In this document: piece by piece, positions 1 through 64,000 of the stretch
How the letters are laid out: the number at the start of each line of letters is the position of its first letter
Numbering within the stretch: the stretch's first letter is position 1
Source of the DNA: Amoebophrya sp. A120
Taxonomy: Eukaryota > Protista > Dinoflagellata
Reading direction: 5' to 3'
Length of the DNA: 64,000 bases
Assembly (NCBI GenBank): GCA_905178155.1
Contig: CAJINV010000024.1
Location: 181,964 to 245,963, forward strand
Translations under genes and position numbers: made by a program
Notes under the pieces: generated by a model
Told to the model about the DNA's origin: nothing
The model's database searches: none
The model's input: only the letters and a program-made list of their open reading frames with translations

Positions 1-625
1 GCATCACAAGCGCACCGCTGTGACAGTGCCTGGCCTTAAAACCTGGCAGCCCCGGCAAAAGAATGCCGTGGCGCCTGTGCCAACTTTTGCGGGCCAGAGC
101 AATCTTTTTCCCAGGCGCCAGGGTATGCTCTTACTTGGTCCGAGAGTCTAGGCCCAACTAAAAGCATAGCGCGGCGCTTGCGCTGCAAGATTACCCCCTT
201 CACCTGGCCACTTTCTCGGGCTAGGGCAGGCACCTTGTGGCCACTTCTCATCGGCCCGGGAAATTTTGGTCAGAATTGTTCTCATTTTTCGCCCAGCTCG
301 CGACTTCGGTGACTGTTTTTATTCTCCGTTCGATCGCGTGCTGCAGAACTGCAGACGCTTTTTCGGAAAACAGAAACCATCTATCTCAAATCTATTTGGA
401 ATCTATTCCGAATCTATATGGCTGTCGAAGTCTCCCATTGCCAACAATTAGCACCGAACTAGCCCAACGATAGCGCCTGCAAATACTCTATGAAAATCCG
501 AGTGGCTGCAGCACGTCCTCGAACCGCTTTTTGATCTCTTCGTCAGTCCGTGGATTGAACGGCGGTATGCACAAGAAAATTGGCGAAGATCTAGCACCAG
601 CTTCTCAGAGCGGGTTTTGGAAAGT

Positions 626-2123
626 TCAGACGCTCGAGCAGCCCCAGCCCCGCTCACTTACTATCATGACTTGCAAGCGACCCGGCTTCATATTATTCGA
701 AATTACGCATAGAAAGGAAGCGAGCCGGCATCGAGAAAGCAGGGCTTTAAGCGGTAACATGAACTTTCCAACGCAGTCCCCAAGAATGCAGGACGTATAT
801 CTTCCCCTACTTTTCATCCAGTCGTAACATTTCTGCCATACTCGGATTCGAAGCCGGGGAAACTGCGGACGCTGGAGAACCGGAGCGAGTTTTCACCTCG
901 GATAAACGGCGGAAAGTCCCTATAGCGTGCCCAGATCCATGTCCAGCGAAAGTGCGCATACGACCACTCGGCGCCTGTGCCCGAGGACCGGAGCCGCCAA
1001 AAGTCTGCCCGCTTCTGGAACTCTTTTTGAAAATGGTAATGCCAATGCTGGTTTATAGGACATACCTGCGGCATATTATATGAAAGTTCCCCGGAAATAT
1101 ACTTTGCGTCGAGCAGCAACACCTCTGGCCATTCCGAATTTGGCAGATCCCTGGGCTGGGGATGCGGGTTCAGGCAATAACCTGTGGTCGTTGATACGGT
1201 AAAATATATTACGATATATCATGTTGGCAGGAATTAGTAAGTTGTGACTATTACAGAAACAGGTTCGGTGTCCTGCTGGACCTGTTCATGAATCACTAAG
1301 CAGTGGCGGTTAAAAGAATTCTTCGCGTGTTCAGGGCCTTCTATATTGTATTCCGCAACACTACAATGAAATACCGTAAGACGCTCCTCTGAAGTTTCGG
1401 GCCTCGAATTCGTCCACGACTCGCATGCTTTGGAACAAGTACTCTGTGACCATGCCGATCCGGCACCGCTCCTCTCGCACAAGATGCTTCCTCGTCCCCT
1501 CTGCCAGAGCTGCTGGATCTGTATCCGGGCCGGTACCCATAACAAAATCATTCAGAACATACGGACCGTCAGTGTTTATTGCGGTGCGGGACGACACGCC
1601 GAACGGATCATCCCAGACTACAACTGGCTTGCCTTGAACGACGTCTGGGCCACTGTGGTTCGGTGTGTCTGGCAAGCGTTCGTGAAAGCAATATCGAAAG
1701 GAAAAGCTCCATCATTTCTTCCAGGCGTCCCACAATCCTGCAGTGCCAACGGGAGCGCCCGTGCTCTTTCCGTTCTTTCAGATAACAAATTACTATACAA
1801 CGTCAGCATTGACGGCCTGTCACCAGCTTAGTAAATATGGGAGCCCCATTAGTAAGTAACGAGCAGCTGGACGAACGGGATGCAAAACAGTCTGCCAAGA
1901 ATCGTGGGCCCTGAGATAGAAAGTGGATAGACACGCTTGCTTCCCCTAAAAAGTTCCACACCTTGATAAAAAATTCCTTGTCTTCCGGCACGCAACCCGA
2001 CCGCAGACGCTCTGCACCGTAGACCGTCGCTTCCACAGATGGCCAGTGGCGTGACCTCAGCTGATGGTACTGCGGATGCAATAATTCAGTAGTATTGACC
2101 TTGCAGAACGGCATCATCGCCAT
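626..2123 (-). pseudogene. possible degenerate or fragmented coding region
   Basis: Chain of protein-like minus-strand ORFs in shifting frames (1803-2123, 1361-1675, 1234-1551, 814-1122, 626-817). No family recognised. Confidence 0.2.
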
Positions 2124-2270
2124 GATTGTACTGACCTGATTTATTAGTGTGTTTCAAATTTGCTTCTCTATGTCGAATCGAGTACTCAAAGAAGGTAGCG
2201 CCATCGATCACGCAATCGCACGAGCACTGCGTTAGACGCTAGGCTTCACTGCTATTCGCGCACTGCAGCG

Positions 2271-5200
2271 TTAGTAAAACAAGAACTTTACCTTCCACGT
2301 ATCAGAATCGAAACGTGCCTCAGTCGGATGTAGTGGCCACTGTTCTGCCAAGAGTTGATTTGCTACCGCGAGATGGTCCCACGTAAGATCAATGTCTGCG
2401 TTCCAGAAATCTCCAGGTTTCCTGTTGCCCTCGACCTGCTCGTGCAGCACTTCTAAGAAGAGGTCTTCGCAGCTTATCCCGTGATCTTGCCGGGTCTTCA
2501 GATCTGGAACGTTGGAATACAAATCATGATCTAGCGCAGCAAGCGCTTGTGGGTCGTGGCTACCGAGGCCTTCTGCGGCCTGCGTGCCGACTACATCATC
2601 TGCCGCGTCCTGCCGTGCCGAAGATGAGCTTGAGGAGCTGGAGCCCTGTGCGGCGAGAGGGCCAAGTAGAACAGTGTCTGTCGATAGGTTGTCATTGGCT
2701 GCAACAGCGGGCGAGGCCGCGTTACGGTGGAGGTCCTCTTCTCCGCGCCCGGTCTCCGACGTCGGCTCGGGCGGATTTTCAGAAGCGCTGCCAACTCCTT
2801 GTTCGTCTTGATCATCTTCTTCCCCATCGTGGGAAGAAGATGAGCCCGCGTCTCCAAAATCCTCATCATTAAAGTCAAATTGGTCGTCATAACCGCAAAC
2901 CGACAAATTGGCGTCATCATCACAATTTCTCGCACCATCATCTGCACGACCGCTTTGATTATCGTCATCGCCACTACCGCCTGTAGGTGCGCCGCGACGG
3001 GCACCCGGATCTGGAGATGCGTCGCGGTCGTGGCGACGTCCGCCGGGTGGCGACAGCGACCTGCTTGTCCCGATAGAAGAGACATCGTCCTCCGCACCCC
3101 GCCTTCCCCGTGCTGGAGCATCAGGGACAGGGAGATCCGCATCGCGTCCATGTTCTCTCAGTCGTCTGACGTCTCCTTCAGCGCCAGGTGTCGTGGGAGA
3201 ATCTCCGGTATTGGACAGAACAACTTCCCCGCCATCGCAAGCAGAATCCAGTCCGGATGAAGCTCCCCCGGAAGGGGCACGCGGACCTGGTTTCGGTCGC
3301 GGCTCTTGGTCAGCACTACCTCCTTCAGGTGCTGCTGGATTCGAAGCTGAAGTTTGCGGAGCAGCAACGACCTCATCGCGACTAGATTGAATCTCACTGC
3401 CCGCTGCGCCGGCAGTCCCAGTGGATGTTGAGGAACCAGGAACAATTTCTTCTTCCACATGATTGCCATTTCCAGTACCAGAAGCACTTTGCGCAGAGCC
3501 GCTCTGGTTGTCCAGAATCGGATTTGAGGTGGCTGTGCTTGAGCTACTTGAACGTTGGTCCAAAAGATCGGTCCTGCCACTACCCGCAGCTGACGACTGG
3601 TCAGTTCCAACAGCAACGCCACAACCCGAATCACTACTCGCAGCCGTCGTGGACTGTTCCGCACTGTCGGAAGTGCCTGTTTGCGGTCGCAGTTGCGCGG
3701 CTTCTGTTCCGTCTTGCTGCGGCAACCCCTGCTGCGCAGGAACACTTGATGTGGCAGCAGAGTGGAGAGGTTCTTGGCCTTGCTGTAGCTCATCATCCTG
3801 ATGAAGGCTGGTAGTTTGCGGCGACTGGTTGTTTTCCTCGCCTTCTCTTGTCCTTTGCTGTGCCCCCGCTGCGTGGTTTTGTTCAGCACTGCTCGTTGTT
3901 TGCCCGGTGCTGGGACTACTGCCACTCGTACTATCCGTCTGATCAGCACTTTCCGGGGGATCAGGCAGTGACGCGGGCGGAGCAGAAGATGACGGCGACT
4001 CAGCTCCTGCTGCTGGTGCCTGTCTTGCTTGAGCTTCTGCAGCACCCGGGTCAGCTGCAGGACTAGCTGCAGTTGCCGGACTTGCAGCCGAAGCCGCCGT
4101 CGGTGGAACAGGAGCTGCCGGCCGAGCCGGCACCGCAGCAGCAGGAACCACTCCTGGTGCAGCAGTAGCGGAAACAGACCCTGCAACGTGTGCAGCAGGC
4201 CCGGGAGCGGCCGGTGCTGGTGCCGGTCCTGCTGCACCACCAGGGGTCGGAGCTGCGGGTTTTGGCTTTGGTTTCGCCGGCGCTAGAAACTCCGGGGCGT
4301 AAGCGGGTCCTGGGGGTAACAAGCTCGAGAGCACGGATGAAGGGGAGCTCTGAGTAGGAAGAGAAAGCGGTTGGAGGTGCTGCGGAGGTGGAGCTGTTGT
4401 GTCTGCGTGCCCACCTCCCTGAGGACCATCATTGCCGATGGCTGTTGGTGGACCGGTAGGGTTTCCTCCACGTGAATCACCACCGCTACCACCACCTCCA
4501 TCCCCGTTGAAGATTCTTGTCGGCACTAGAATATTCGGCTTATACCCGCCGCCGAAGCCGCCAAACGGATTATGCGCATCACCGTCCACAGAACCCAGCT
4601 CTGCTTTTTGTTTGTTCGCCTCGCTAACGTTGCCCATATGCACTGCCAAGCCAGTAGCGCCAGCGAGAAGACAAACAGCGACGATGGTGATGATGATGGT
4701 CGAGAGCGAAGAGGCCAAAAAAGCGCCACAGGGGCCCGCGGAGGATGTTGACGATGAGGAGGGATCCTCTATCACGGGGCGAAATTTGTTTTGCGAAAGG
4801 CCGTCGGGGTCAACAGCATCTTCACATGCAAATAGAGTTGGTGTCCTCGTCGTGTCTCTTTGCGCTTCCTCGTCGAAAGTCCGTGTCGCAGATGCCAAAC
4901 ATGCGGTTTTGTTCCTGGAAGCAGGAGCAAAATCTCCTCCTGTGTCATCTTGCGCCTTCTGCTGCTGCTGATGTGACAGAGAGGCATTCTCGGCTCTTTC
5001 CCTTTCAGGAGGTAGTTCCTGAGCATTTATCTCATCCACCTCCTCCTCAGAGGATGACACCAGCTCTGGCTCGTGCTCTTCTGGCGGTTCGTTTCCACAA
5101 TCTCGGTTAATAATACCGTTTTTCATTTTCCTTCCTTCGCAAGCCGACTTCCCGTCGGCTTTCTGCATTTGATCCGCATCGCCGCCGTGATTTTCATCCT

Positions 5201-8200
5201 GCGCAGCGCCGTCGTCCTGGCGTCGTTTCAAGAGCTCCACTTGTTCCGCACCACCGGTTGTAAGAGTGCCGAGAGCAGTCGTCGAGCTGTAGGAGTAGCT
5301 CTCTTGTTTCGCCAAAAGCGGTAAAAACGCCGTCTGATCGATGTATTCCTCTTCGTAAATGTCTGAAAGCCGGCGGCCCTTCCATTTCGTCGTCTTCCCT
5401 TTCATGTCTTCTTCATTGACCAGGTTCTTCGGTGTTTTCAGCAGCAGCTTCTGATGTCTTTTCTTGCTGGTAGTTCCACCACGACCTACTTCGCCTGGCT
5501 GCAAACTCGCAAAATCATTCTGAAGATCATCTCCTTCTGGCGTCTCCAAATACTTCAGCACCGTCTGCGCGTCCCACCGCCTTTCCCACCGCCACCGCAG
5601 CGTGACCTGCAGTAATGATACCAGATGGCCGAATAGCGCGGCGTCCTGCTCTTCCCACCTGCGGGACCTCGAATACAGAATTCGCACCCGGGAATCCGCC
5701 ACGGCGAACTGCGCCCGCATCCCGCAGCCCTCTAAATGCTCGTACGGCGCCCGCCCGTACAGCAATTGATATAGGATGATCCCCAGGGCCCAAACATCCT
5801 GAGGAAAATAAAACGCACCCACGCCAGAGTTGTAATGCAGATTTGCAAAGACAGGAAGACTTGTAATGCGCCTCGGCATGAGAGCCATTTCCAATCGTGT
5901 TTTGGAATTTGTGATGCTGTGAACAGGATGAGCAGATGAATCTGTGATGCGGCTGCACTTGCTAACCTGCACTACACTGCAAAGTGAAACTTGTCATGCG
6001 TGACTCACAAAACTCCTAGGTTTGTGTTGCAAAATCCCCATCCTGACTCTGGTGTGGGTACGTTTTTACTCAGGATACCAAACATCAGCCGCCGGGCGCA
6101 TCTTCAAACTCGCGGACCCCTCGTCCGGCTGGTAAAAAGCCTCGGGCGGCATGTAGCGGGGCGTGCCGCACTGGCGGTCGCGGGAAACGTGGGTGATCCC
6201 CTCATCCTTGTTGATCCCCCTCGCGAGGCCGAAATCAGAGACCTTCACGATGTTGTCCACGATGAGGAAATTCGCCGGTTTGAGATCAAAGTGGATCAAC
6301 CCGAGACTGTGGATGGCCGCGACGCCAGCGACCATGTCGCGCCAGAGATTGCGGATGTCGTAGATAGAAAAGATTTCGTAGTTTTTCCGAAGAAAGGAGT
6401 GCAGGTTGGGTATCGGAGGGGAAAGGAGGTGCGTTGGTTGTCCGATGGAGAGGATATTTTGTCATGCTCATCTATCACGTGGTACAAAATGGAAATGACA
6501 AATTACATGCGCCTGCGGCTGCACGACTCCTACGAGTCAATGAATATGCACAAGCTGCTTCTTGCCGCACACATCATGCATGCCATCTTCTTAATCGCGG
6601 TTTAGAATCAGAAAAACTTAACTATCTCTATCAAACAAACCAACGCAAGCATTATTCCACCCCATACCACAGTCCGCGAATTCCAGCAAAATGTGGATCA
6701 CCAAATCTTTTGGAAAAAATTTCGCTTCGCCGATCATCTTCACTACCCGGAGCTCGTCCACCGCGTTGTGTCTACCATTCTGGGCACTAGTTCCGGCCTT
6801 CGCTGCTCGATTCTTGTCCCGCAAAGCCCGCAGCCAGTTTACCTCCATGGCGAAGGAGCGCATTTGCCTCGCGTCCCGAGCATAGACGACTTTGAGTGCG
6901 TAGCGGGTAACGGATAACTGAGAACCTTGCTCGTTGGTTCGACTTGCACTGCTGCTGCTTCCATTGGGCTGACCACTTCGCGACGCATCATAATTGCAGC
7001 TATAGTTGCCCCCACGACTTCCCGCCGTTGCCGAGGTCGTAGTAGTCGATCCTCCATCTGCGACACACGTTCGCAGATCAACGCACTCGAACACCTCCGC
7101 CGACCCGCCCTTCCCGATCCGCTTCACAACTTCGAGCAATATAGTCGGCTTGTTGAAGTCCACGTGATGGCTGTCAACGACGTGTTCCCCCATGCAGATG
7201 ACCATGCCGGGGCCAACGCGGGCGGTGGCGGTCACGGCGATGTTTCTCCGCTGGATAAACGCAGCCGTGGAGAGTAGCGAGTCGTTTTCCCGGTACGAAG
7301 TCCGGCAGTCCTCGTCGTTGAAATACTCCGGTAGGTCGCTCGGTGAATTGAGAAAAGGGGCGTTGTGGCGGCCGTAGACGGGAATCGTGCTGCAGCCCGC
7401 GGGGGTGGAAACAACCTCAGCATAAGAACGGCGATCGGAAACACCGCGGAGGATGCCATCAGGCGCGGGAGGAGTCTCGACCTTTTGTTCCGCGCGTCTG
7501 GAAGCTATCGGCGCAGAATCCTCCGGGACGATAGGCGCGTGGCGGATTTCGGCCTTGGTGTCGTGGCTGCACCCTCCAGAGCTGGTAGTGTCACGAGGAT
7601 TTCTGATATGAAAGCCGCGACGTCCATATTTCTCCGCTTCAGGCTGAGCCTCTTCTTGATTCTGGTGAAGCACTGACTCCACATTTCGCTGTAGGTCGTT
7701 ACTGCTTCGTGTACCAACCACAGCCACTTTTGGCAAATCCGCCTGGTAGACGAAGTCTTGCAGTCCTTGAGGCTGCTGATCGTTTTGCCCAGCATTTTGG
7801 TGTCGCTCCTGCGGTGTGGCGGGCCGTGTGTCAACATTTTCGCAGTCGGCATTGCTGTCGAAACTGGTTTCCCTGTTTTGTTCCAGCCGTCCTGTGCCTG
7901 GGCGGGAGTTCTTGTGCTTGTTGTCGCGATAGGCATCAGTGAGGCCCGCATGGTCCTCAACATCATGTCTGACCCTGGGAGCAGCCACGGAATAAGATCT
8001 CTCGGAGGGGGTCTCCCTGTTCGGATTGTAGGACGAATATTGGTCAAGGTCATCTCGTGTCGCCGCAGGCCGGATTTCCACTTGGCCGGGGCCAGGGCGC
8101 CGCGCAGGAGGAGGAGTTCCACCACCTACATCGATTCTTAATATCACATCATCCTCAATCGTACTTGTCGCTGCCGGTCTCCTGGCATCGTTTTGGTCTT

Positions 8201-8723
8201 GGTAATACGAGCTTCCATAATTACCGGTGGGCAAAGTGGTGTTCACTATGCCGTCGTACGACGTCGCGTTATTTCGTTCATGGGCGCGAGGGTCACGTGG
8301 CCCAACAACGTCTCGTGCCGCTTGCCGCTCATACGCTGCCTCTTCTCGGACACCTCTTCCCGGTGTATGTTGTCCCACGTCGGCTCCAGCATTTGCGGCC
8401 TGTGCATGACAAACTTTCGGTTCGAAATCGAATGTGGTCGCAGTATGCAACGCCGACGTTGCTTGTGTAGGGACGGGGGCGACGGGTAAAGGGTAGCTGG
8501 GTACGTCATGCTCTTCTTGAACGAAGCGCGCACGGTTATTTTCGAAGCGTCTATTCTTGTTACCCGGCTCTGCTAAGTCGCGGGCGGGATTAGTAGCTCC
8601 ACATGGCTCTATGGCACCGTGCGGATCTGGATGGTGAGGGTTAAAATTTTTACGTTGGTCAGATGGAATCGCGGGTCGTGGGGGATTGTCGTTGAAATGG
8701 TGGTTGCGCCGGTCGTCGCTCAT
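2271..8723 (-). CDS. Mps1/TTK-like protein kinase with C-terminal TM segment and long low-complexity regions (3 exons, ~1967 aa)
   Basis: Exons 8723-6668, 6406-6079, 5790-2271 total 5904 nt and join in frame. Motifs: IGKGGSAEV, YALK, LEFADC|DL, IHFDLKPANFL, SDFGLA, QCGTPRYMPPEA, DVW|ALGIILYQLLYGRAPY. HxDLKPANFL and GTxxYMPPEA match the Mps1/TTK family. Confidence 0.85.
5795..6077. mobile_element. TAT-TIR introner, family B
   Basis: TIR catcctgagg..cccacgccagagt / actctggtgtgggtacgtttttactcaggata; DR ccaaa/ccaaa; splits DVW|ALG. Confidence 0.9.
6411..6666. mobile_element. degenerate TAT-TIR introner
   Basis: Ends tatcggagggg / ccaccccata; DR lost; removal of 6407-6667 gives C-D-L in frame. 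Confidence 0.7.
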
Positions 8724-9934
8724 AGGGGCCAGGTTGCGCCACAGTCAGAGGGAACACCAGTCACTGGATTTTAAGTAGGTAAAAATAAAGGGGTGTCGCT
8801 CCGTTTGTCGATGTCGATGTTCTGCCGTTCGTTATTTATTATACAACTTTTACTCGTCGAAAGAAATACTCGCAAACCCTTTTCGGGGCGGCGGATGAGA
8901 TACTACAACTGCATGCGCAAAAATGCGATCCTCGTGAAGAGGACTGCTCGTCCCGGATGCGTCTTTCAGCCTGTTCTCGCGCTCTTCGGATCGTCTCCAC
9001 CCGCGGCTACGAGATTGTGAAAACGCCTTCAGATGAGCAACAAGCTTGTGCTCCGTGCGGGTTTGGTGTTGGCCTCTTCTCGACTCGAAGGTAGATACAA
9101 CTGCTCCATGCGACGTGTCGGTCTCGGTGGGTTCTTCAATTGTACAAATAAACTCCTTTCTAAAGATGGAAAGTCGCAGAGCATTTCTTTATCTATGAAT
9201 TTATTGCGTGCTGAAAGAAACTGAAACCGGTGGGGTGGATGCTGAGTGTCTTACAAAATTTTTTCTGCTCGTCCGGCATCTACTTATCATATCTGGAAAA
9301 ATGAAACGGTGAAAAGTGAAAGCGGTTCTTCTTCTCTAGATTCATAACCCGTATATCGATAATTAAAACAATGTTGAGAGACCACAATAAAAGAGCTTCC
9401 AAGTTGTGCTACTCATCATACACTAAACTCCAGAAACATTGCAGGCTGTCAAAGGCAGTCATCTCTTGGAGGAATAGAATTATCTAGGGCTATGTCTACG
9501 TACTGAAACAATGGTCGCCAATATACCGCAACCACAACTGCCCGTGCCTGAAGCGATGTTGAAAAAACGATTGTCTTTATTGAAACACATAGAGTGGTGC
9601 TGAGACGATGCCACGACGACGAGAGGCGATCCGACAAAGCGACTAGATACTTACGAGTAGATTTTTGTTACGAAGCGATTCTAATTGCATTTCGTGAAAA
9701 GAAGCAGATGATTTTCACAGGCAAGATCAGTTTGGGCGATGAGAAGTCAAAAAAGGTTTTTCGATTTCGACTTTTGCGAATTAGTGTTCATCTTGAGCGC
9801 CTCGCACTACTAGTGCCATTTCTGCATGTCAAGGTGTGTAATTTCTATAAACTGCCAGCCGGAGATGCACTATGTTGGAAATGGATCACGGTGATGAACT
9901 ATGTTGGATGAAATGGATTGTATATGCGTCGGTC

Positions 9935-11230
9935 TTGTATTTTTATTTTTTCAGTTTTTTTTTGCAAATTAGTCGTGCCTTGGGGCAAATGCCCAGCAAC
10001 TGCGGAGGGGGAGGGGCAGCGGAGGGTGTAGACGGCACATGCAGATGAACCGCAGTGCCGTCCTGGTAGCAGAAGTGTAAGAATATATGGCATCTGCTTT
10101 CAAAAAGTAAGCACTTTGCACTTTTAGTATTATCCGCAGCTAATTCTGGGTCTACACGACTGCAACTTGCCCTCCGCCCCCCCTCCGCTAGGCGAGTGCC
10201 AAGAGGTGATGCCATGCTGAAAAGCTTTTATATGCGTTTTTACTTTTGTTTCTCGCTTTTTTTGTCGATTTCGCAAACTTTTAAAATTCAGCATGCTATG
10301 AGGAACATGCCCAGCAACTGCGGAGGGGTAGCGGAGGGTGTAGACGGCACATGCAAAATCGCAGTGCCGTCCTGGTAGCAGAAGTTTAATAATAAACGAC
10401 ATCTGCTGCCAAAAAGTAAGCACTTTCGACTTTTAGTACTATCCGCAGCTAATTCTGGGTCTACACGACTGCAACTTGCCCTCCGCCCCCCCTCCGCTAG
10501 GCGAGTGTCAAGAGGTGATGCCATGCTGAAAAGCTTTTATATGCGTTTTTACTTTTGTTTCTCGCTTTTTTTGTCGGTCTTGCAAGTTTTCAAAATTCAG
10601 CATGCTATGAGGAACATGCCCAGCAACTGCGGAGGGGTAGCGGAGGATGTAGACGGCACATGCAGAATCGCAGTGCGAGTGCCGTCCTGGTAGCAGAAAT
10701 TTAATAATAAACGACATCTGCTGCCAAAAAGTAAACACTTTTGACTTTTAGTACTCTCCGCAGCTAATGCTGGGTCTAATCGACTGCAACTTGACCTCCG
10801 CCCCCCCTCCGCTAAGCGAGTGGCAAGAGGTGATACCATGCTGAAAAGCTTTTTATGCGTTTTTACTTTTGTTTTTCGCTTTTTTTGTCGGTCTTGCAAG
10901 TTTTCAAAATTCAGCATGCTATGAGGAACATGCGCAGCAACTGCGGAGGGGTAGCGGAGGGTGTAGACGGCACATGCAGAATCGCAGTGCCGTGCTGGTA
11001 GCAGAAGTGTGATAATAGATGGCGTCTGCTTTCAAAAAGTAAGCGCTTTGCACTTTTAGTACTATCCGCAGCTAATTCTGGGTCTAATCGACTGCAACTT
11101 GCCCTCCGCCCCCCCTCCGCTAGCCGAGTGTCAAGACGTGACACCATGCTGAAAAGCTTTTTATGCGTTTTTGCTTTTGTTTTTCGTTTTTTTTTGTCGG
11201 TTTCGCAAACTTTTAAACTTCAGCATGCTA
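9935..11230. repeat. ~310-bp tandem repeat, ~4 copies
   Basis: cagcaactgcggaggg anchor recurs near 9993, 10312, 10622, 10935; units highly similar. Confidence 0.9.
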
Positions 11231-13445
11231 TACGTATACGGATTCAAAATCATATACAATCCATTTCCAACACGCATATACGTGAGTCTGGTGATTCACC
11301 AGACTCACTGACATTGACCTTGATGTAGTAGGTGATCTCATCGCAAGTGAAGGTTATCGGAGGAGCAGGTAGTATTTTGAGAATAGGACTGTGCAACCCA
11401 TAATCAAATGTCCATCTTCCTCCTGCATGCTGCAACTGCGATAGCGATTTTAAAAGTTCGTTGGGCTATTTATACATGGAGTGCAGAAACGATTTTTATG
11501 ATCATGTTGATCCTGCATCCGTAGCCTGAAACCGTGTTGCTCTTCTTCGAGTGGACGAAGTTGTGGTGGGAAGGAGAAGAATTACAGTAGAGGTGCGGTT
11601 ATGTCGATCATAATGGTTCATTATCACCTGCTCTTCGAACCGGCACAACTCCATAGCGCATTTTGATTGAACCGTCGAGAAGTAGTTGCTTTGGCATCCT
11701 CCTCAAGAAGCGGCCGATTAACAGGTGTTGTTGTCTTCGCCCATTGCGTATATTGATTTTTCGCCAAGCACAAGCTCCTGCATCAGCATCGCCTACAACA
11801 GCGTCATTTTCTCATTTCTGTGAATAGCTAGAAGAACAAACCGGGGGAAGTCGGACGAGGTCGAGGACATACACTTCTACTCTACTCTAGGCCTATAGCC
11901 TTAACCACAAATTCAGCAACACTGCGACAGTCCTGACGCAACATATTCCAACAGATGAGAACGAACTTGTTCTACATGCAATCATCGAACAAGGAGAAGA
12001 ACGGCACAACCCGCGGCTGACGCAAGGAACAGAGCGAGATTTTAGCTTTCGCATCGCATTCATCTTCGTGTACTAGTCGTGAAAGAGCAGAGCAGCCGGC
12101 CGCAGTTGCAGCAGGAGCAACGGTAGACGACCTAGCCTGCATAGCCGCTGTCACTGTAGGCTAGGTATAGCGTAGCTGCAACGGCGGCTAGCTGCTGTCA
12201 GCACTGCAGACGAGGAAACAGCTGCGGATTCTTTCAGCAACTGTCTCGTCTGCATGGTATAAATATATAGTTTTTTTGTCATCATAAGCTTTTGGTACAA
12301 GGGATAGAAATTTATTTTCAACTGCTGCTCCTTCCGTGTTTCTTTTTCATCCTCGATCAAATTTTTTGATTTTGCCACAACGCAATTGATCGACATAATT
12401 CCTTCCTGTCGTGATGCGGTGGCTACTGACTTGCTAACTTTCAAGTCAAAAACTCTCATCGACCACCTACGTGTAATGCTGGATCATGACCGGGGATCAG
12501 AATTTGTAATGCTAATTTTGAATATCCTACTTGTTTGTGATGCTAATTGTAATTATCGAATAGTAATAGACTCACTACGGTTGAGATGATGGACAAAAAC
12601 CACAAATGTTCGTAGTTCGCGTTTCGTGTTTGTCAGCTTGTGATGCTAGTTCTGCCATGCTACGTACCTCTTCGCGACCTGGGCCACAACCATTGTTGCG
12701 TACCACAGTCGTGGCATGACATGCTTTTTAGTTTTTTATATAGAGTCGTTACGTTCCTACTTTTCAATATCCTGTCCACATAACGGCACAGAAATATTTT
12801 GGTTACACAGGTGAAACATTTTTCAAAAAATCTTCCCACGATGAAAGGTTTTGTGAGACAGGATTTGATCGCCGTGGAATAAAAGGTTTCAATTTACTGT
12901 GGATCGTCATCGTCTATGAATTGTATGTTGGTAAAAATAACCGGAATTTCTTCCCTATTGACTTCTGACAAACATCGACACTTCTTCTATAATACTAGCT
13001 GGTCGTGAATGCACCAGATTTCCTACAGATACTATAGACTCCGAGTCGTCGTGAGACTTCCTCGACTTCCGAACCCGTGCTCTCCCGAAGTAGACTTACT
13101 CGAAAAGGAGAGAGGTTTCATGACTAAAGTGCATCTATTGAATGAGTTTGGACTATTAAATACGTGCTGGTAGGCCGCTTTATGATGACAGTCATCTTAC
13201 GTTAAAAATAGAAAAACAAAACAAGTACAGAACTGGCTGAGATGAAGTTTGTTCATGGAAATAAAGTAAAGTCACTTGTGGTAGGAGGTATTCAGCTAGA
13301 ATTCCAAACATTTGCATTTCAGAAAAAATATTAGTAGCGAGAAACCTATTGTACAATTTTGGAGGAAGAGCAGAAGAATAAAAGAAGACCGCTACAACTA
13401 CGTTTTTCCGCAACTACTACAGCGCTTAACGAAAGAAGCCCTACT

Positions 13446-16400
13446 TTACTTGACCTCCTTCAAAAAGCGGAAATAGAGTTTCTTGGCCAGCAGCCGGTGC
13501 TTCTTTGACTTCGCGTACCAGGCGGCGTCGTGACCGTGGTGGCACTTCTGCTCCGGGTCGGCTCCGTAGTGGAGGATTAAGAAGTGGCACAGGTCTTCCT
13601 TCCCCGTTTTCGCCGCGTAGTGCAAAATGGTCTGTCCGTTGTTGGGCCACTTGTTGTCGAGTGCCTTCCAGCCCTGGTTGTTGAGCATCTTGAAGCACTT
13701 CTTGTACTCCGCCGGCACCAGCTCCTCGGCTTATCCTGTGCAAAAGTATCGCACTCGTAGTAATTGCATTTATGCATTACAAATCTCTTTCTCAAGGTAA
13801 ATCCGCATTACAAATTGAATTTGTAATGCTGGGCTAATTTGTGATGCAATTGATACTAGTACGATGCTTTTGCATTGCATACGGCTTCGTACGGAGACAT
13901 GATGTCACTCGCCTTGATTACTTTCTCCTGTATGAGAGTGCACAACTCGCCCTCCCCCTCATCTGTATTTTTGATTTTGCATGAACAGCAATACAAACAC
14001 TTGCACGAGTGGAGCCCCCTGCGCATGACAAATTCATGTGCCTAGTGTAAATAGTACTGTTTGGGCGCTGTCCGGAATCTGTGATGCATGATAGTGACGC
14101 GAGAAACCAATTTGATTTGGGATTTTGCATGAGAAATGAGAACGAGGGGGAGTTATGCAGTTTCATATCCTGGCCGGCCACGTTAGAAGGCATGCCGGAT
14201 TTATCAAATGTAAAAGTGTCTGGGTCTAGAAGATTCTGAGACTTGTCATGCATGTTTTGCATGACCCAGGACGTCTGTAATGCACGCCCTAGCATCACAG
14301 ATTTTTAGACGGCTTCCTGATGCCTACTCCGCATGACAAACGCCCTCCCCGCGTAGCACAAACTAGACCCCTGCTTTTGCTGGTCATGCAATACAGAGTC
14401 TTTTAGAGACCGAAGTTAGCATCACAAGTTCCAACCTTCCAGACCCCGACATTTTTGCATTTGATAGGATTTCTCATCCAGGAGGTCATTGCTGTTCGCG
14501 CCGTCGTCCAGCTTGCTCTGGGCCTGCGCCTTCTTAGCCGCTTCCAGCTTCTTGCGCAACTCCGGATTCTTCTGCAACTGGTACTTCCACTCCTTCGCGA
14601 AAACCTGTTCGTTCGCCGGATTCGAAAAATCGATGTCTTCCGCCGGAAAACTGACCATCAGGGCCGAGAACTCTTCGAAGAGCGAGTTTTTCTTCTTCGG
14701 GTTCGCCAAATCAATGGCCTTCTTGCCGAAATCGTCGATCACGTGCACCTGCTGCTTGATAATCGTTTCGTCCAGGTTGAGCACTAGGTAGTCGAAGAGA
14801 GGCTTGTTATTCTTTTTCGCCGCGTAGTGGAAGAAAGTGCCACCGCCGGTCTTGTGGGCCAATATGCATTGCGAATATGTTTGGGTCTGGAAACTTGTGA
14901 TGCAAGGACGGGGAAAATAGTGACTACACTGTAATGCGCTGCCAAGCATGACAAGTTTTTCCGTGGTTCTGCTTCTGAGTAGCGTACTCCGCATGAGAAA
15001 CTGCGTTTTTGCATGACAGGCGAGCGGAGCTCTTCGCGGCCACGGCGCAATACAGAGTTCAGAGTCCTGCCAGACTAGCACGACAAATCTCGCAATCAAT
15101 CTCCCAGACCCATACTTGTATTTGATAGCCAACTGCTGCTGGCAATTCTCGTTGTCAAACCCGAGTTCCTTGTATGCCAGCGCACAACTCCCCCTCCCCC
15201 GCATTTGTATTGCATAAGTACATACAACAGCATTACAAACGCCAGCGACCCTGGAGCCTGTGCACGACAAATTTATGTACCTACTGTATGGTACTGTTTG
15301 GGCTTTTGAATAAATTTGTCATGCAAACAGTGCCACAGGGCAGCGACTGGAACTGGGGTTTTGCATGACAAATAAGGGGGAGGAGGAGTTGTGCACTGTC
15401 ATACCTTGCACATCCGGAACATCTTCCCGTAAAAGTCGCACAGACCAAAGTCGTGTTCCTCGTCGTAGATCTTCGTGCCGTCCGACCGGCCCGATTTGTT
15501 GGACGCCATGGACTATGAACTGCAAAAGTATCGTACTCGTATAAATGCATTACAAATTTCCTCAGCATGAGAAATAAAATTTGTAATGCTGATTTACCTT
15601 TAACAAAAGGATTTGTAATGCATGATTGCAATACGAGTACGATACTTTTGCACAGGATATGGACTCTTTGCTCATCATGGACTGCCGCAGCTGGTCCTTG
15701 TTCGGGACCAATTGGATCATGATCTGCCCGTTGCTGAATATGCATTGCAAACCTGTCTGGGTCCTCTGGAAGGATGCAACTTGTCATGCTATATCCGGAT
15801 CGTGCAAAGATCTGTGTTGCATGAGTGCCAAAATAAGCTGTCCACTTTCGACGAAGTTGGGAGGACACTTCTCATGCAGGATACTAGGCATGACAGAGAC
15901 CACCTCACAGAGTCTGTCATGCTAGGTCCCGCATTCCAGACCTCGTGGGTCATGGAGAGAAGATTGCATGACAAGTTTACATTTTTCTAGATGTAGACGT
16001 ATTTGCATTTGATACTGAAGGGGTTGTCGCTAAACATCGAGGTATTCACATTGTCGTCCCACGAAATGGATCGATTGTTCAGGAAGGCGTTGTTCGTCCC
16101 ATTCATTTATGCATTGCAAATATGTCTGGGTCTGGAAGGTTATATATAACTTGGCATGCTAAATCTCGATCGTGCCAAAAATTTGTGTTGCGTGATTACC
16201 AAAAGATGTCCACTTTTGAACAAGTTCAGCGGCAGTTTCTCATGCAGGATAGGTATGATAGCTGTTTCACAGAATCTGTCATGCTAGGTCCTACATGCCA
16301 GACGTCATGGGTTATGAAACATCTACATTACAAGTCTTGCATTCTTCCAGGCCCAGACATTTTTGCATTTGATATCATCGGACTGTCGTCGAAATTAGGA

Positions 16401-18160
16401 CCGTAGAAACCACCTCCATTCATGTTGCCAAAAGGACCACCGGCGGCACTGTCCACCGTGATGCCTCGACTGATGGGGGACGACGGGGCCGCCGTTATCG
16501 TAAGGGAAAATCCCCCCTCCCCGTATCGAAAAGGTATGTCTCAGAAAATTTGCAATGCAGATTTGTGACCACGAATCGTCTCTGTCTTGCAAAAACGCAA
16601 CTCCACCGGCTCCGCCGCAATCTTCTGCAGGCGGTTTGTAATGCTGTTGGCCCTACAGACTAGACATTTGCCATGCTCAGCGTCCAGCCCAAAACATCTA
16701 CTCAGTCTTAGTATAGGCCTATAGAAGTCCTCTCCAGCAAGACAAATCTGATTTGTGTACGCAAATCCAGCATCAGAAACTTCGGCTTCATATGGAGAGG
16801 AGGGATTTTTACTTTTGATAGCCGTGGAAGGCGTATCCGGCCAGTAATTCTGCATGTTGCCGCCAGAATTGGCGTCGGCAGGGACTTATGCATTGCAAAT
16901 ATCGATCTGGGTCTGGACGAAAGGTGGAACTTGTAATGCTAGTCTTACACTCCTGCGAAATGTGTATTGCATAAAAGCAGCAAAAGCGCCAAACTTTCGT
17001 CATGCACAGTCGACGCAGTTTGTGATGCGCACTACGCATGCGAAAGCGCTCCAAAGGTTTGTCATGCTTCACTGGACTACTTAAAGGCGCACTCAATCAT
17101 GACGACTCAGCATCACAAATTTCCACACCACCGAGATGACATATTTGCGGTTGATAGGACCAAGCTCTTCCCCATCATCGCGACCATGTTATTATTGTTG
17201 TAGTACAGATTGTTCATGTAGTTTTCTTTTCCCAGCATCTGCATGGCCTGGTGATGCGAAAACCCGTTGTGCTGTTCCTTGGTCTGCGTCCGCCAATTCG
17301 CGTCATTCAGGTTGGCGAAATCAGTGCCGGCATTTTCCTATGAATTGCAAAAGCATCGTACTAGTATGAATTGCATTACAAATTGGCTCAGCATGACAAA
17401 TGGAATTTCTCATGCTGATTTAGCATGAAAAAGCTAATTTGTCTTGCAGAACTGCAATCGGTAGTTGTACCAGTACGATGCCTTTGCACCGGATATTTCC
17501 CCGCCAGCGCTGAAGTAATCCGAGTTCCAGTACTCCAAGGGATATCCTGAGCAAAAGCGTGCCCACCCCAGAGTCAAGATGGGGATCTCGCAACACAAAT
17601 CCAGAAGTTGTGGCTGTAGCGCATGACAAATTGCCGCTCGTAGTGTAGTTCAGGTTAGCGAGGTCATCCGCATTACAAACCCAGCTGCTCATCCTGTTTA
17701 CAGCATCACAAATTTCAAAACACGATTGAAAATGCATTTCATGGGGATGCGCATCACAAGTTTGCTTGTCGTTGCCAATCTGCATGACAACTATGGCGTG
17801 GGGACGTTTTTACTCAGGATAAGGGGGCCGCGTCGCGCTGCCCCGCCTGCAGCTGGATCGGAACCTGGTGCAGAATATGGATTGCAAAAATGTCTGGGGC
17901 TGGAAGAATGCAACTTGTCATGCTGAATCTGAATCATGTAGAAATCTGTGTTGCATGAGTGCCAAAAGCTGTCCACTTTCGACCAATTTTGGAGGGAGTT
18001 TCTCATGCAGGATAGGCATGGCAGAGACCTCGCAGACTCTGTCATGCTAGGTCCCGCATTCCAGATCTCACGAATCATGGAAAACCTGCATGACAAGTTT
18101 ACACTCTTCCAGACCCAGACATATTTGCATTTGATACAGAAGCGGTTGCGCCATTTTCAT
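13446..18160 (-). CDS. ankyrin-repeat protein, 14 exons separated by 13 introners
   Basis: Continuous frame after removing 13 elements: MKMAQPLLHQVPIQ...GGTFFHYAAKKNNKPLFDYLV...NGQTILHYAAKTGKEDLCHFLILHYGADP...KEVK*. Two ankyrin-type HYAA motifs. Confidence 0.85.
13732..13881. mobile_element. introner, family C (short)
   Basis: tatcctgtgcaaaagtatcg / cgatgcttttgcattgcata; DR cggct/cggct. Confidence 0.9.
13931..14167. mobile_element. introner, family D
   Basis: tatgagagtgcacaactc / gagttatgcagtttcata; DR tcctg/tcctg. Confidence 0.9.
14202..14466. mobile_element. introner, family A
   Basis: tatcaaatgtaaaagtgtctgggtct / agaccccgacatttttgcatttgata; DR ggatt/ggatt. Confidence 0.9.
14863..15127. 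mobile_element. introner, family A
   Basis: TAT..gggtctgg TIRs; DR gccaa/gccaa. Confidence 0.9.
15173..15403. mobile_element. introner, family D
   Basis: DR ccttg/ccttg; predicted intron has GT..AG ends. Confidence 0.9.
15514..15659. mobile_element. introner, family C
   Basis: tgcaaaagtatcgtactcgta / tacgagtacgatacttttgca; DR tggac/tggac. Confidence 0.9.
15739..16014. mobile_element. introner, family A
   Basis: TAT/ATA ends; DR ctgaa/ctgaa. Confidence 0.9.
16108..16374. mobile_element. introner, family A
   Basis: TIRs; DR tcatt/tcatc. Confidence 0.9.
16496..16820. mobile_element. introner, family E
   Basis: tatcgtaagggaaaatccc / gggatttttacttttgata; DR gccgt/gccgt. Confidence 0.9.
16887..17156. 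mobile_element. introner, family A-like
   Basis: TAT/ATA ends; DR ggact/ggacc. Confidence 0.85.
17339..17495. mobile_element. introner, family C
   Basis: TIRs; DR tttcc/tttcc. Confidence 0.9.
17543..17821. mobile_element. introner, family B
   Basis: tatcctgag / ctcaggata; DR aggga/agggg. Confidence 0.9.
17876..18136. mobile_element. introner, family A
   Basis: TIRs; DR cagaa/cagaa. Confidence 0.9.
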
Positions 18161-19733
18161 CGATGGTTGCGCGAAGGAAGGTACGCGTTTTGAAGGTTCG
18201 CTGTCAAATGTAAGAAGTCGTTTACTAGTACAATGCTGCTACGCTTTACCTTACGTAAAAATCCGCTTTTTGTCTTTGTCGTCTGTAGTGATCGTAGTCT
18301 CCGCTTACGTTTTAGTTTTATTTTTATGTTACACGGTGGAAATTATAACGACCCAACAATATTATGCCACAACGCAAGAAGGTAATGCTACTTTTCGCCT
18401 GGTGTCCTCGAGTTAAGAAGTGTAAATGTTCTGCGAAACCAACGCACGACTTCTTCTACTAAAGCACTTCGTTCAACTTCTTCGCAAAAACTTTACCACT
18501 ACTTCAACTTCGGTAGATAATCAATAAACCAGCTGCGAAAAGTATTCACAACCGTCCCATTTTCGCTTTTTTTAGAGTGTTTAGGACTACCTTGCTGCTC
18601 TTGGGGGAGCGTTCCTATATGTATGTTCGTCTTCCGTCTTCCTTCCTGTTTTTGTTGTGGAATGATTTGGGATGCGAGATGCGCACCATAGGCATATTGG
18701 AGCAAGATCTGCAATGTTGCAGAAACTGCGAAGGATAATGTAAAAACACCGATATTAATATCAGTCAGAAACTTTTCCCTCGCTCGTCGTCTCTCTTCGC
18801 ATTTTCTTGTCGTGCTCTGCTTCCGCCCAGCACGCACTTTTACAGCGTTTTTGCTTGCATGATAAAGAAAGGCGCTTTTTATTTGCTGCTCAAGGACGCA
18901 GGTTTCTCTCGAGGAAAAATCAAAATGCGCGGCATGAGTAAAGAACACTTTTTGCTACGACCGGGGCGAGGTCACAAGAAGTTCTTGTGGTCACAATACT
19001 GAAGTCTATTCCTCCCACTTTTCTTTCGTTTTGGTTTTTCGGTCCCAAGATCAAAATATTCCAAAAGTAAAAACTAAAACCCCTGATCGAAGAAGTACTT
19101 TTCCATAGCTTGTTGCCTCCAGCAGGATCACAAGGATAACTCGGCAATGCAAGAAACTCCTTTTTTCGTCTTGCTGAGAACAAAGGGATACTCATACTCA
19201 TAATTGATTGCTGGATTACGTTGCTGTGAAAATGATGAAAGTGGTAAAGTGTAGTAGGTTGCACCCAAGAAGGCGAACCTCCTGGGCGCTTGTTTGTGCC
19301 TTTGTCTAAAATTAAAAAAATCGTGTAAGATTTATTCAACATCGAGCAAAGTAATCAGGTTTCGGTAGTACCTCAAGATTTTTCGCTGTACTAAATACAT
19401 AACATCATGGTGGGTGATTTTATTGTTGATCGAGGAGTATCGTCTTGCCCTCGTCTCCTGTACTAGTTACAGTTTTGCTCCTTTGTCATGCTCTCCCGGC
19501 ACGACAAGGGGGAGAAACAAACTTGTCCGTAAAGATGTAAAAGTTCAACAAAAATTTGGCATGCATCAAGATCAACTTCCAAATAGCCAGAAGTCAAGAA
19601 AAAGTCGTCCAGTGCCGCTACTTGTGAGCGCCACGGGCGAGGACATCCTGACAACAAACTCTGAGACGTTCTGAAAAAAAAATCGTGCTTACAACTAGAC
19701 GTTTTAGTTACCCTAGTGCATTTTTTTACTTTT

Positions 19734-28918
<9,185 letters not shown>

Positions 28919-28936
28919 TTTCTGGCTGGAGGTGTC

Positions 28937-29190
28937 TATCAAATGCAAATATGTCTCGGTCTGGAAACTTGTAATGCTGAGTTGTGAATAGTGAGTGCTC
29001 GTCTGTAATGCACAGCCAAGTATGAGAAATATTTGCGCGGCTCAGTGTTGCGCTTTCCGCATGACAAAGTGCGTTTTGCATGACAAGTAAAAGGGTATCT
29101 TCTTGGACACGCATGACAAACGCTTCAGTCATGCGAGACAAGCATGACAAACTTGCATTCTTCCAGACCCAATGATATTTGCACTTGATA
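28937..29190. mobile_element. introner, family A (gmd 5' UTR or N-terminal extension)
   Basis: TIRs; DR gtgtc/gtgtc. Confidence 0.9.
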
Positions 29191-30294
29191 GTGTCAGAGA
29201 GGGTGCGATCGCAGGTGTTGCTTCCAGCCACCTCGGGAGGATGCTCGTCGCAAACTTCCGGAATTTTCGCTTTTTGTGATGCAGCTACTAACTTGCGTTC
29301 TTCTGTGTTTTCGTTCTTGATGTTCGTGCAACTTCTACCACCTTCTTCTACACTAGAAGTCGGAGGACTACACAACAACAAGACTACTTACGCACGCTTC
29401 TCCTACTAGTAGTACTAAAAAGTTCGGTTTCACTTGTTCCAGTCGATGCTAGCACACCTTCCACCAAAGATAGAAGAACAACGAAAACAGGCACTGCTCT
29501 GGTTAATATTCCTCTTCCTAGCCGCGTGAGAAGCTCCTGATGTGTTATAGGATCCTTTTTTACTCTGAGTACGTCGCGGTATGGGGAAAAAAGTTGTCGA
29601 CCTCCTGACGAGATTATTTTACAACGAGAACACCAAGCAACTACAGTATCTACGCACTATGCACGGTCGTGTCTAGCAGCTCTAGTCTCCACTGTGGGCG
29701 GGAAGAATACATATAGAAGATGTGGCTTTGTTGTAGTTTTTCGCACTATGGGAACTGTTCTTGTGCGGGCAAGGGGTTTTGGAGAGAGCAAAAATCGCAA
29801 AAGTTGCCTTCGAACAAAATGAGTTTGATTCTGAATCAGGAAGAGTACAACTTACGTGGAATGAAGTATTTCTGATTCTGGTATTTCCAACGTATAGCTA
29901 CACTACTTCTCTCAACGTGGTCCGGTGGTGGCGTCATGTGACGAATCGCAGAGAACCAATTTTTTTTACCACATGAACTGAACACCAAGATTTTTCTGTA
30001 GCATGAAGATGAACTCCTTTACCTCCGGTTCATCATCTTCTGTGCAAGCACTGCTTCCATCTCGACGCAATGCGGTTTGAGACCTTCTCGTTTTTTTTTT
30101 TCGTACCATTGATTGTAGTGCATAAGAGTGGTTGTAGCAAACATTTCTGAAGACCAACAATAAACACCTCCCTACTTGATGTTCTGAACCATAGGCCAGG
30201 TTTGTACTTCTCGCTTTCGACAAATACATGTTCATTCTAGGAGGTTCTTTCATTGAGACAACCTAGACGTCGTGAGTCCTCTGCACCAGAGGAC

Positions 30295-31335
30295 CACTCA
30301 TTTCGCAAAAAAAAAAAATGAATCAACATCCGCTGTGGTTTCTTCGGTTCGACAAAACCAAGCAGCGCCCCCCTGCTTGGAAAGCTTTCCCCTAGTTGAA
30401 ATCTCTGTTCCAACTTTTTTCAACTCTTTTCCAACTTAATTTTGAAATTGGTGCCGGACCCTTCCGCAAGATGCTCGCTGGCCCGCCTTTTCTTCAATGG
30501 CCTAGCTGGACGCCGGGCCGCTTCCCTCGAAAAAAACACAGGCCCGGGTGGTTCCTCGCTATGACCTGCGGTCTTTCATGACCCGGGAATCAGGGCCCAT
30601 TCGCCAGAGGCAAGTGTTCGCCAGCGCCAAGGCAATAATGTTGGGGGCAGCAATGACGTTGCATCGCTGCAAAATCTTGCCAGGCTAAGAAAGTCCCTGT
30701 CTTTCGCGCGTGAAGCCGCTTATACAGTGGCGGCCCGAAGCAGGAAAGTCGAAGGGCCTCCACGCGCCCTATTTCGTCTTGCAAAATAGTTCACGCGCGA
30801 AAACCTCGCCACCGGCTGAGGGCTTGCTTTGTGTATATCTGTGGGAAGCCTCGGCGCGAATGGGTGCGCTACAATCCCAGGCGGCCTTCTGAAGCTGGCC
30901 CTGTGCTGCGATGCGCTGTATGAAGCCGCGGCGCGCTCGGCTACATTCTAGAGCAGTATCGTGGGCATGACGCATGTAGCAGGAAAAACGGCAATAGCGG
31001 GGCTGTAACTACCGCTGTGGCGTACGTGAGGCCGCCGCCCTTGAGAAATCAAGCGCGTGACCCCCAAATCGCTTTCAATAGCAACGACGAAGCCCGTTTT
31101 GTAGCCACCTAGGGGCACGCTGATGCTCCGTCGATCGATAACCAGGCGCGAGGACTCAGGCCCCTAAAGCGAGCCAAAGTGAAAAATTGCTGGAATTCTG
31201 AATTCATTCTGAATTCGTTAAGAAATGACTATTTTCTAAGGCGGTTTTGAGTTAACCACACTCATTTCGCAAAAAAAAAATGAATCAACATCCTTCCGCT
31301 GTGGTTTCTTCGGTTCGACAAAACCAAGCAGCGCC
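30295..31335. repeat. ~75-bp direct repeat (30295-30369 and 31259-31335) flanking ~890 bp of unique sequence
   Basis: cactcatttcgc(a)n tgaatcaacatcc..gctgtggtttcttcggttcgacaaaaccaagcagcgcc occurs twice. Confidence 0.85.
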
Positions 31336-31748
31336 GAAGAAGTAGACCCTATGCATTGCAAATATGTCTGGATCCTCTGGAACTTTGTGATGCTAAAGTA
31401 TGGACAATTCTCTGGCGCTTTCATCAAGTGCAGCCAAGCATGACAACTTCAGTTCACGCCGTCTGATGCGTAGCACACATGACACACTGCGTGGTTCTTG
31501 CGTGACGAAAAAGGAGCGACTTTCGAGAACAAGAATGCAAGTTCTGGCTGTGCAACACAGTCGAGAACAGTTCTGGCTGTGCAACACAGTCGAGTTCTCA
31601 AGAATGCAAGACATGCAATACACGCTCCACTTTTAATTTTCCTGATCCAGATGAATATATTTGCAATGGATAGGTCCCATTGACGGCAAAGGGGTAGACG
31701 AAGAGCAGATTGGCGAAGTTGAATCCGATGACAGGCACCAAAGCGTTG
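31285..31748 (-). CDS. 3' end of a hypothetical membrane protein (5' part lost in the N gap)
   Basis: NALVPVIGFNFANLLFVYPFAVNGT|YFFGAAWFCRTEETTAEGC* after removing the introner. Confidence 0.55.
31350..31672. mobile_element. introner, family A, with internal ~30-bp tandem duplication
   Basis: tatgcattgcaaatat / atatttgcaatggata; DR gaccc/ggtcc; agttctggctgtgcaacacagtcgag occurs twice. Confidence 0.85.
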
Positions 31749-31849
31749 CNNNNNNNNNNNNNNNNNNNNNNNNNNNNNNNNNNNNNNNNNNNNNNNNNNN
31801 NNNNNNNNNNNNNNNNNNNNNNNNNNNNNNNNNNNNNNNNNNNNNNNNN

Positions 31850-32155
31850 GTTGTTGTTGAGTTGTTGTTGAGTTGTTGTTGAGTTGTTGTTGAGTTGTTG
31901 TCGAGTTGTTGTCGAGTTGTTGTTGAGTTGTTGTTGAGTTGTTGCTGAGTTGTTGCTGAGTTGTTGTTGAGTTGTTGCTGAGTTGTTGCTGAGTTGTTGT
32001 TGAGTTGTTGCTGAGTTGTTGCTGAGTTGTTGTTGAGGTGTTGTTGAGGTGTTGTTGAGTTGTTGTTGCGCTGTTGCTGAGTTGTTGTTGTGTCGCGGGG
32101 GTCGCGGGGGTCGCGGGGGTCGCGGGGGTCGCGGGGGTCGCGGGGGTCGCGGGGC
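31850..32155. repeat. microsatellites: (GTT)n-GA type followed by (GTCGCGGGG)x6-7
   Basis: Directly visible, adjacent to the N gap. Confidence 0.95.
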
Positions 32156-35100
32156 TCGCGGAGTACTTCTGCGACCGCGAAATCAGGGTCACCAGATTAG
32201 CTTTGCTAAAAACAGCGCTGCGGCAAAAGCCGCGGCATTTTTAAAAATGTTGCGCACCGAGCTGACCACAGCGCCCCGCCCTCGCCTCCCCCCGCATGAC
32301 ATGAGGAAGGGTCGTGGGATGACAAATCAAAACTAAGGGCTACCTGGTAAACTTTTTTCCGCCTGGGGGCCGGATGAAAGGTTGCCCGGTTTCAGCCGCC
32401 AGCCCGTTCCAGCGATCCGCTGGAATGGGCTGCAGCTCGCATTGCGCAGTATCTAGGAACAAGCCCGCTCCTGCTCGCATTGCGCAGTATCTAGGCTGGC
32501 GCTGGCACTAGTCTCGGTTTGCAAAGCAGCCTGTCTTTTTTCAACTTGCGCTCCACAGCTTTTTCTTCTGCACTGCGTCTGAGCTGACGCGCGATCAAAT
32601 TTTCGATTTGCAGCCTACCTCTTCGGTAGCTACTAGCCCTCTTGCATCAATGGATGAGTATAGTTCGTTTCCACGCTAACTCCTTAAATTCGTTTTCAAA
32701 TATAGTGAGCCCATCTCGTGCTTACTATTCGCCCTGACCTCGCGGCGCAGGCTCGAGTGATGTCTTGCCACGCTCGGTGACCATGATTGCCAGCAAAATC
32801 ATTGTACAGTGTAACTTCAGTAAACTAAAAAACTAAAAGAGAGAGAAGACTGTATTGATGATAGTATTTCGTAGCATGCGGTGCCTGCGACTGCTAATGC
32901 GTAAAACTTATAAATGTATTACTTTTTGTAAAATTTCTCCCCCAGCATGTTCAGCGTGAAAGCCACCACCACTTGACTACTTTATCTTCTCAGCTTCTTA
33001 TCCGAGTAAACAGCTGGGTCGCTATCAGTGCTTTCCTATGTCATAAACTGTTGTCGTGGTCCCCCAAGCGAATCCATTTCTTCTGCCAATGCTTGTGGTA
33101 CGCAGACACCAAAAACAACTTCTGCATTCGTCCTTCTCACCAAGGACCACAACGTACTTCATGCATGACAAGCCCCTACAGAATCTAGCTGACAATCGGA
33201 TACACGCTCGCTGATTTTCTCCGATTCCTCCAGTAACTTCGCCACCTTGTCGCGGCCGGAGTCAGCTTCCTGCTATCGTAGCAAAGAAAGACCTGAATCT
33301 CACGAACCCACCATACTGTTCAACTCATGCCTTCGTCCTAACAAATTACGTTTACCTAGTATTGTTTCACCAACGCATCAAAGCCTGACTTCAAATTCAA
33401 AAATACAAGTTTTGCGTCAGCGCATAGTTGTACGTCTCCTGAACGTCTTATGGTTCGGTCACTGGACATCTTTTCTTTGCTTCATCTCCACATGTTCTGT
33501 ACCGATGCGGCATTCGGCGCCGGCGACGGAGTTTTGTTTATGGAATTGTCAAAGTCGTCTCAGCCAGAAAGGAGATTTTTCCACGACTACCTTTTTTAGT
33601 AAAAAAAACAAAGAAAAGTTCCCCTACTTAACATCACAAATTCGTCTAGGCATCGCCGCTAAATAAAACAGTCTGTCTGTCCAATGATCGAGAATACCGT
33701 GCACATACTATGAATTCATGACCTTCACTTTGACGATTTTCTCAGTGACCGTCCCATACTCTTGTTTCCGGGCAAGGTGATGATCTTGGCCCTGTTGTAT
33801 GTAATAAATGGCTTATGATTATCATGAAAAAACTAAATTTCATTTATTCATGCATTATTTCATTTTCACAAAGAAAAAACAGCATGAAATACGTCACGGC
33901 GTCCTTCTTCCAGCTTTCAAAGTATCCCAGGGTAATCAAGATATGCAAGACTGCAGCATTGGGGCAAAAAGACACCTGCAGTGAGAGTCCAACTTACTTA
34001 CGATTACGTTTACGCACGGTTGTTGCTTTAAACTCTATCTCGTGTGCCGGGAAAATAGTAGATAAATGCTGAATCATGTTCCTTAGGTACGTTTCCGGTG
34101 CGACAAGGTCTGATTCTGACCTCTCATCATTATGATTATTGTCTTTTTGCGTAATGTACGGCCAGGATATTATGAAAGCAAAGTCTGCAGCTGTCACACG
34201 TGAATAAGCACCCGGTCTCGCAGCTGTTAGCTCCGGGAGCTGTGCCTGTTCGCACTAGTGGAACTGCCGAAGAGTCCTCGCGAGGCACAATTGCCAATCA
34301 GTGCTGACCAGAATGCAGCATTCGTACTTGGGCAAAATGTTGTGACGAGTGCGGTGAATGTGATCTGCCAGACTGCCACTTTCATATATCAGGAGCAGCA
34401 GCACGAGCACCCAGAATCCAAAAAAAACCTGCAATCATCTCCGGATAGTAAAGATGCAGTTCGTTGAGTGCTTCTGCACAGTCACAAAAACGCTGACCCT
34501 TGCCTTGCTGCTTACCTTACAAAAACGTCTATGAAGCAAGACCCTTACACAAAAGTCGGTGTGTTGGTTCTTTAGAAGAAAAAACCACATGCAAGACATA
34601 GAAGACTAAATGCAAGTTGTTAAATTCGGATAATCCGCATCGAAAAAGCTTCTCCTCTTGTTTCGCCGCTCCGTACCTGCAACAGTTGCTGTTTTTTTAT
34701 TTTTCGCAACCATCTTACGCGATCTTCTAAGCACACAGGCGGGGAGGGGAAATCAGTGCATCACATATCATGCGTACCAAGACACGGAGGGCCAGTGGAT
34801 CTTTGTTCCCGACCTCTGCACTTGTGAATCACAGAGCCTGAGTGCATCGAAGCTCCCAGTTCTTACCTGCAAATTTTTTCCTACCTCTTGAATGAACACT
34901 TTGCATCTACTATATGTTTTGAAATGACCGTTACGTGGACTGTGTGGTCCTAAATCGATAGAAAATTCAGAACCTGCTTTTCGTCCGATCGGCCTTAGAT
35001 TGCGGATCGTCGTCAGCTATCAAATTGAAAAGTCCACCACTCCACAGAAACGACAGCAACCTGCTCTGCAGCAACCTGCTCTGCATATTCAGCAGCAACT

Positions 35101-35214
35101 TGGCCACCGGCTCTCCACCTCCCAGAAGAAGGGAATTACTAAGCGAATTTTCGTTCCAACCAGACATGCAAAAAGCCCGACCGCTCGTGTTTGCGTGCAA
35201 CATACAATTGCTTG

Positions 35215-35778
35215 TTATTTTCTGGAGTGGAAATACTTTTCCAAGGTGATGCCCTCCGCTCCTTGTTCACCTTCATTTTCATTGTCCACAGCCGGTGGCG
35301 GAGGCGGAGCAGCCATCATTTTCATCTTCATAGCTTTCTGACCCGTATGCATTGCAAATGTGCCCGGGATATGCCTTGCAACTCTTTCTGTGTCTGGACA
35401 TAATGCGCTTCCTGCAGCAAGCAGCGATCTATGCATAGGCAGAAAAGGTAGAAGTATTTGTACTTGTGGACAAAGAGGACAGGATGTACAGAGCTCACTC
35501 TCATGCAGAGCAGTAGCATCAAAAGTGTCTCAAGTGTTCCAGACCCAGAAATACTTGCACTTGATAACGGAGACTCTGGGAAACCTAAACTCGCGTGTCG
35601 TCAACGCAGAACTTCCGTCTCACAGCAGGCCGGTGCGGAGCTGCAGCTCTGGCTATGTACCTATGCGAAGCCTTTTGGAGAACGCGATGGGATCTGCAGA
35701 AGAAGAAGCGACAGCAAAGTAGACCTCCCTTTCCAGAGTACCGGGACATACTTGCATTGGATAACCCATCTTCGCCAT
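35215..35778 (-). CDS. short ORF or 5' part of a hypothetical gene
   Basis: MAKMG|QKAMKMKMMAAPPPPPAVDNENEGEQGAEGITLEK... after removing the element; downstream structure unresolved. Confidence 0.4.
35346..35763. mobile_element. composite introner (418 bp) with an extra internal TIR
   Basis: tatgcattgcaaatgtgcccgg / ccgggacatacttgcattggata; DR acccg/accca; a second family-A right end sits at 35537-35566. Confidence 0.8.
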
Positions 35779-36737
35779 TTTGAAGAAACTATGCAGCGGC
35801 CGACAATTCGGCAGCGAGAGTGACAGGAGAGGAAAACTCAAACTACGATGAAGTACACCTACTTCAAAGCAAAGTGTTCAAAACTCATATCTTTTCCATG
35901 TTTTAATATTTATAGTTCCCCAAAACTGATGATGCGCTCTTTCGGGCGCCACGTGTAAGTACTTAGAACGGCGTGGATTCGTGTAGCGACCTCTACAACT
36001 CCACCGCCCTCATGCCATAGTCTCTCGTCTAAGGCGCTCTGATGAAAAATATTTCGGTTTCCCACGATGGATTCAGACTCTCGCGTGATAACGTTCGGTG
36101 ACCTCACTACAACTCCAACCTCAAAGAAGAAGAACGAACACTGCGCAAATATGAAAGATGTCAAAAAATGGCACTACCAAGCCGACAATAGTTAGAAGTG
36201 AACTGAAGTGAGAAGGAAGGTGGAGCTCAAGGTCAATACAAAGCAGAACTCATTTAGAAATCAATATCGGCTCGTGCAATGCGGATCGCATTGAAGTACT
36301 TGTTTCGGAAGGCCTCGCTTACACGCAGCTTTGTGTCTTTTTCTTAAGTACTCAATTACAATTTACTTGAGGTATATAACTTTGAATTCTCCGTTGCATA
36401 AACCGTTGCGCAAGTCTGACCTTCGCCAACAGGTTTCTAATCAAATGAAGAATTGGCACATCATCGGCCGAGCAATCGAGTCAAACATGGGCTGCAGCTG
36501 CAAGTCCTTCGACAACATAAACAAGATGTATCTACTTCTTCCTAGACTTGTTAACCTTTGTGTTCTTCAGATGATCCCTTTTTTGGTCTTCACCTCAAAG
36601 AACCACCATCGCCATGCAGCCCCTCGTGCTTGACCGCGGCTGCTAGTTGACTCAGGGTCCTGGAATCAAGTAGCGGAGGGCGACAAAGCTGCGTCGCGCA
36701 ACAGCAGCTCGGCTAAACTTTACACAGGAGCAAAGCC

Positions 36738-39700
36738 TACGGCGACACGTAAAGAAGTATCCTCCGGAAAAGCACACCACCTATGATGAGGGTTTTTCGT
36801 AAAAACGAATTTTGTTCTTGTCCGTTCAGCATCACAAAATTTCTCGATGCCTCTCGTTCTCGCGCTCTGATCCCTTTTCCGCACTACAGCAAGGCAGGTT
36901 TTCACCCCACTTGCGGATCAGCATCACAAAGCTTTCATTCTTTCCGGGCGTTTATGTTTTCGAGGCTTACCCGCTGTACACAACAAATAACGATATGCAG
37001 CTTGCACTTTGTTTTTCCTTGTAGGGGCGTGCATCTCGGTAGGATAAGAACCTGGGTCGGGTCGTCCTGCGTGGCCCCCGCACCGGTGATCTCCCCCTGC
37101 CTCTTTGTCTGGATCTGGTCCTGCAGCGCAGCGGCTGTTTGTCTGAAGGTTTCCATGTATCCAATGCAAATATGTCTGGGTCTAAAAATTTTTTTTGCTG
37201 ATTTGTGGCCAATCCCAAAAACGCGAGCAACCATGGCCGTTATTTTTGGGACACTATGCAGGACCTATTCCGCATATACAAGACGCAGCTTTGCGACATA
37301 TGCACGCTGCGGCGCTCTCGCAGAACAAGCATCGCAGGCTCTACAGGTACCTAGAGCCACGCCAGACAAGAACCTCACATTCGCACTGCTATTCCAGACC
37401 AAGACTACAAATTTGTCGTGGATACGCCGTTCTCCTGCATTATTCTTCTTACCTCCTCCACCTGGGTTTTCGTGGCTAAGCCGTCCGGTTTATCGTAACG
37501 GAAAGACACACCTCTCCTTTTTACTCAGAGCCCGACTTGTATTGCGCTATTTCTCAGAACTTGTTCACTCCGTCTGGTACGGGTGTTGCGAAAACTAGGC
37601 AGAGCAACCCAAGATCTTATTTCGCTCTACCAAGCGCTCCCTGCGATGGCTAAGAATGACTGCGGGGTAACTAAGTACCCAAGCGAAAAGGCAAACTACC
37701 TCGCCAATGCGGTGGGAAGCTGTAGCTTTGCTTTGTGCATACAACAAACGAGTTGGAATTTTTCAACACTACCACTGCAAAGCCCCGCAATGCAAGTTTT
37801 TTCGTTTGAGGACGGCGGGGTGGTGTTTTCCTCTCGATAAAGCTGCTCCCGCACCCTCTTCGTCTCCTCTTGCACCCTGCTGACGTCGCTTTTCGTGGCC
37901 AGCTCGGCGACCTTCGCGCCTAGCTGCTCCGCGACGGCCTGCGAAATGAGCCGCTTCAACTCGTCGCGCTCCACCGTAATCTGGGACTCGGGCTTCCATC
38001 TGAGGCCGATCCACGACAGCGGAGACCACTCGAAGTCGAGCACCACGAGGTTCCCGAGCATGGCGACGAAGACGACGATCAGGACAATGAAGAATTTGCG
38101 CGAGGTGTCCTGAGTAAAAACGTACCCACACCAGAGTCAGGATGGGGATTTTGCAACACAAACCTAGAAGGAGCTTTGTGAGTCACGCAAGACAAGTTGC
38201 GCCCTGCAGTGTAGTGCAGGTTAGCAAGAGCAGCCGCATCACAGATTCATCTGCTCATCCTGTTCATAGCATCACAAATTCCAAAACACGATTGGCAATG
38301 GCTCTCATGGGGATGCGCATTGCAAGTCTTCCTGTTTGCAAATCTGCATTACAACTCTGGTGTGGGGACGTTTTTACTCAGGATACGAGGTGAGGTTCCA
38401 CAAGAACGCGGCGGTTGCTCCGTGCGCCGCGTTTTTCGCGTCCTCTCCGGCTTTGACGACCGCAGCAACCCCTGCGCTCTCCGCTGCGACCACTTTCGCC
38501 TTTCCGTCCTCAATATGCATATGCACACGCGTCTGGGTCTGGGAGACTGCTAGATTTGTCATGCTAGTCTGGCATGAACTTGAGCTCTGTAGTTGTCCTG
38601 CGTGGCCGCGAAAAGCTCCTCTTCGATCTGTCATCCAAATACGCACTTTATTCTCATGCGGACTACACAACACAGACCCACGAAAACAGCTGTCATGCTC
38701 GACGGCGCATTTTCAATACAGCGTGCTTTCTTTTCACTGACATGCATCACAAGTTCCCAAACGACCGGACATGTTTGCAGCTGATACTCTCCCGCTTTTT
38801 CCACTTCGCCTTTCCTGGCTTGTCCCTCCGCCGCCAACAGTTTGGTGCTCGTCTTATTCTGTGTAAAAACGCCCCCGCCCCATGGTCAGAGTGGGGATTC
38901 TGCTACACAAATCCACCAGGTTTGGCTGTCGAGCATGACAAGTTTAGGATCGTAGTGTACTAGTCCTGTTTAGCTAGTGCACACGCATGACAAATTGACG
39001 TCCTTATCTTTGTTCCAGCACAGCGAGCTACTAGATACGCATTTAAAACTGGCTCTCATGGGGCTGCGCATGAGAGACGTTTTAGGCCTGCAGATTTGCA
39101 GGACGACTCTGGGGAGAGAAAGTTTTTCCACAGAATACGTCTCCTGCATTGCTTTGACCGCATTGGTTCCTGCGCTTGCGGCGGTCTTTAGTGCCTCGAG
39201 CCCTGTGTCCTGCGCTGTCACTACTGCCGTGATGCCTACATCCTATGCATTGCAAATATGTCTGCGTCTACAAGCCTGTGATGCTATTTTCTGAATGGCG
39301 GGCGCACTGCAATACGCAGCCACGCATGACAAGTCTCTGGGCCCCCTTGTGTTTCGCTTTCCGCATGGCAAACTGCATTTTTGCATGACAGGCGGGAGGC
39401 CTTTTTGTTTTTCGTTCTTTTGCTGCTCACGCATATAGCATTACAGATTCAAAAGTCCTGCGGGACAAGCATATCAAACTTGCATTTTTCCAGACCCAGA
39501 CATGTTTGCACTTGATACATCCTGCGCTGTCGCGACTGCGTCGGTGGCGGTCTGTTGCGCTGTTGCGACCGCACTGGTAGCAGCCGCCTGCGTCCTTTTC
39601 ATATGCAAAAGCAAAAGTGCGAAGTGTGACCTTCTACTCAGACTGAAGCAGTGTAATCGCGGTAGCCGCATTGGCGATCCATGACCATAAAAGTAGAATA

Positions 39701-42621
39701 CTGGTGGCGACGCAAGTGCCAGCAATACACGGAACGTTGAGTCGTGGTCTTCTGCACCTGTGCAGTCCACTCCCTCCCGCACAGATCCAAGTCCAACATA
39801 AGAAGTGTAAGTATGGTGTTCCACTTATGCGTTCCACTACGAAGATCATATTGAAAATAGTAGTCAAGTAAGTCAAGTAAACACACTTTTTTTTGTTCGA
39901 TAGTCCACCAGCTGCTTGGCCTCGGTCTGCGCGGCTCGCACGACACTTTCTGCGTCGGTCTGCCTGGCCCGAATGTCGGCCAGCACCTCCCTCTTCGCCT
40001 TCGCCGCCTGTTCTTCAAACGTGCTCGACAGCTTCTCCAGTTCCGTCTTTGCGTGCTGCTGAAGGGCCGAAACCGCCGCTTCTGACGCTTTGTCGAGGTC
40101 CCCGAGACTTTCCTGCACCGTTTTTTCGATCTGTCCGGCCAGGGTTGCACCCCGGACCTCGCCCTCGTGCTCGGGCGACGCGAGCCAGCCAGTTTGATGC
40201 AAGTGTAACTGGTGGCCACCGGCGGCAGGCGCATCCCCGACCGCGAACCCTGCATCCGCTTCTCCGGCCGTTGGTACCGCCGAGTGGTCCAATCCCGCGT
40301 GTTGAAGGTCCCGCTTCACCTCGAGGACGCACATGTCGATAAGAGATGTCATGGTATGGCGGAAAGTGGCTCGCAGACTGTCGCACACCCGGTCGTCGAA
40401 AGTGTCCGTAGGCAGCTTCACCGAGGTATCAACGGAAGACAAATGCATCTGGGTCAGGAGAGTGATGGCGCGACGTACTTGTGTTTACACAGACATCTGT
40501 GTAAAACTTCATCTTGCATCATGAGCTCCAATAAATGAAGTTGCAGCACGCTTCTGGTTTTCTACAAAGATACGAGGTTAACAAATAATATTCGTATGCG
40601 GGACACCAGGCATGTCAAGACCTACGAAGAGGCTGTACTTTGCATGCGTAACCGCCCAAAAAAAAAGGATGACAATTATAGTAAGAACTGCACTTCTGCT
40701 CCAGAAGACCCAGTCGGAAAAAAATTTGCAGTGGATACGAGACGAGGTCCACCAACTCCTCCGGCACCGCGTTGGGAGCTCCATCAGACATTGAGGAGGA
40801 GGAACTACTAGTCCCCGCCCCGATCGGCGGACGACCGTTGTGGAGCGCGGCGACCGCTTCTATCAAAAGGAAAAGCCACCCTTTCCCATGTCGAGAACGA
40901 AATTTGTGATGCTGTATTTTTTGCGTCCACAAATCGGATTTGTGTTACTGGAGAGGACTGCAGGCCCCTACCGAGCATAAGACGAGCGCTTTTTGTCTAG
41001 GGGCTTAGCATGAAAAACCGCCTATCAGCATGAGCATGACAAACCGCCTGCATAAGGCGGCGGGGCCTGTGGAGTTGCCTTCTTGCAAGACAGATGCGAT
41101 TGGTGGCCACATATCAGCAACACAAATTTTCGAAAACGCACCTGATCAATATGGGGAGGGGGGATTTTTCCTTTTGATACCTTCCGCGTGCTTGATACTG
41201 GCTCGAATGCTCTGGTGCAGGTTGTCCAGGAGCGACTCGTAATCCGTCAGGTGGCCCGCGCACAACCGCCGGAACTTTTGGGCGAAAGTATTCGCTGCCT
41301 GCTCGATCGATGCGCTCCTGGTGTCGGTGTGCAAGTCCTCGAAAATAGCGCCCGCCCATCGATTGGAAATATGTGTGTGTGTGTCGGGAAAAATGCAAGC
41401 AACTTTGTCATGCACATTTTGCATGACCCAGCATCACAGATTTTGAAGTAAGGCTTTCTTGATACATCTACTAGTGCCCTTATTATGTCTTTGCGCATCA
41501 TGATTAGACGTTCCCATACTGGAGTTCTTTTGCTGCTCATGCACATGCAATACAGATTTCTATAGAATCCAAAGGCAGCATGACAACTTGCACTCTTCCA
41601 GACCCAGACAACTACATATGCGCAATGCATATTGCCGGATCTTCGCTTATTGCTGCCCGCCGGTCTGCGATGGCCTGTACAGCGACTGCCACTCCCCGGT
41701 CCAAGTCGCGGAGCCGCGAAAGGCTACTGGTCACCTGAGACGATTCATGTAAGACTTTCTTCGATAACTCACCTTTTGTCTTACTCGTAGGAACTGAAAT
41801 GGTTATTGCATTTGAGAACAAATAGATGAGGCGGGAAAAGAGCATAAGTACTTAGTGTCGTCCGGCTATACAGTGTTGCGTATCCATTTCCACGACGGGC
41901 TAAATTTTTCTCATCTTTGGAAATCCTTTAAAAATGTACTTACGAGTTAGAGTACGTTCTCTGCCTGCAGTGTGTCCTTGACGGTATTGAAGTGGTCCCG
42001 AAACTTGCGGTCGTACCCCTGGAACCGGCGGTCGTACTTGGCCAGCACTTCCATCAGACTCTTGTACACGTTACCGTGAAACTGCAGTCTGCCGTCTCTT
42101 TCCTCATCGTCTGCGTCGATTACCGAGTCGCTTTCACTAGACCCGGCATCTTCCCCCGTACTGAGATCCCACTTTTCGATGATGTCTTCCATCCGCTTCA
42201 ACAGTTTGGACAACTCGGTCGCACTGTACGTGAGGAACTGGCCCGTCTCACTTTTGACCGCCAAGGCCAAGCTGCCAGGTCCTTCGGTGTAAAACAACCG
42301 CTGCTCCTCCTCCTCGGCGACGGTTCGGGCGGCCCCTGGCTGCGAAACGGACGGCGAACCTGCGCCGGCGGAGGACCTCGCGACGCCCGCCTCGAAATCG
42401 ATCGCGTCCCGCATGTCGCTCGCAGACCCCAAGTCGCGCACCAGGTTCGCGGCCTGCTGCTTCACCTGTATCGCTGCTTGCACCTCCGCGCGCGATGGCA
42501 GAGTCGAAGATGCGTTTACGTTGTCCAATGGCTGTCCCGCGTGCGACGAAGACGACGTTGAATTGGCGCCCGCAGAGGACGACTTCGATGTGGCAGCCGG
42601 GAGTTGTGCTGTGGACGACAT
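36738..42621 (-). CDS. hypothetical coiled-coil protein with a C-proximal TM helix; 11 introners plus an unresolved intron
   Basis: MSSTAQLPAATSK...; Ala/Glu/Lys-rich exons join in frame; TM-like KFFIVLIVVFVAMLGNLVVL. The intron at ~41785-41955 and the stop position are uncertain. Confidence 0.7.
36758..37046. mobile_element. introner
   Basis: tatcctccggaaaagcac / gtgcatctcggtaggata; DR agaag/agaac. Confidence 0.8.
37158..37424. mobile_element. introner, family A (diverged)
   Basis: tatcca / tggata; DR decayed ccatg/cgccg; frame restored on removal. Confidence 0.75.
37491..37839. mobile_element. introner (diverged)
   Basis: tatcgtaacggaaagacac / gtgttttcctctcgata; DR decayed; frame restored (EQL|DG). 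Confidence 0.75.
38106..38385. mobile_element. introner, family B
   Basis: DR cgagg/cgagg; reverse-complement homologue of 5795-6077. Confidence 0.9.
38514..38786. mobile_element. introner, family A (diverged)
   Basis: TAT/ATA ends; DR ctcaa/ctctc. Confidence 0.8.
38855..39137. mobile_element. introner, family B
   Basis: tattctgtgtaaaaac / gtttttccacagaata; DR cgtct/cgtct. Confidence 0.9.
39244..39517. mobile_element. introner, family A
   Basis: TIRs; DR catcc/catcc. Confidence 0.9.
39602..39902. mobile_element. introner, family F (diverged)
   Basis: tatgcaaaagcaaaagtg / cacttttttttgttcgata; DR tttca/gtcca; frame restored. Confidence 0.75.
40442..40737. mobile_element. degenerate introner
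   Basis: Right end tttgcagtggata is clear, left end eroded (aatgcat); frame restored (LVS|SVD). Confidence 0.6.
40861..41179. mobile_element. introner, family E
   Basis: tatcaaaaggaaaa / ttttccttttgata; DR gcttc/ccttc; inverted homologue of 16496-16820; predicted intron is GT..AG. Confidence 0.9.
41357..41631. mobile_element. introner, family A (diverged)
   Basis: DR ccgcc/ttgcc; frame restored (DPA|GAIF). Confidence 0.75.
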
Positions 42622-43995
42622 GACAACGAGAACGAACACTACAGGAACAGGATCGCAAAAATAATCAAAACCGCAGTATGTATAACGATCCTCAACGAAA
42701 ATAAAAGTACCCGTGGACAACACCAATGCCAACCTAGATGTAGATAAGAACAAGAAGCGAGTACTAGATCATAAAAGGGATCAACTCTTTCTGTTTTCTT
42801 CAACAACTACTGAAAGGTTACTTACATCAAGGGCAACAGAAAACTTCTTTTCTCGGGGTAGGGAGTCAGCTGCAGGTGGAGCGGATTAGATTCACAAAGA
42901 CAGTGGACCAGGCGCACAACGCGGCGCCGTCACCATCGGTTTGATGAAGCCATCAAGAAGATCAATGACTGTGAACTATGAACAGAAAAAAACACGCCCG
43001 AGCTAAGGGAAAGTCAACTACCGCAATTATTCCGAAAAAACGACAGCGAGAAAGCCGTACTGATGAACAGGAACAAACGAGATCTGCTTAATGCGCAGCG
43101 GCTCAGCAAAGGCAAGCACCATGCTTCTGCCTCTTCCATGACGCGAAGTGCACAATCGAAGCAATTCATTGCAGCTCGATGCCCGAGCGCGAGTAATGAT
43201 CTCGTCCGGTGGTCCGAAAAAAAATCGAGCTTCGCTCACCCGAGCCTCACTTTCAACCTCGAGCGAAACTCAATCTCCGCCGCAGCACGATGAATTAGAT
43301 ACACGCTTGCGAAAATTTTCTTGTGCAGCTTCTCGACCCAGTGCGGCATCAACGAGACTTTTCTAAAAGGATTTTTCGTTTTTTCTCTAAAGTGGTGTAG
43401 GTCATTTAATAGTGTACATTTATTTCTCGTAAAACATAGATATAACCGACGTGCACGTGACAACCAGAAAGCAATGTTTGAATAACCTTCGTGGAATTTG
43501 CTTTTGCCTGCGGTGGGCACCTCTCTATAACTGTGGTCTTGCTATATACTAGACTACGTCACTTAAAACTTTTTTTCCAACGACGTGCGATAATAATCGT
43601 TGGACAGCGACAACGATTTATTGAAGGGCAACTATAATTTTCTGCTTCTGTGAAAACAATTTAAAATACACTGCCACTACCGGCAAATCTAGTAAGTTGG
43701 AATCGACGAAACGGTGATGTGAAAAGGGAATTATACTGTGTAGCTTTTGACATAAGAAGAAATGGCCCAGATTGACACTGTCCAGAATGATTTGTCGTGA
43801 GGTTCTTAGTACTTGAAGATCTTTCATTCTGTAAAACTATCAACAACAACACCAATGTAAAAGATAAATTTGGAAACGCCAACGTATAAGAATCACTGTA
43901 AGAATCTTCAACAAAAAACTTCCTGCTCCGCACACTGGCACTTGCTTCTTGTCCTACTTCTTCATCTCCATCGAAGAAAGCGAAGTGCCTTCCTT

Positions 43996-46986
43996 CTACG
44001 GTGCGGCTCCCTCCGTGAAGCTTGCGGCACCCCCCGCGAAGCTGTCAATCGCCACCTTGCAGTGCTGGACGTACGTGGAGTCCACCTTGGATTCGGCCTT
44101 CGCGACCACGTCCTTATCAAATGTAAAAGTGTCTGGGTATGGAAGATTCTGAGATTTGCCATGCATGTTTTGCATGACCCAGGATGTCTGTAATGCACGA
44201 CCGCGCATCACAGATTTTGAGCGGGCTTCCTGATGCCTACTCCGCATGACAAACGCTCTCCCCGCGTAGCATCAACTAGACTCCTCTTGCTGGTCATGCA
44301 ATACAGATTTTTCTACAGTCCAAACTTAGCATCACAAGTTCCAATCTGCCAGACCCAGACATTTTTACATTTGATAGTCCTTGAGCTGCCGCCATTCCTC
44401 CGCGGAAAGAAATCCGCTCTGGTTCTCAAACAGCGTGGTGAGGGATTGCAGCAGGTGTTTGGTTTTCGAAACGCGCCGGAACGACGGCTCCGGGTACACG
44501 TTGAACAGAGGGTATGGGAGGGTAAACACAACTTTCCACAAAGGGAACTACTTCCCGCGGGTGCTATTTGATGGCACCAGCCAACATTCGAGTGAACAAA
44601 TAAGTTCCGGCTAATTTTACTGTGGGAGTTTGAGTTTATTAGTCGAAGTACATCTTCAATAATGCATTTATTAGCTTCAGGCACTTCGAGCACAAAGTGC
44701 AAAAAAAGCTGCAGCACCCCAGGACTTTTAGCAGGTGAAAAAGATCATGCGCAGAACAAATCCAGCCGTCAGTAATAGGGCAAAATCCTTCTCCTGAAAG
44801 TTGCATCAAGTGGATAGCTTCCGAAACGATTTCACGGCAAAAGCGACCTGGGATTCTCGGTCCAGTTTGAGCACGACCAGTTTCTGCTTCTCAAACTCTT
44901 CCTTGACCTGTTGTGCGAATACTGCATTCGTGTCTTCAGTGATAAGTGCGAGTCCGGTAAAAAAACCTAGCTTCCATCAATAAGATCTAGCATTCAAGTT
45001 GTAGGATCGGAGAACAATGCCAAATTTGTACAACTCAGGCGAGTGTATGCGTACCTTAAACAAATCCCCGACTGCCACGTCCGTTTTTTTCTGCCGCTCG
45101 TTCAGCTTTTCAATCGTCGTGTTCTGGACGGTAAGCTCGGTCTGCACTTCATGCTTGATTTGGTGTTGCGATTCTTGCAGTTGCGCGAATTTTTGGTTAA
45201 GCGCCACAAATATGCTAGCTTCAGGTAAGGAAACGTCAAAACGAGACTCGCCTGTCACGCAGCAGAGAATTCCAGTTTCGACGCCGATAGTAAGCCTGCT
45301 GGCACTAAAAACGAAAAGGTTGTGGAACGAAAGTGCCTAGAGCAATCAACATCTTTCCAACAAACGGCATGTCGAAACGTTTGCTTTTGTATTTCAGAAA
45401 AATTTGTCATGCGCCATCTAGAAATGCTCGGTCCAAAAACTGCGTGGTATCACTTGTGCGATTCACACAGTTTTTTCGTTTTTGACGCTGCCCCCTCTGT
45501 CACTCTGATAACCAGCTCTTCCCGGTGCTCCGCCTGACATTCCTTTAGTGCCTCCTGCACCTATCAACCGCAAATGTGCCTGGGTCTGGAAAACCAGCAA
45601 CCTCTATTGCTCGGCTAGCATGACTGGAAGTGGAAACGGAAAATCTGTATTGCATGACCGACATGAGCGCGACCTCTTTCGTCATGCAAACCCCGCAGGT
45701 CGTAATGCGCGCTCCGCATGAGAAAGTGCCGACAGAAAAATTTGCTATGCTAGAAGGCATGCGAGACGAGGATGCTGAGTCATCACAACCCAGCATCACA
45801 AGTTTCGTTTAGGCCCAGACGCAGTTGCATTTGATAGCACCTTCTCAGCGACGATTTCGCTAATGTAATGCTCGGCCCTACTGTTCAGCATCTCCTGCAC
45901 CCCCGCCGGCGCGCCGGCGTCCACCTCCGCCGTTCCGACGTAGGCCATGGCTTCTTCCATCGGCGTGCCGATCTGTTCCCCCGACGCGGCCAGCAGGTTC
46001 TGTTCCACCGACCCGGCCATGGCTTCTTCCATCGGCGTGCCGATCTGTTCCCCCGACGCGGCCAGCAGGTTCTGTTCCACCGACCCGGCCATGGCTTCTT
46101 CCATCGGCGTGCCGACCTGTTCCCCCGACGCGGCCAGCAGGTTCTGTTCCACCGACCCGGCCATGGCTTCTTCCATCGGCGTGCCGACCTGTTCCCCCGA
46201 CGCGGCCAGCAGGTTCTGTTCCACCGACCCGGCCATGGCTTCTTCCATCGGCGTGCCGACCTGTTCCCCCGACGCGGCCAGCAGGTTCTGTTCCACCGAC
46301 CCGGCCATGGCTTCTTCCATCGGCGTGCCGACCTGTTCCCCCGACGCGGCCAGCAGGTTCTGTTCCACCGACCCGGCCATGGCTTCTTCCATCGGCGTGC
46401 CGACCTGTTCCCCCGACGCGGCCAGCAGGTTCTGTTCCACCGACCCGGCCATGGCTTCTTCCATCGGCGTGCCGACCTGTTCCCCCGACGCGGCCAGCAG
46501 GTTCTGTTCCACCGACCCGGCCATGGCTTCTTCCATCGGCGTGCCGACCTGTTCCCCCGACGCGGCCAGCAGGTTCTGTTCCACCGACCCGGCCATGGCT
46601 TCTTCCATCGGCGTGCCGACCTGTTCCCCCGACGCGGCCAGCAGGTTCTGTTCCACCGACCCGGCCATGGCTTCTTCCATCGGCGTGCCGACCTGTTCCC
46701 CCGACGCGGCCAGCAGGTTCTGTTCCACCGACCCGGCCATGGCTTCTTCCATCGGCGTGCCGACCTGTTCCCCCGACGCGGCCAGCAGGTTCTGTTCCAC
46801 CGACCCGGCCATGGCTTCTTCCATCGGCGTGCCGACCTGTTCCCCCGACGCGGCCAGCAGGTTCTGTTCCACCGACCCGCCGGAGGGCTTCTCTCCAGAT
46901 GGAATCCAGGTAATATCGTCCTTCCCCGCGTCCGGTTCTTCGGCTTTCATAGCCATGTCTCCAGTGTCGCTTAATATCTGTGGCAT
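43996..46986 (-). CDS. hypothetical protein with 13 x 24-aa acidic repeats and a coiled-coil region; 4 introners and at least 1 GT-type intron
   Basis: MPQILSD...(GSVEQNLLAASGEQVGTPMEEAMA)13...EKV|QEALK...EL|VALNQKF...FRK|LFNVYPEP...LKD|VVAK...AAP*. Confidence 0.75.
44115..44376. mobile_element. introner, family A
   Basis: DR gtcct/gtcct; closely similar to 14202-14466. Confidence 0.9.
44513..44816. mobile_element. highly degenerate introner
   Basis: Only tatg / gata ends remain; the boundary rule restores the frame. Confidence 0.55.
45211..45510. mobile_element. degenerate introner
   Basis: tatg / gata ends; DR acaaa/accag; frame restored. Confidence 0.65.
45562..45836. mobile_element. 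introner, family A
   Basis: TIRs; DR gcacc/gcacc. Confidence 0.9.
45943..46878. repeat. 72-bp coding tandem repeat, 13 copies
   Basis: Units identical except one base (Val to Ile) in two copies. Confidence 0.95.
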
Positions 46987-48685
46987 TTCGTTGTGGGGTT
47001 GCACAGCGACGACAGTTTATTTAAGCTTGTTTCGAGTCTGTTCTTCTTCTTACACGAATAGCTTTTGCACTGGCACTTGCCCAAACGGCAAAAAACCAAA
47101 ACCTACTTTTCTGGCATATAATTCGCGCATTATAGAAATCAATGATCGTCGGAGGCAAGAAGAAATTACCTGTGATAAAAGTAAACACATATTGGCTCCG
47201 ACCACTCAATGTAAGCAACGGTGACGAAGGTACAGCTCCCAAGACGAGAAGCCCGCAGCTCCACGATTTTTCCTACGCGACTTCCCTCAGCTTAACGACC
47301 CGAGCTACGAACGAAGCACGATGCACTCACTAAGGTTCGCAACAGATTGAACTTTCAAGGCGTGCATTCCGATCTTGTAGAAACGAGTAAAGGTACGGTA
47401 CTTGTAATTCTTCGCAACATCTACTTTCGACGGACACGGAACAGTCATTCTTTCAGCGAACGCACAGGAAAAGGATCTTTAAAGCACGACAACTCTCGGA
47501 TCTTTAAAATCAGACACCGACCCATGACGAATGAAATCTAGCGCTCGCGGTTGGACCTCCGTATGTCAGCTCGGTACCACGAGCTCTGCTGAAAAGTAAG
47601 GCATCGTGGAAGGCGACCGAATTTACTGGTGTCACAACTCTCACCGTGGCGACAATGTTACTCGGTCACACTGAGCGAATCCATCTTGCAGTAGACCAGA
47701 AATACTTAATCTAAAATATGTTGTTGCACACCGGAAATTAAGGATCGTAGTTGGTGCAGTGACGCCGCGTCTGCCTCCTGAGACAGGCCAGCTTCGCGCG
47801 TTGCGGCCCTTGACTTCCATCTTGGTAAGAATCACTTCCACGTCTGCTGAGTAACACGAAAGCCCCTCATACCACTGAACAAAACGACCAACGCGCTTAT
47901 TTCACAGCCCACCAGAGACTTGCTGCCACCTGCATGGCCCCACCTGGAGGGACTCTGATGATGACGGTGTTACCCAGTGAAGGGACTCTGTCTTTTATTG
48001 AAGAAAAACATAAACATGCGAGCGCGGATTACAAAAGAGATGCCCTTTTCCAGTAAACGTGAGTCTCTGTTTTTCTTGCTGAGAAACTACAAGTCGTGTG
48101 TTTCTCAACTGAGAATAAGATGCCAATGCTAAAAAAAATCAAGCGGTTGGTGGTAAGTAGAACATCGCGCGGATGCAACTTCACGACCCGAAACGTATAG
48201 CTATCTTGGATTTCAAAGACAGCTAGGTGGTTCCTAGTAGCGTACTGCGATTTGCAGCAAGACAACGAGCGGCTTATATATCAGTGTGAAAAACCGCGTA
48301 ATGGCACGATCGCCACAGTTTGCCTGTACTTTATTTTTCTCGTGCAGGTTGTAAGCATTTAGATTTACTTACCCTGACATTAACTATCCAAAGATGATAC
48401 TAGTTGGGATAAACATAAACCCGCGACAAGCGGGGGCGGTTATAGTGCGCAAAGTGGACGGTGTAGGTTGTCAACATCTTTCATCAAAGGCAACTCCCAC
48501 GAGCTTGTTCGTGGACTAGCTGCGGCGTGCTTTCAGTAGAATACTAATTGAAATTGTGTTTTTGCTTGCTAGCACAGGGAGTTTTTTCTAAAAAATGAAC
48601 GAGCTAGCGATCAGTAGAATCGTTGAGTACTTCCACGACGATCCGAAGCAGCCTTCTGGGGTGGTGGGATTGTAGGAGGACGACC

Positions 48686-51132
48686 CTAATGGGACCCCTC
48701 CCACAACCCCACTCCCTGCAAGGCGAGACGCGTGCGGAAGCCCAAGCGAAAACCGTGCTTCGTAGCCATGACCGCTCGCACAGTTTTCTCGAGGGTACTC
48801 TGGTCCGCCCGGGCTACATCGCCCTCGTCGGCGATCACCGAGCCGATTTCGATATGCATTGCAAAAGTATCCCAATATCAGTACTGTACTTATGAGTACT
48901 GCATCTCGACGAGTTTGATGTCATGCTGGTCCAAGTAGAAGTGCTTGCCTGCTTGGAAGCCACGAGATTTATTTGTTCATCTCTGCATGGTGGTTGCACA
49001 AATTTGTAAAACTTTTGCGATCCTTTTGCACAAGATACTCCAGCATCTTGTTTCGCGTGGTCTTGTCTGCTATCAAATGTAAAAATGTCTGGGTCTGGAA
49101 GATTGGAACTTGAGATGCTAGCTTTGAACTCTAGAAAAATCTGTATTGCATGACCAGCAAGCAGAGTCTAGTTCGTGCTACGCGGGAAGGGCGTTTGTCA
49201 TGCGGAGTAGGCATCAGGAAGCCAGCGCAAAATCTGTGATGCGCGGTCGTGCATTACAGAAATCCTGGGTGATGCAAAACATGCATGACAAGTCTCAGAA
49301 TCTTCCAGACCCAGACATTTTTACATTTGATATCTGCGACCATCGCCGCGATGGAACCCACGAGATCTCCGACCTCGCCCCGTTGCTGGCGACTCGACAG
49401 AAAGGCCAACTGGATTTGATTTTTTTTTTTGCCTACCACAGCATACTTAGCAAGATCGATGATTCAAATTGCATTTCATGCGCCCTCCAACCTCATCTTC
49501 AACCAACAAATAGTACTTTCTTTTCCTGCTGCAGCAGCTCGTACTGGAAGGCCGACCGGTCGCTGGCCTGCATCAGCTTGATCTCCTCGATTTTATCAGT
49601 GAAGCCCCGCCATCCTGAGTAAAAACGTCCCCACCCCAGAGTTGTCATGCAAATGCATTTTGTCGTCGTGTTTCGAAATTTGTCATGCTCCAATCGGCAT
49701 GCTGCGCTGGATCTGTGATGCTGCTCAACTAGCTAAACAGGATCACACTATGAGGCCAAATTTGTCATGCAGAACTCCCAAAACTTGGAGATTTGTGTTG
49801 CAGACTTCCCATCTTGACTATGGTGTGGGGATGCTTTTACATATGATACCCGCACGATGGCGCTCATCCGCTTCTCCAGGTCCTTGTGCAGAGCCGCGAT
49901 CTGCCGCTCCACCGCCATCTTCGCATTCTGGGACTTCGTAGCTGATTCCGCCCTCAGCGCCATCGTATGGATTGCAAGAATGTCTTGGTCTGGAAGATTG
50001 TAATGCTGTCTCTGGATTCTAAAAAAAGGTGTATTGCATGACCAGCAAGAGCTCTCCAGTTTGTGCTATGCAGAGAGGGCATTCCTCATGTGCTGGTAGA
50101 GGCATCGCAAAGTCCTCTAAAAATATGCAACGCTAGGGCATGCATCACAGACATCATTTCATAGGTCATGCAAAATATGCATGACAAACCTGGCAATCTT
50201 GCAGCCCCAGACATTTTTGCAGTTGATACATCGCCTTCGCCCCCAACTCCTTCTCGAACGCGCACGAAAGCTCTTCCTTCAAAGCGGCCTATCATATGTA
50301 AAAACGCCCCCACCCCATAGTCAAGTTGGGAACTTAGCAACACAAATCCAGAACTTTTGGGAGCCACGCATGACAAGTGGCAGTCCGTAGTGTGGTGCAT
50401 GTTAGTAAGGACAACGGCATCACAAATCCATCTGCTTATCCTGTTTGCAGCATTACAAATTCCAAAGCACGACTGGCAATGCCTCTCATGGAGATGCGCA
50501 TTACAAATCTTCCTGTAGTCGCAATTCTGCATCACAACTCTGGGGTGGGGACGTTTTTACACAGGATACGGCCACCGCCGTCGTCACCTCTTTCTTCACC
50601 TCCTCCTGGGTGAAGATCTTCAGTTTGCCTTCCAGCTCCTCTGCGATCTCCTTCTTCAGGGATTCCCGGAGAGCCGGGACCTCGTCTCGACCGAGGTACA
50701 GTTCGGGCTTGGACCGCAGATACTCCGGTGCCGCGGCCTATCAAATGTAAAAATGTCTGGGTCTGGAAGAATCCAACTTGTCATGCAAATTTTGGATTCT
50801 AAAAAAATCTGTATTGCATGAGCAGCAAAGAGAGCCAAGTTTTCCTACACAGAAAGAGCATTTGTCATGCGGTATAGGCATCAGGAAGCCCTCACAAAAT
50901 CTGTGATGCTAGGGCATGCATCACAGACATCAGGAGTCATGCAAAATGTGCATGACAAGCCTGGCAATCTTCCAGACCCAGACACTTTTACATTTGATAC
51001 GGCCGCAGCCTTGGCCGGCGCGCGCGTCTCTCCTTGCGTCGAAGCCGGCTGAAACGCGGGAGCGAAGGTTTTTTTCACTCCCCCACGCAACAGCGGCGTC
51101 AGGTTCAGGTCACGAGACGGCGAGTCCGGCAT
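48686..51132 (-). CDS. hypothetical coiled-coil protein; 6 introners and GT-AG intron 49410-49516
   Basis: MPDSPSRDLNL...AAPEYLRSKPEL...LRESLKKEIAEELEGK...ML|EIGSVIAD...WEGSH*; the start may lie further upstream. Confidence 0.75.
48853..49037. mobile_element. introner, family C (diverged)
   Basis: tatgcattgcaaaag / cttttgcacaagata; DR ttcga/ctcca. Confidence 0.8.
49071..49332. mobile_element. introner, family A
   Basis: Long near-perfect TIR; DR tctgc/tctgc; inverted copy of 44115-44376. Confidence 0.9.
49611..49848. mobile_element. introner, family B
   Basis: TIRs; DR cccgc/cccgc. Confidence 0.9.
49966..50228. mobile_element. introner, family A
   Basis: TIRs; DR catcg/catcg. Confidence 0.9.
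50290..50568. mobile_element. introner, family B
   Basis: TIRs; DR cggcc/cggcc. Confidence 0.9.
50739..50999. mobile_element. introner, family A
   Basis: TIRs; DR cggcc/cggcc. Confidence 0.9.
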
Positions 51133-53007
51133 TTCGTGGTCAGTGGTTTTAAATTTCTCTACGGGTCTGCGGTCAAAGACGTGGCTTCCGGTTGCAGGAT
51201 CCAAAAGGCGTGGAGGAAGACTTAATCTTGAGGTTTCTGAAAGTCGGAGTTTTCCTATTTGCGCAAAATTGTTTTTTTTCGGACAACTACTACGACTGAT
51301 GTCCCGAAAAAACAATCCACCTACTCGGAAGACTTGGTGATGCTGTGCGCAGAAGGTGCCTTTGGCAGTAGATGATTCACTGCGACCTTTAGTAGTTCTA
51401 CACACATTTGAAAATAATGGGAGTCCACTTTGCTGCGTTTTTGGTCGATGAAAACCGAGGACGTAACCGTTTTACGATGTCGACTTTGCGATTTGTGTCA
51501 GGGCCTTTAGTACAAAACCCCTTTTGCTTTGAGTGGTGTGATATCATCTAGTACAGCTGCCAGCTTGTAGTTGAACTTGAACGCGCAGCACGGAGCCAGC
51601 TCTACTAAATATTTTCTGTTCATCTTCCTGATGCGATATTGTGACTACTGACCCAACGTTGACTGGTTGCACCACGGTTCCCGCACTTCAGACTGGTACT
51701 ACGACCCACCGATACTTGTAGTCCTGCTGCCAAACTACACAAAGCACCAGGCGATCCCAGTTTGACGAAGTCGATATTGTGTTTTTTTCAGAACAATACA
51801 ACTGACGCTGATCTTCCCGACCCCCATCGCGCAGCACCGTCTTCTCTTTTCACGTGCAGGAACAACTAACGAGGAATGCAACCGAGGCTGGTGCTTCTTG
51901 TTGTTCACAGATTATATTACGCCACGTGGCCACGTGGACAGAAACTTGCAGAACCTGCGTAAGATCAGTATTAATTTGCAGCCCTACTTGACAGAAGAAA
52001 AGTAAGACGATTTAAATGTAAATACACATTGTCAGCAGCAGCAGCAGCACTAGCACTGTGCGAGTGTGATAGCGGTTTTGAAGTTTCAGACCACTTGAGC
52101 CTTCACGACCACGCGTGAAAGACTTCCGCTACTACGCGTGACAGACCGACAATTTTTCAGATCCCTTGTTGAGCCGATTGTCAACCTCACATTGATCCGC
52201 GAGAGCAAGCGGAACAAATATGAATTTCCGGACATCAACCTGTTGACATCACGATCTATACAGTGGGTCTGTGACCCCGCGGGACGACAAAAACAAAACT
52301 CGTCGTCCCGTAAGGTGAGGAGATACGAGCACCGATAGGCGAGAATCACGCAACGACTCTGTGTGGGGGAACAAGAATGAAAACCAGTCGAGCCGATACA
52401 GAACTGCGCCGCGGACGGCGGAGGTGCTGCGCAAGAGCGTTTCACTTGTTCCTGCAGATTGTTCTCCACTGTTGTTAAAGTTAATTTTGTACCTGGTACT
52501 AGCTGTGTAGTTGGGCTGGTGCGTTCGTTCTTGTTGAGCTGGTTTCTTTCGTACGGTACACTGCAACTCCAGCCAGCAAGTGATACTGTATCAAACCGAT
52601 CTAGAAATTGTACATTAGAATCGAACTCTGGTCGTGAAATACTGCGTCCTACTAAAACATTTGCGATTTGAAGTTGTGGATCTGGAAATAGATGGTGAAA
52701 AATTTAGAATAATTTATCTAGTTGTAGTTAGGTACATTATAATTCCGAATCATACAAAAATCTCGTTGAAGCGTCAGGCTGATCGCGCCAATGAATAGGT
52801 GTAGACACGTAAAGTAAGCTGTAGGAAAGAATAGGAATGCACTGTACTAAAACTTTATAAAAAACGACGACTTCCACAAATTCTTTTCAAAGCGGGGAAA
52901 TGTGCAGCTGAAACGCCCCTCCCCCGCCAGGTTCAAAATCAAAACATGACAACTCGATCTTTCTAGTAGGCCCGCTCCGAAAAATTGGTTTCGATTTTTT
53001 TTGAAAA

Positions 53008-54050
53008 TCAGTTGCCAGGACCGGAACCAACTTGCGACGGTCTGACCATCTTCTGCAGGTACCGCGGCATATCAACTGCAAAGATGTCTGGGTCAAGCAA
53101 GAAGATCATGTTGTTTTTGCATGACACTGGAGGGCTGGCGTGAAAGCCCTAGCGTCGCAAGTCTCGAGAAGATTCTGCAATGCCTAATTCGCATGACAAA
53201 TCCGCTATTTAGTTAGTCACAGAAATATATGACTTTTGCTGCTTATGCATGAGACATTTGTGTGTGTTGTGAGGTGCTCACGACAAGGAAGTGCACTTCT
53301 TTCCAGACCCAGACATATTTGCAAGGCATAAGGAAAAAAGCATGACAAAGACGTAGTTTTGAACAACCTGGTGGGAGGGGAGTCCTTTCCAATCGCATAT
53401 CTAGCAGGCTTATGCATTGCTAACACCATCTGGGTCTGGCAATTTGAAACTGCGATCTTGTTACATCTGTGTGAAATCTGTATTGCGTGACCACCAAAAG
53501 TCGCAGCTTCTTTTGTCATACAGAAACGCAGTTTTTCATGCGGATGACAACGGGTTCTGCAAGCTTGTCGCGCTCGGCTGCATGCCTCGGAAGCGTTTTC
53601 ATTATCCACAGTTCAACATCACAAATCTCCAAACCCAGACATATTTGCATCGGATAAGGCTGGGCCTGTATGTACTCCACCACGGGCTTCGTTCTGTTAT
53701 CCAAGGAAAGAGCATTTGGTCCCGTAACAATCAAGCTGCTTCCCCGTATCCAGCGGAAATATGCCTGTGTCTCGAAAGCGATGTTATGCTGGTGTTTGAA
53801 TGACAAAGTTACTGCGGTATCCGGCCGAACACGACAAAATTTGCAGTGGTTCTATTTATCATAGTGCGCATGAAAAATCTATTTATTCTTGTCTGACCGC
53901 CACAGAGGAACGCCACTAATGCGCAACATGCATGACAGAGTTGAGATGCATCGAAGTTCAGTTCGCGATTCGCGCTATTTTCCAGAGGACCCAGGCATGT
54001 TTGCATTTGATAACCCGTCCCGAACTACCATGCTCCGTCCACCACCAATT
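53008..54050 (-). CDS. possible small gene or gene fragment interrupted by 3 introners
   Basis: One frame stays open after removal (..GSSLIVTGP..QAQP|ARYAIG..CFFP|RYLQKMV..GN*), but no clear start. Confidence 0.3.
53070..53330. mobile_element. introner, family A
   Basis: tatcaactgcaaagatgtctgggtc / gacccagacatatttgcaaggcata; DR decayed. Confidence 0.8.
53411..53656. mobile_element. introner, family A
   Basis: TIRs; DR aggct/aggct. Confidence 0.9.
53747..54012. mobile_element. introner, family A-like
   Basis: TAT/ATA ends; DR ccccg/acccg. Confidence 0.85.
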
Positions 54051-57000
54051 TCAACTTGTTTTCGCGCTCATGTGACGAGATCATCCATGTGGTCTGCAAA
54101 CTGTACTTTGCGCCTGTCAGTCTAGAAACGCTGAAAAATTATCTTCATGCTGTTTTGTACTATTCGCATGCACACTAGGTGGTGGACGATTTCGCTGTGA
54201 TTGATGTGACCAAATTTTTCGTAGAGGTGGACGTGTATCCTGTGGAAAGATCCTCCCTGCATCTATCGAAAGCTAATTTTGGTGCAGAAGCCCCTGTCTG
54301 CTGCGCTTTAGCAAGCATCGCTGACTTCACGTATTCGTATTCGTCGAGATCATGGGTATAATTATAGTATGCTATTGCCTATCTTCTTCTTCACATTACA
54401 TACAAAGCATTACACGGCGACACCCCTTTGCACGCGCTCGGGCACTTAAATAACAACGCGGCGAATCATAGTACGCAGGTGTGATTAATCTCATCTGAGC
54501 GAGTTGCTCTCTCGTCGCTTGGGTGGATAGTTAGATGGGGCGGGAAGTGATGTTTCCACAAGATAATAGTTGGCAGCCCCAGCATCGCCCTTCTTCGCCT
54601 TATCGATTTTTTTTTTTTGATTAAAATCGTACGAGTTTGGTCCTCACACACATGCTCCTGCTGGCTCCCATTGTCTTTGCATGGCAAAAACTAAAATCCA
54701 AATAACGATCTTCGTCCTCTTCTGGTTTTTCATTTTTATGCTCGAAGTGCACACACTACGGGTGACAAGAGAGGTGGTAATGTGGAGAGTAAGAAACTGA
54801 GAAGTTGGGAATAGTGTAGAAATATGAATATCTTCGTTCGTAAAATATATCGAAGTACCTCACCGAACACCGAATATGAAAGGAAAATTTTATCAGCCAG
54901 TGCGCCGCCACACTCTTTCGTTGCAATTCCACACCGTAATGCACCAAAAGCTTCTGATAACAAAGCCGAGAAAGCGATTAGACAACGTTACTCCCCTCAT
55001 TCAAAGTACCCATACATGCGCAGTGCAGCTGCAGTCATGCATAGTAATTGAAAAAGACTCAAGGCTAGCGCACGTGCTGCCCATGTGTCATTCGGATAAT
55101 GCGGATTTCAGCTTGGACCATGGGGTCTCCTTCTGCTCGGTGGACCTGTGTGTTTCATTGGTGGGGTTGAAATCAACATGGTAAATCAAAACTGCTGCCA
55201 TTTGTAATGCCAAACAGCAAAAATATCTACGCACTATCGTTTGTCACGCAAATTTTTTCATCCTGAACCGCAACCGCTGTACTGGCGACACCAAGACGCT
55301 CAGACTCGCGCGTCATAATGAAAAATGCCCCCATCCCTTCGCCCATAGGAAAAGATAACTTTCTTTCGTGATTTTCGATTCTTACAACCACCACACCCAA
55401 GCGCTGACGTTGGGAGGTGGAGGTCGTGAAGTACTTATTAGAGCTCCGAGACGGAATTGCACCAACAACGTTCCCAGAATGACCAGCACAGCCATTCCAC
55501 ACTTTTACAAGATGCCATCTCATCAAACCACGAAGCACCCTCGTTGCCGTGACTCAGGAGAGGATCCTAATTCCTTTCGAATCTTCTGTCGGTATGGAAT
55601 GGAGGCACTTTTGTTCATCATGATAGTCACGCAGTCAGAGCTACAAGAAAAAAGAACGCTTCTAGTACCCGGTCTTCGGCGCCGCTTCTGCTTGTGCCGC
55701 GGGCATCGTTCCTGGTGTGCGATAGTGTGGTGCTGAAGCTGTTCGAGTCTGCGCTCTAGACTATGCTTTATCGCTTCCGCGTATTTATCGCAAAAAAAAA
55801 CGAAAGTACTAGACGTTTCAAAAACGGTGCGTGTCGTGCTGTGCTGGGTAAGCGTTTAAGTACTTCTATCCACTCTCCAAAACGGTAAAGCGAGTGTCCT
55901 CACTACGGGAACATCAAACTGGTAATTATCATGTATACACAAGAACGGCCTTCACCTTCACTCCGATCAGAAAGAGAGCGACCGGATCAAAAGCGAAGCA
56001 GCATCTGCTCATCTATGAACGCTCACTCCGTACCACGCCTCGCTCTCGTCTCAAGTTCCCTCGGAAATCTCCTACAAAGCCTGTCGCGCAAGAACCGCCG
56101 GCAATGGCTTGCAACACGAGCACGTGTTCGACGCTTCAATAATACCTGGCGCGACAAACATCAATCGATAACGAAGCGAAAGCAGCGACATAAGTACTGT
56201 GCAGGCAGCCCAATACAAGCGCCGCGGCCGCGCCCGGACCGGTGTCCGCGCATTTGGGTGGAGAGGCCGGCGCGCCGACAGGCAGGCCAGCCAGCAGCAA
56301 AACGCCCCAGGCCTGCCGCCGCCGCTCGGCTACGGTGCGCCGATTGCAAACGCCCCCGGCGGGGGGCCAGTGTCTTTGCCGCCGCAAACGGCGCCGGGCG
56401 CGGGCGCTGAACGACGGGCGCGCAGAGAATGAAGCCCGCGGCGCAACCGAGCCAGGCCGCGGGGCTGCCGCGCATACGCGAAAGGGGGAGAGCGTCCAAG
56501 CCGCCGGGCTTCTTCCGTTCGATTTCTTTGTCCTGCGAAATTCGTTTCTGCTGCGCCGCCGAGTCCTCCTCCATCTTGGATAACAGCGCTAGCGGGGTCG
56601 CCTGCGCCTGCTCCCAAAAGTGGCAGTCCTAGAGGCAGTTCCAGCCCGCGGCCGCAAGTGGTGGAGCCTCTCCCACCGCCGCAACAACTACGGCGCGCTG
56701 CGATCTTCGAGAGAGCCCTCGGCGCGACGAGGATCCGGACCGGTACCCTGCACCATGGTAGAGTAACGCTGCTCGATCAGTAGAACAGCTACCAGACAAA
56801 AGCTAGTTTTTATAGACTTGATTCTTACGCGTTGTGTATCTTCGTCGATAACGAATGATACGTGTGTATGACTCCTCGCTCACAACTCCGAACGCTTCGC
56901 TCGCGCTGTTGGTATGGTGCAAAAATGTCAAAACAGCCCTCCATTACTCACTCTCACGCTCACGGCCATACGTGGCATTAGTTTCCGCTCTAGGTGAAGC

Positions 57001-58119
57001 ACATTCAAAACGCTCGCTTCTACACTCTACGCAAACGCATCTTTGTTCAGCATGGGAAACACGTATCAACTATGGCTGCCAGACCACATCTCTGAAACAA
57101 CGCAGCAAGGCGCATGTGTCAGGCTAGCAGCCCCCGAGCAACCAGGTACAAACGAACTGGACAAGGGAACCGAATCCTGCTGCAATTGTGCGGAAATTTT
57201 CTAGATCGACCTGCGGTCGCGGGGGTGCTAGCTACACAGAAAAGAGTTAGTCAGAGTCTCTTAACCCGTGGGCACCGAAGGCGTTCTGGCATCTGTTTGC
57301 ACCAACTGATGCGTGATCAGAATCAGAAAATTATCAGTTTTTATTCTACAGCTTTATGAGACCGATCGTAGCTGCAATATGAGCAGGCCTGTCGCGCAAC
57401 TGCTCTTTGATAATATTCTACGACGACCGACCCTGTGCCAGACGACAACTGCATGTATCCTGCATCCAAGCACGCGTTGAGACGCGAATCAGCCATTGAT
57501 TCGTTTCTCTTCTGCTCATCAAAGACTCTCGCACACAGCAAAATCAAGTAGCTTCAACACATGAGCGGTAAAAAGCGCAGCCTTTTACAGGTCTCCGCCG
57601 CCTTCCCCGTTGTGAAGAATTCTGGCTGTTGTATCTTCTTTGTTAGTGACATCAAGTGGTAAGTGGTGCTGTAGTAGCTACTGGTTTTTTTCCTTTTCGG
57701 TCAAGTTCAAGTAAGGCTGTACATGATAGAATCGCTCCACCAGAGTTTCTTTTTCCGTCACACCATACAATGCGACGCGTTTTTTCTTTTTAGATTTCCG
57801 AATTGTCAACGGGCAAACTGAAGACCAAGAAAGTAAAGGACACTTTGCTGCTATTTCGGGTAGAATCTCAAGACCAAGCCAAGAGTCACCAGTGCTGTTA
57901 TTTTTTCAACGAAACTCACTACCTTCACGCAAAAGTTGCTTAGTGTATTTCACATGACTAGCCAAAGTAGACAGCAACCACTCACAACATGCGGCTGAAG
58001 GGCGGCACCACCTGCACGAAATATGGAAGCACGAAAACGCACCTTGTTGACTCCAGTGTATACTGCCGTGTGGAGGTGGTACTAACAACATGACACTCGT
58101 CCTACAGGTACTACAGAGG

Positions 58120-58548
58120 TCAGCGACGCATATATAATGTTGTCACCGACAGTTTCTTTTCTTTTGGCTGTTCTTCATGGATCTTGATGCACAGGAACGG
58201 CTCATCAACAAGGCGAAGCAACTTGTTGCTTTTCCGTAAAAAGCTCCCGCAACGATCCCCGATTCTCACCCCCGCCTTGCGGCACAGTGCTTCGGCGGAC
58301 AGGTGATCCCGTTTGAGCGCCGCTTGCAGTTCACACATCTCCGCCCGAATTTTCGCGACCTGGGAGGAAGTGTGATTCGCGTCTCGACCTGGGACGGACG
58401 CAGGGAGTTCGAACCGCACGACCTCCGGGATTTCGTATTTCGGTGTCCTTCCCAGGATCGCCATGGTTTCGCAATACTCCCGAAATCCGGCTGGGATATC
58501 CGGCTCGGGCGACGAGTCCACCGCCGTGGTGCTCTTGCTGCTGGGCAT
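58120..58548 (-). CDS. hypothetical protein
   Basis: Uninterrupted ORF from MPSSKSTT with protein-like composition, on the same strand as the other genes; no motif recognised. Confidence 0.4.
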   Translation of the reverse strand: MPSSKSTTAVDSSPEPDIPAGFREYCETMAILGRTPKYEIPEVVRFELPASVPGRDANHTSSQVAKIRAEMCELQAALKRDHLSAEALCRKAGVRIGDRCGSFLRKSNKLLRLVDEPFLCIKIHEEQPKEKKLSVTTLYMRR

Positions 58549-60510
58549 CAGCGGTTCCTTCTTCACTCTATCAGCTGCGGCGCACCAGCGATCATTCGGC
58601 CGCCGACGGGGGAAAATGCAGCATCTCATTGTGTATATTCAAAAGTGTATGTGGTGAAAATGGTGTTACCCAGTGAAAATGATGACGAAAGTTAAAATCA
58701 AAGTCAAAAAACAAAAAGCCCACGACCCTGGTGGCAGGAATGTGGTCTGTGTTTCTCCCCGATGAACGCGTTCCGAGTGGGAATCGCAGCGGCTAGAAGT
58801 AGCAAGGAAAAATTGCATGTAGGACACAGCGAACAATATTCTGCCGCACACGCGGTTGCGAAAACGACGACGGCGACCAGAGCGATAACCGCAACAAGCA
58901 AACTCTCTGTAGAAACACGATTCTAGCAGTTGTAGTCCTGGCAGTACTACTTTACAACAACGGTTTCACTTTATCCCAACTACGAATATCCCACTTTATT
59001 GCTGACGTGATATAGTGTTGGTCCACGGATTGATAATAGGGACAAGAAGCCACACGTAGTGGTCGAAAACACGGTGACCATATACCACGAGCACGATGAC
59101 GGAAGGCACGGCTGACCGAATATAATTCCTTACACGACGGACAAAGGGGGAAGACACTACTTATATCTTTACTTGCGTGACCGTACTGCCTCCGTTTCGA
59201 CTATTTCGCGTTCACTGATTATTTTCGAAGTGATCTCCAATTAGATCTTTCATTTGGGCGCCACTTTTATGGTGATGATAAATTATATGATCTGCTGCAG
59301 CGCCACATTCTTTACAGGCCCGGGCTCCGGGCAGCCACCAGAAGCAGCTAGTATGAACTTTTTGCGGTCTGCTTGATCATTGCCACTACATTGCTATCAC
59401 ATCCACAACCGTTGGGAACAAGCCGTCTACTGTGTTCTTGCAGCGCGAAACCCGCGACAACCAAGCAAACTGGGAAGCGAGTATCGATGGAGCATCGTCA
59501 TCATCATTCGCTACGCTGCAGAGGCCGCGGCGCATGCCACAGAAAGCGCCCCTCCTATGGGAAGCGAGGTTTGGCGCAGCTGCGGCCGACGTGGCGAAGC
59601 GCGGCGGTTGCTTTTAGCCCGTCAGCACAAGGCTGTGCTGGGAGTTGGCACTCCGGTAGCGCTCACAGAGGCGCTGCAGCTTGCGCCGGGTAAGTGCTTT
59701 GCGGTGCCACCCGGCCGGGGCCACTTCTGTCCGCCGGCCTGGGCGGCGGTAGGTTTCCTGCACAGTGGCAGCACCTCCCAGGCGGCACGCACACAGGCGC
59801 CGCCGCCCGGCAGGACTTCGCCGCCCGCGCGCGCGGGCCGGGCCACCGGCCGGCGCCTCTCCGCCGCGGCGTGCTCCGCTCGCGGCGTCCTTCCGCCGCG
59901 GCGTCGCGAGGGCGCCGCGGCCATCTTTACCATGGGCGCGCAGGCGTGCCGGTCCCTGCCGGGATTATATCCCGCCCCCGGTCAGATAGATGCCCCGAAA
60001 CTCCGCCCGAAGCAACATTCTCTTTCCTGCATCCGAGCTCTTCGCCGTCGCCGTTTTGACCGCGTGCATTTCCGCCTGCGGCTCATCCGATTAAAAGCAG
60101 TTCCCAGGCCGCAATCAAACCCTGACAAAACGACTTAGGAAAAAAAAACTTAAGCAAAACCCCAGTGGGTCCGTCTTGGTTGCCTATGAGAATACCTGAT
60201 GCATGCGAGGAGATATTGTAGAAAACGTTGTTGCGTCAACGACTGACAACGGGTGTTGAAATGAAACTACTCCACGAATCCACAAGTCTTCGTTCAAGAC
60301 TCATCTTGTCATTGTCCTAGGATGATCAAACTGCATGACAAAGTTGAGAGTCCGTGTTTGATTGCGGAGGGAACTACCTTCAGTGACGTAAATTTCCTGG
60401 ATTTGCGTGCCGCCCTTATGCGAAGAAAACTCCCTGGTTGGATCGTACTATTTGTGGGATGATGAAGCCACCTTGATTACAACTGTTTCTTGCAGGAGCA
60501 TTATGCAAAC

Positions 60511-61215
60511 TCAAACTCGTCCGATGATTCCGCGATTGTGCATGACACTAAAAGCAAAGTCGCGCATGAAGAGTGCGCGCTCTCCTGCTTCTTTTGCTTC
60601 GCAGATCTCTTTTGTATACCTGTTGCTGAAGCTTTCAAATTCGTGGCGATCGCCAGAAGTTTTTCTGGTCAGATAGATCCCCTGAAACTCCGCCTTAATC
60701 TCCTCAAAGGCTTCGACAAGTATCATGCGGAAAATAACTGCCACCTTCACATTTGTTAATCTCAACAAATTCCAAAAACATCACAAACACACGCAGGACG
60801 ACGTTGAAGGGCGCTGGTGCCGGCGCTAACTTCAATCTAAACTAACTGCGAATCATGACAAATCCTTTGCATAGCCTAAGATAGGTGCTGAGGTGGCAAC
60901 ATTTTCTTGCGTGATAGCCAGCAGCGCGTTGTACTCATCCAGCAGCTGCTTCTGTCCTCAGGAAAAGCATCGCGCCCGTAGTCATCGCAGAGCATCAGGA
61001 TAGTGCTGCATCTAGTACTGTTGAGTCAGCATTACAAAGCGCATCTTCACTTTTACAATTTAAAAGGCAATCTGTGTTATTTCTAACTGGTGCGATAGTT
61101 TACTAGGCATAGCTTCTTAGAGACCGCTGGCCAGATGGATGCCCTCGAACTCCTCCTGGACCTCTTCGAACACCTCCACGAGCATCATGGGGCGAAGCGC
61201 CATCTTCGCATCGGC
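60511..61215 (-). CDS. hypothetical gene fragments
   Basis: Exon-like stretches QKQLLDEYNALLAITQE, VIFRMILVEAFEEIKAEFQGIYLT and MALRPMMLVEVFEEVQEEFEGIHL; structure unresolved. Confidence 0.3.
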
Positions 61216-64000
61216 ATCGCGGCGGCGGCGCGAGGAACCGCACTGCAGCTCCCGCCGCCGGCAAGGCGCCACACCGCAACCCAGCACGCGCAAAGCCGGC
61301 CGTGAAGCGCCCCGCCACCAGAAAGAAACGGCCGCTGCAGCCTATAGATCTAGGCAGGCGAACGTGATTCCGAGCTGTGCTCGAGTGCGTGTCTAATTCT
61401 ATCTAGATAGAGTGCGTGTCTAACATCCGCATAGAAACAGAAACAGAAAAGGGCTGACGCTGAACGCTCCAGCAACGCGTCCATCTGCACTACGAGTCCC
61501 GCTGGGACTGCCGCTCAACAACCTGTCTCGCTCCCGCGCTCAAGAGTCGTGAATTCGCTCAGTCTGATGTTGCGGAGTGAATTGGCGCTCAGTCACAGAA
61601 GGGAAAAGCCTCACCCTTGCTGGAGTTTTTTTCCCGTTGCTGGTTGTGTACTCTCCGTGCCTACGTACAATTTAGCACTGCCTACCGGCCACTGCAACTC
61701 GCTTCAGATCACTTTGTTCTAGATTGATAGAACAGAAACACCCGGCGCTAGTGAAAATCCGAGTTGCGGCAGACAGTTGCTTTGTGGGCCATATTTATTG
61801 TGCCAGCGGCAGATGCAGAAGCGCAACTACAACTGCAAAAAGCATGTTTATATTTACAGTAGAGCATTTCGCTTTCGCAGTCCATCTTTTTCCAACAAAA
61901 CCAAAACACACCACCTTCTTACACATTTTATCTCTTCAGGGAAAGCTTTCAAGCTCAAAAGCCAACCTTCACTCACCGGCAACCTTTGTCCTCGTGCCAG
62001 TTCTTTCCACGGTTTAGTGAAAGGGTCACTTTTCAGCAACAAAAATTGCTGCTCATCGCTACCTCAACCTCAACACCGACCTGCAGGCAACAGCGCCGCA
62101 CACATGCTGCTTTCTACTTCAGTAGTGGCCTGCCCCAAAAGCAGCTTCAAAGCCGAACCGCACCACGTAGTCGCAACAGCGAGGGCTCCATATCCCGCGG
62201 TCTCCGGAGCTCCGTGTCCCACAGACGCGGCGTTCGGGGTCGTAAATGGCTCGACTTATCGATGGAACCGAGACCAGCAGGAAAGCAATACGGAAAAGAC
62301 TTCCTGATATCCGGTGTCAGGGGGGGGGGGCGAGTCCGCAGCCTTGGTTGTTCCGCCGCCCTCTTGTCTAAAGCGTACCAGAAGATCCAGATCGATTGCA
62401 TTCCCCTCCGGTCTGGTCTGGAGTCGATCCATTAAGGCTGCAAGAGGTGTGTCCAGCACTCGTCTGGGTGGCAATTCAAGTCTGCTGCCGCACTCCGGCA
62501 CACTCCTCGCAGGCATGGAGCAAATGAACCAAGCGAGCTATCACGACGTCTCATTGTGACAAAACAAGCAGAGGCCATCGTCAAACGAGCTCTGTTCTTT
62601 GTGCGGAAAGAAGTGTAAATAAAGTGCCTGCACTCATACGAGGAAAAGTGCCTAAACTCTGCTTCATAAACATGGCGGTGCAGAAAAACCACATGATCAT
62701 GTCAGGAATATCTTATACTTGTGATGCTGGGAATAAATGCTGTTCCTCAGGCAGGCAGTAGCAGCCTTGGTTCGTTGACGACCTACAAGAACGCGGCAAA
62801 AGTTTAGGTCGTGATGCGTTAAAACTGAACTGCAGCTATGTTTTCGGAACCGAATGGAAATGCTCTACCTTCTACGGGGTGCATTTACATGGTTGCGAAC
62901 GACTTTGACGACCGCAGCAGCTGCATTCTGTATATATTCCATTCAACTTTTCTGCCCTCTCCGACTGACCAGGAAGAACTTCTTTACTGACCGTGGGCAA
63001 AGTAAGTGCTTGTGGTTTGCAACATAACGCACAAGTGCGCCTACCGAAGACGAGAGCGAAGACATTACGACGCTGGGAGGCGTGACTAATACAAAAGCTG
63101 CTTCGTAGAGAGGCGTGGCTCAGGCAAAAGTTTCTTCGCCGAGAGACCGAGGGGGACGGCCCACCTACATACTAGCGTGATCGTGGTGCTCAATAGTGCA
63201 CCCGATCTTTAGAGATTTACCGCTACGAAGGACGCAACAAGTGTAGTTCATAGAAATACTATATCGCTCAGATTATGTTGATCTAGCTTCAGCGTTGCAA
63301 TGTGGAACAAGCTGCAGATCGGAACTTGCTTGGATCTCGAGATCACTGTTTTGGGATCTTAGTGAACCAGCTGAGTAAGTTGTGAGAGAAACTTCCTCCT
63401 GACAATGAATCAATCTTGGGCAGAACAACCCGTGTGCGAAACACAGCAAGCGCAGCCTGCTCTTGAGAAGTAAGTAGCGCGAGCCCAAATGCGCGGCTAC
63501 GCAGTTTGTCTCCTTCAAAACACACAATAGCCCGCGGACAAAGCAATCCGCTGCGGGGGGCGGAGTTCGGCGCAGCTGCGATCGCCATCGCAAAGCGCAG
63601 CCGCGGCAGGGCGCCCGGAGCCCGGTCGGGCGGGCGCCGCGGGTTCCCAATCGGGTGGCACTGGCCGCGGCGCCGTTGCTTTGCGCCGGCGGCTTCGTGG
63701 CCAGGCTTGGGCAGCGCCGCTGCTCCGCCTGCACCTTGGCCGCGGCGGCAAAGGCCCCCCGCGGCGTAGTGTAAGAACAATATGCGCGCAGTTTTTCCTG
63801 TAATAATGCCGGCGCCCGCCAAGGCAGAGACTTCTTCCAGACCCTAGATCGGCGAAGACGGTTCGCATCGTGAGAACGCGACCGCCTTTCCGTCGCCATC
63901 CTTCCGCCCGATCTCCTTCAACTCCGCGAGATATGGACACGAATTCAGCACACCCAGAATACAACCTCATGCCAGACAGGAGTGCATGCTTGGCGCACCG

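Follow-up and report, generated by a model that had tools for sequence, protein, structure and literature searches.

The TAT...ATA introners in this stretch of the Amoebophrya sp. A120 genome are likely non-autonomous DNA transposons that are likely spliced by a machine measuring from a predicted terminal hairpin, a reading to which we give a probability of roughly 70%. At 15 of 15 informative junctions with imperfect direct repeats (DRs), four DR bases could be taken from the upstream copy, so that the intron reads N + TAT...ATA + NNNN; the cuts thus appear to fall at fixed distances of 1 and 4 bases outside the predicted hairpin, irrespective of the insert's orientation. The inserts themselves are confirmed to be the published A120-type introners of Amoebophrya, for which class, organism, and end motif were already known.

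In the window (the whole 64,000-nucleotide stretch analyzed), 57 TAT...ATA inverted-repeat inserts of 146 to 418 bp each were curated between positions 5795 and 54012, totaling 14,685 bp or 30% of that span, a recount that bears out the approximately 57 elements and 15 kb of the sequence-only reading. Three further elements lie just beyond, at 60721–60916, 60953–61111 (exact DR), and, probably, 54236–54565 (DR 1/5, no frame found). Both ends were TAT in 52 of 59 elements, and the motif TAT-N7-AAA previously described for the imperfect terminal inverted repeats (TIRs) matched 82 of 118 ends. The 5-bp DRs, also recognized earlier, were exact in 29 of the 57 elements and agreed at ≥4 of 5 positions in 45. 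Tallied over TAT..ATA pairs with a TIR of ≥12/25, 25 exact repeats were 5 bp long, one was 4 bp long, and none was 6 bp long, against 0 to 1 exact 5-bp repeats in each of 20 Markov-1 control sequences. Old copies with a decayed repeat (6411–6666, DR 0/5; 37158–37424 and 37491–37839, DR 2/5) still keep TAT/ATA. At the 1+4 register, GT..AG ends were present in 2/57 elements (15173 and 40861), much as the earlier estimate of about 2/56 had it, and U occupied intron base +2 in 56/57. That estimate's companion figure of 56 frame-interrupting elements was too high: 50/57 lie in long restored frames. The remaining seven comprise a family D copy (24204–24352) inside a GT-AG intron, an inner element (35370–35566) nested 24 bases into the end of an outer one, and five in short candidate frames, namely, that outer element (35346–35763), 31350–31672 (adjoining an assembly gap), 53070–53330, 53411–53656, and 53747–54012.

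Taken together, the junctions bound the register from both sides. At least four upstream DR bases are needed at 19778–20033, where the orthologue requires them; at 27380–27660, where fewer give a stop; and at 37491–37839, where the annotated protein P0121 requires them. No more than four fit at 28043–28274 and 28416–28629, where DR base 5 comes from the downstream copy, and at 40861–41179 and 41357–41631, where P0121 excludes a fifth. Only three or four fit P0121 at 39602–39902, and only four fit at 6411–6666, an old singleton where a conserved hinge Asp, found in 3/3 homologues aligning there, is restored by the 1+4 register alone. Such 15/15 agreement would arise by chance with a probability of 8e-5 if registers were uniform, bearing in mind that most informative junctions set only an upper or a lower limit, which a mixture of registers would also fit, and that seven of the constraints come from the annotated P0121 and not from reads, the annotation being in error at two elements. 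Another 13 of the 28 imperfect repeats in the span are uninformative, and the perfect repeats (29/57) cannot show register.

Interior similarity grouped 33 of the 60 copies into six families (11, 7, 6, 4, 3, and 2 members), in line with the six or more anticipated; the other 27 fell in no cluster. Family members lie in opposed orientations within single genes, both in the GDP-mannose 4,6-dehydratase (GMD) gene, where family C copy 25059–25302 is reversed relative to 25615 and 28937, and in the P0121 gene, where 38514–38786 (family C) is reversed relative to 39244. In a second assembly, JACKZZ01, the orientations in reading frames were 55 versus 51 among 106 assigned copies (20 versus 21 for family A), TAT stood at both ends in 129 of 140 copies, and the ends were fully strand symmetric in the 140 oriented copies. 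GT starts (39/140, with background G at 28%), AG ends (12/140), and both together (3/140) occurred at background frequency only, without the preference expected of U2-type donors and acceptors. The elements also have in common an internal 9-mer, GCATNACAA. A stem was predicted in 58/60 sense and 57/60 antisense folds, a partly circular result since the folded sequences were picked for inverted repeats; the two z scores tested were −7.5 (25059–25302) and −4.0. TIR positions 4 to 7 were often unpaired (26 to 40 of 59), pointing to a weak terminal TAT/ATA helix. Conjointly, the single register, the two orientations, the lack of GT/AG preference, and the internal 9-mer favor splicing measured from the hairpin, and the fixed stem offset together with removal in both orientations lends support to the TIR-guided removal proposed in the sequence-only reading. 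Neither a single 1+4 register at 15 junctions, nor families in both orientations within reading frames, nor the absence of GT/AG preference, nor a shared internal 9-mer was found in the literature searched; in the passages of Farhat et al. 2021 (PMC7789003) consulted, "orientation" refers to genes only and the 9-mer does not appear.

A route consistent with these data would start with an integrase-like DDE transposase that, acting in trans, inserts the elements either way round with a 5-bp target duplication. The element ends are then predicted to pair in the pre-mRNA, and the cuts, as supported by the 15 junctions, would be made one base upstream of TAT and four bases downstream of ATA; together these offsets equal the 5-bp duplication, so that excision leaves the exon just as it was before insertion. 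For A120, most spliceosomal proteins plus U2, U4, U5, and U6, and no U1, are reported in the portions of Farhat et al. 2021 (PMC7789003) consulted. If pairing and cuts are as described, the catalyst may be, with slightly better than even odds, the resident U2-type spliceosome, the stem and TAT/ATA replacing U1 and GT-AG recognition.

Alternatively, a structure-specific, non-spliceosomal endonuclease could cut at 1+4 and an RNA ligase join the exons, a splicing chemistry of the tRNA-splicing or IRE1-like kind. We consider this a tentative option, clearly less probable than the main reading. The missing GT or AG preference speaks for it, and so do the ends, which are fully strand symmetric across 140 oriented copies, and the presence of GT-AG introns in the same gene, for which one spliceosome would need two modes; similar machinery is suspected for euglenid introns, and Euglena has fixed-offset stems with a proposed separate machinery (passages of PMC12501133 and PMC11282704). 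Against it stand the nearly universal U at +2, like that of a GU donor, the tunicate non-canonical introns reported with spliceosome adaptation (review PMC11282704, in part), and the fact that no candidate enzyme was seen. Slightly more doubtful is a stronger version, in which a second, non-spliceosomal pre-mRNA splicing system would read the TAT/ATA-closed hairpin on either strand and cut 1 and 4 bases outside it, a spacing matched to the 5-bp target duplication that one integrase-like transposase makes. Tens of thousands of that transposase's passengers, old or nested, would thereby go unnoticed by genes, and either the transposase or the splicing factor would bind the GCATNACAA motif.

It is improbable, in our judgment, that the splice position simply floats within the 5-bp repeat in any register, the hairpin merely juxtaposing the repeats. 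The legends of Farhat et al. 2021 (PMC7789003) do imply variability, and perfect repeats and one-sided junctions could conceal it, but the informative junctions all fit one register, 6411 is cut at 1+4 despite having no repeat, and 27380 gives a stop at any smaller register.

Removal from RNA was followed in the GMD gene, whose coding sequence (19734–28918, minus strand) encodes 388 amino acids once 14 elements and three GT-AG introns are removed; a 15th element lies in the 5′ untranslated region. Excision with one DR copy had been said to restore intact proteins, and here it gives a full-length product 85% identical (329/388) to the A25 orthologue P0009. Thirteen GMD elements, each with one repeat copy, are missing from transcript-type contigs (a status that is the index's guess, with read-level support covering this one gene), while DNA contigs carry the inserts. 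In transcript-type contig X7 record 15, which also lacks the GT-AG introns of GMD, the total distance and those of four segments match the model once 13 elements, with 5 bases each, are taken out. X1 DNA contigs span 24651–25117, 25278–25641, and 27544–28486 with 0 differences and at a depth of 43 to 47, like unique DNA. Removal of these 13 elements with one repeat copy at the RNA level is thus supported, and neither of the outcomes that the earlier reading had named as fatal, retention of the elements in cDNA or somatic excision from DNA, was encountered in this gene.

Along the gene, the elements lie at 19778–20033, 20134–20480, 24469–24677 and 24740–25015 (both missing from transcript-type contigs, the latter whole within a DNA contig), 25059–25302, 25360–25539 (whole within a DNA contig), 25615–25870 (family C), 26351–26638 (family B), 26688–26949 (family A, absent from transcript-type contigs), 27380–27660, 27706–27997 (family A), 28043–28274, 28416–28629, 28677–28893 (family E), and, in the 5′ untranslated region, 28937–29190 (family C, missing from transcript-type contigs). 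The intronic copy at 24204–24352 lies outside the exons, in a canonical 3.8-kb GT-AG intron (20552–24382, minus strand) that also contains a 203-bp tandem array.

In ciliates, internal eliminated sequences are excised from DNA during development. A comparable developmental DNA removal, with transcripts made from a rearranged copy, would fit the TA-type ends and the precision of removal, and the joints seen were the best 15 of 1,091 in contigs that drop rare variants, which leaves room for rare excision. We nevertheless regard it as very unlikely, as the DNA contigs pass through entire elements without a break, at the depth of single-copy sequence, and an independent assembly holds elements within genes too, e.g., those for Rpb1 and a chaperonin. 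That the genes are dead and the inserts ordinary MITEs is more unlikely still: two annotated proteins do read into an element, but transcript-type contigs lack the elements and GMD is full length and close to its orthologue.

The other host genes show the same arrangement. A protein kinase gene (2274–8744, minus strand) has a 1974-codon open frame once two elements are removed, 6411–6666 and 5795–6077, the latter a family B copy with an exact DR that is reversed relative to 38106 (92% identical). The claim that catalytic motifs of GMD and the kinase are interrupted holds in part: conserved motifs are split, TALIT|GITGQ of GMD by 28677–28893 and EFADC|DL and ADVW|ALG of the kinase (the last by 5795–6077), but the kinase motifs HFDLKPAN and DFG share one unbroken exon. 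An ankyrin-repeat protein gene (13449–18238, minus strand) yields a 532-codon open frame, colinear with the homologue P0126 (181/375 identical), after removal of 13 elements: 13732–13881 (family D, reversed), 13931–14167 (E), 14202–14466 (A, reversed), 14863–15127 (C), 15173–15403 (E, GT..AG at the 1+4 register), 15514–15659 (D), 15739–16014 and 16108–16374 (both A), 16496–16820 (F, opposite to 40861), 16887–17156 (no family), 17339–17495 (D), 17543–17821 (B), and 17876–18136 (A). A gene without a Pfam family (36740–42620, minus strand) corresponds to P0121, which is identical to our model over about 570 residues and equals it across 10 element junctions. Its elements are 37158–37424, 37491–37839, 38106–38385 (family B), 38514–38786, 38855–39137 (B), 39244–39517 (C), 39602–39902, 40427–40737 (with false internal ends), 40861–41179 (F, GT..AG at 1+4), and 41357–41631 (A, reversed), with a candidate for removal at the 3′ end of the gene (36758–37046). 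Further elements lie at 44115–44376 (A, 92% identical to 49071 but in the opposite orientation), 45211–45510 (DR 3/5, the frame being longer after removal), 45562–45836 (exact DR), 48853–49037 (in a frame at 48689–51471), 49071–49332 (A, TIR 25/25), 49611–49848 (B, reversed), 49966–50228 (A), 50290–50568 (B), and 50739–50999 (A).

The remark that the class is "not wholly new" was right but understated, as the elements are members of the very A120 introner class that has been published, down to the end motif. The consulted parts of Farhat et al. 2021 (PMC7789003) describe inverted repeats starting with TAT, seven variable bases, and three A's, 3- to 5-nucleotide boundary direct repeats (5 bp in the example), a hairpin, families, no internal transposase, and 29,850 copies. 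The window elements share these ends, repeats, hairpin, families, and lack of transposase, as well as removal from RNA without GT-AG, and the named proteins P0003 and P0121 assign their host to A120. They differ in the border, whose position that paper does not fix; with respect to the hairpin its legends describe it as "variable" (Fig. 3) or place it 1 to 5 bases away (Fig. S23), whereas the 15 junctions here fit one register. In the sections of Gozashti et al. 2025 (PMC12130899) available to us, A120 introner family 38 is labeled Ginger with "5-bp TSD, TA/TA Termini," is about 808 bp long, and has ORFs resembling Copia/Gypsy integrase regions; most A120 families (in 56/58 A120 rows of supplement file 8) are "Unknown," with automated target site duplications (TSDs) of mostly 2 to 6 bp and mixed splice sites. 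The window copies resemble the published description of family 38 as TIR DNA elements with TA/TA ends and a 5-bp TSD, but are 146 to 418 bp long and without ORFs.

The window elements also share TA...TA termini and TIRs with IS3EU/GingerRoot, which has an integrase-related DDE transposase but a TSD of mostly 6 bp (PMC10045372 and PMC6839031, in part), compared with 5 bp here (exact in 236 of 302, with a single 4-bp case and none of 6 bp); the consulted parts of those two papers make no mention of these transposons as introns. Ginger1/Ginger2 identity was rejected, as TG...CA termini are expected there. Of the 197 ORFs in the window, the 131 longest were scanned, and none matched a Pfam transposase or integrase family, in agreement with the earlier observation that the window holds no transposase ORF. 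The suggested search for long, transposase-bearing copies gave none among four long copies, and no integrase-related DDE partner was found in these or in 120 of 321 long ORFs from 0.42 Mb of related loci. As the sequence-only reading had said, the literature consulted, in the portions seen, names neither transposase nor splicing catalyst.

Outside Amoebophrya, the closest parallel is with the euglenid nonconventional introns, for which the consulted text gives a signature N3CDG...CH'GN5-6|R with spacers of 3 and 5 to 6 bases (Nomura et al. 2025, PMC12501133), a proposed separate machinery, and circular products (PMC12501133, PMC11282704). Shared features are the lack of GT-AG, TSD-like repeats, a suspected MITE origin, canonical introns alongside, and a terminal stem whose distance to each splice site is constant, as seen here at 15/15 informative junctions; the lineage is unrelated, however, and the pattern here is N-TAT...ATA-N4 instead of the euglenid signature. 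The MITE-derived introns of Fritillaria borealis, attributed to an adapted U2 spliceosome (review PMC11282704, in part), likewise have TIRs, TSDs, and non-GT-AG ends, but with an AG-AC/AG-AT bias, unlike the window elements, which show no dinucleotide bias except U at +2.

If the 1+4 offset and indifference to orientation hold genome-wide, "highly variable splice sites" would reduce to one simple rule, which would permit re-annotation of the genome (here, two proteins are annotated as continuing into an element), supply exact substrates for lariat-versus-circle tests, and parallel the genetically found spacer rule of Euglena, pointing to convergent structure-guided splicing. The existing annotation reads into an element twice, P0121 at 36758 and P0003 at 26688, the latter protein being identical to the GMD model (160/160) up to that element.

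The TAT...ATA inverted-repeat inserts (introners) of this window are a real feature, correctly interpreted by the sequence-only reading, and they belong to a class already known in Amoebophrya sp. A120. A window scan for TAT...ATA pairs with terminal inverted repeats (TIRs) scoring at least 12/25 returned 25 pairs flanked by an exact 5-bp repeat, one with a 4-bp repeat, and none with a 6-bp repeat, while each of 20 Markov-1 control sequences gave only 0 to 1 such 5-bp pairs. A profile scan combined with manual curation of the window yielded 60 elements (named here by their start coordinate), of which 57 lie within 5795-54012. These 57 measure 146 to 418 bp and sum to 14,685 bp, i.e., 30% of the span, so that the counts and sizes originally proposed stand with small corrections. 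The proposed end structure and number of families (at least six) also held up: TAT-N7-AAA was present at 82/118 element ends, the 5-bp direct repeat was exact in 29/57 span elements (45/57 with at least 4/5 bases matching), and BLAST of the interiors defined six families (A to F), together comprising 33/60 copies. TIR positions 1 to 3 and 11 to 13 are almost invariant and positions 4 to 7 are frequently unpaired.

Three initial pairings (40427-40572, 39597-39902, and 53070-53656) were replaced because of frame or end evidence against them. In the element at 40427-40737, the right end at 40572 is a false, internal one, after which the left repeat recurs without a mismatch; the long pairing alone is in frame and matches the annotated A120 protein P0121. 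At 35346-35763 there is a nested pair, with the inner element located 24 bases into the terminal repeat of the outer one. Three further copies (54236-54565, 60721-60916, and 60953-61111) lie past the originally described span. The claim that 56 elements interrupt coding frames is upheld for 50 of the 57, which fall in long restored frames; the remainder comprises one element inside a GT-AG intron, the nested one, and five in short, unverified frames.

Almost all copies share the internal motif GCATNACAA, found with at most one mismatch in 59/60 elements. Of its 121 exact matches, 109 fall inside elements (7.1 versus 0.25 per kb), an enrichment that is descriptive only since the motif was chosen by eye from the elements. 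Additional matches near 8400, 12500-12640, 19480, 33160, 55200, 60330, and 62720 are possible traces of copies that have decayed.

The class is considered known, as the earlier reading had indicated, because of two published descriptions. In the parts of Farhat et al. 2021 (PMC7789003) that concern A120, introners are described with inverted repeats that open with TAT and continue with seven variable positions and then three A, flanked by 3- to 5-nt direct repeats and present in 29,850 copies; the same parts report no transposase and an undetected U1 snRNA. According to the corresponding portions of Gozashti et al. 2025 (PMC12130899), most A120 families, among 56 of 58 A120 supplement rows, are TIR DNA elements of unknown type; family 38 is classed as Ginger with "5-bp TSD, TA/TA Termini." The host sequence is consistent with this assignment to A120: the nearest match of a GDP-mannose 4,6-dehydratase (GMD) exon is an A120 protein (98%), identical to the GMD model for the first 160 residues, and P0121 is the sole match of a second exon.

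Taking out each element plus five bases opened frames of 1974 codons in the kinase (2 elements), 532 in the ankyrin protein (13 elements), and 612 in the P0121 gene (11 elements), as well as one further gene with 6 elements. GMD minus 15 elements and 3 GT-AG introns encodes 388 amino acids, 329/388 identical to the A25 orthologue P0009. Read-level checks covered four runs over 24170-29400, the other junctions resting on annotated or homologous proteins. Two transcript-type contig runs, X5 and X7 (one sample, neither recorded as RNA, a status guessed by the index), contained 2.1-kb contigs composed of exon pieces; in X7 record 15, the overall distance of 1184 equals that of the GMD model, as do four individual segment distances (409, 5, 82, and 81). 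The X5 and X7 contigs also lack the GT-AG introns and therefore behave as mRNA. Together with the restored frames and the 388-residue GMD, these distances support the reading that excision with one direct-repeat copy restores intact proteins.

That the elements are kept in cDNA, the genes being pseudogenes, is contradicted for GMD by these element-free transcript contigs. Somatic excision from DNA, the other alternative, is opposed at the same gene by contigs of the DNA run X1 (possibly the very data from which the window derives), which cross whole elements with 0 differences at a depth of 43 to 47, that of unique sequence. In all, 30,897 X1 contigs were placed on 24170-29400, as expected for high-copy ends; rare DNA excision is possible, since contigs drop rare variants and the joints are the best 15 of 1,091. 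Removal at the RNA level, as originally proposed, is thus observed for GMD and would extend to the other genes.

In the raw RNA run X9, the GMD exons were nearly uncovered (depth in 4/30 bins) and no junction evidence was obtained. About 140 X9 reads match one family A end (26687-26948) at 90 to 95% with foreign flank, and represent an element kept in an abundant transcript from a different locus or strain. Two annotated proteins, P0003 (at 26688-26949) and P0121 (at 36758-37046), run into elements; P0003 stops at 176 amino acids, yet the transcript contigs lack element 26688-26949.

Wherever the copies of a repeat are not identical, the base retained in mRNA reveals the register, and 15 of the 28 imperfect repeats in 5795-54012 were informative. 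In GMD, at least four upstream-copy bases are needed at 19778 (Ala in the orthologue) and 27380 (otherwise a stop codon), at least three at 26351, and at least two at 24469 and 25615; at 28043 and 28416, the ends of the RNA pieces and Leu68 assign base 5 to the downstream copy. In the P0121 gene, at least four upstream bases are required at 37491, at least three at 37158, at least one at 38514 and 40427, three or four at 39602, and at most four at 40861 and 41357. At kinase element 6411, whose repeat has vanished, register 4 alone yields the Asp seen in the 3/3 homologues that align (a fourth match did not). All 15 junctions fit an intron of the form N + TAT...ATA + NNNN (probability of 8e-5 under uniform registers), most bounds being one-sided and seven coming from annotated protein, not reads, with the annotation wrong at two elements.

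Every host gene is encoded on the minus strand, yet family members occur in both orientations, as in the opposed pairs 5795 and 38106 (92% identical), 44115 and 49071 (92%), and, within GMD, 25059 versus 25615 and 28937. A pattern search of a second assembly, JACKZZ01, recovered the same families at 147 loci (0.42 Mb; identity up to 95%), with an exact 5-bp repeat in 236/302 short copies. Frame strand, judged from ORF length and not RNA, was clear for 140/285 outer copies; these have alike composition at both ends and background levels of GT starts (39/140) and AG ends (12/140). Among 106 family-assigned oriented copies, 55 were forward and 51 reverse. For the window's elements, a terminal stem is predicted in 58/60 sense and 57/60 antisense folds (crude shuffles; z of -7.5 and -4.0 in two examples).

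Three candidate signals were discarded. G enrichment at intron position +1 (23/57, p=0.11) was at background level in JACKZZ01; a 5'/3' asymmetry at TIR position 4 (20 versus 7 in the window, p=0.02 uncorrected) gave 33 versus 31 on retest; and a branch-point-like TTGAT recurs in the same place solely in TATCAA-type ends and is therefore no general signal. No orthologue of the window was found among the JACKZZ01 loci (L019 is a different dehydrogenase-fold gene); at L053, L012, and L079 the same families lie in or beside Rpb1, SNF2, and chaperonin genes.

The fixed register and the strand indifference add modestly to what is known of the class, and bring the question of how the elements are spliced within reach of direct tests. 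No statement on either was found in the literature searched, including passages of reviews and of a 2022 introner survey; figures and supplements in this literature may bear on it.

The TIRs, strict 5-bp duplication, random orientation, and lack of an ORF suggest insertion as non-autonomous cut-and-paste elements. As previously noted, the window shows no transposase ORF: Pfam gave no transposase in 131/197 window ORFs, nor in 120/321 ORFs of the JACKZZ01 loci. Long copies, proposed as possible transposase carriers, do exist in JACKZZ01, and the four examined (504 to 1148 bp) contain no ORF of >149 codons; the copy at L053:3001-3972 (972 bp) has perfect TIRs and no ORF of >86 codons. Our best guess for the transposase is an integrase-like DDE enzyme, none having appeared in the ORFs scanned. 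IS3EU/GingerRoot elements likewise have TA...TA ends, but as far as the sources consulted describe them their target site duplication is 6 bp rather than 5 bp, and the window's elements were therefore not placed in that group.

In removal from RNA, the flanking bases lost (1 + 4) would match the length of the duplication, so that the original exon is restored precisely. Recognition would rely on the stem plus the TAT/ATA bases, the sole feature present on both strands and retained in old copies. As catalyst we slightly favour a modified U2-type spliceosome, since its parts are present, U1 was not found (in the A120 portions of PMC7789003), and base +2 is U in 56/57 elements. Its main rival is an endonuclease-ligase route, which is suspected, in the relevant passages of PMC12501133 and PMC11282704, for Euglena introns, which have fixed spacers.

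The window contains other repeats. A tandem array of 203-bp units (about 17 of them, including a 100-N gap; 20549-24180) lies within a 3.8-kb GT-AG intron of GMD, and at 45943-46890 a 72-bp coding repeat runs in tandem, its roughly 13 units of 24 residues being nearly identical. A 309- to 315-bp unit occurs four times in tandem in the intergenic segment 10048-11279, and Rfam gave 0 matches across the window, this repeat included. At 31750-32170, an assembly gap precedes an 11-bp microsatellite and a 9-bp repeat. Finally, the canonical GT-AG introns 25956-26288 and 49410-49516 carry an A-rich run before the AG instead of a pyrimidine tract.

Follow-up and report, generated by a model that had tools for sequence, protein, structure and literature searches.

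Introner elements of Amoebophrya sp. A120 work as introns in both orientations and share one cut register

The introner-like elements of Polarella glacialis and Aureococcus anophagefferens are DNA elements with terminal inverted repeats (TIRs) and target site duplications (TSDs), and they form introns whichever way round they lie (10.1101/2020.10.14.339549). The elements described here likewise form introns in either orientation. However, unlike the elements described here, those of Polarella and Aureococcus carry or recruit a G[TCA] start and an AG end and need a suitable TSD; their simple classes are orientation-biased. Introner elements are also known from Amoebophrya A120 itself, where they are described as having an inverted repeat that starts with TAT, continues with seven variable bases and then reads AAA, flanked by direct repeats of 3–5 nt (PMC7789003; PMC12130899, Dataset S7). 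The repeats are given as 5 bp in the legend of Fig. S19; the elements are about 240 nt long, occur in co-oriented genes and have non-canonical ends. The A120 families that we saw in Gozashti et al. 2025 (PMC12130899) are mostly classed as "TIR DNA." More than 60% of the introns of A120 and A25 are non-canonical. In the published view, as far as these sources were consulted, the splice sites are variable relative to the hairpin, and the automated calls assign mixed mechanisms, with TSDs of 2–5. The spliceosome of both strains is reported to be nearly complete with U1 undetected (Farhat 2021, PMC7789003). Two more distant systems also bear on the question: the nonconventional introns of Euglena and hemistasiid diplonemids (PMC12501133, PMC12621601, PMC11282704), and the MITE-derived non-canonical introns of Fritillaria borealis, which are removed by a conserved U2 spliceosome (PMC11282704, PMC13326754).

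The window, by which we mean the whole 64-kb stretch of A120 DNA that was analysed, contains about 56 elements with TAT…ATA ends, TIRs, and a 5-bp TSD. When at least 14 of 20 TIR positions and at least 4 of 5 TSD positions must match, 39 elements are found in the window, compared with 0, 0, 0, and 1 in four shuffles. TAT stands at the 5′ end of 54 of the 56 elements, and A occupies element positions 11–13 in 50–51 of them; the TAT/ATA ends and the AAA/TTT at positions 11–13 are conserved across families. The duplication is five positions wide: these match in 46–48 of the 56 elements and neighbouring positions in 8–15. With their TIRs, TSD of constant length, short size, and occurrence in both orientations, the elements have the traits of MITEs or non-autonomous TIR DNA transposons. 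None of seven long TIR/TSD candidates from the window and 151 loci was an autonomous partner or carried a transposase, and the TIR pattern had no match in viral contigs. One 4.2-kb autonomous candidate, in locus L065, resolved into two separate elements around a host exon. The TAT followed by variable bases and at least three As, the direct repeat, the repeated occurrence, the absence from transcript-type contigs, and the mostly non-GT-AG ends make these elements, on their anatomy, very probably the published A120 introners. Their DNA-level transposition, which a sequence-only reading of the window had proposed, draws support from the TIRs and the 5-bp TSD, from the two orientations, and from intron ends that differ from element ends; for A120 introners it is already published and not new here.

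The same reading had named four pairs of copies as reverse complements of each other. Indeed, in pairwise alignment each pair aligns end to end only in reverse, with identities over the longer copy of 91% for family B, 92% for A, 74% for E, and 83% for C. Palindromic ends are ruled out as the source of this likeness by interior scores computed without the 35-nt ends (forward/reverse: B 14/349, A 28/316, E 39/221, C 41/89), for which the maximum of 300 shuffles was 27. The named coordinates are exact: the elements run TAT…ATA, with the variants ATG at 5795 and ACA at 38106, and the 5-bp duplication flanks them directly. Family B is represented by 5795..6077, in the minority orientation in the window (TSD 5/5, predicted intron 5791–6078), and by the opposite copy 38106..38385; a further B element in the 5795 orientation, 49611..49848, shares its gene with the oppositely oriented copy 50290–50568. 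The opposed copies of family A are 44115..44376 and 49071..49332 (TIR 20/20, TSD 5/5), those of family E are 16496..16820 and 40861..41179, and those of family C, both in one gene, are 13732..13881 and 15514..15659.

These elements are listed on the minus strand, and the host genes likewise lie there, as had been claimed; for 49071 the host strand follows from frame continuity only. The copy at 5795 lies in a TTK/Mps1 kinase gene. The gene at 13080..18584 holds 13 elements, with A and C in both orientations, and has a spliced length of 2311 nt and a 532-codon frame. An 874-codon frame spans 36944..42847, a region with 10 elements, one canonical GT-AG intron (41735–41955), and family D in both orientations (38514 vs 39244). 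The GDP-mannose 4,6-dehydratase (GMD) gene at 24380..29235 holds 13 elements and 2 canonical introns. In the training set of the codon model, one kinase start was mis-cut and one stretch was in the wrong frame.

Twenty-six window elements are missing from transcript-type contigs, and exactly one TSD copy is left in each case. Of the eight named copies, six are among them, and families A, C, D, and E are each represented in both orientations. Removal was read from contig joints for 38106 (a skip of 285), 44115 (a skip of 267), and 40861, and from exact length sums on one 2311-nt contig, of which four pieces are listed, for 13732, 15514, and 16496. These contigs, sets X1 and X4 of a single study, are presumed to be RNA, and they cannot reveal splicing efficiency or rare forms. 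In the raw-read run X8, 14 reads were placed, nearly all of them partial and sitting on element ends. For the second orientation of family B, removal is judged by kinase homology alone: when 5795 and one TSD are taken out, the kinase alignment, for which the protein search returned one homolog, is continuous through DVW-ALG, and when they are left in, in-frame stops appear.

The proposed independence of orientation is supported: both orientations of A, C, D, and E are seen in RNA-type contigs, and each of the five large families comes out close to 50:50 when the window and the related-assembly loci are counted together (A 35:29, C 27:18, B 17:19, D 24:11, E 16:9). An orientation bias suggested by the window, with A at 2:7 and the end types at 18:5, was not clearly borne out by the loci, where the end types stand at 60:43 (p 0.11). 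Family D (p 0.04, uncorrected) and the end-type counts leave room for a mild orientation bias. Working in two orientations does not by itself imply structure-based recognition, because the introners of Polarella and Aureococcus do so with canonical sites.

Among the joints displayed (15 of 17), all 13 element joints listed allow an intron of the form N-TAT…ATA-NNNN, and their common intersection is this 1+4 cut alone. Two RNA junctions permit no other register: that of the diverged element 37491..37839, with intron 37487–37840 (TT…CC), and that of the diverged A-like element 41357..41631, which has a TATG 5′ end and the intron 41353–41632 (AT…CG). At 40861 the intron is 40857–41180, GT-AG by chance; because its two TSD copies differ, the cut cannot lie at the TIR edge. 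TSD mismatches also bracket the register in the GMD gene, where an earlier cut at 27380 gives a stop and a later cut at 28043 gives a Gln found in 0 of 132 aligned homologs. In the kinase gene, the old element-like intron 6411..6666, whose TSD is no longer recognisable, yields the Asp of the one homolog only with the 1+4 register.

This shared register is not a canonical one. At the inferred register, 2 of the 56 window elements have GT-AG ends; if any equivalent register is allowed, 10 have G[TCA]-AG. Of 282 strand-called elements in the related assembly, 92 have G at +1 and 27 end in AG, both matching the flanking background. Conventional sites belonging to each orientation, which would have explained its two-way use, were thus not found in either set, and hidden canonical sites are ruled out there. 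Nor do the TSDs of the related-assembly loci show a sequence preference. Because GT and AG stand at background and the register is common, the cut follows the direction of the transcript and not that of the element: one letter before it and four after. We propose that insertion is silent: with four bases of the upstream TSD and one of the downstream TSD left in the exons, the original message would be restored wherever and whichever way round the element lies.

In both orientations the ends would be able to pair. A hairpin closing the ends is predicted in 27 of 29 tested introns, with at least 18 expected end pairs, and old copies whose TSDs have eroded are among them; the values are 0–3.4 for three canonical introns, and 25 random segments have a median of 0.5 and a maximum of 18.1. 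In-register pairing at first implied several unpaired introns, most of which pair with an offset. The spliced introns at 39602 and 40427 have only 8–10 expected end pairs. Folding energies are the same for sense and antisense (p 0.25, n = 166). On the sense strand G·U pairs are not in excess over A·C pairs, with 37 against 33 in the window and 169 against 217 in the loci; strand-specific selection on an RNA stem is thus not seen. The idea of symmetric, structure-based recognition therefore survives in part: the predicted hairpins speak for it, whereas the missing G·U excess, the polar cut, and weak polar constraints do not. On these predictions, hairpin guidance of the cut is likely.

The polar constraints concern two positions in the 282 elements. 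At the 5′ end, T at +2 is present in 282 of 282 and its mirror base varies in 6; A at −7 varies in 1 and its mirror base in 8 (Fisher p 0.0014). The exceptions are few (15 in the loci) and were chosen once 22 positions had been inspected; four or five of them carry the same end variant, which may be inherited, and in L051 a copy of it lies at a 3′ end. In the window a single element departs from T at +2, and it has a G-C start. The four canonical introns mapped in the window begin with GTA, matching the elements' T and A at +2 and +3. Though weak, the constraints at these two positions (U+2 and A−7) are hints of a relaxed spliceosome.

We give roughly an even chance to a reading in which small, likely non-autonomous DNA transposons enter exons either way round and their paired mirror-image ends guide such a relaxed spliceosome. 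A transposase making a 5-nt staggered cut would insert the element with its 5-bp TSD. Whichever strand is transcribed, pairing of the two TIRs would give the pre-mRNA a long stem and bring the ends together; this stem would perhaps stand in for U1. The base before the 5′ TIR would become intron +1, and the T and A of the TIR would take positions +2 and +3, the arrangement of the window's canonical GTA donors. The first A of the terminal ATA, at −7, may be the branch point, from which the 3′ splice site would be counted with AG unneeded. The report of a nearly complete spliceosome with U1 undetected speaks for this reading.

That U1 is undetected in A120 and A25 would also suit a non-spliceosomal, structure-guided endonuclease that makes a 3-nt staggered cut in the TIR stem and is followed by a ligase, as proposed for the nonconventional introns of Euglena. 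With those and the diplonemid introns the present elements have in common non-canonical ends, terminal pairing (the end-closing stem predicted in 27 of 29), direct repeats, a proposed MITE origin, cuts a fixed distance away from a paired motif, and a longer 3′ overhang. The unenriched GT and AG, the geometry fixed to the stem, as in Euglena's N3CDG…CH'GN5-6|R, and the end pairing predicted even in old copies point the same way. However, the motif is TAT/ATA here and CDG/CH'G there, the offsets are 1 and 4 and not 3 and 5–6, and the lineages are unrelated. Euglena has a purine after the 3′ cut, whereas here, with ends of N-TAT…ATA-N4, a purine follows in 170 of 282 related-assembly elements, which is background. 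The match of +2/+3 to canonical GTA starts, the seemingly polar U+2 and A−7, and the lack of a sense-strand G·U excess argue against this explanation, which we consider possible but unlikely.

Pairing could instead be a mere by-product of how the transposon is built, with a spliceosome or a protein recognising N-UAU where the intron starts and a U-tract and AUA where it ends. The TIR supplies both motifs in either orientation, TAT/ATA and the AAA/TTT at 11–13 are the parts conserved across families, selection on pairing in the sense strand is not seen, and two spliced introns pair weakly. However, a three-base motif is frequent inside AT-rich elements, so another cue would be needed, and the old copies 6411–6666 and 45211–45510 keep their predicted end pairing after TSD decay. 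We regard such a pure sequence reading as rather improbable. Very improbable is that the element-free contigs are DNA without the insertions, or that they hide one orientation largely retained in mRNA: the RNA status of X1 and X4 is a guess, efficiency and rare forms are invisible in contigs, and the second B orientation depends on kinase homology, but the same contigs skip two canonical GT-AG introns, the listed X1 pieces have 0 differences from the window apart from one base, contigs of run X5 run through the elements, and two joints are hybrids of both TSD copies.

Returning to hairpin-guided removal, Fritillaria borealis offers a further contrast: its introns are reported to end dominantly in AG-AC/AT and its U1 is conserved, whereas here the dinucleotides are free and U1 is reported undetected. 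Compared with the published account of A120 introners, which in the sections consulted discusses orientation for genes only, the elements of the window occur in both orientations and have a single register and a single TSD length of 5 bp. That the elements exist and are DNA transposons has been published before; two-way working and a fixed register were not found for Amoebophrya in the literature consulted and, to that extent, are new.

We lean slightly toward the view that A120 has a second, orientation-blind splicing code, in which paired TAT…ATA inserts would be excised at +1/−4 from the stem, with the four bases that define the junctions free apart from U+2. Its machinery would be either a U1-less, hairpin-measuring spliceosome or a separate endonuclease–ligase that evolved in parallel to Euglena's. 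If true, one register would mean one predicted branch position, one stem, and one offset, so that the apparent diversity of splice sites collapses, and the rule would also fix gene models. Finally, it would explain the size of the invasion, since elements removed in this way, unlike those of Aureococcus and Polarella, would need neither a target sequence nor a particular orientation.

Self-BLAST of the window returned numerous dispersed repeats of 150–350 bp in both orientations. The four element pairs singled out in the sequence-only reading (B, 5795 and 38106; A, 44115 and 49071; E, 16496 and 40861; C, 13732 and 15514) are indeed reverse complements: pairwise alignment runs end to end in that sense only, at 91, 92, 74, and 83% identity. 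Interior scores, taken after trimming both element ends by 35 nt, were 14/349, 28/316, 39/221, and 41/89 (forward/reverse; shuffle maximum, 27). Thus, the palindromic ends do not explain the match. A scan for terminal inverted repeats (TIRs) with a flanking 5-bp repeat found 39 strong elements in the window versus 0–1 in each of four shuffles. Hand curation, plus three copies that RNA joints revealed or put right, brought the working set to 56 elements; it is an incomplete census, and some members (24204 and 54236 among them) may not be introns. The flanking duplications (TSDs) match in 46–48 of the 56 elements at each of the five positions and in 8–15 at adjoining ones, so the TSD is 5 bp long.

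The motif TGT[ACG][AT]TGC occurs at 14/kb inside elements versus 0.5/kb in the rest of the window; it is present in 99% of elements and points inward from either end (e.g., 44115–44376). Common to all families, it is a candidate transposase or RNA-binding site. The family C element at 24204–24352 apparently lies within a canonical intron or past the coding end of the GDP-mannose 4,6-dehydratase (GMD) gene, outside exons; copies therefore need not all be introns in their own right. The window also contains long tandem repeats at 9960–11231 (unit ∼320 bp), 20620–24166 (∼203 bp), and 45943–46897 (∼72 bp, 98–99% identity, apparently in coding sequence), an assembly gap at 31750–32150 between CAACAACT-type and CCCCGCGA-type simple repeats, and a 79-bp direct repeat (30295–30369 and 31259–31335, 92% identity) bounding a 900-bp stretch.

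Elements lying both ways are missing from transcript-type contigs. One 2311-nt contig of sequencing run X1 spans 13080–18584 in pieces. Subtracting 13 elements, each with one TSD copy, leaves exactly 2311 nt and opens a 532-codon frame; the sum agrees with the displayed breakpoints plus three gaps of 73, 484, and 91 nt. Individual junctions in this gene follow from the exact length sums, among the four contig pieces listed. Two families occur there in two orientations: C (13732 versus 15514 and 17339) and A (14202 versus 15739, 16108, and 17876). At 36600–45920, runs X1 and X4, two samples from one study, share at least 15 joints (15 of 17 listed), of which 13 belong to elements and 2 to canonical GT-AG introns. 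These joints include B 38106, E 40861, A 44115, and D both ways (38514 versus 39244). X1 and X4 are presumed to be RNA; the canonical introns missing from their contigs point to mRNA.

Without 5795, the TTK/Mps1 kinase gene aligns unbroken to its homolog P0002 across the DVW motif (50% identical); keeping 5795 introduces in-frame stop codons. This kinase-like gene (2200–8800) has long low-complexity flanks and few elements beyond the kinase domain. The GMD gene (24380–29235) minus 13 elements and 2 canonical introns yields 333 stop-free codons, 67% identical to homolog P0004 (residues 20–333).

The position of the cut can be expressed as p, the count of upstream TSD bases left in the exon. A value of 4 is compatible with 13 of 13 RNA joints and is the sole value in their intersection; 37491 and 41357 permit it alone. 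At GMD 27380 any p below 4 gives a stop, and at 28043 p = 5 gives Gln, where aligned homologs are hydrophobic in 131 of 132 cases and Gln in none of the 132. In the old kinase intron, 6411–6666, the homolog's Asp is obtained at p = 4 only. The intron is thus N-TAT…ATA-NNNN. Since the offsets of 1 and 4 hold in the transcript direction although elements lie both ways, the cut is set by the RNA and not by the element. GT-AG ends occur at this register in 2 of 56 elements, and G[TCA]-AG is possible at some equivalent register in 10 of 56. In a related assembly, 92 of 282 elements have G at +1 and 27 of 282 end in AG at the inferred register; TSD sequence there shows no preference over exon composition.

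That related assembly provided a larger sample: 151 partly overlapping loci (530 kb) pulled by TIR pattern, all 75 listed belonging to it. They hold 377 unique elements (293 with TSD 5/5) versus 0 in a 100-kb control. A codon model assigned host strand to 282, excluding 95 whose call was not confident. Of 225 comparisons with neighboring elements, 222 were concordant; on the window, its training data, the model called 45 of 56 minus and 0 plus. Across window and loci, the latter enriched for family A ends and assessed by sequence, orientations within families were A 35:29, C 27:18, B 17:19, D 24:11, and E 16:9. Under a stricter threshold, 18 of 18 families with at least three members had both orientations, with 0 inconsistent edges, and nearest neighbors of at least 90% identity were opposite in 32 of 73 cases. 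The orientation ratio, envisaged genome-wide in the sequence-only reading, was taken over window plus loci, where all five large families lie both ways. Orientation independence is a real feature: A, C, D, and E occur both ways among elements absent from contigs, and families are close to evenly mixed in window and loci. Two locus elements have grown to 972 and 481 bp via internal insertions (L058:5001–5972 and L039:571–1051), keeping TIRs and perfect TSDs.

The symmetric, structure-based recognition proposed in the sequence-only reading is partly supported. End-to-end pairing is predicted, offset registers allowed, at 18 or more expected pairs in 27 of the 29 introns tested, 26 of them absent from RNA-type contigs and the others being 6411, 5795, and 49071, versus 0–3.4 in canonical introns, and folding energy is equal in sense and antisense, as two-way use requires. 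Against it, the cut is polar, and sense-strand A·C pairs show no deficit relative to G·U (33 versus 37 in the window; 217 versus 169 in the loci), which counts against selection on an RNA stem. A relaxed spliceosome guided by the hairpin is our leading reading, at about even confidence; the GTA starts of the four canonical introns mapped in the window correspond to T and A at element-intron +2 and +3. Removal by a separate endonuclease-ligase, for which the rarity of GT-AG ends and that shared TA may be weighed on opposite sides, is a tentative second. Pure sequence reading is unlikely given the predicted pairing. Terminal variants are unevenly spread between the two ends, with 0 exceptions to +2 T (mirror base, 6) and 1 to −7 A (mirror base, 8; Fisher p = 0.0014), small counts chosen post hoc and perhaps partly inherited that favor a polar reading of a symmetric end. 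That element absence is an artefact is very improbable; X5 contigs read straight through the elements, and the X1 and X4 contigs also skip canonical introns.

The elements carry the marks of DNA-level transposition, as had been suggested: TIRs, a TSD of constant length, and random orientation. We infer that reverse splicing would preserve sense orientation and bring the intron's own 1+4 terminal bases; these differ at every site, and elements lie in both orientations. No autonomous partner element was found in window or loci.

The elements themselves are already known, their assignment to Amoebophrya being made on anatomy. The portions consulted of Farhat 2021 (PMC7789003) describe Amoebophrya introns with TAT…AAA inverted repeats, repeats, hairpins, and missing U1; "orientation" there, including two of three supplement occurrences, is that of genes. 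Among 21 of the 58 A120 rows of Gozashti 2025 (PMC12130899), most are TIR DNA with mixed mechanism calls; the filter described there demanded matching orientation. The method described in Gozashti 2022 (PMC9860276) accepts opposite-orientation matches. Elements used in either orientation are described for Polarella in the Roy preprint (10.1101/2020.10.14.339549), which refers to earlier work for the same in Aureococcus. Other non-canonical introns are treated in PMC11282704, PMC12501133, PMC12621601, and PMC13326754; PMC12005148 and PMC12787238 were also consulted. For Amoebophrya, the open literature searched yielded no account of two-way use or of the 1+4 register; part of the geometry may be depicted in Farhat Figs. 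3, S19, and S23. What appears to be new is that the elements function both ways in the absence of canonical sites and are cut at a single register, details that sharpen the mechanistic question.
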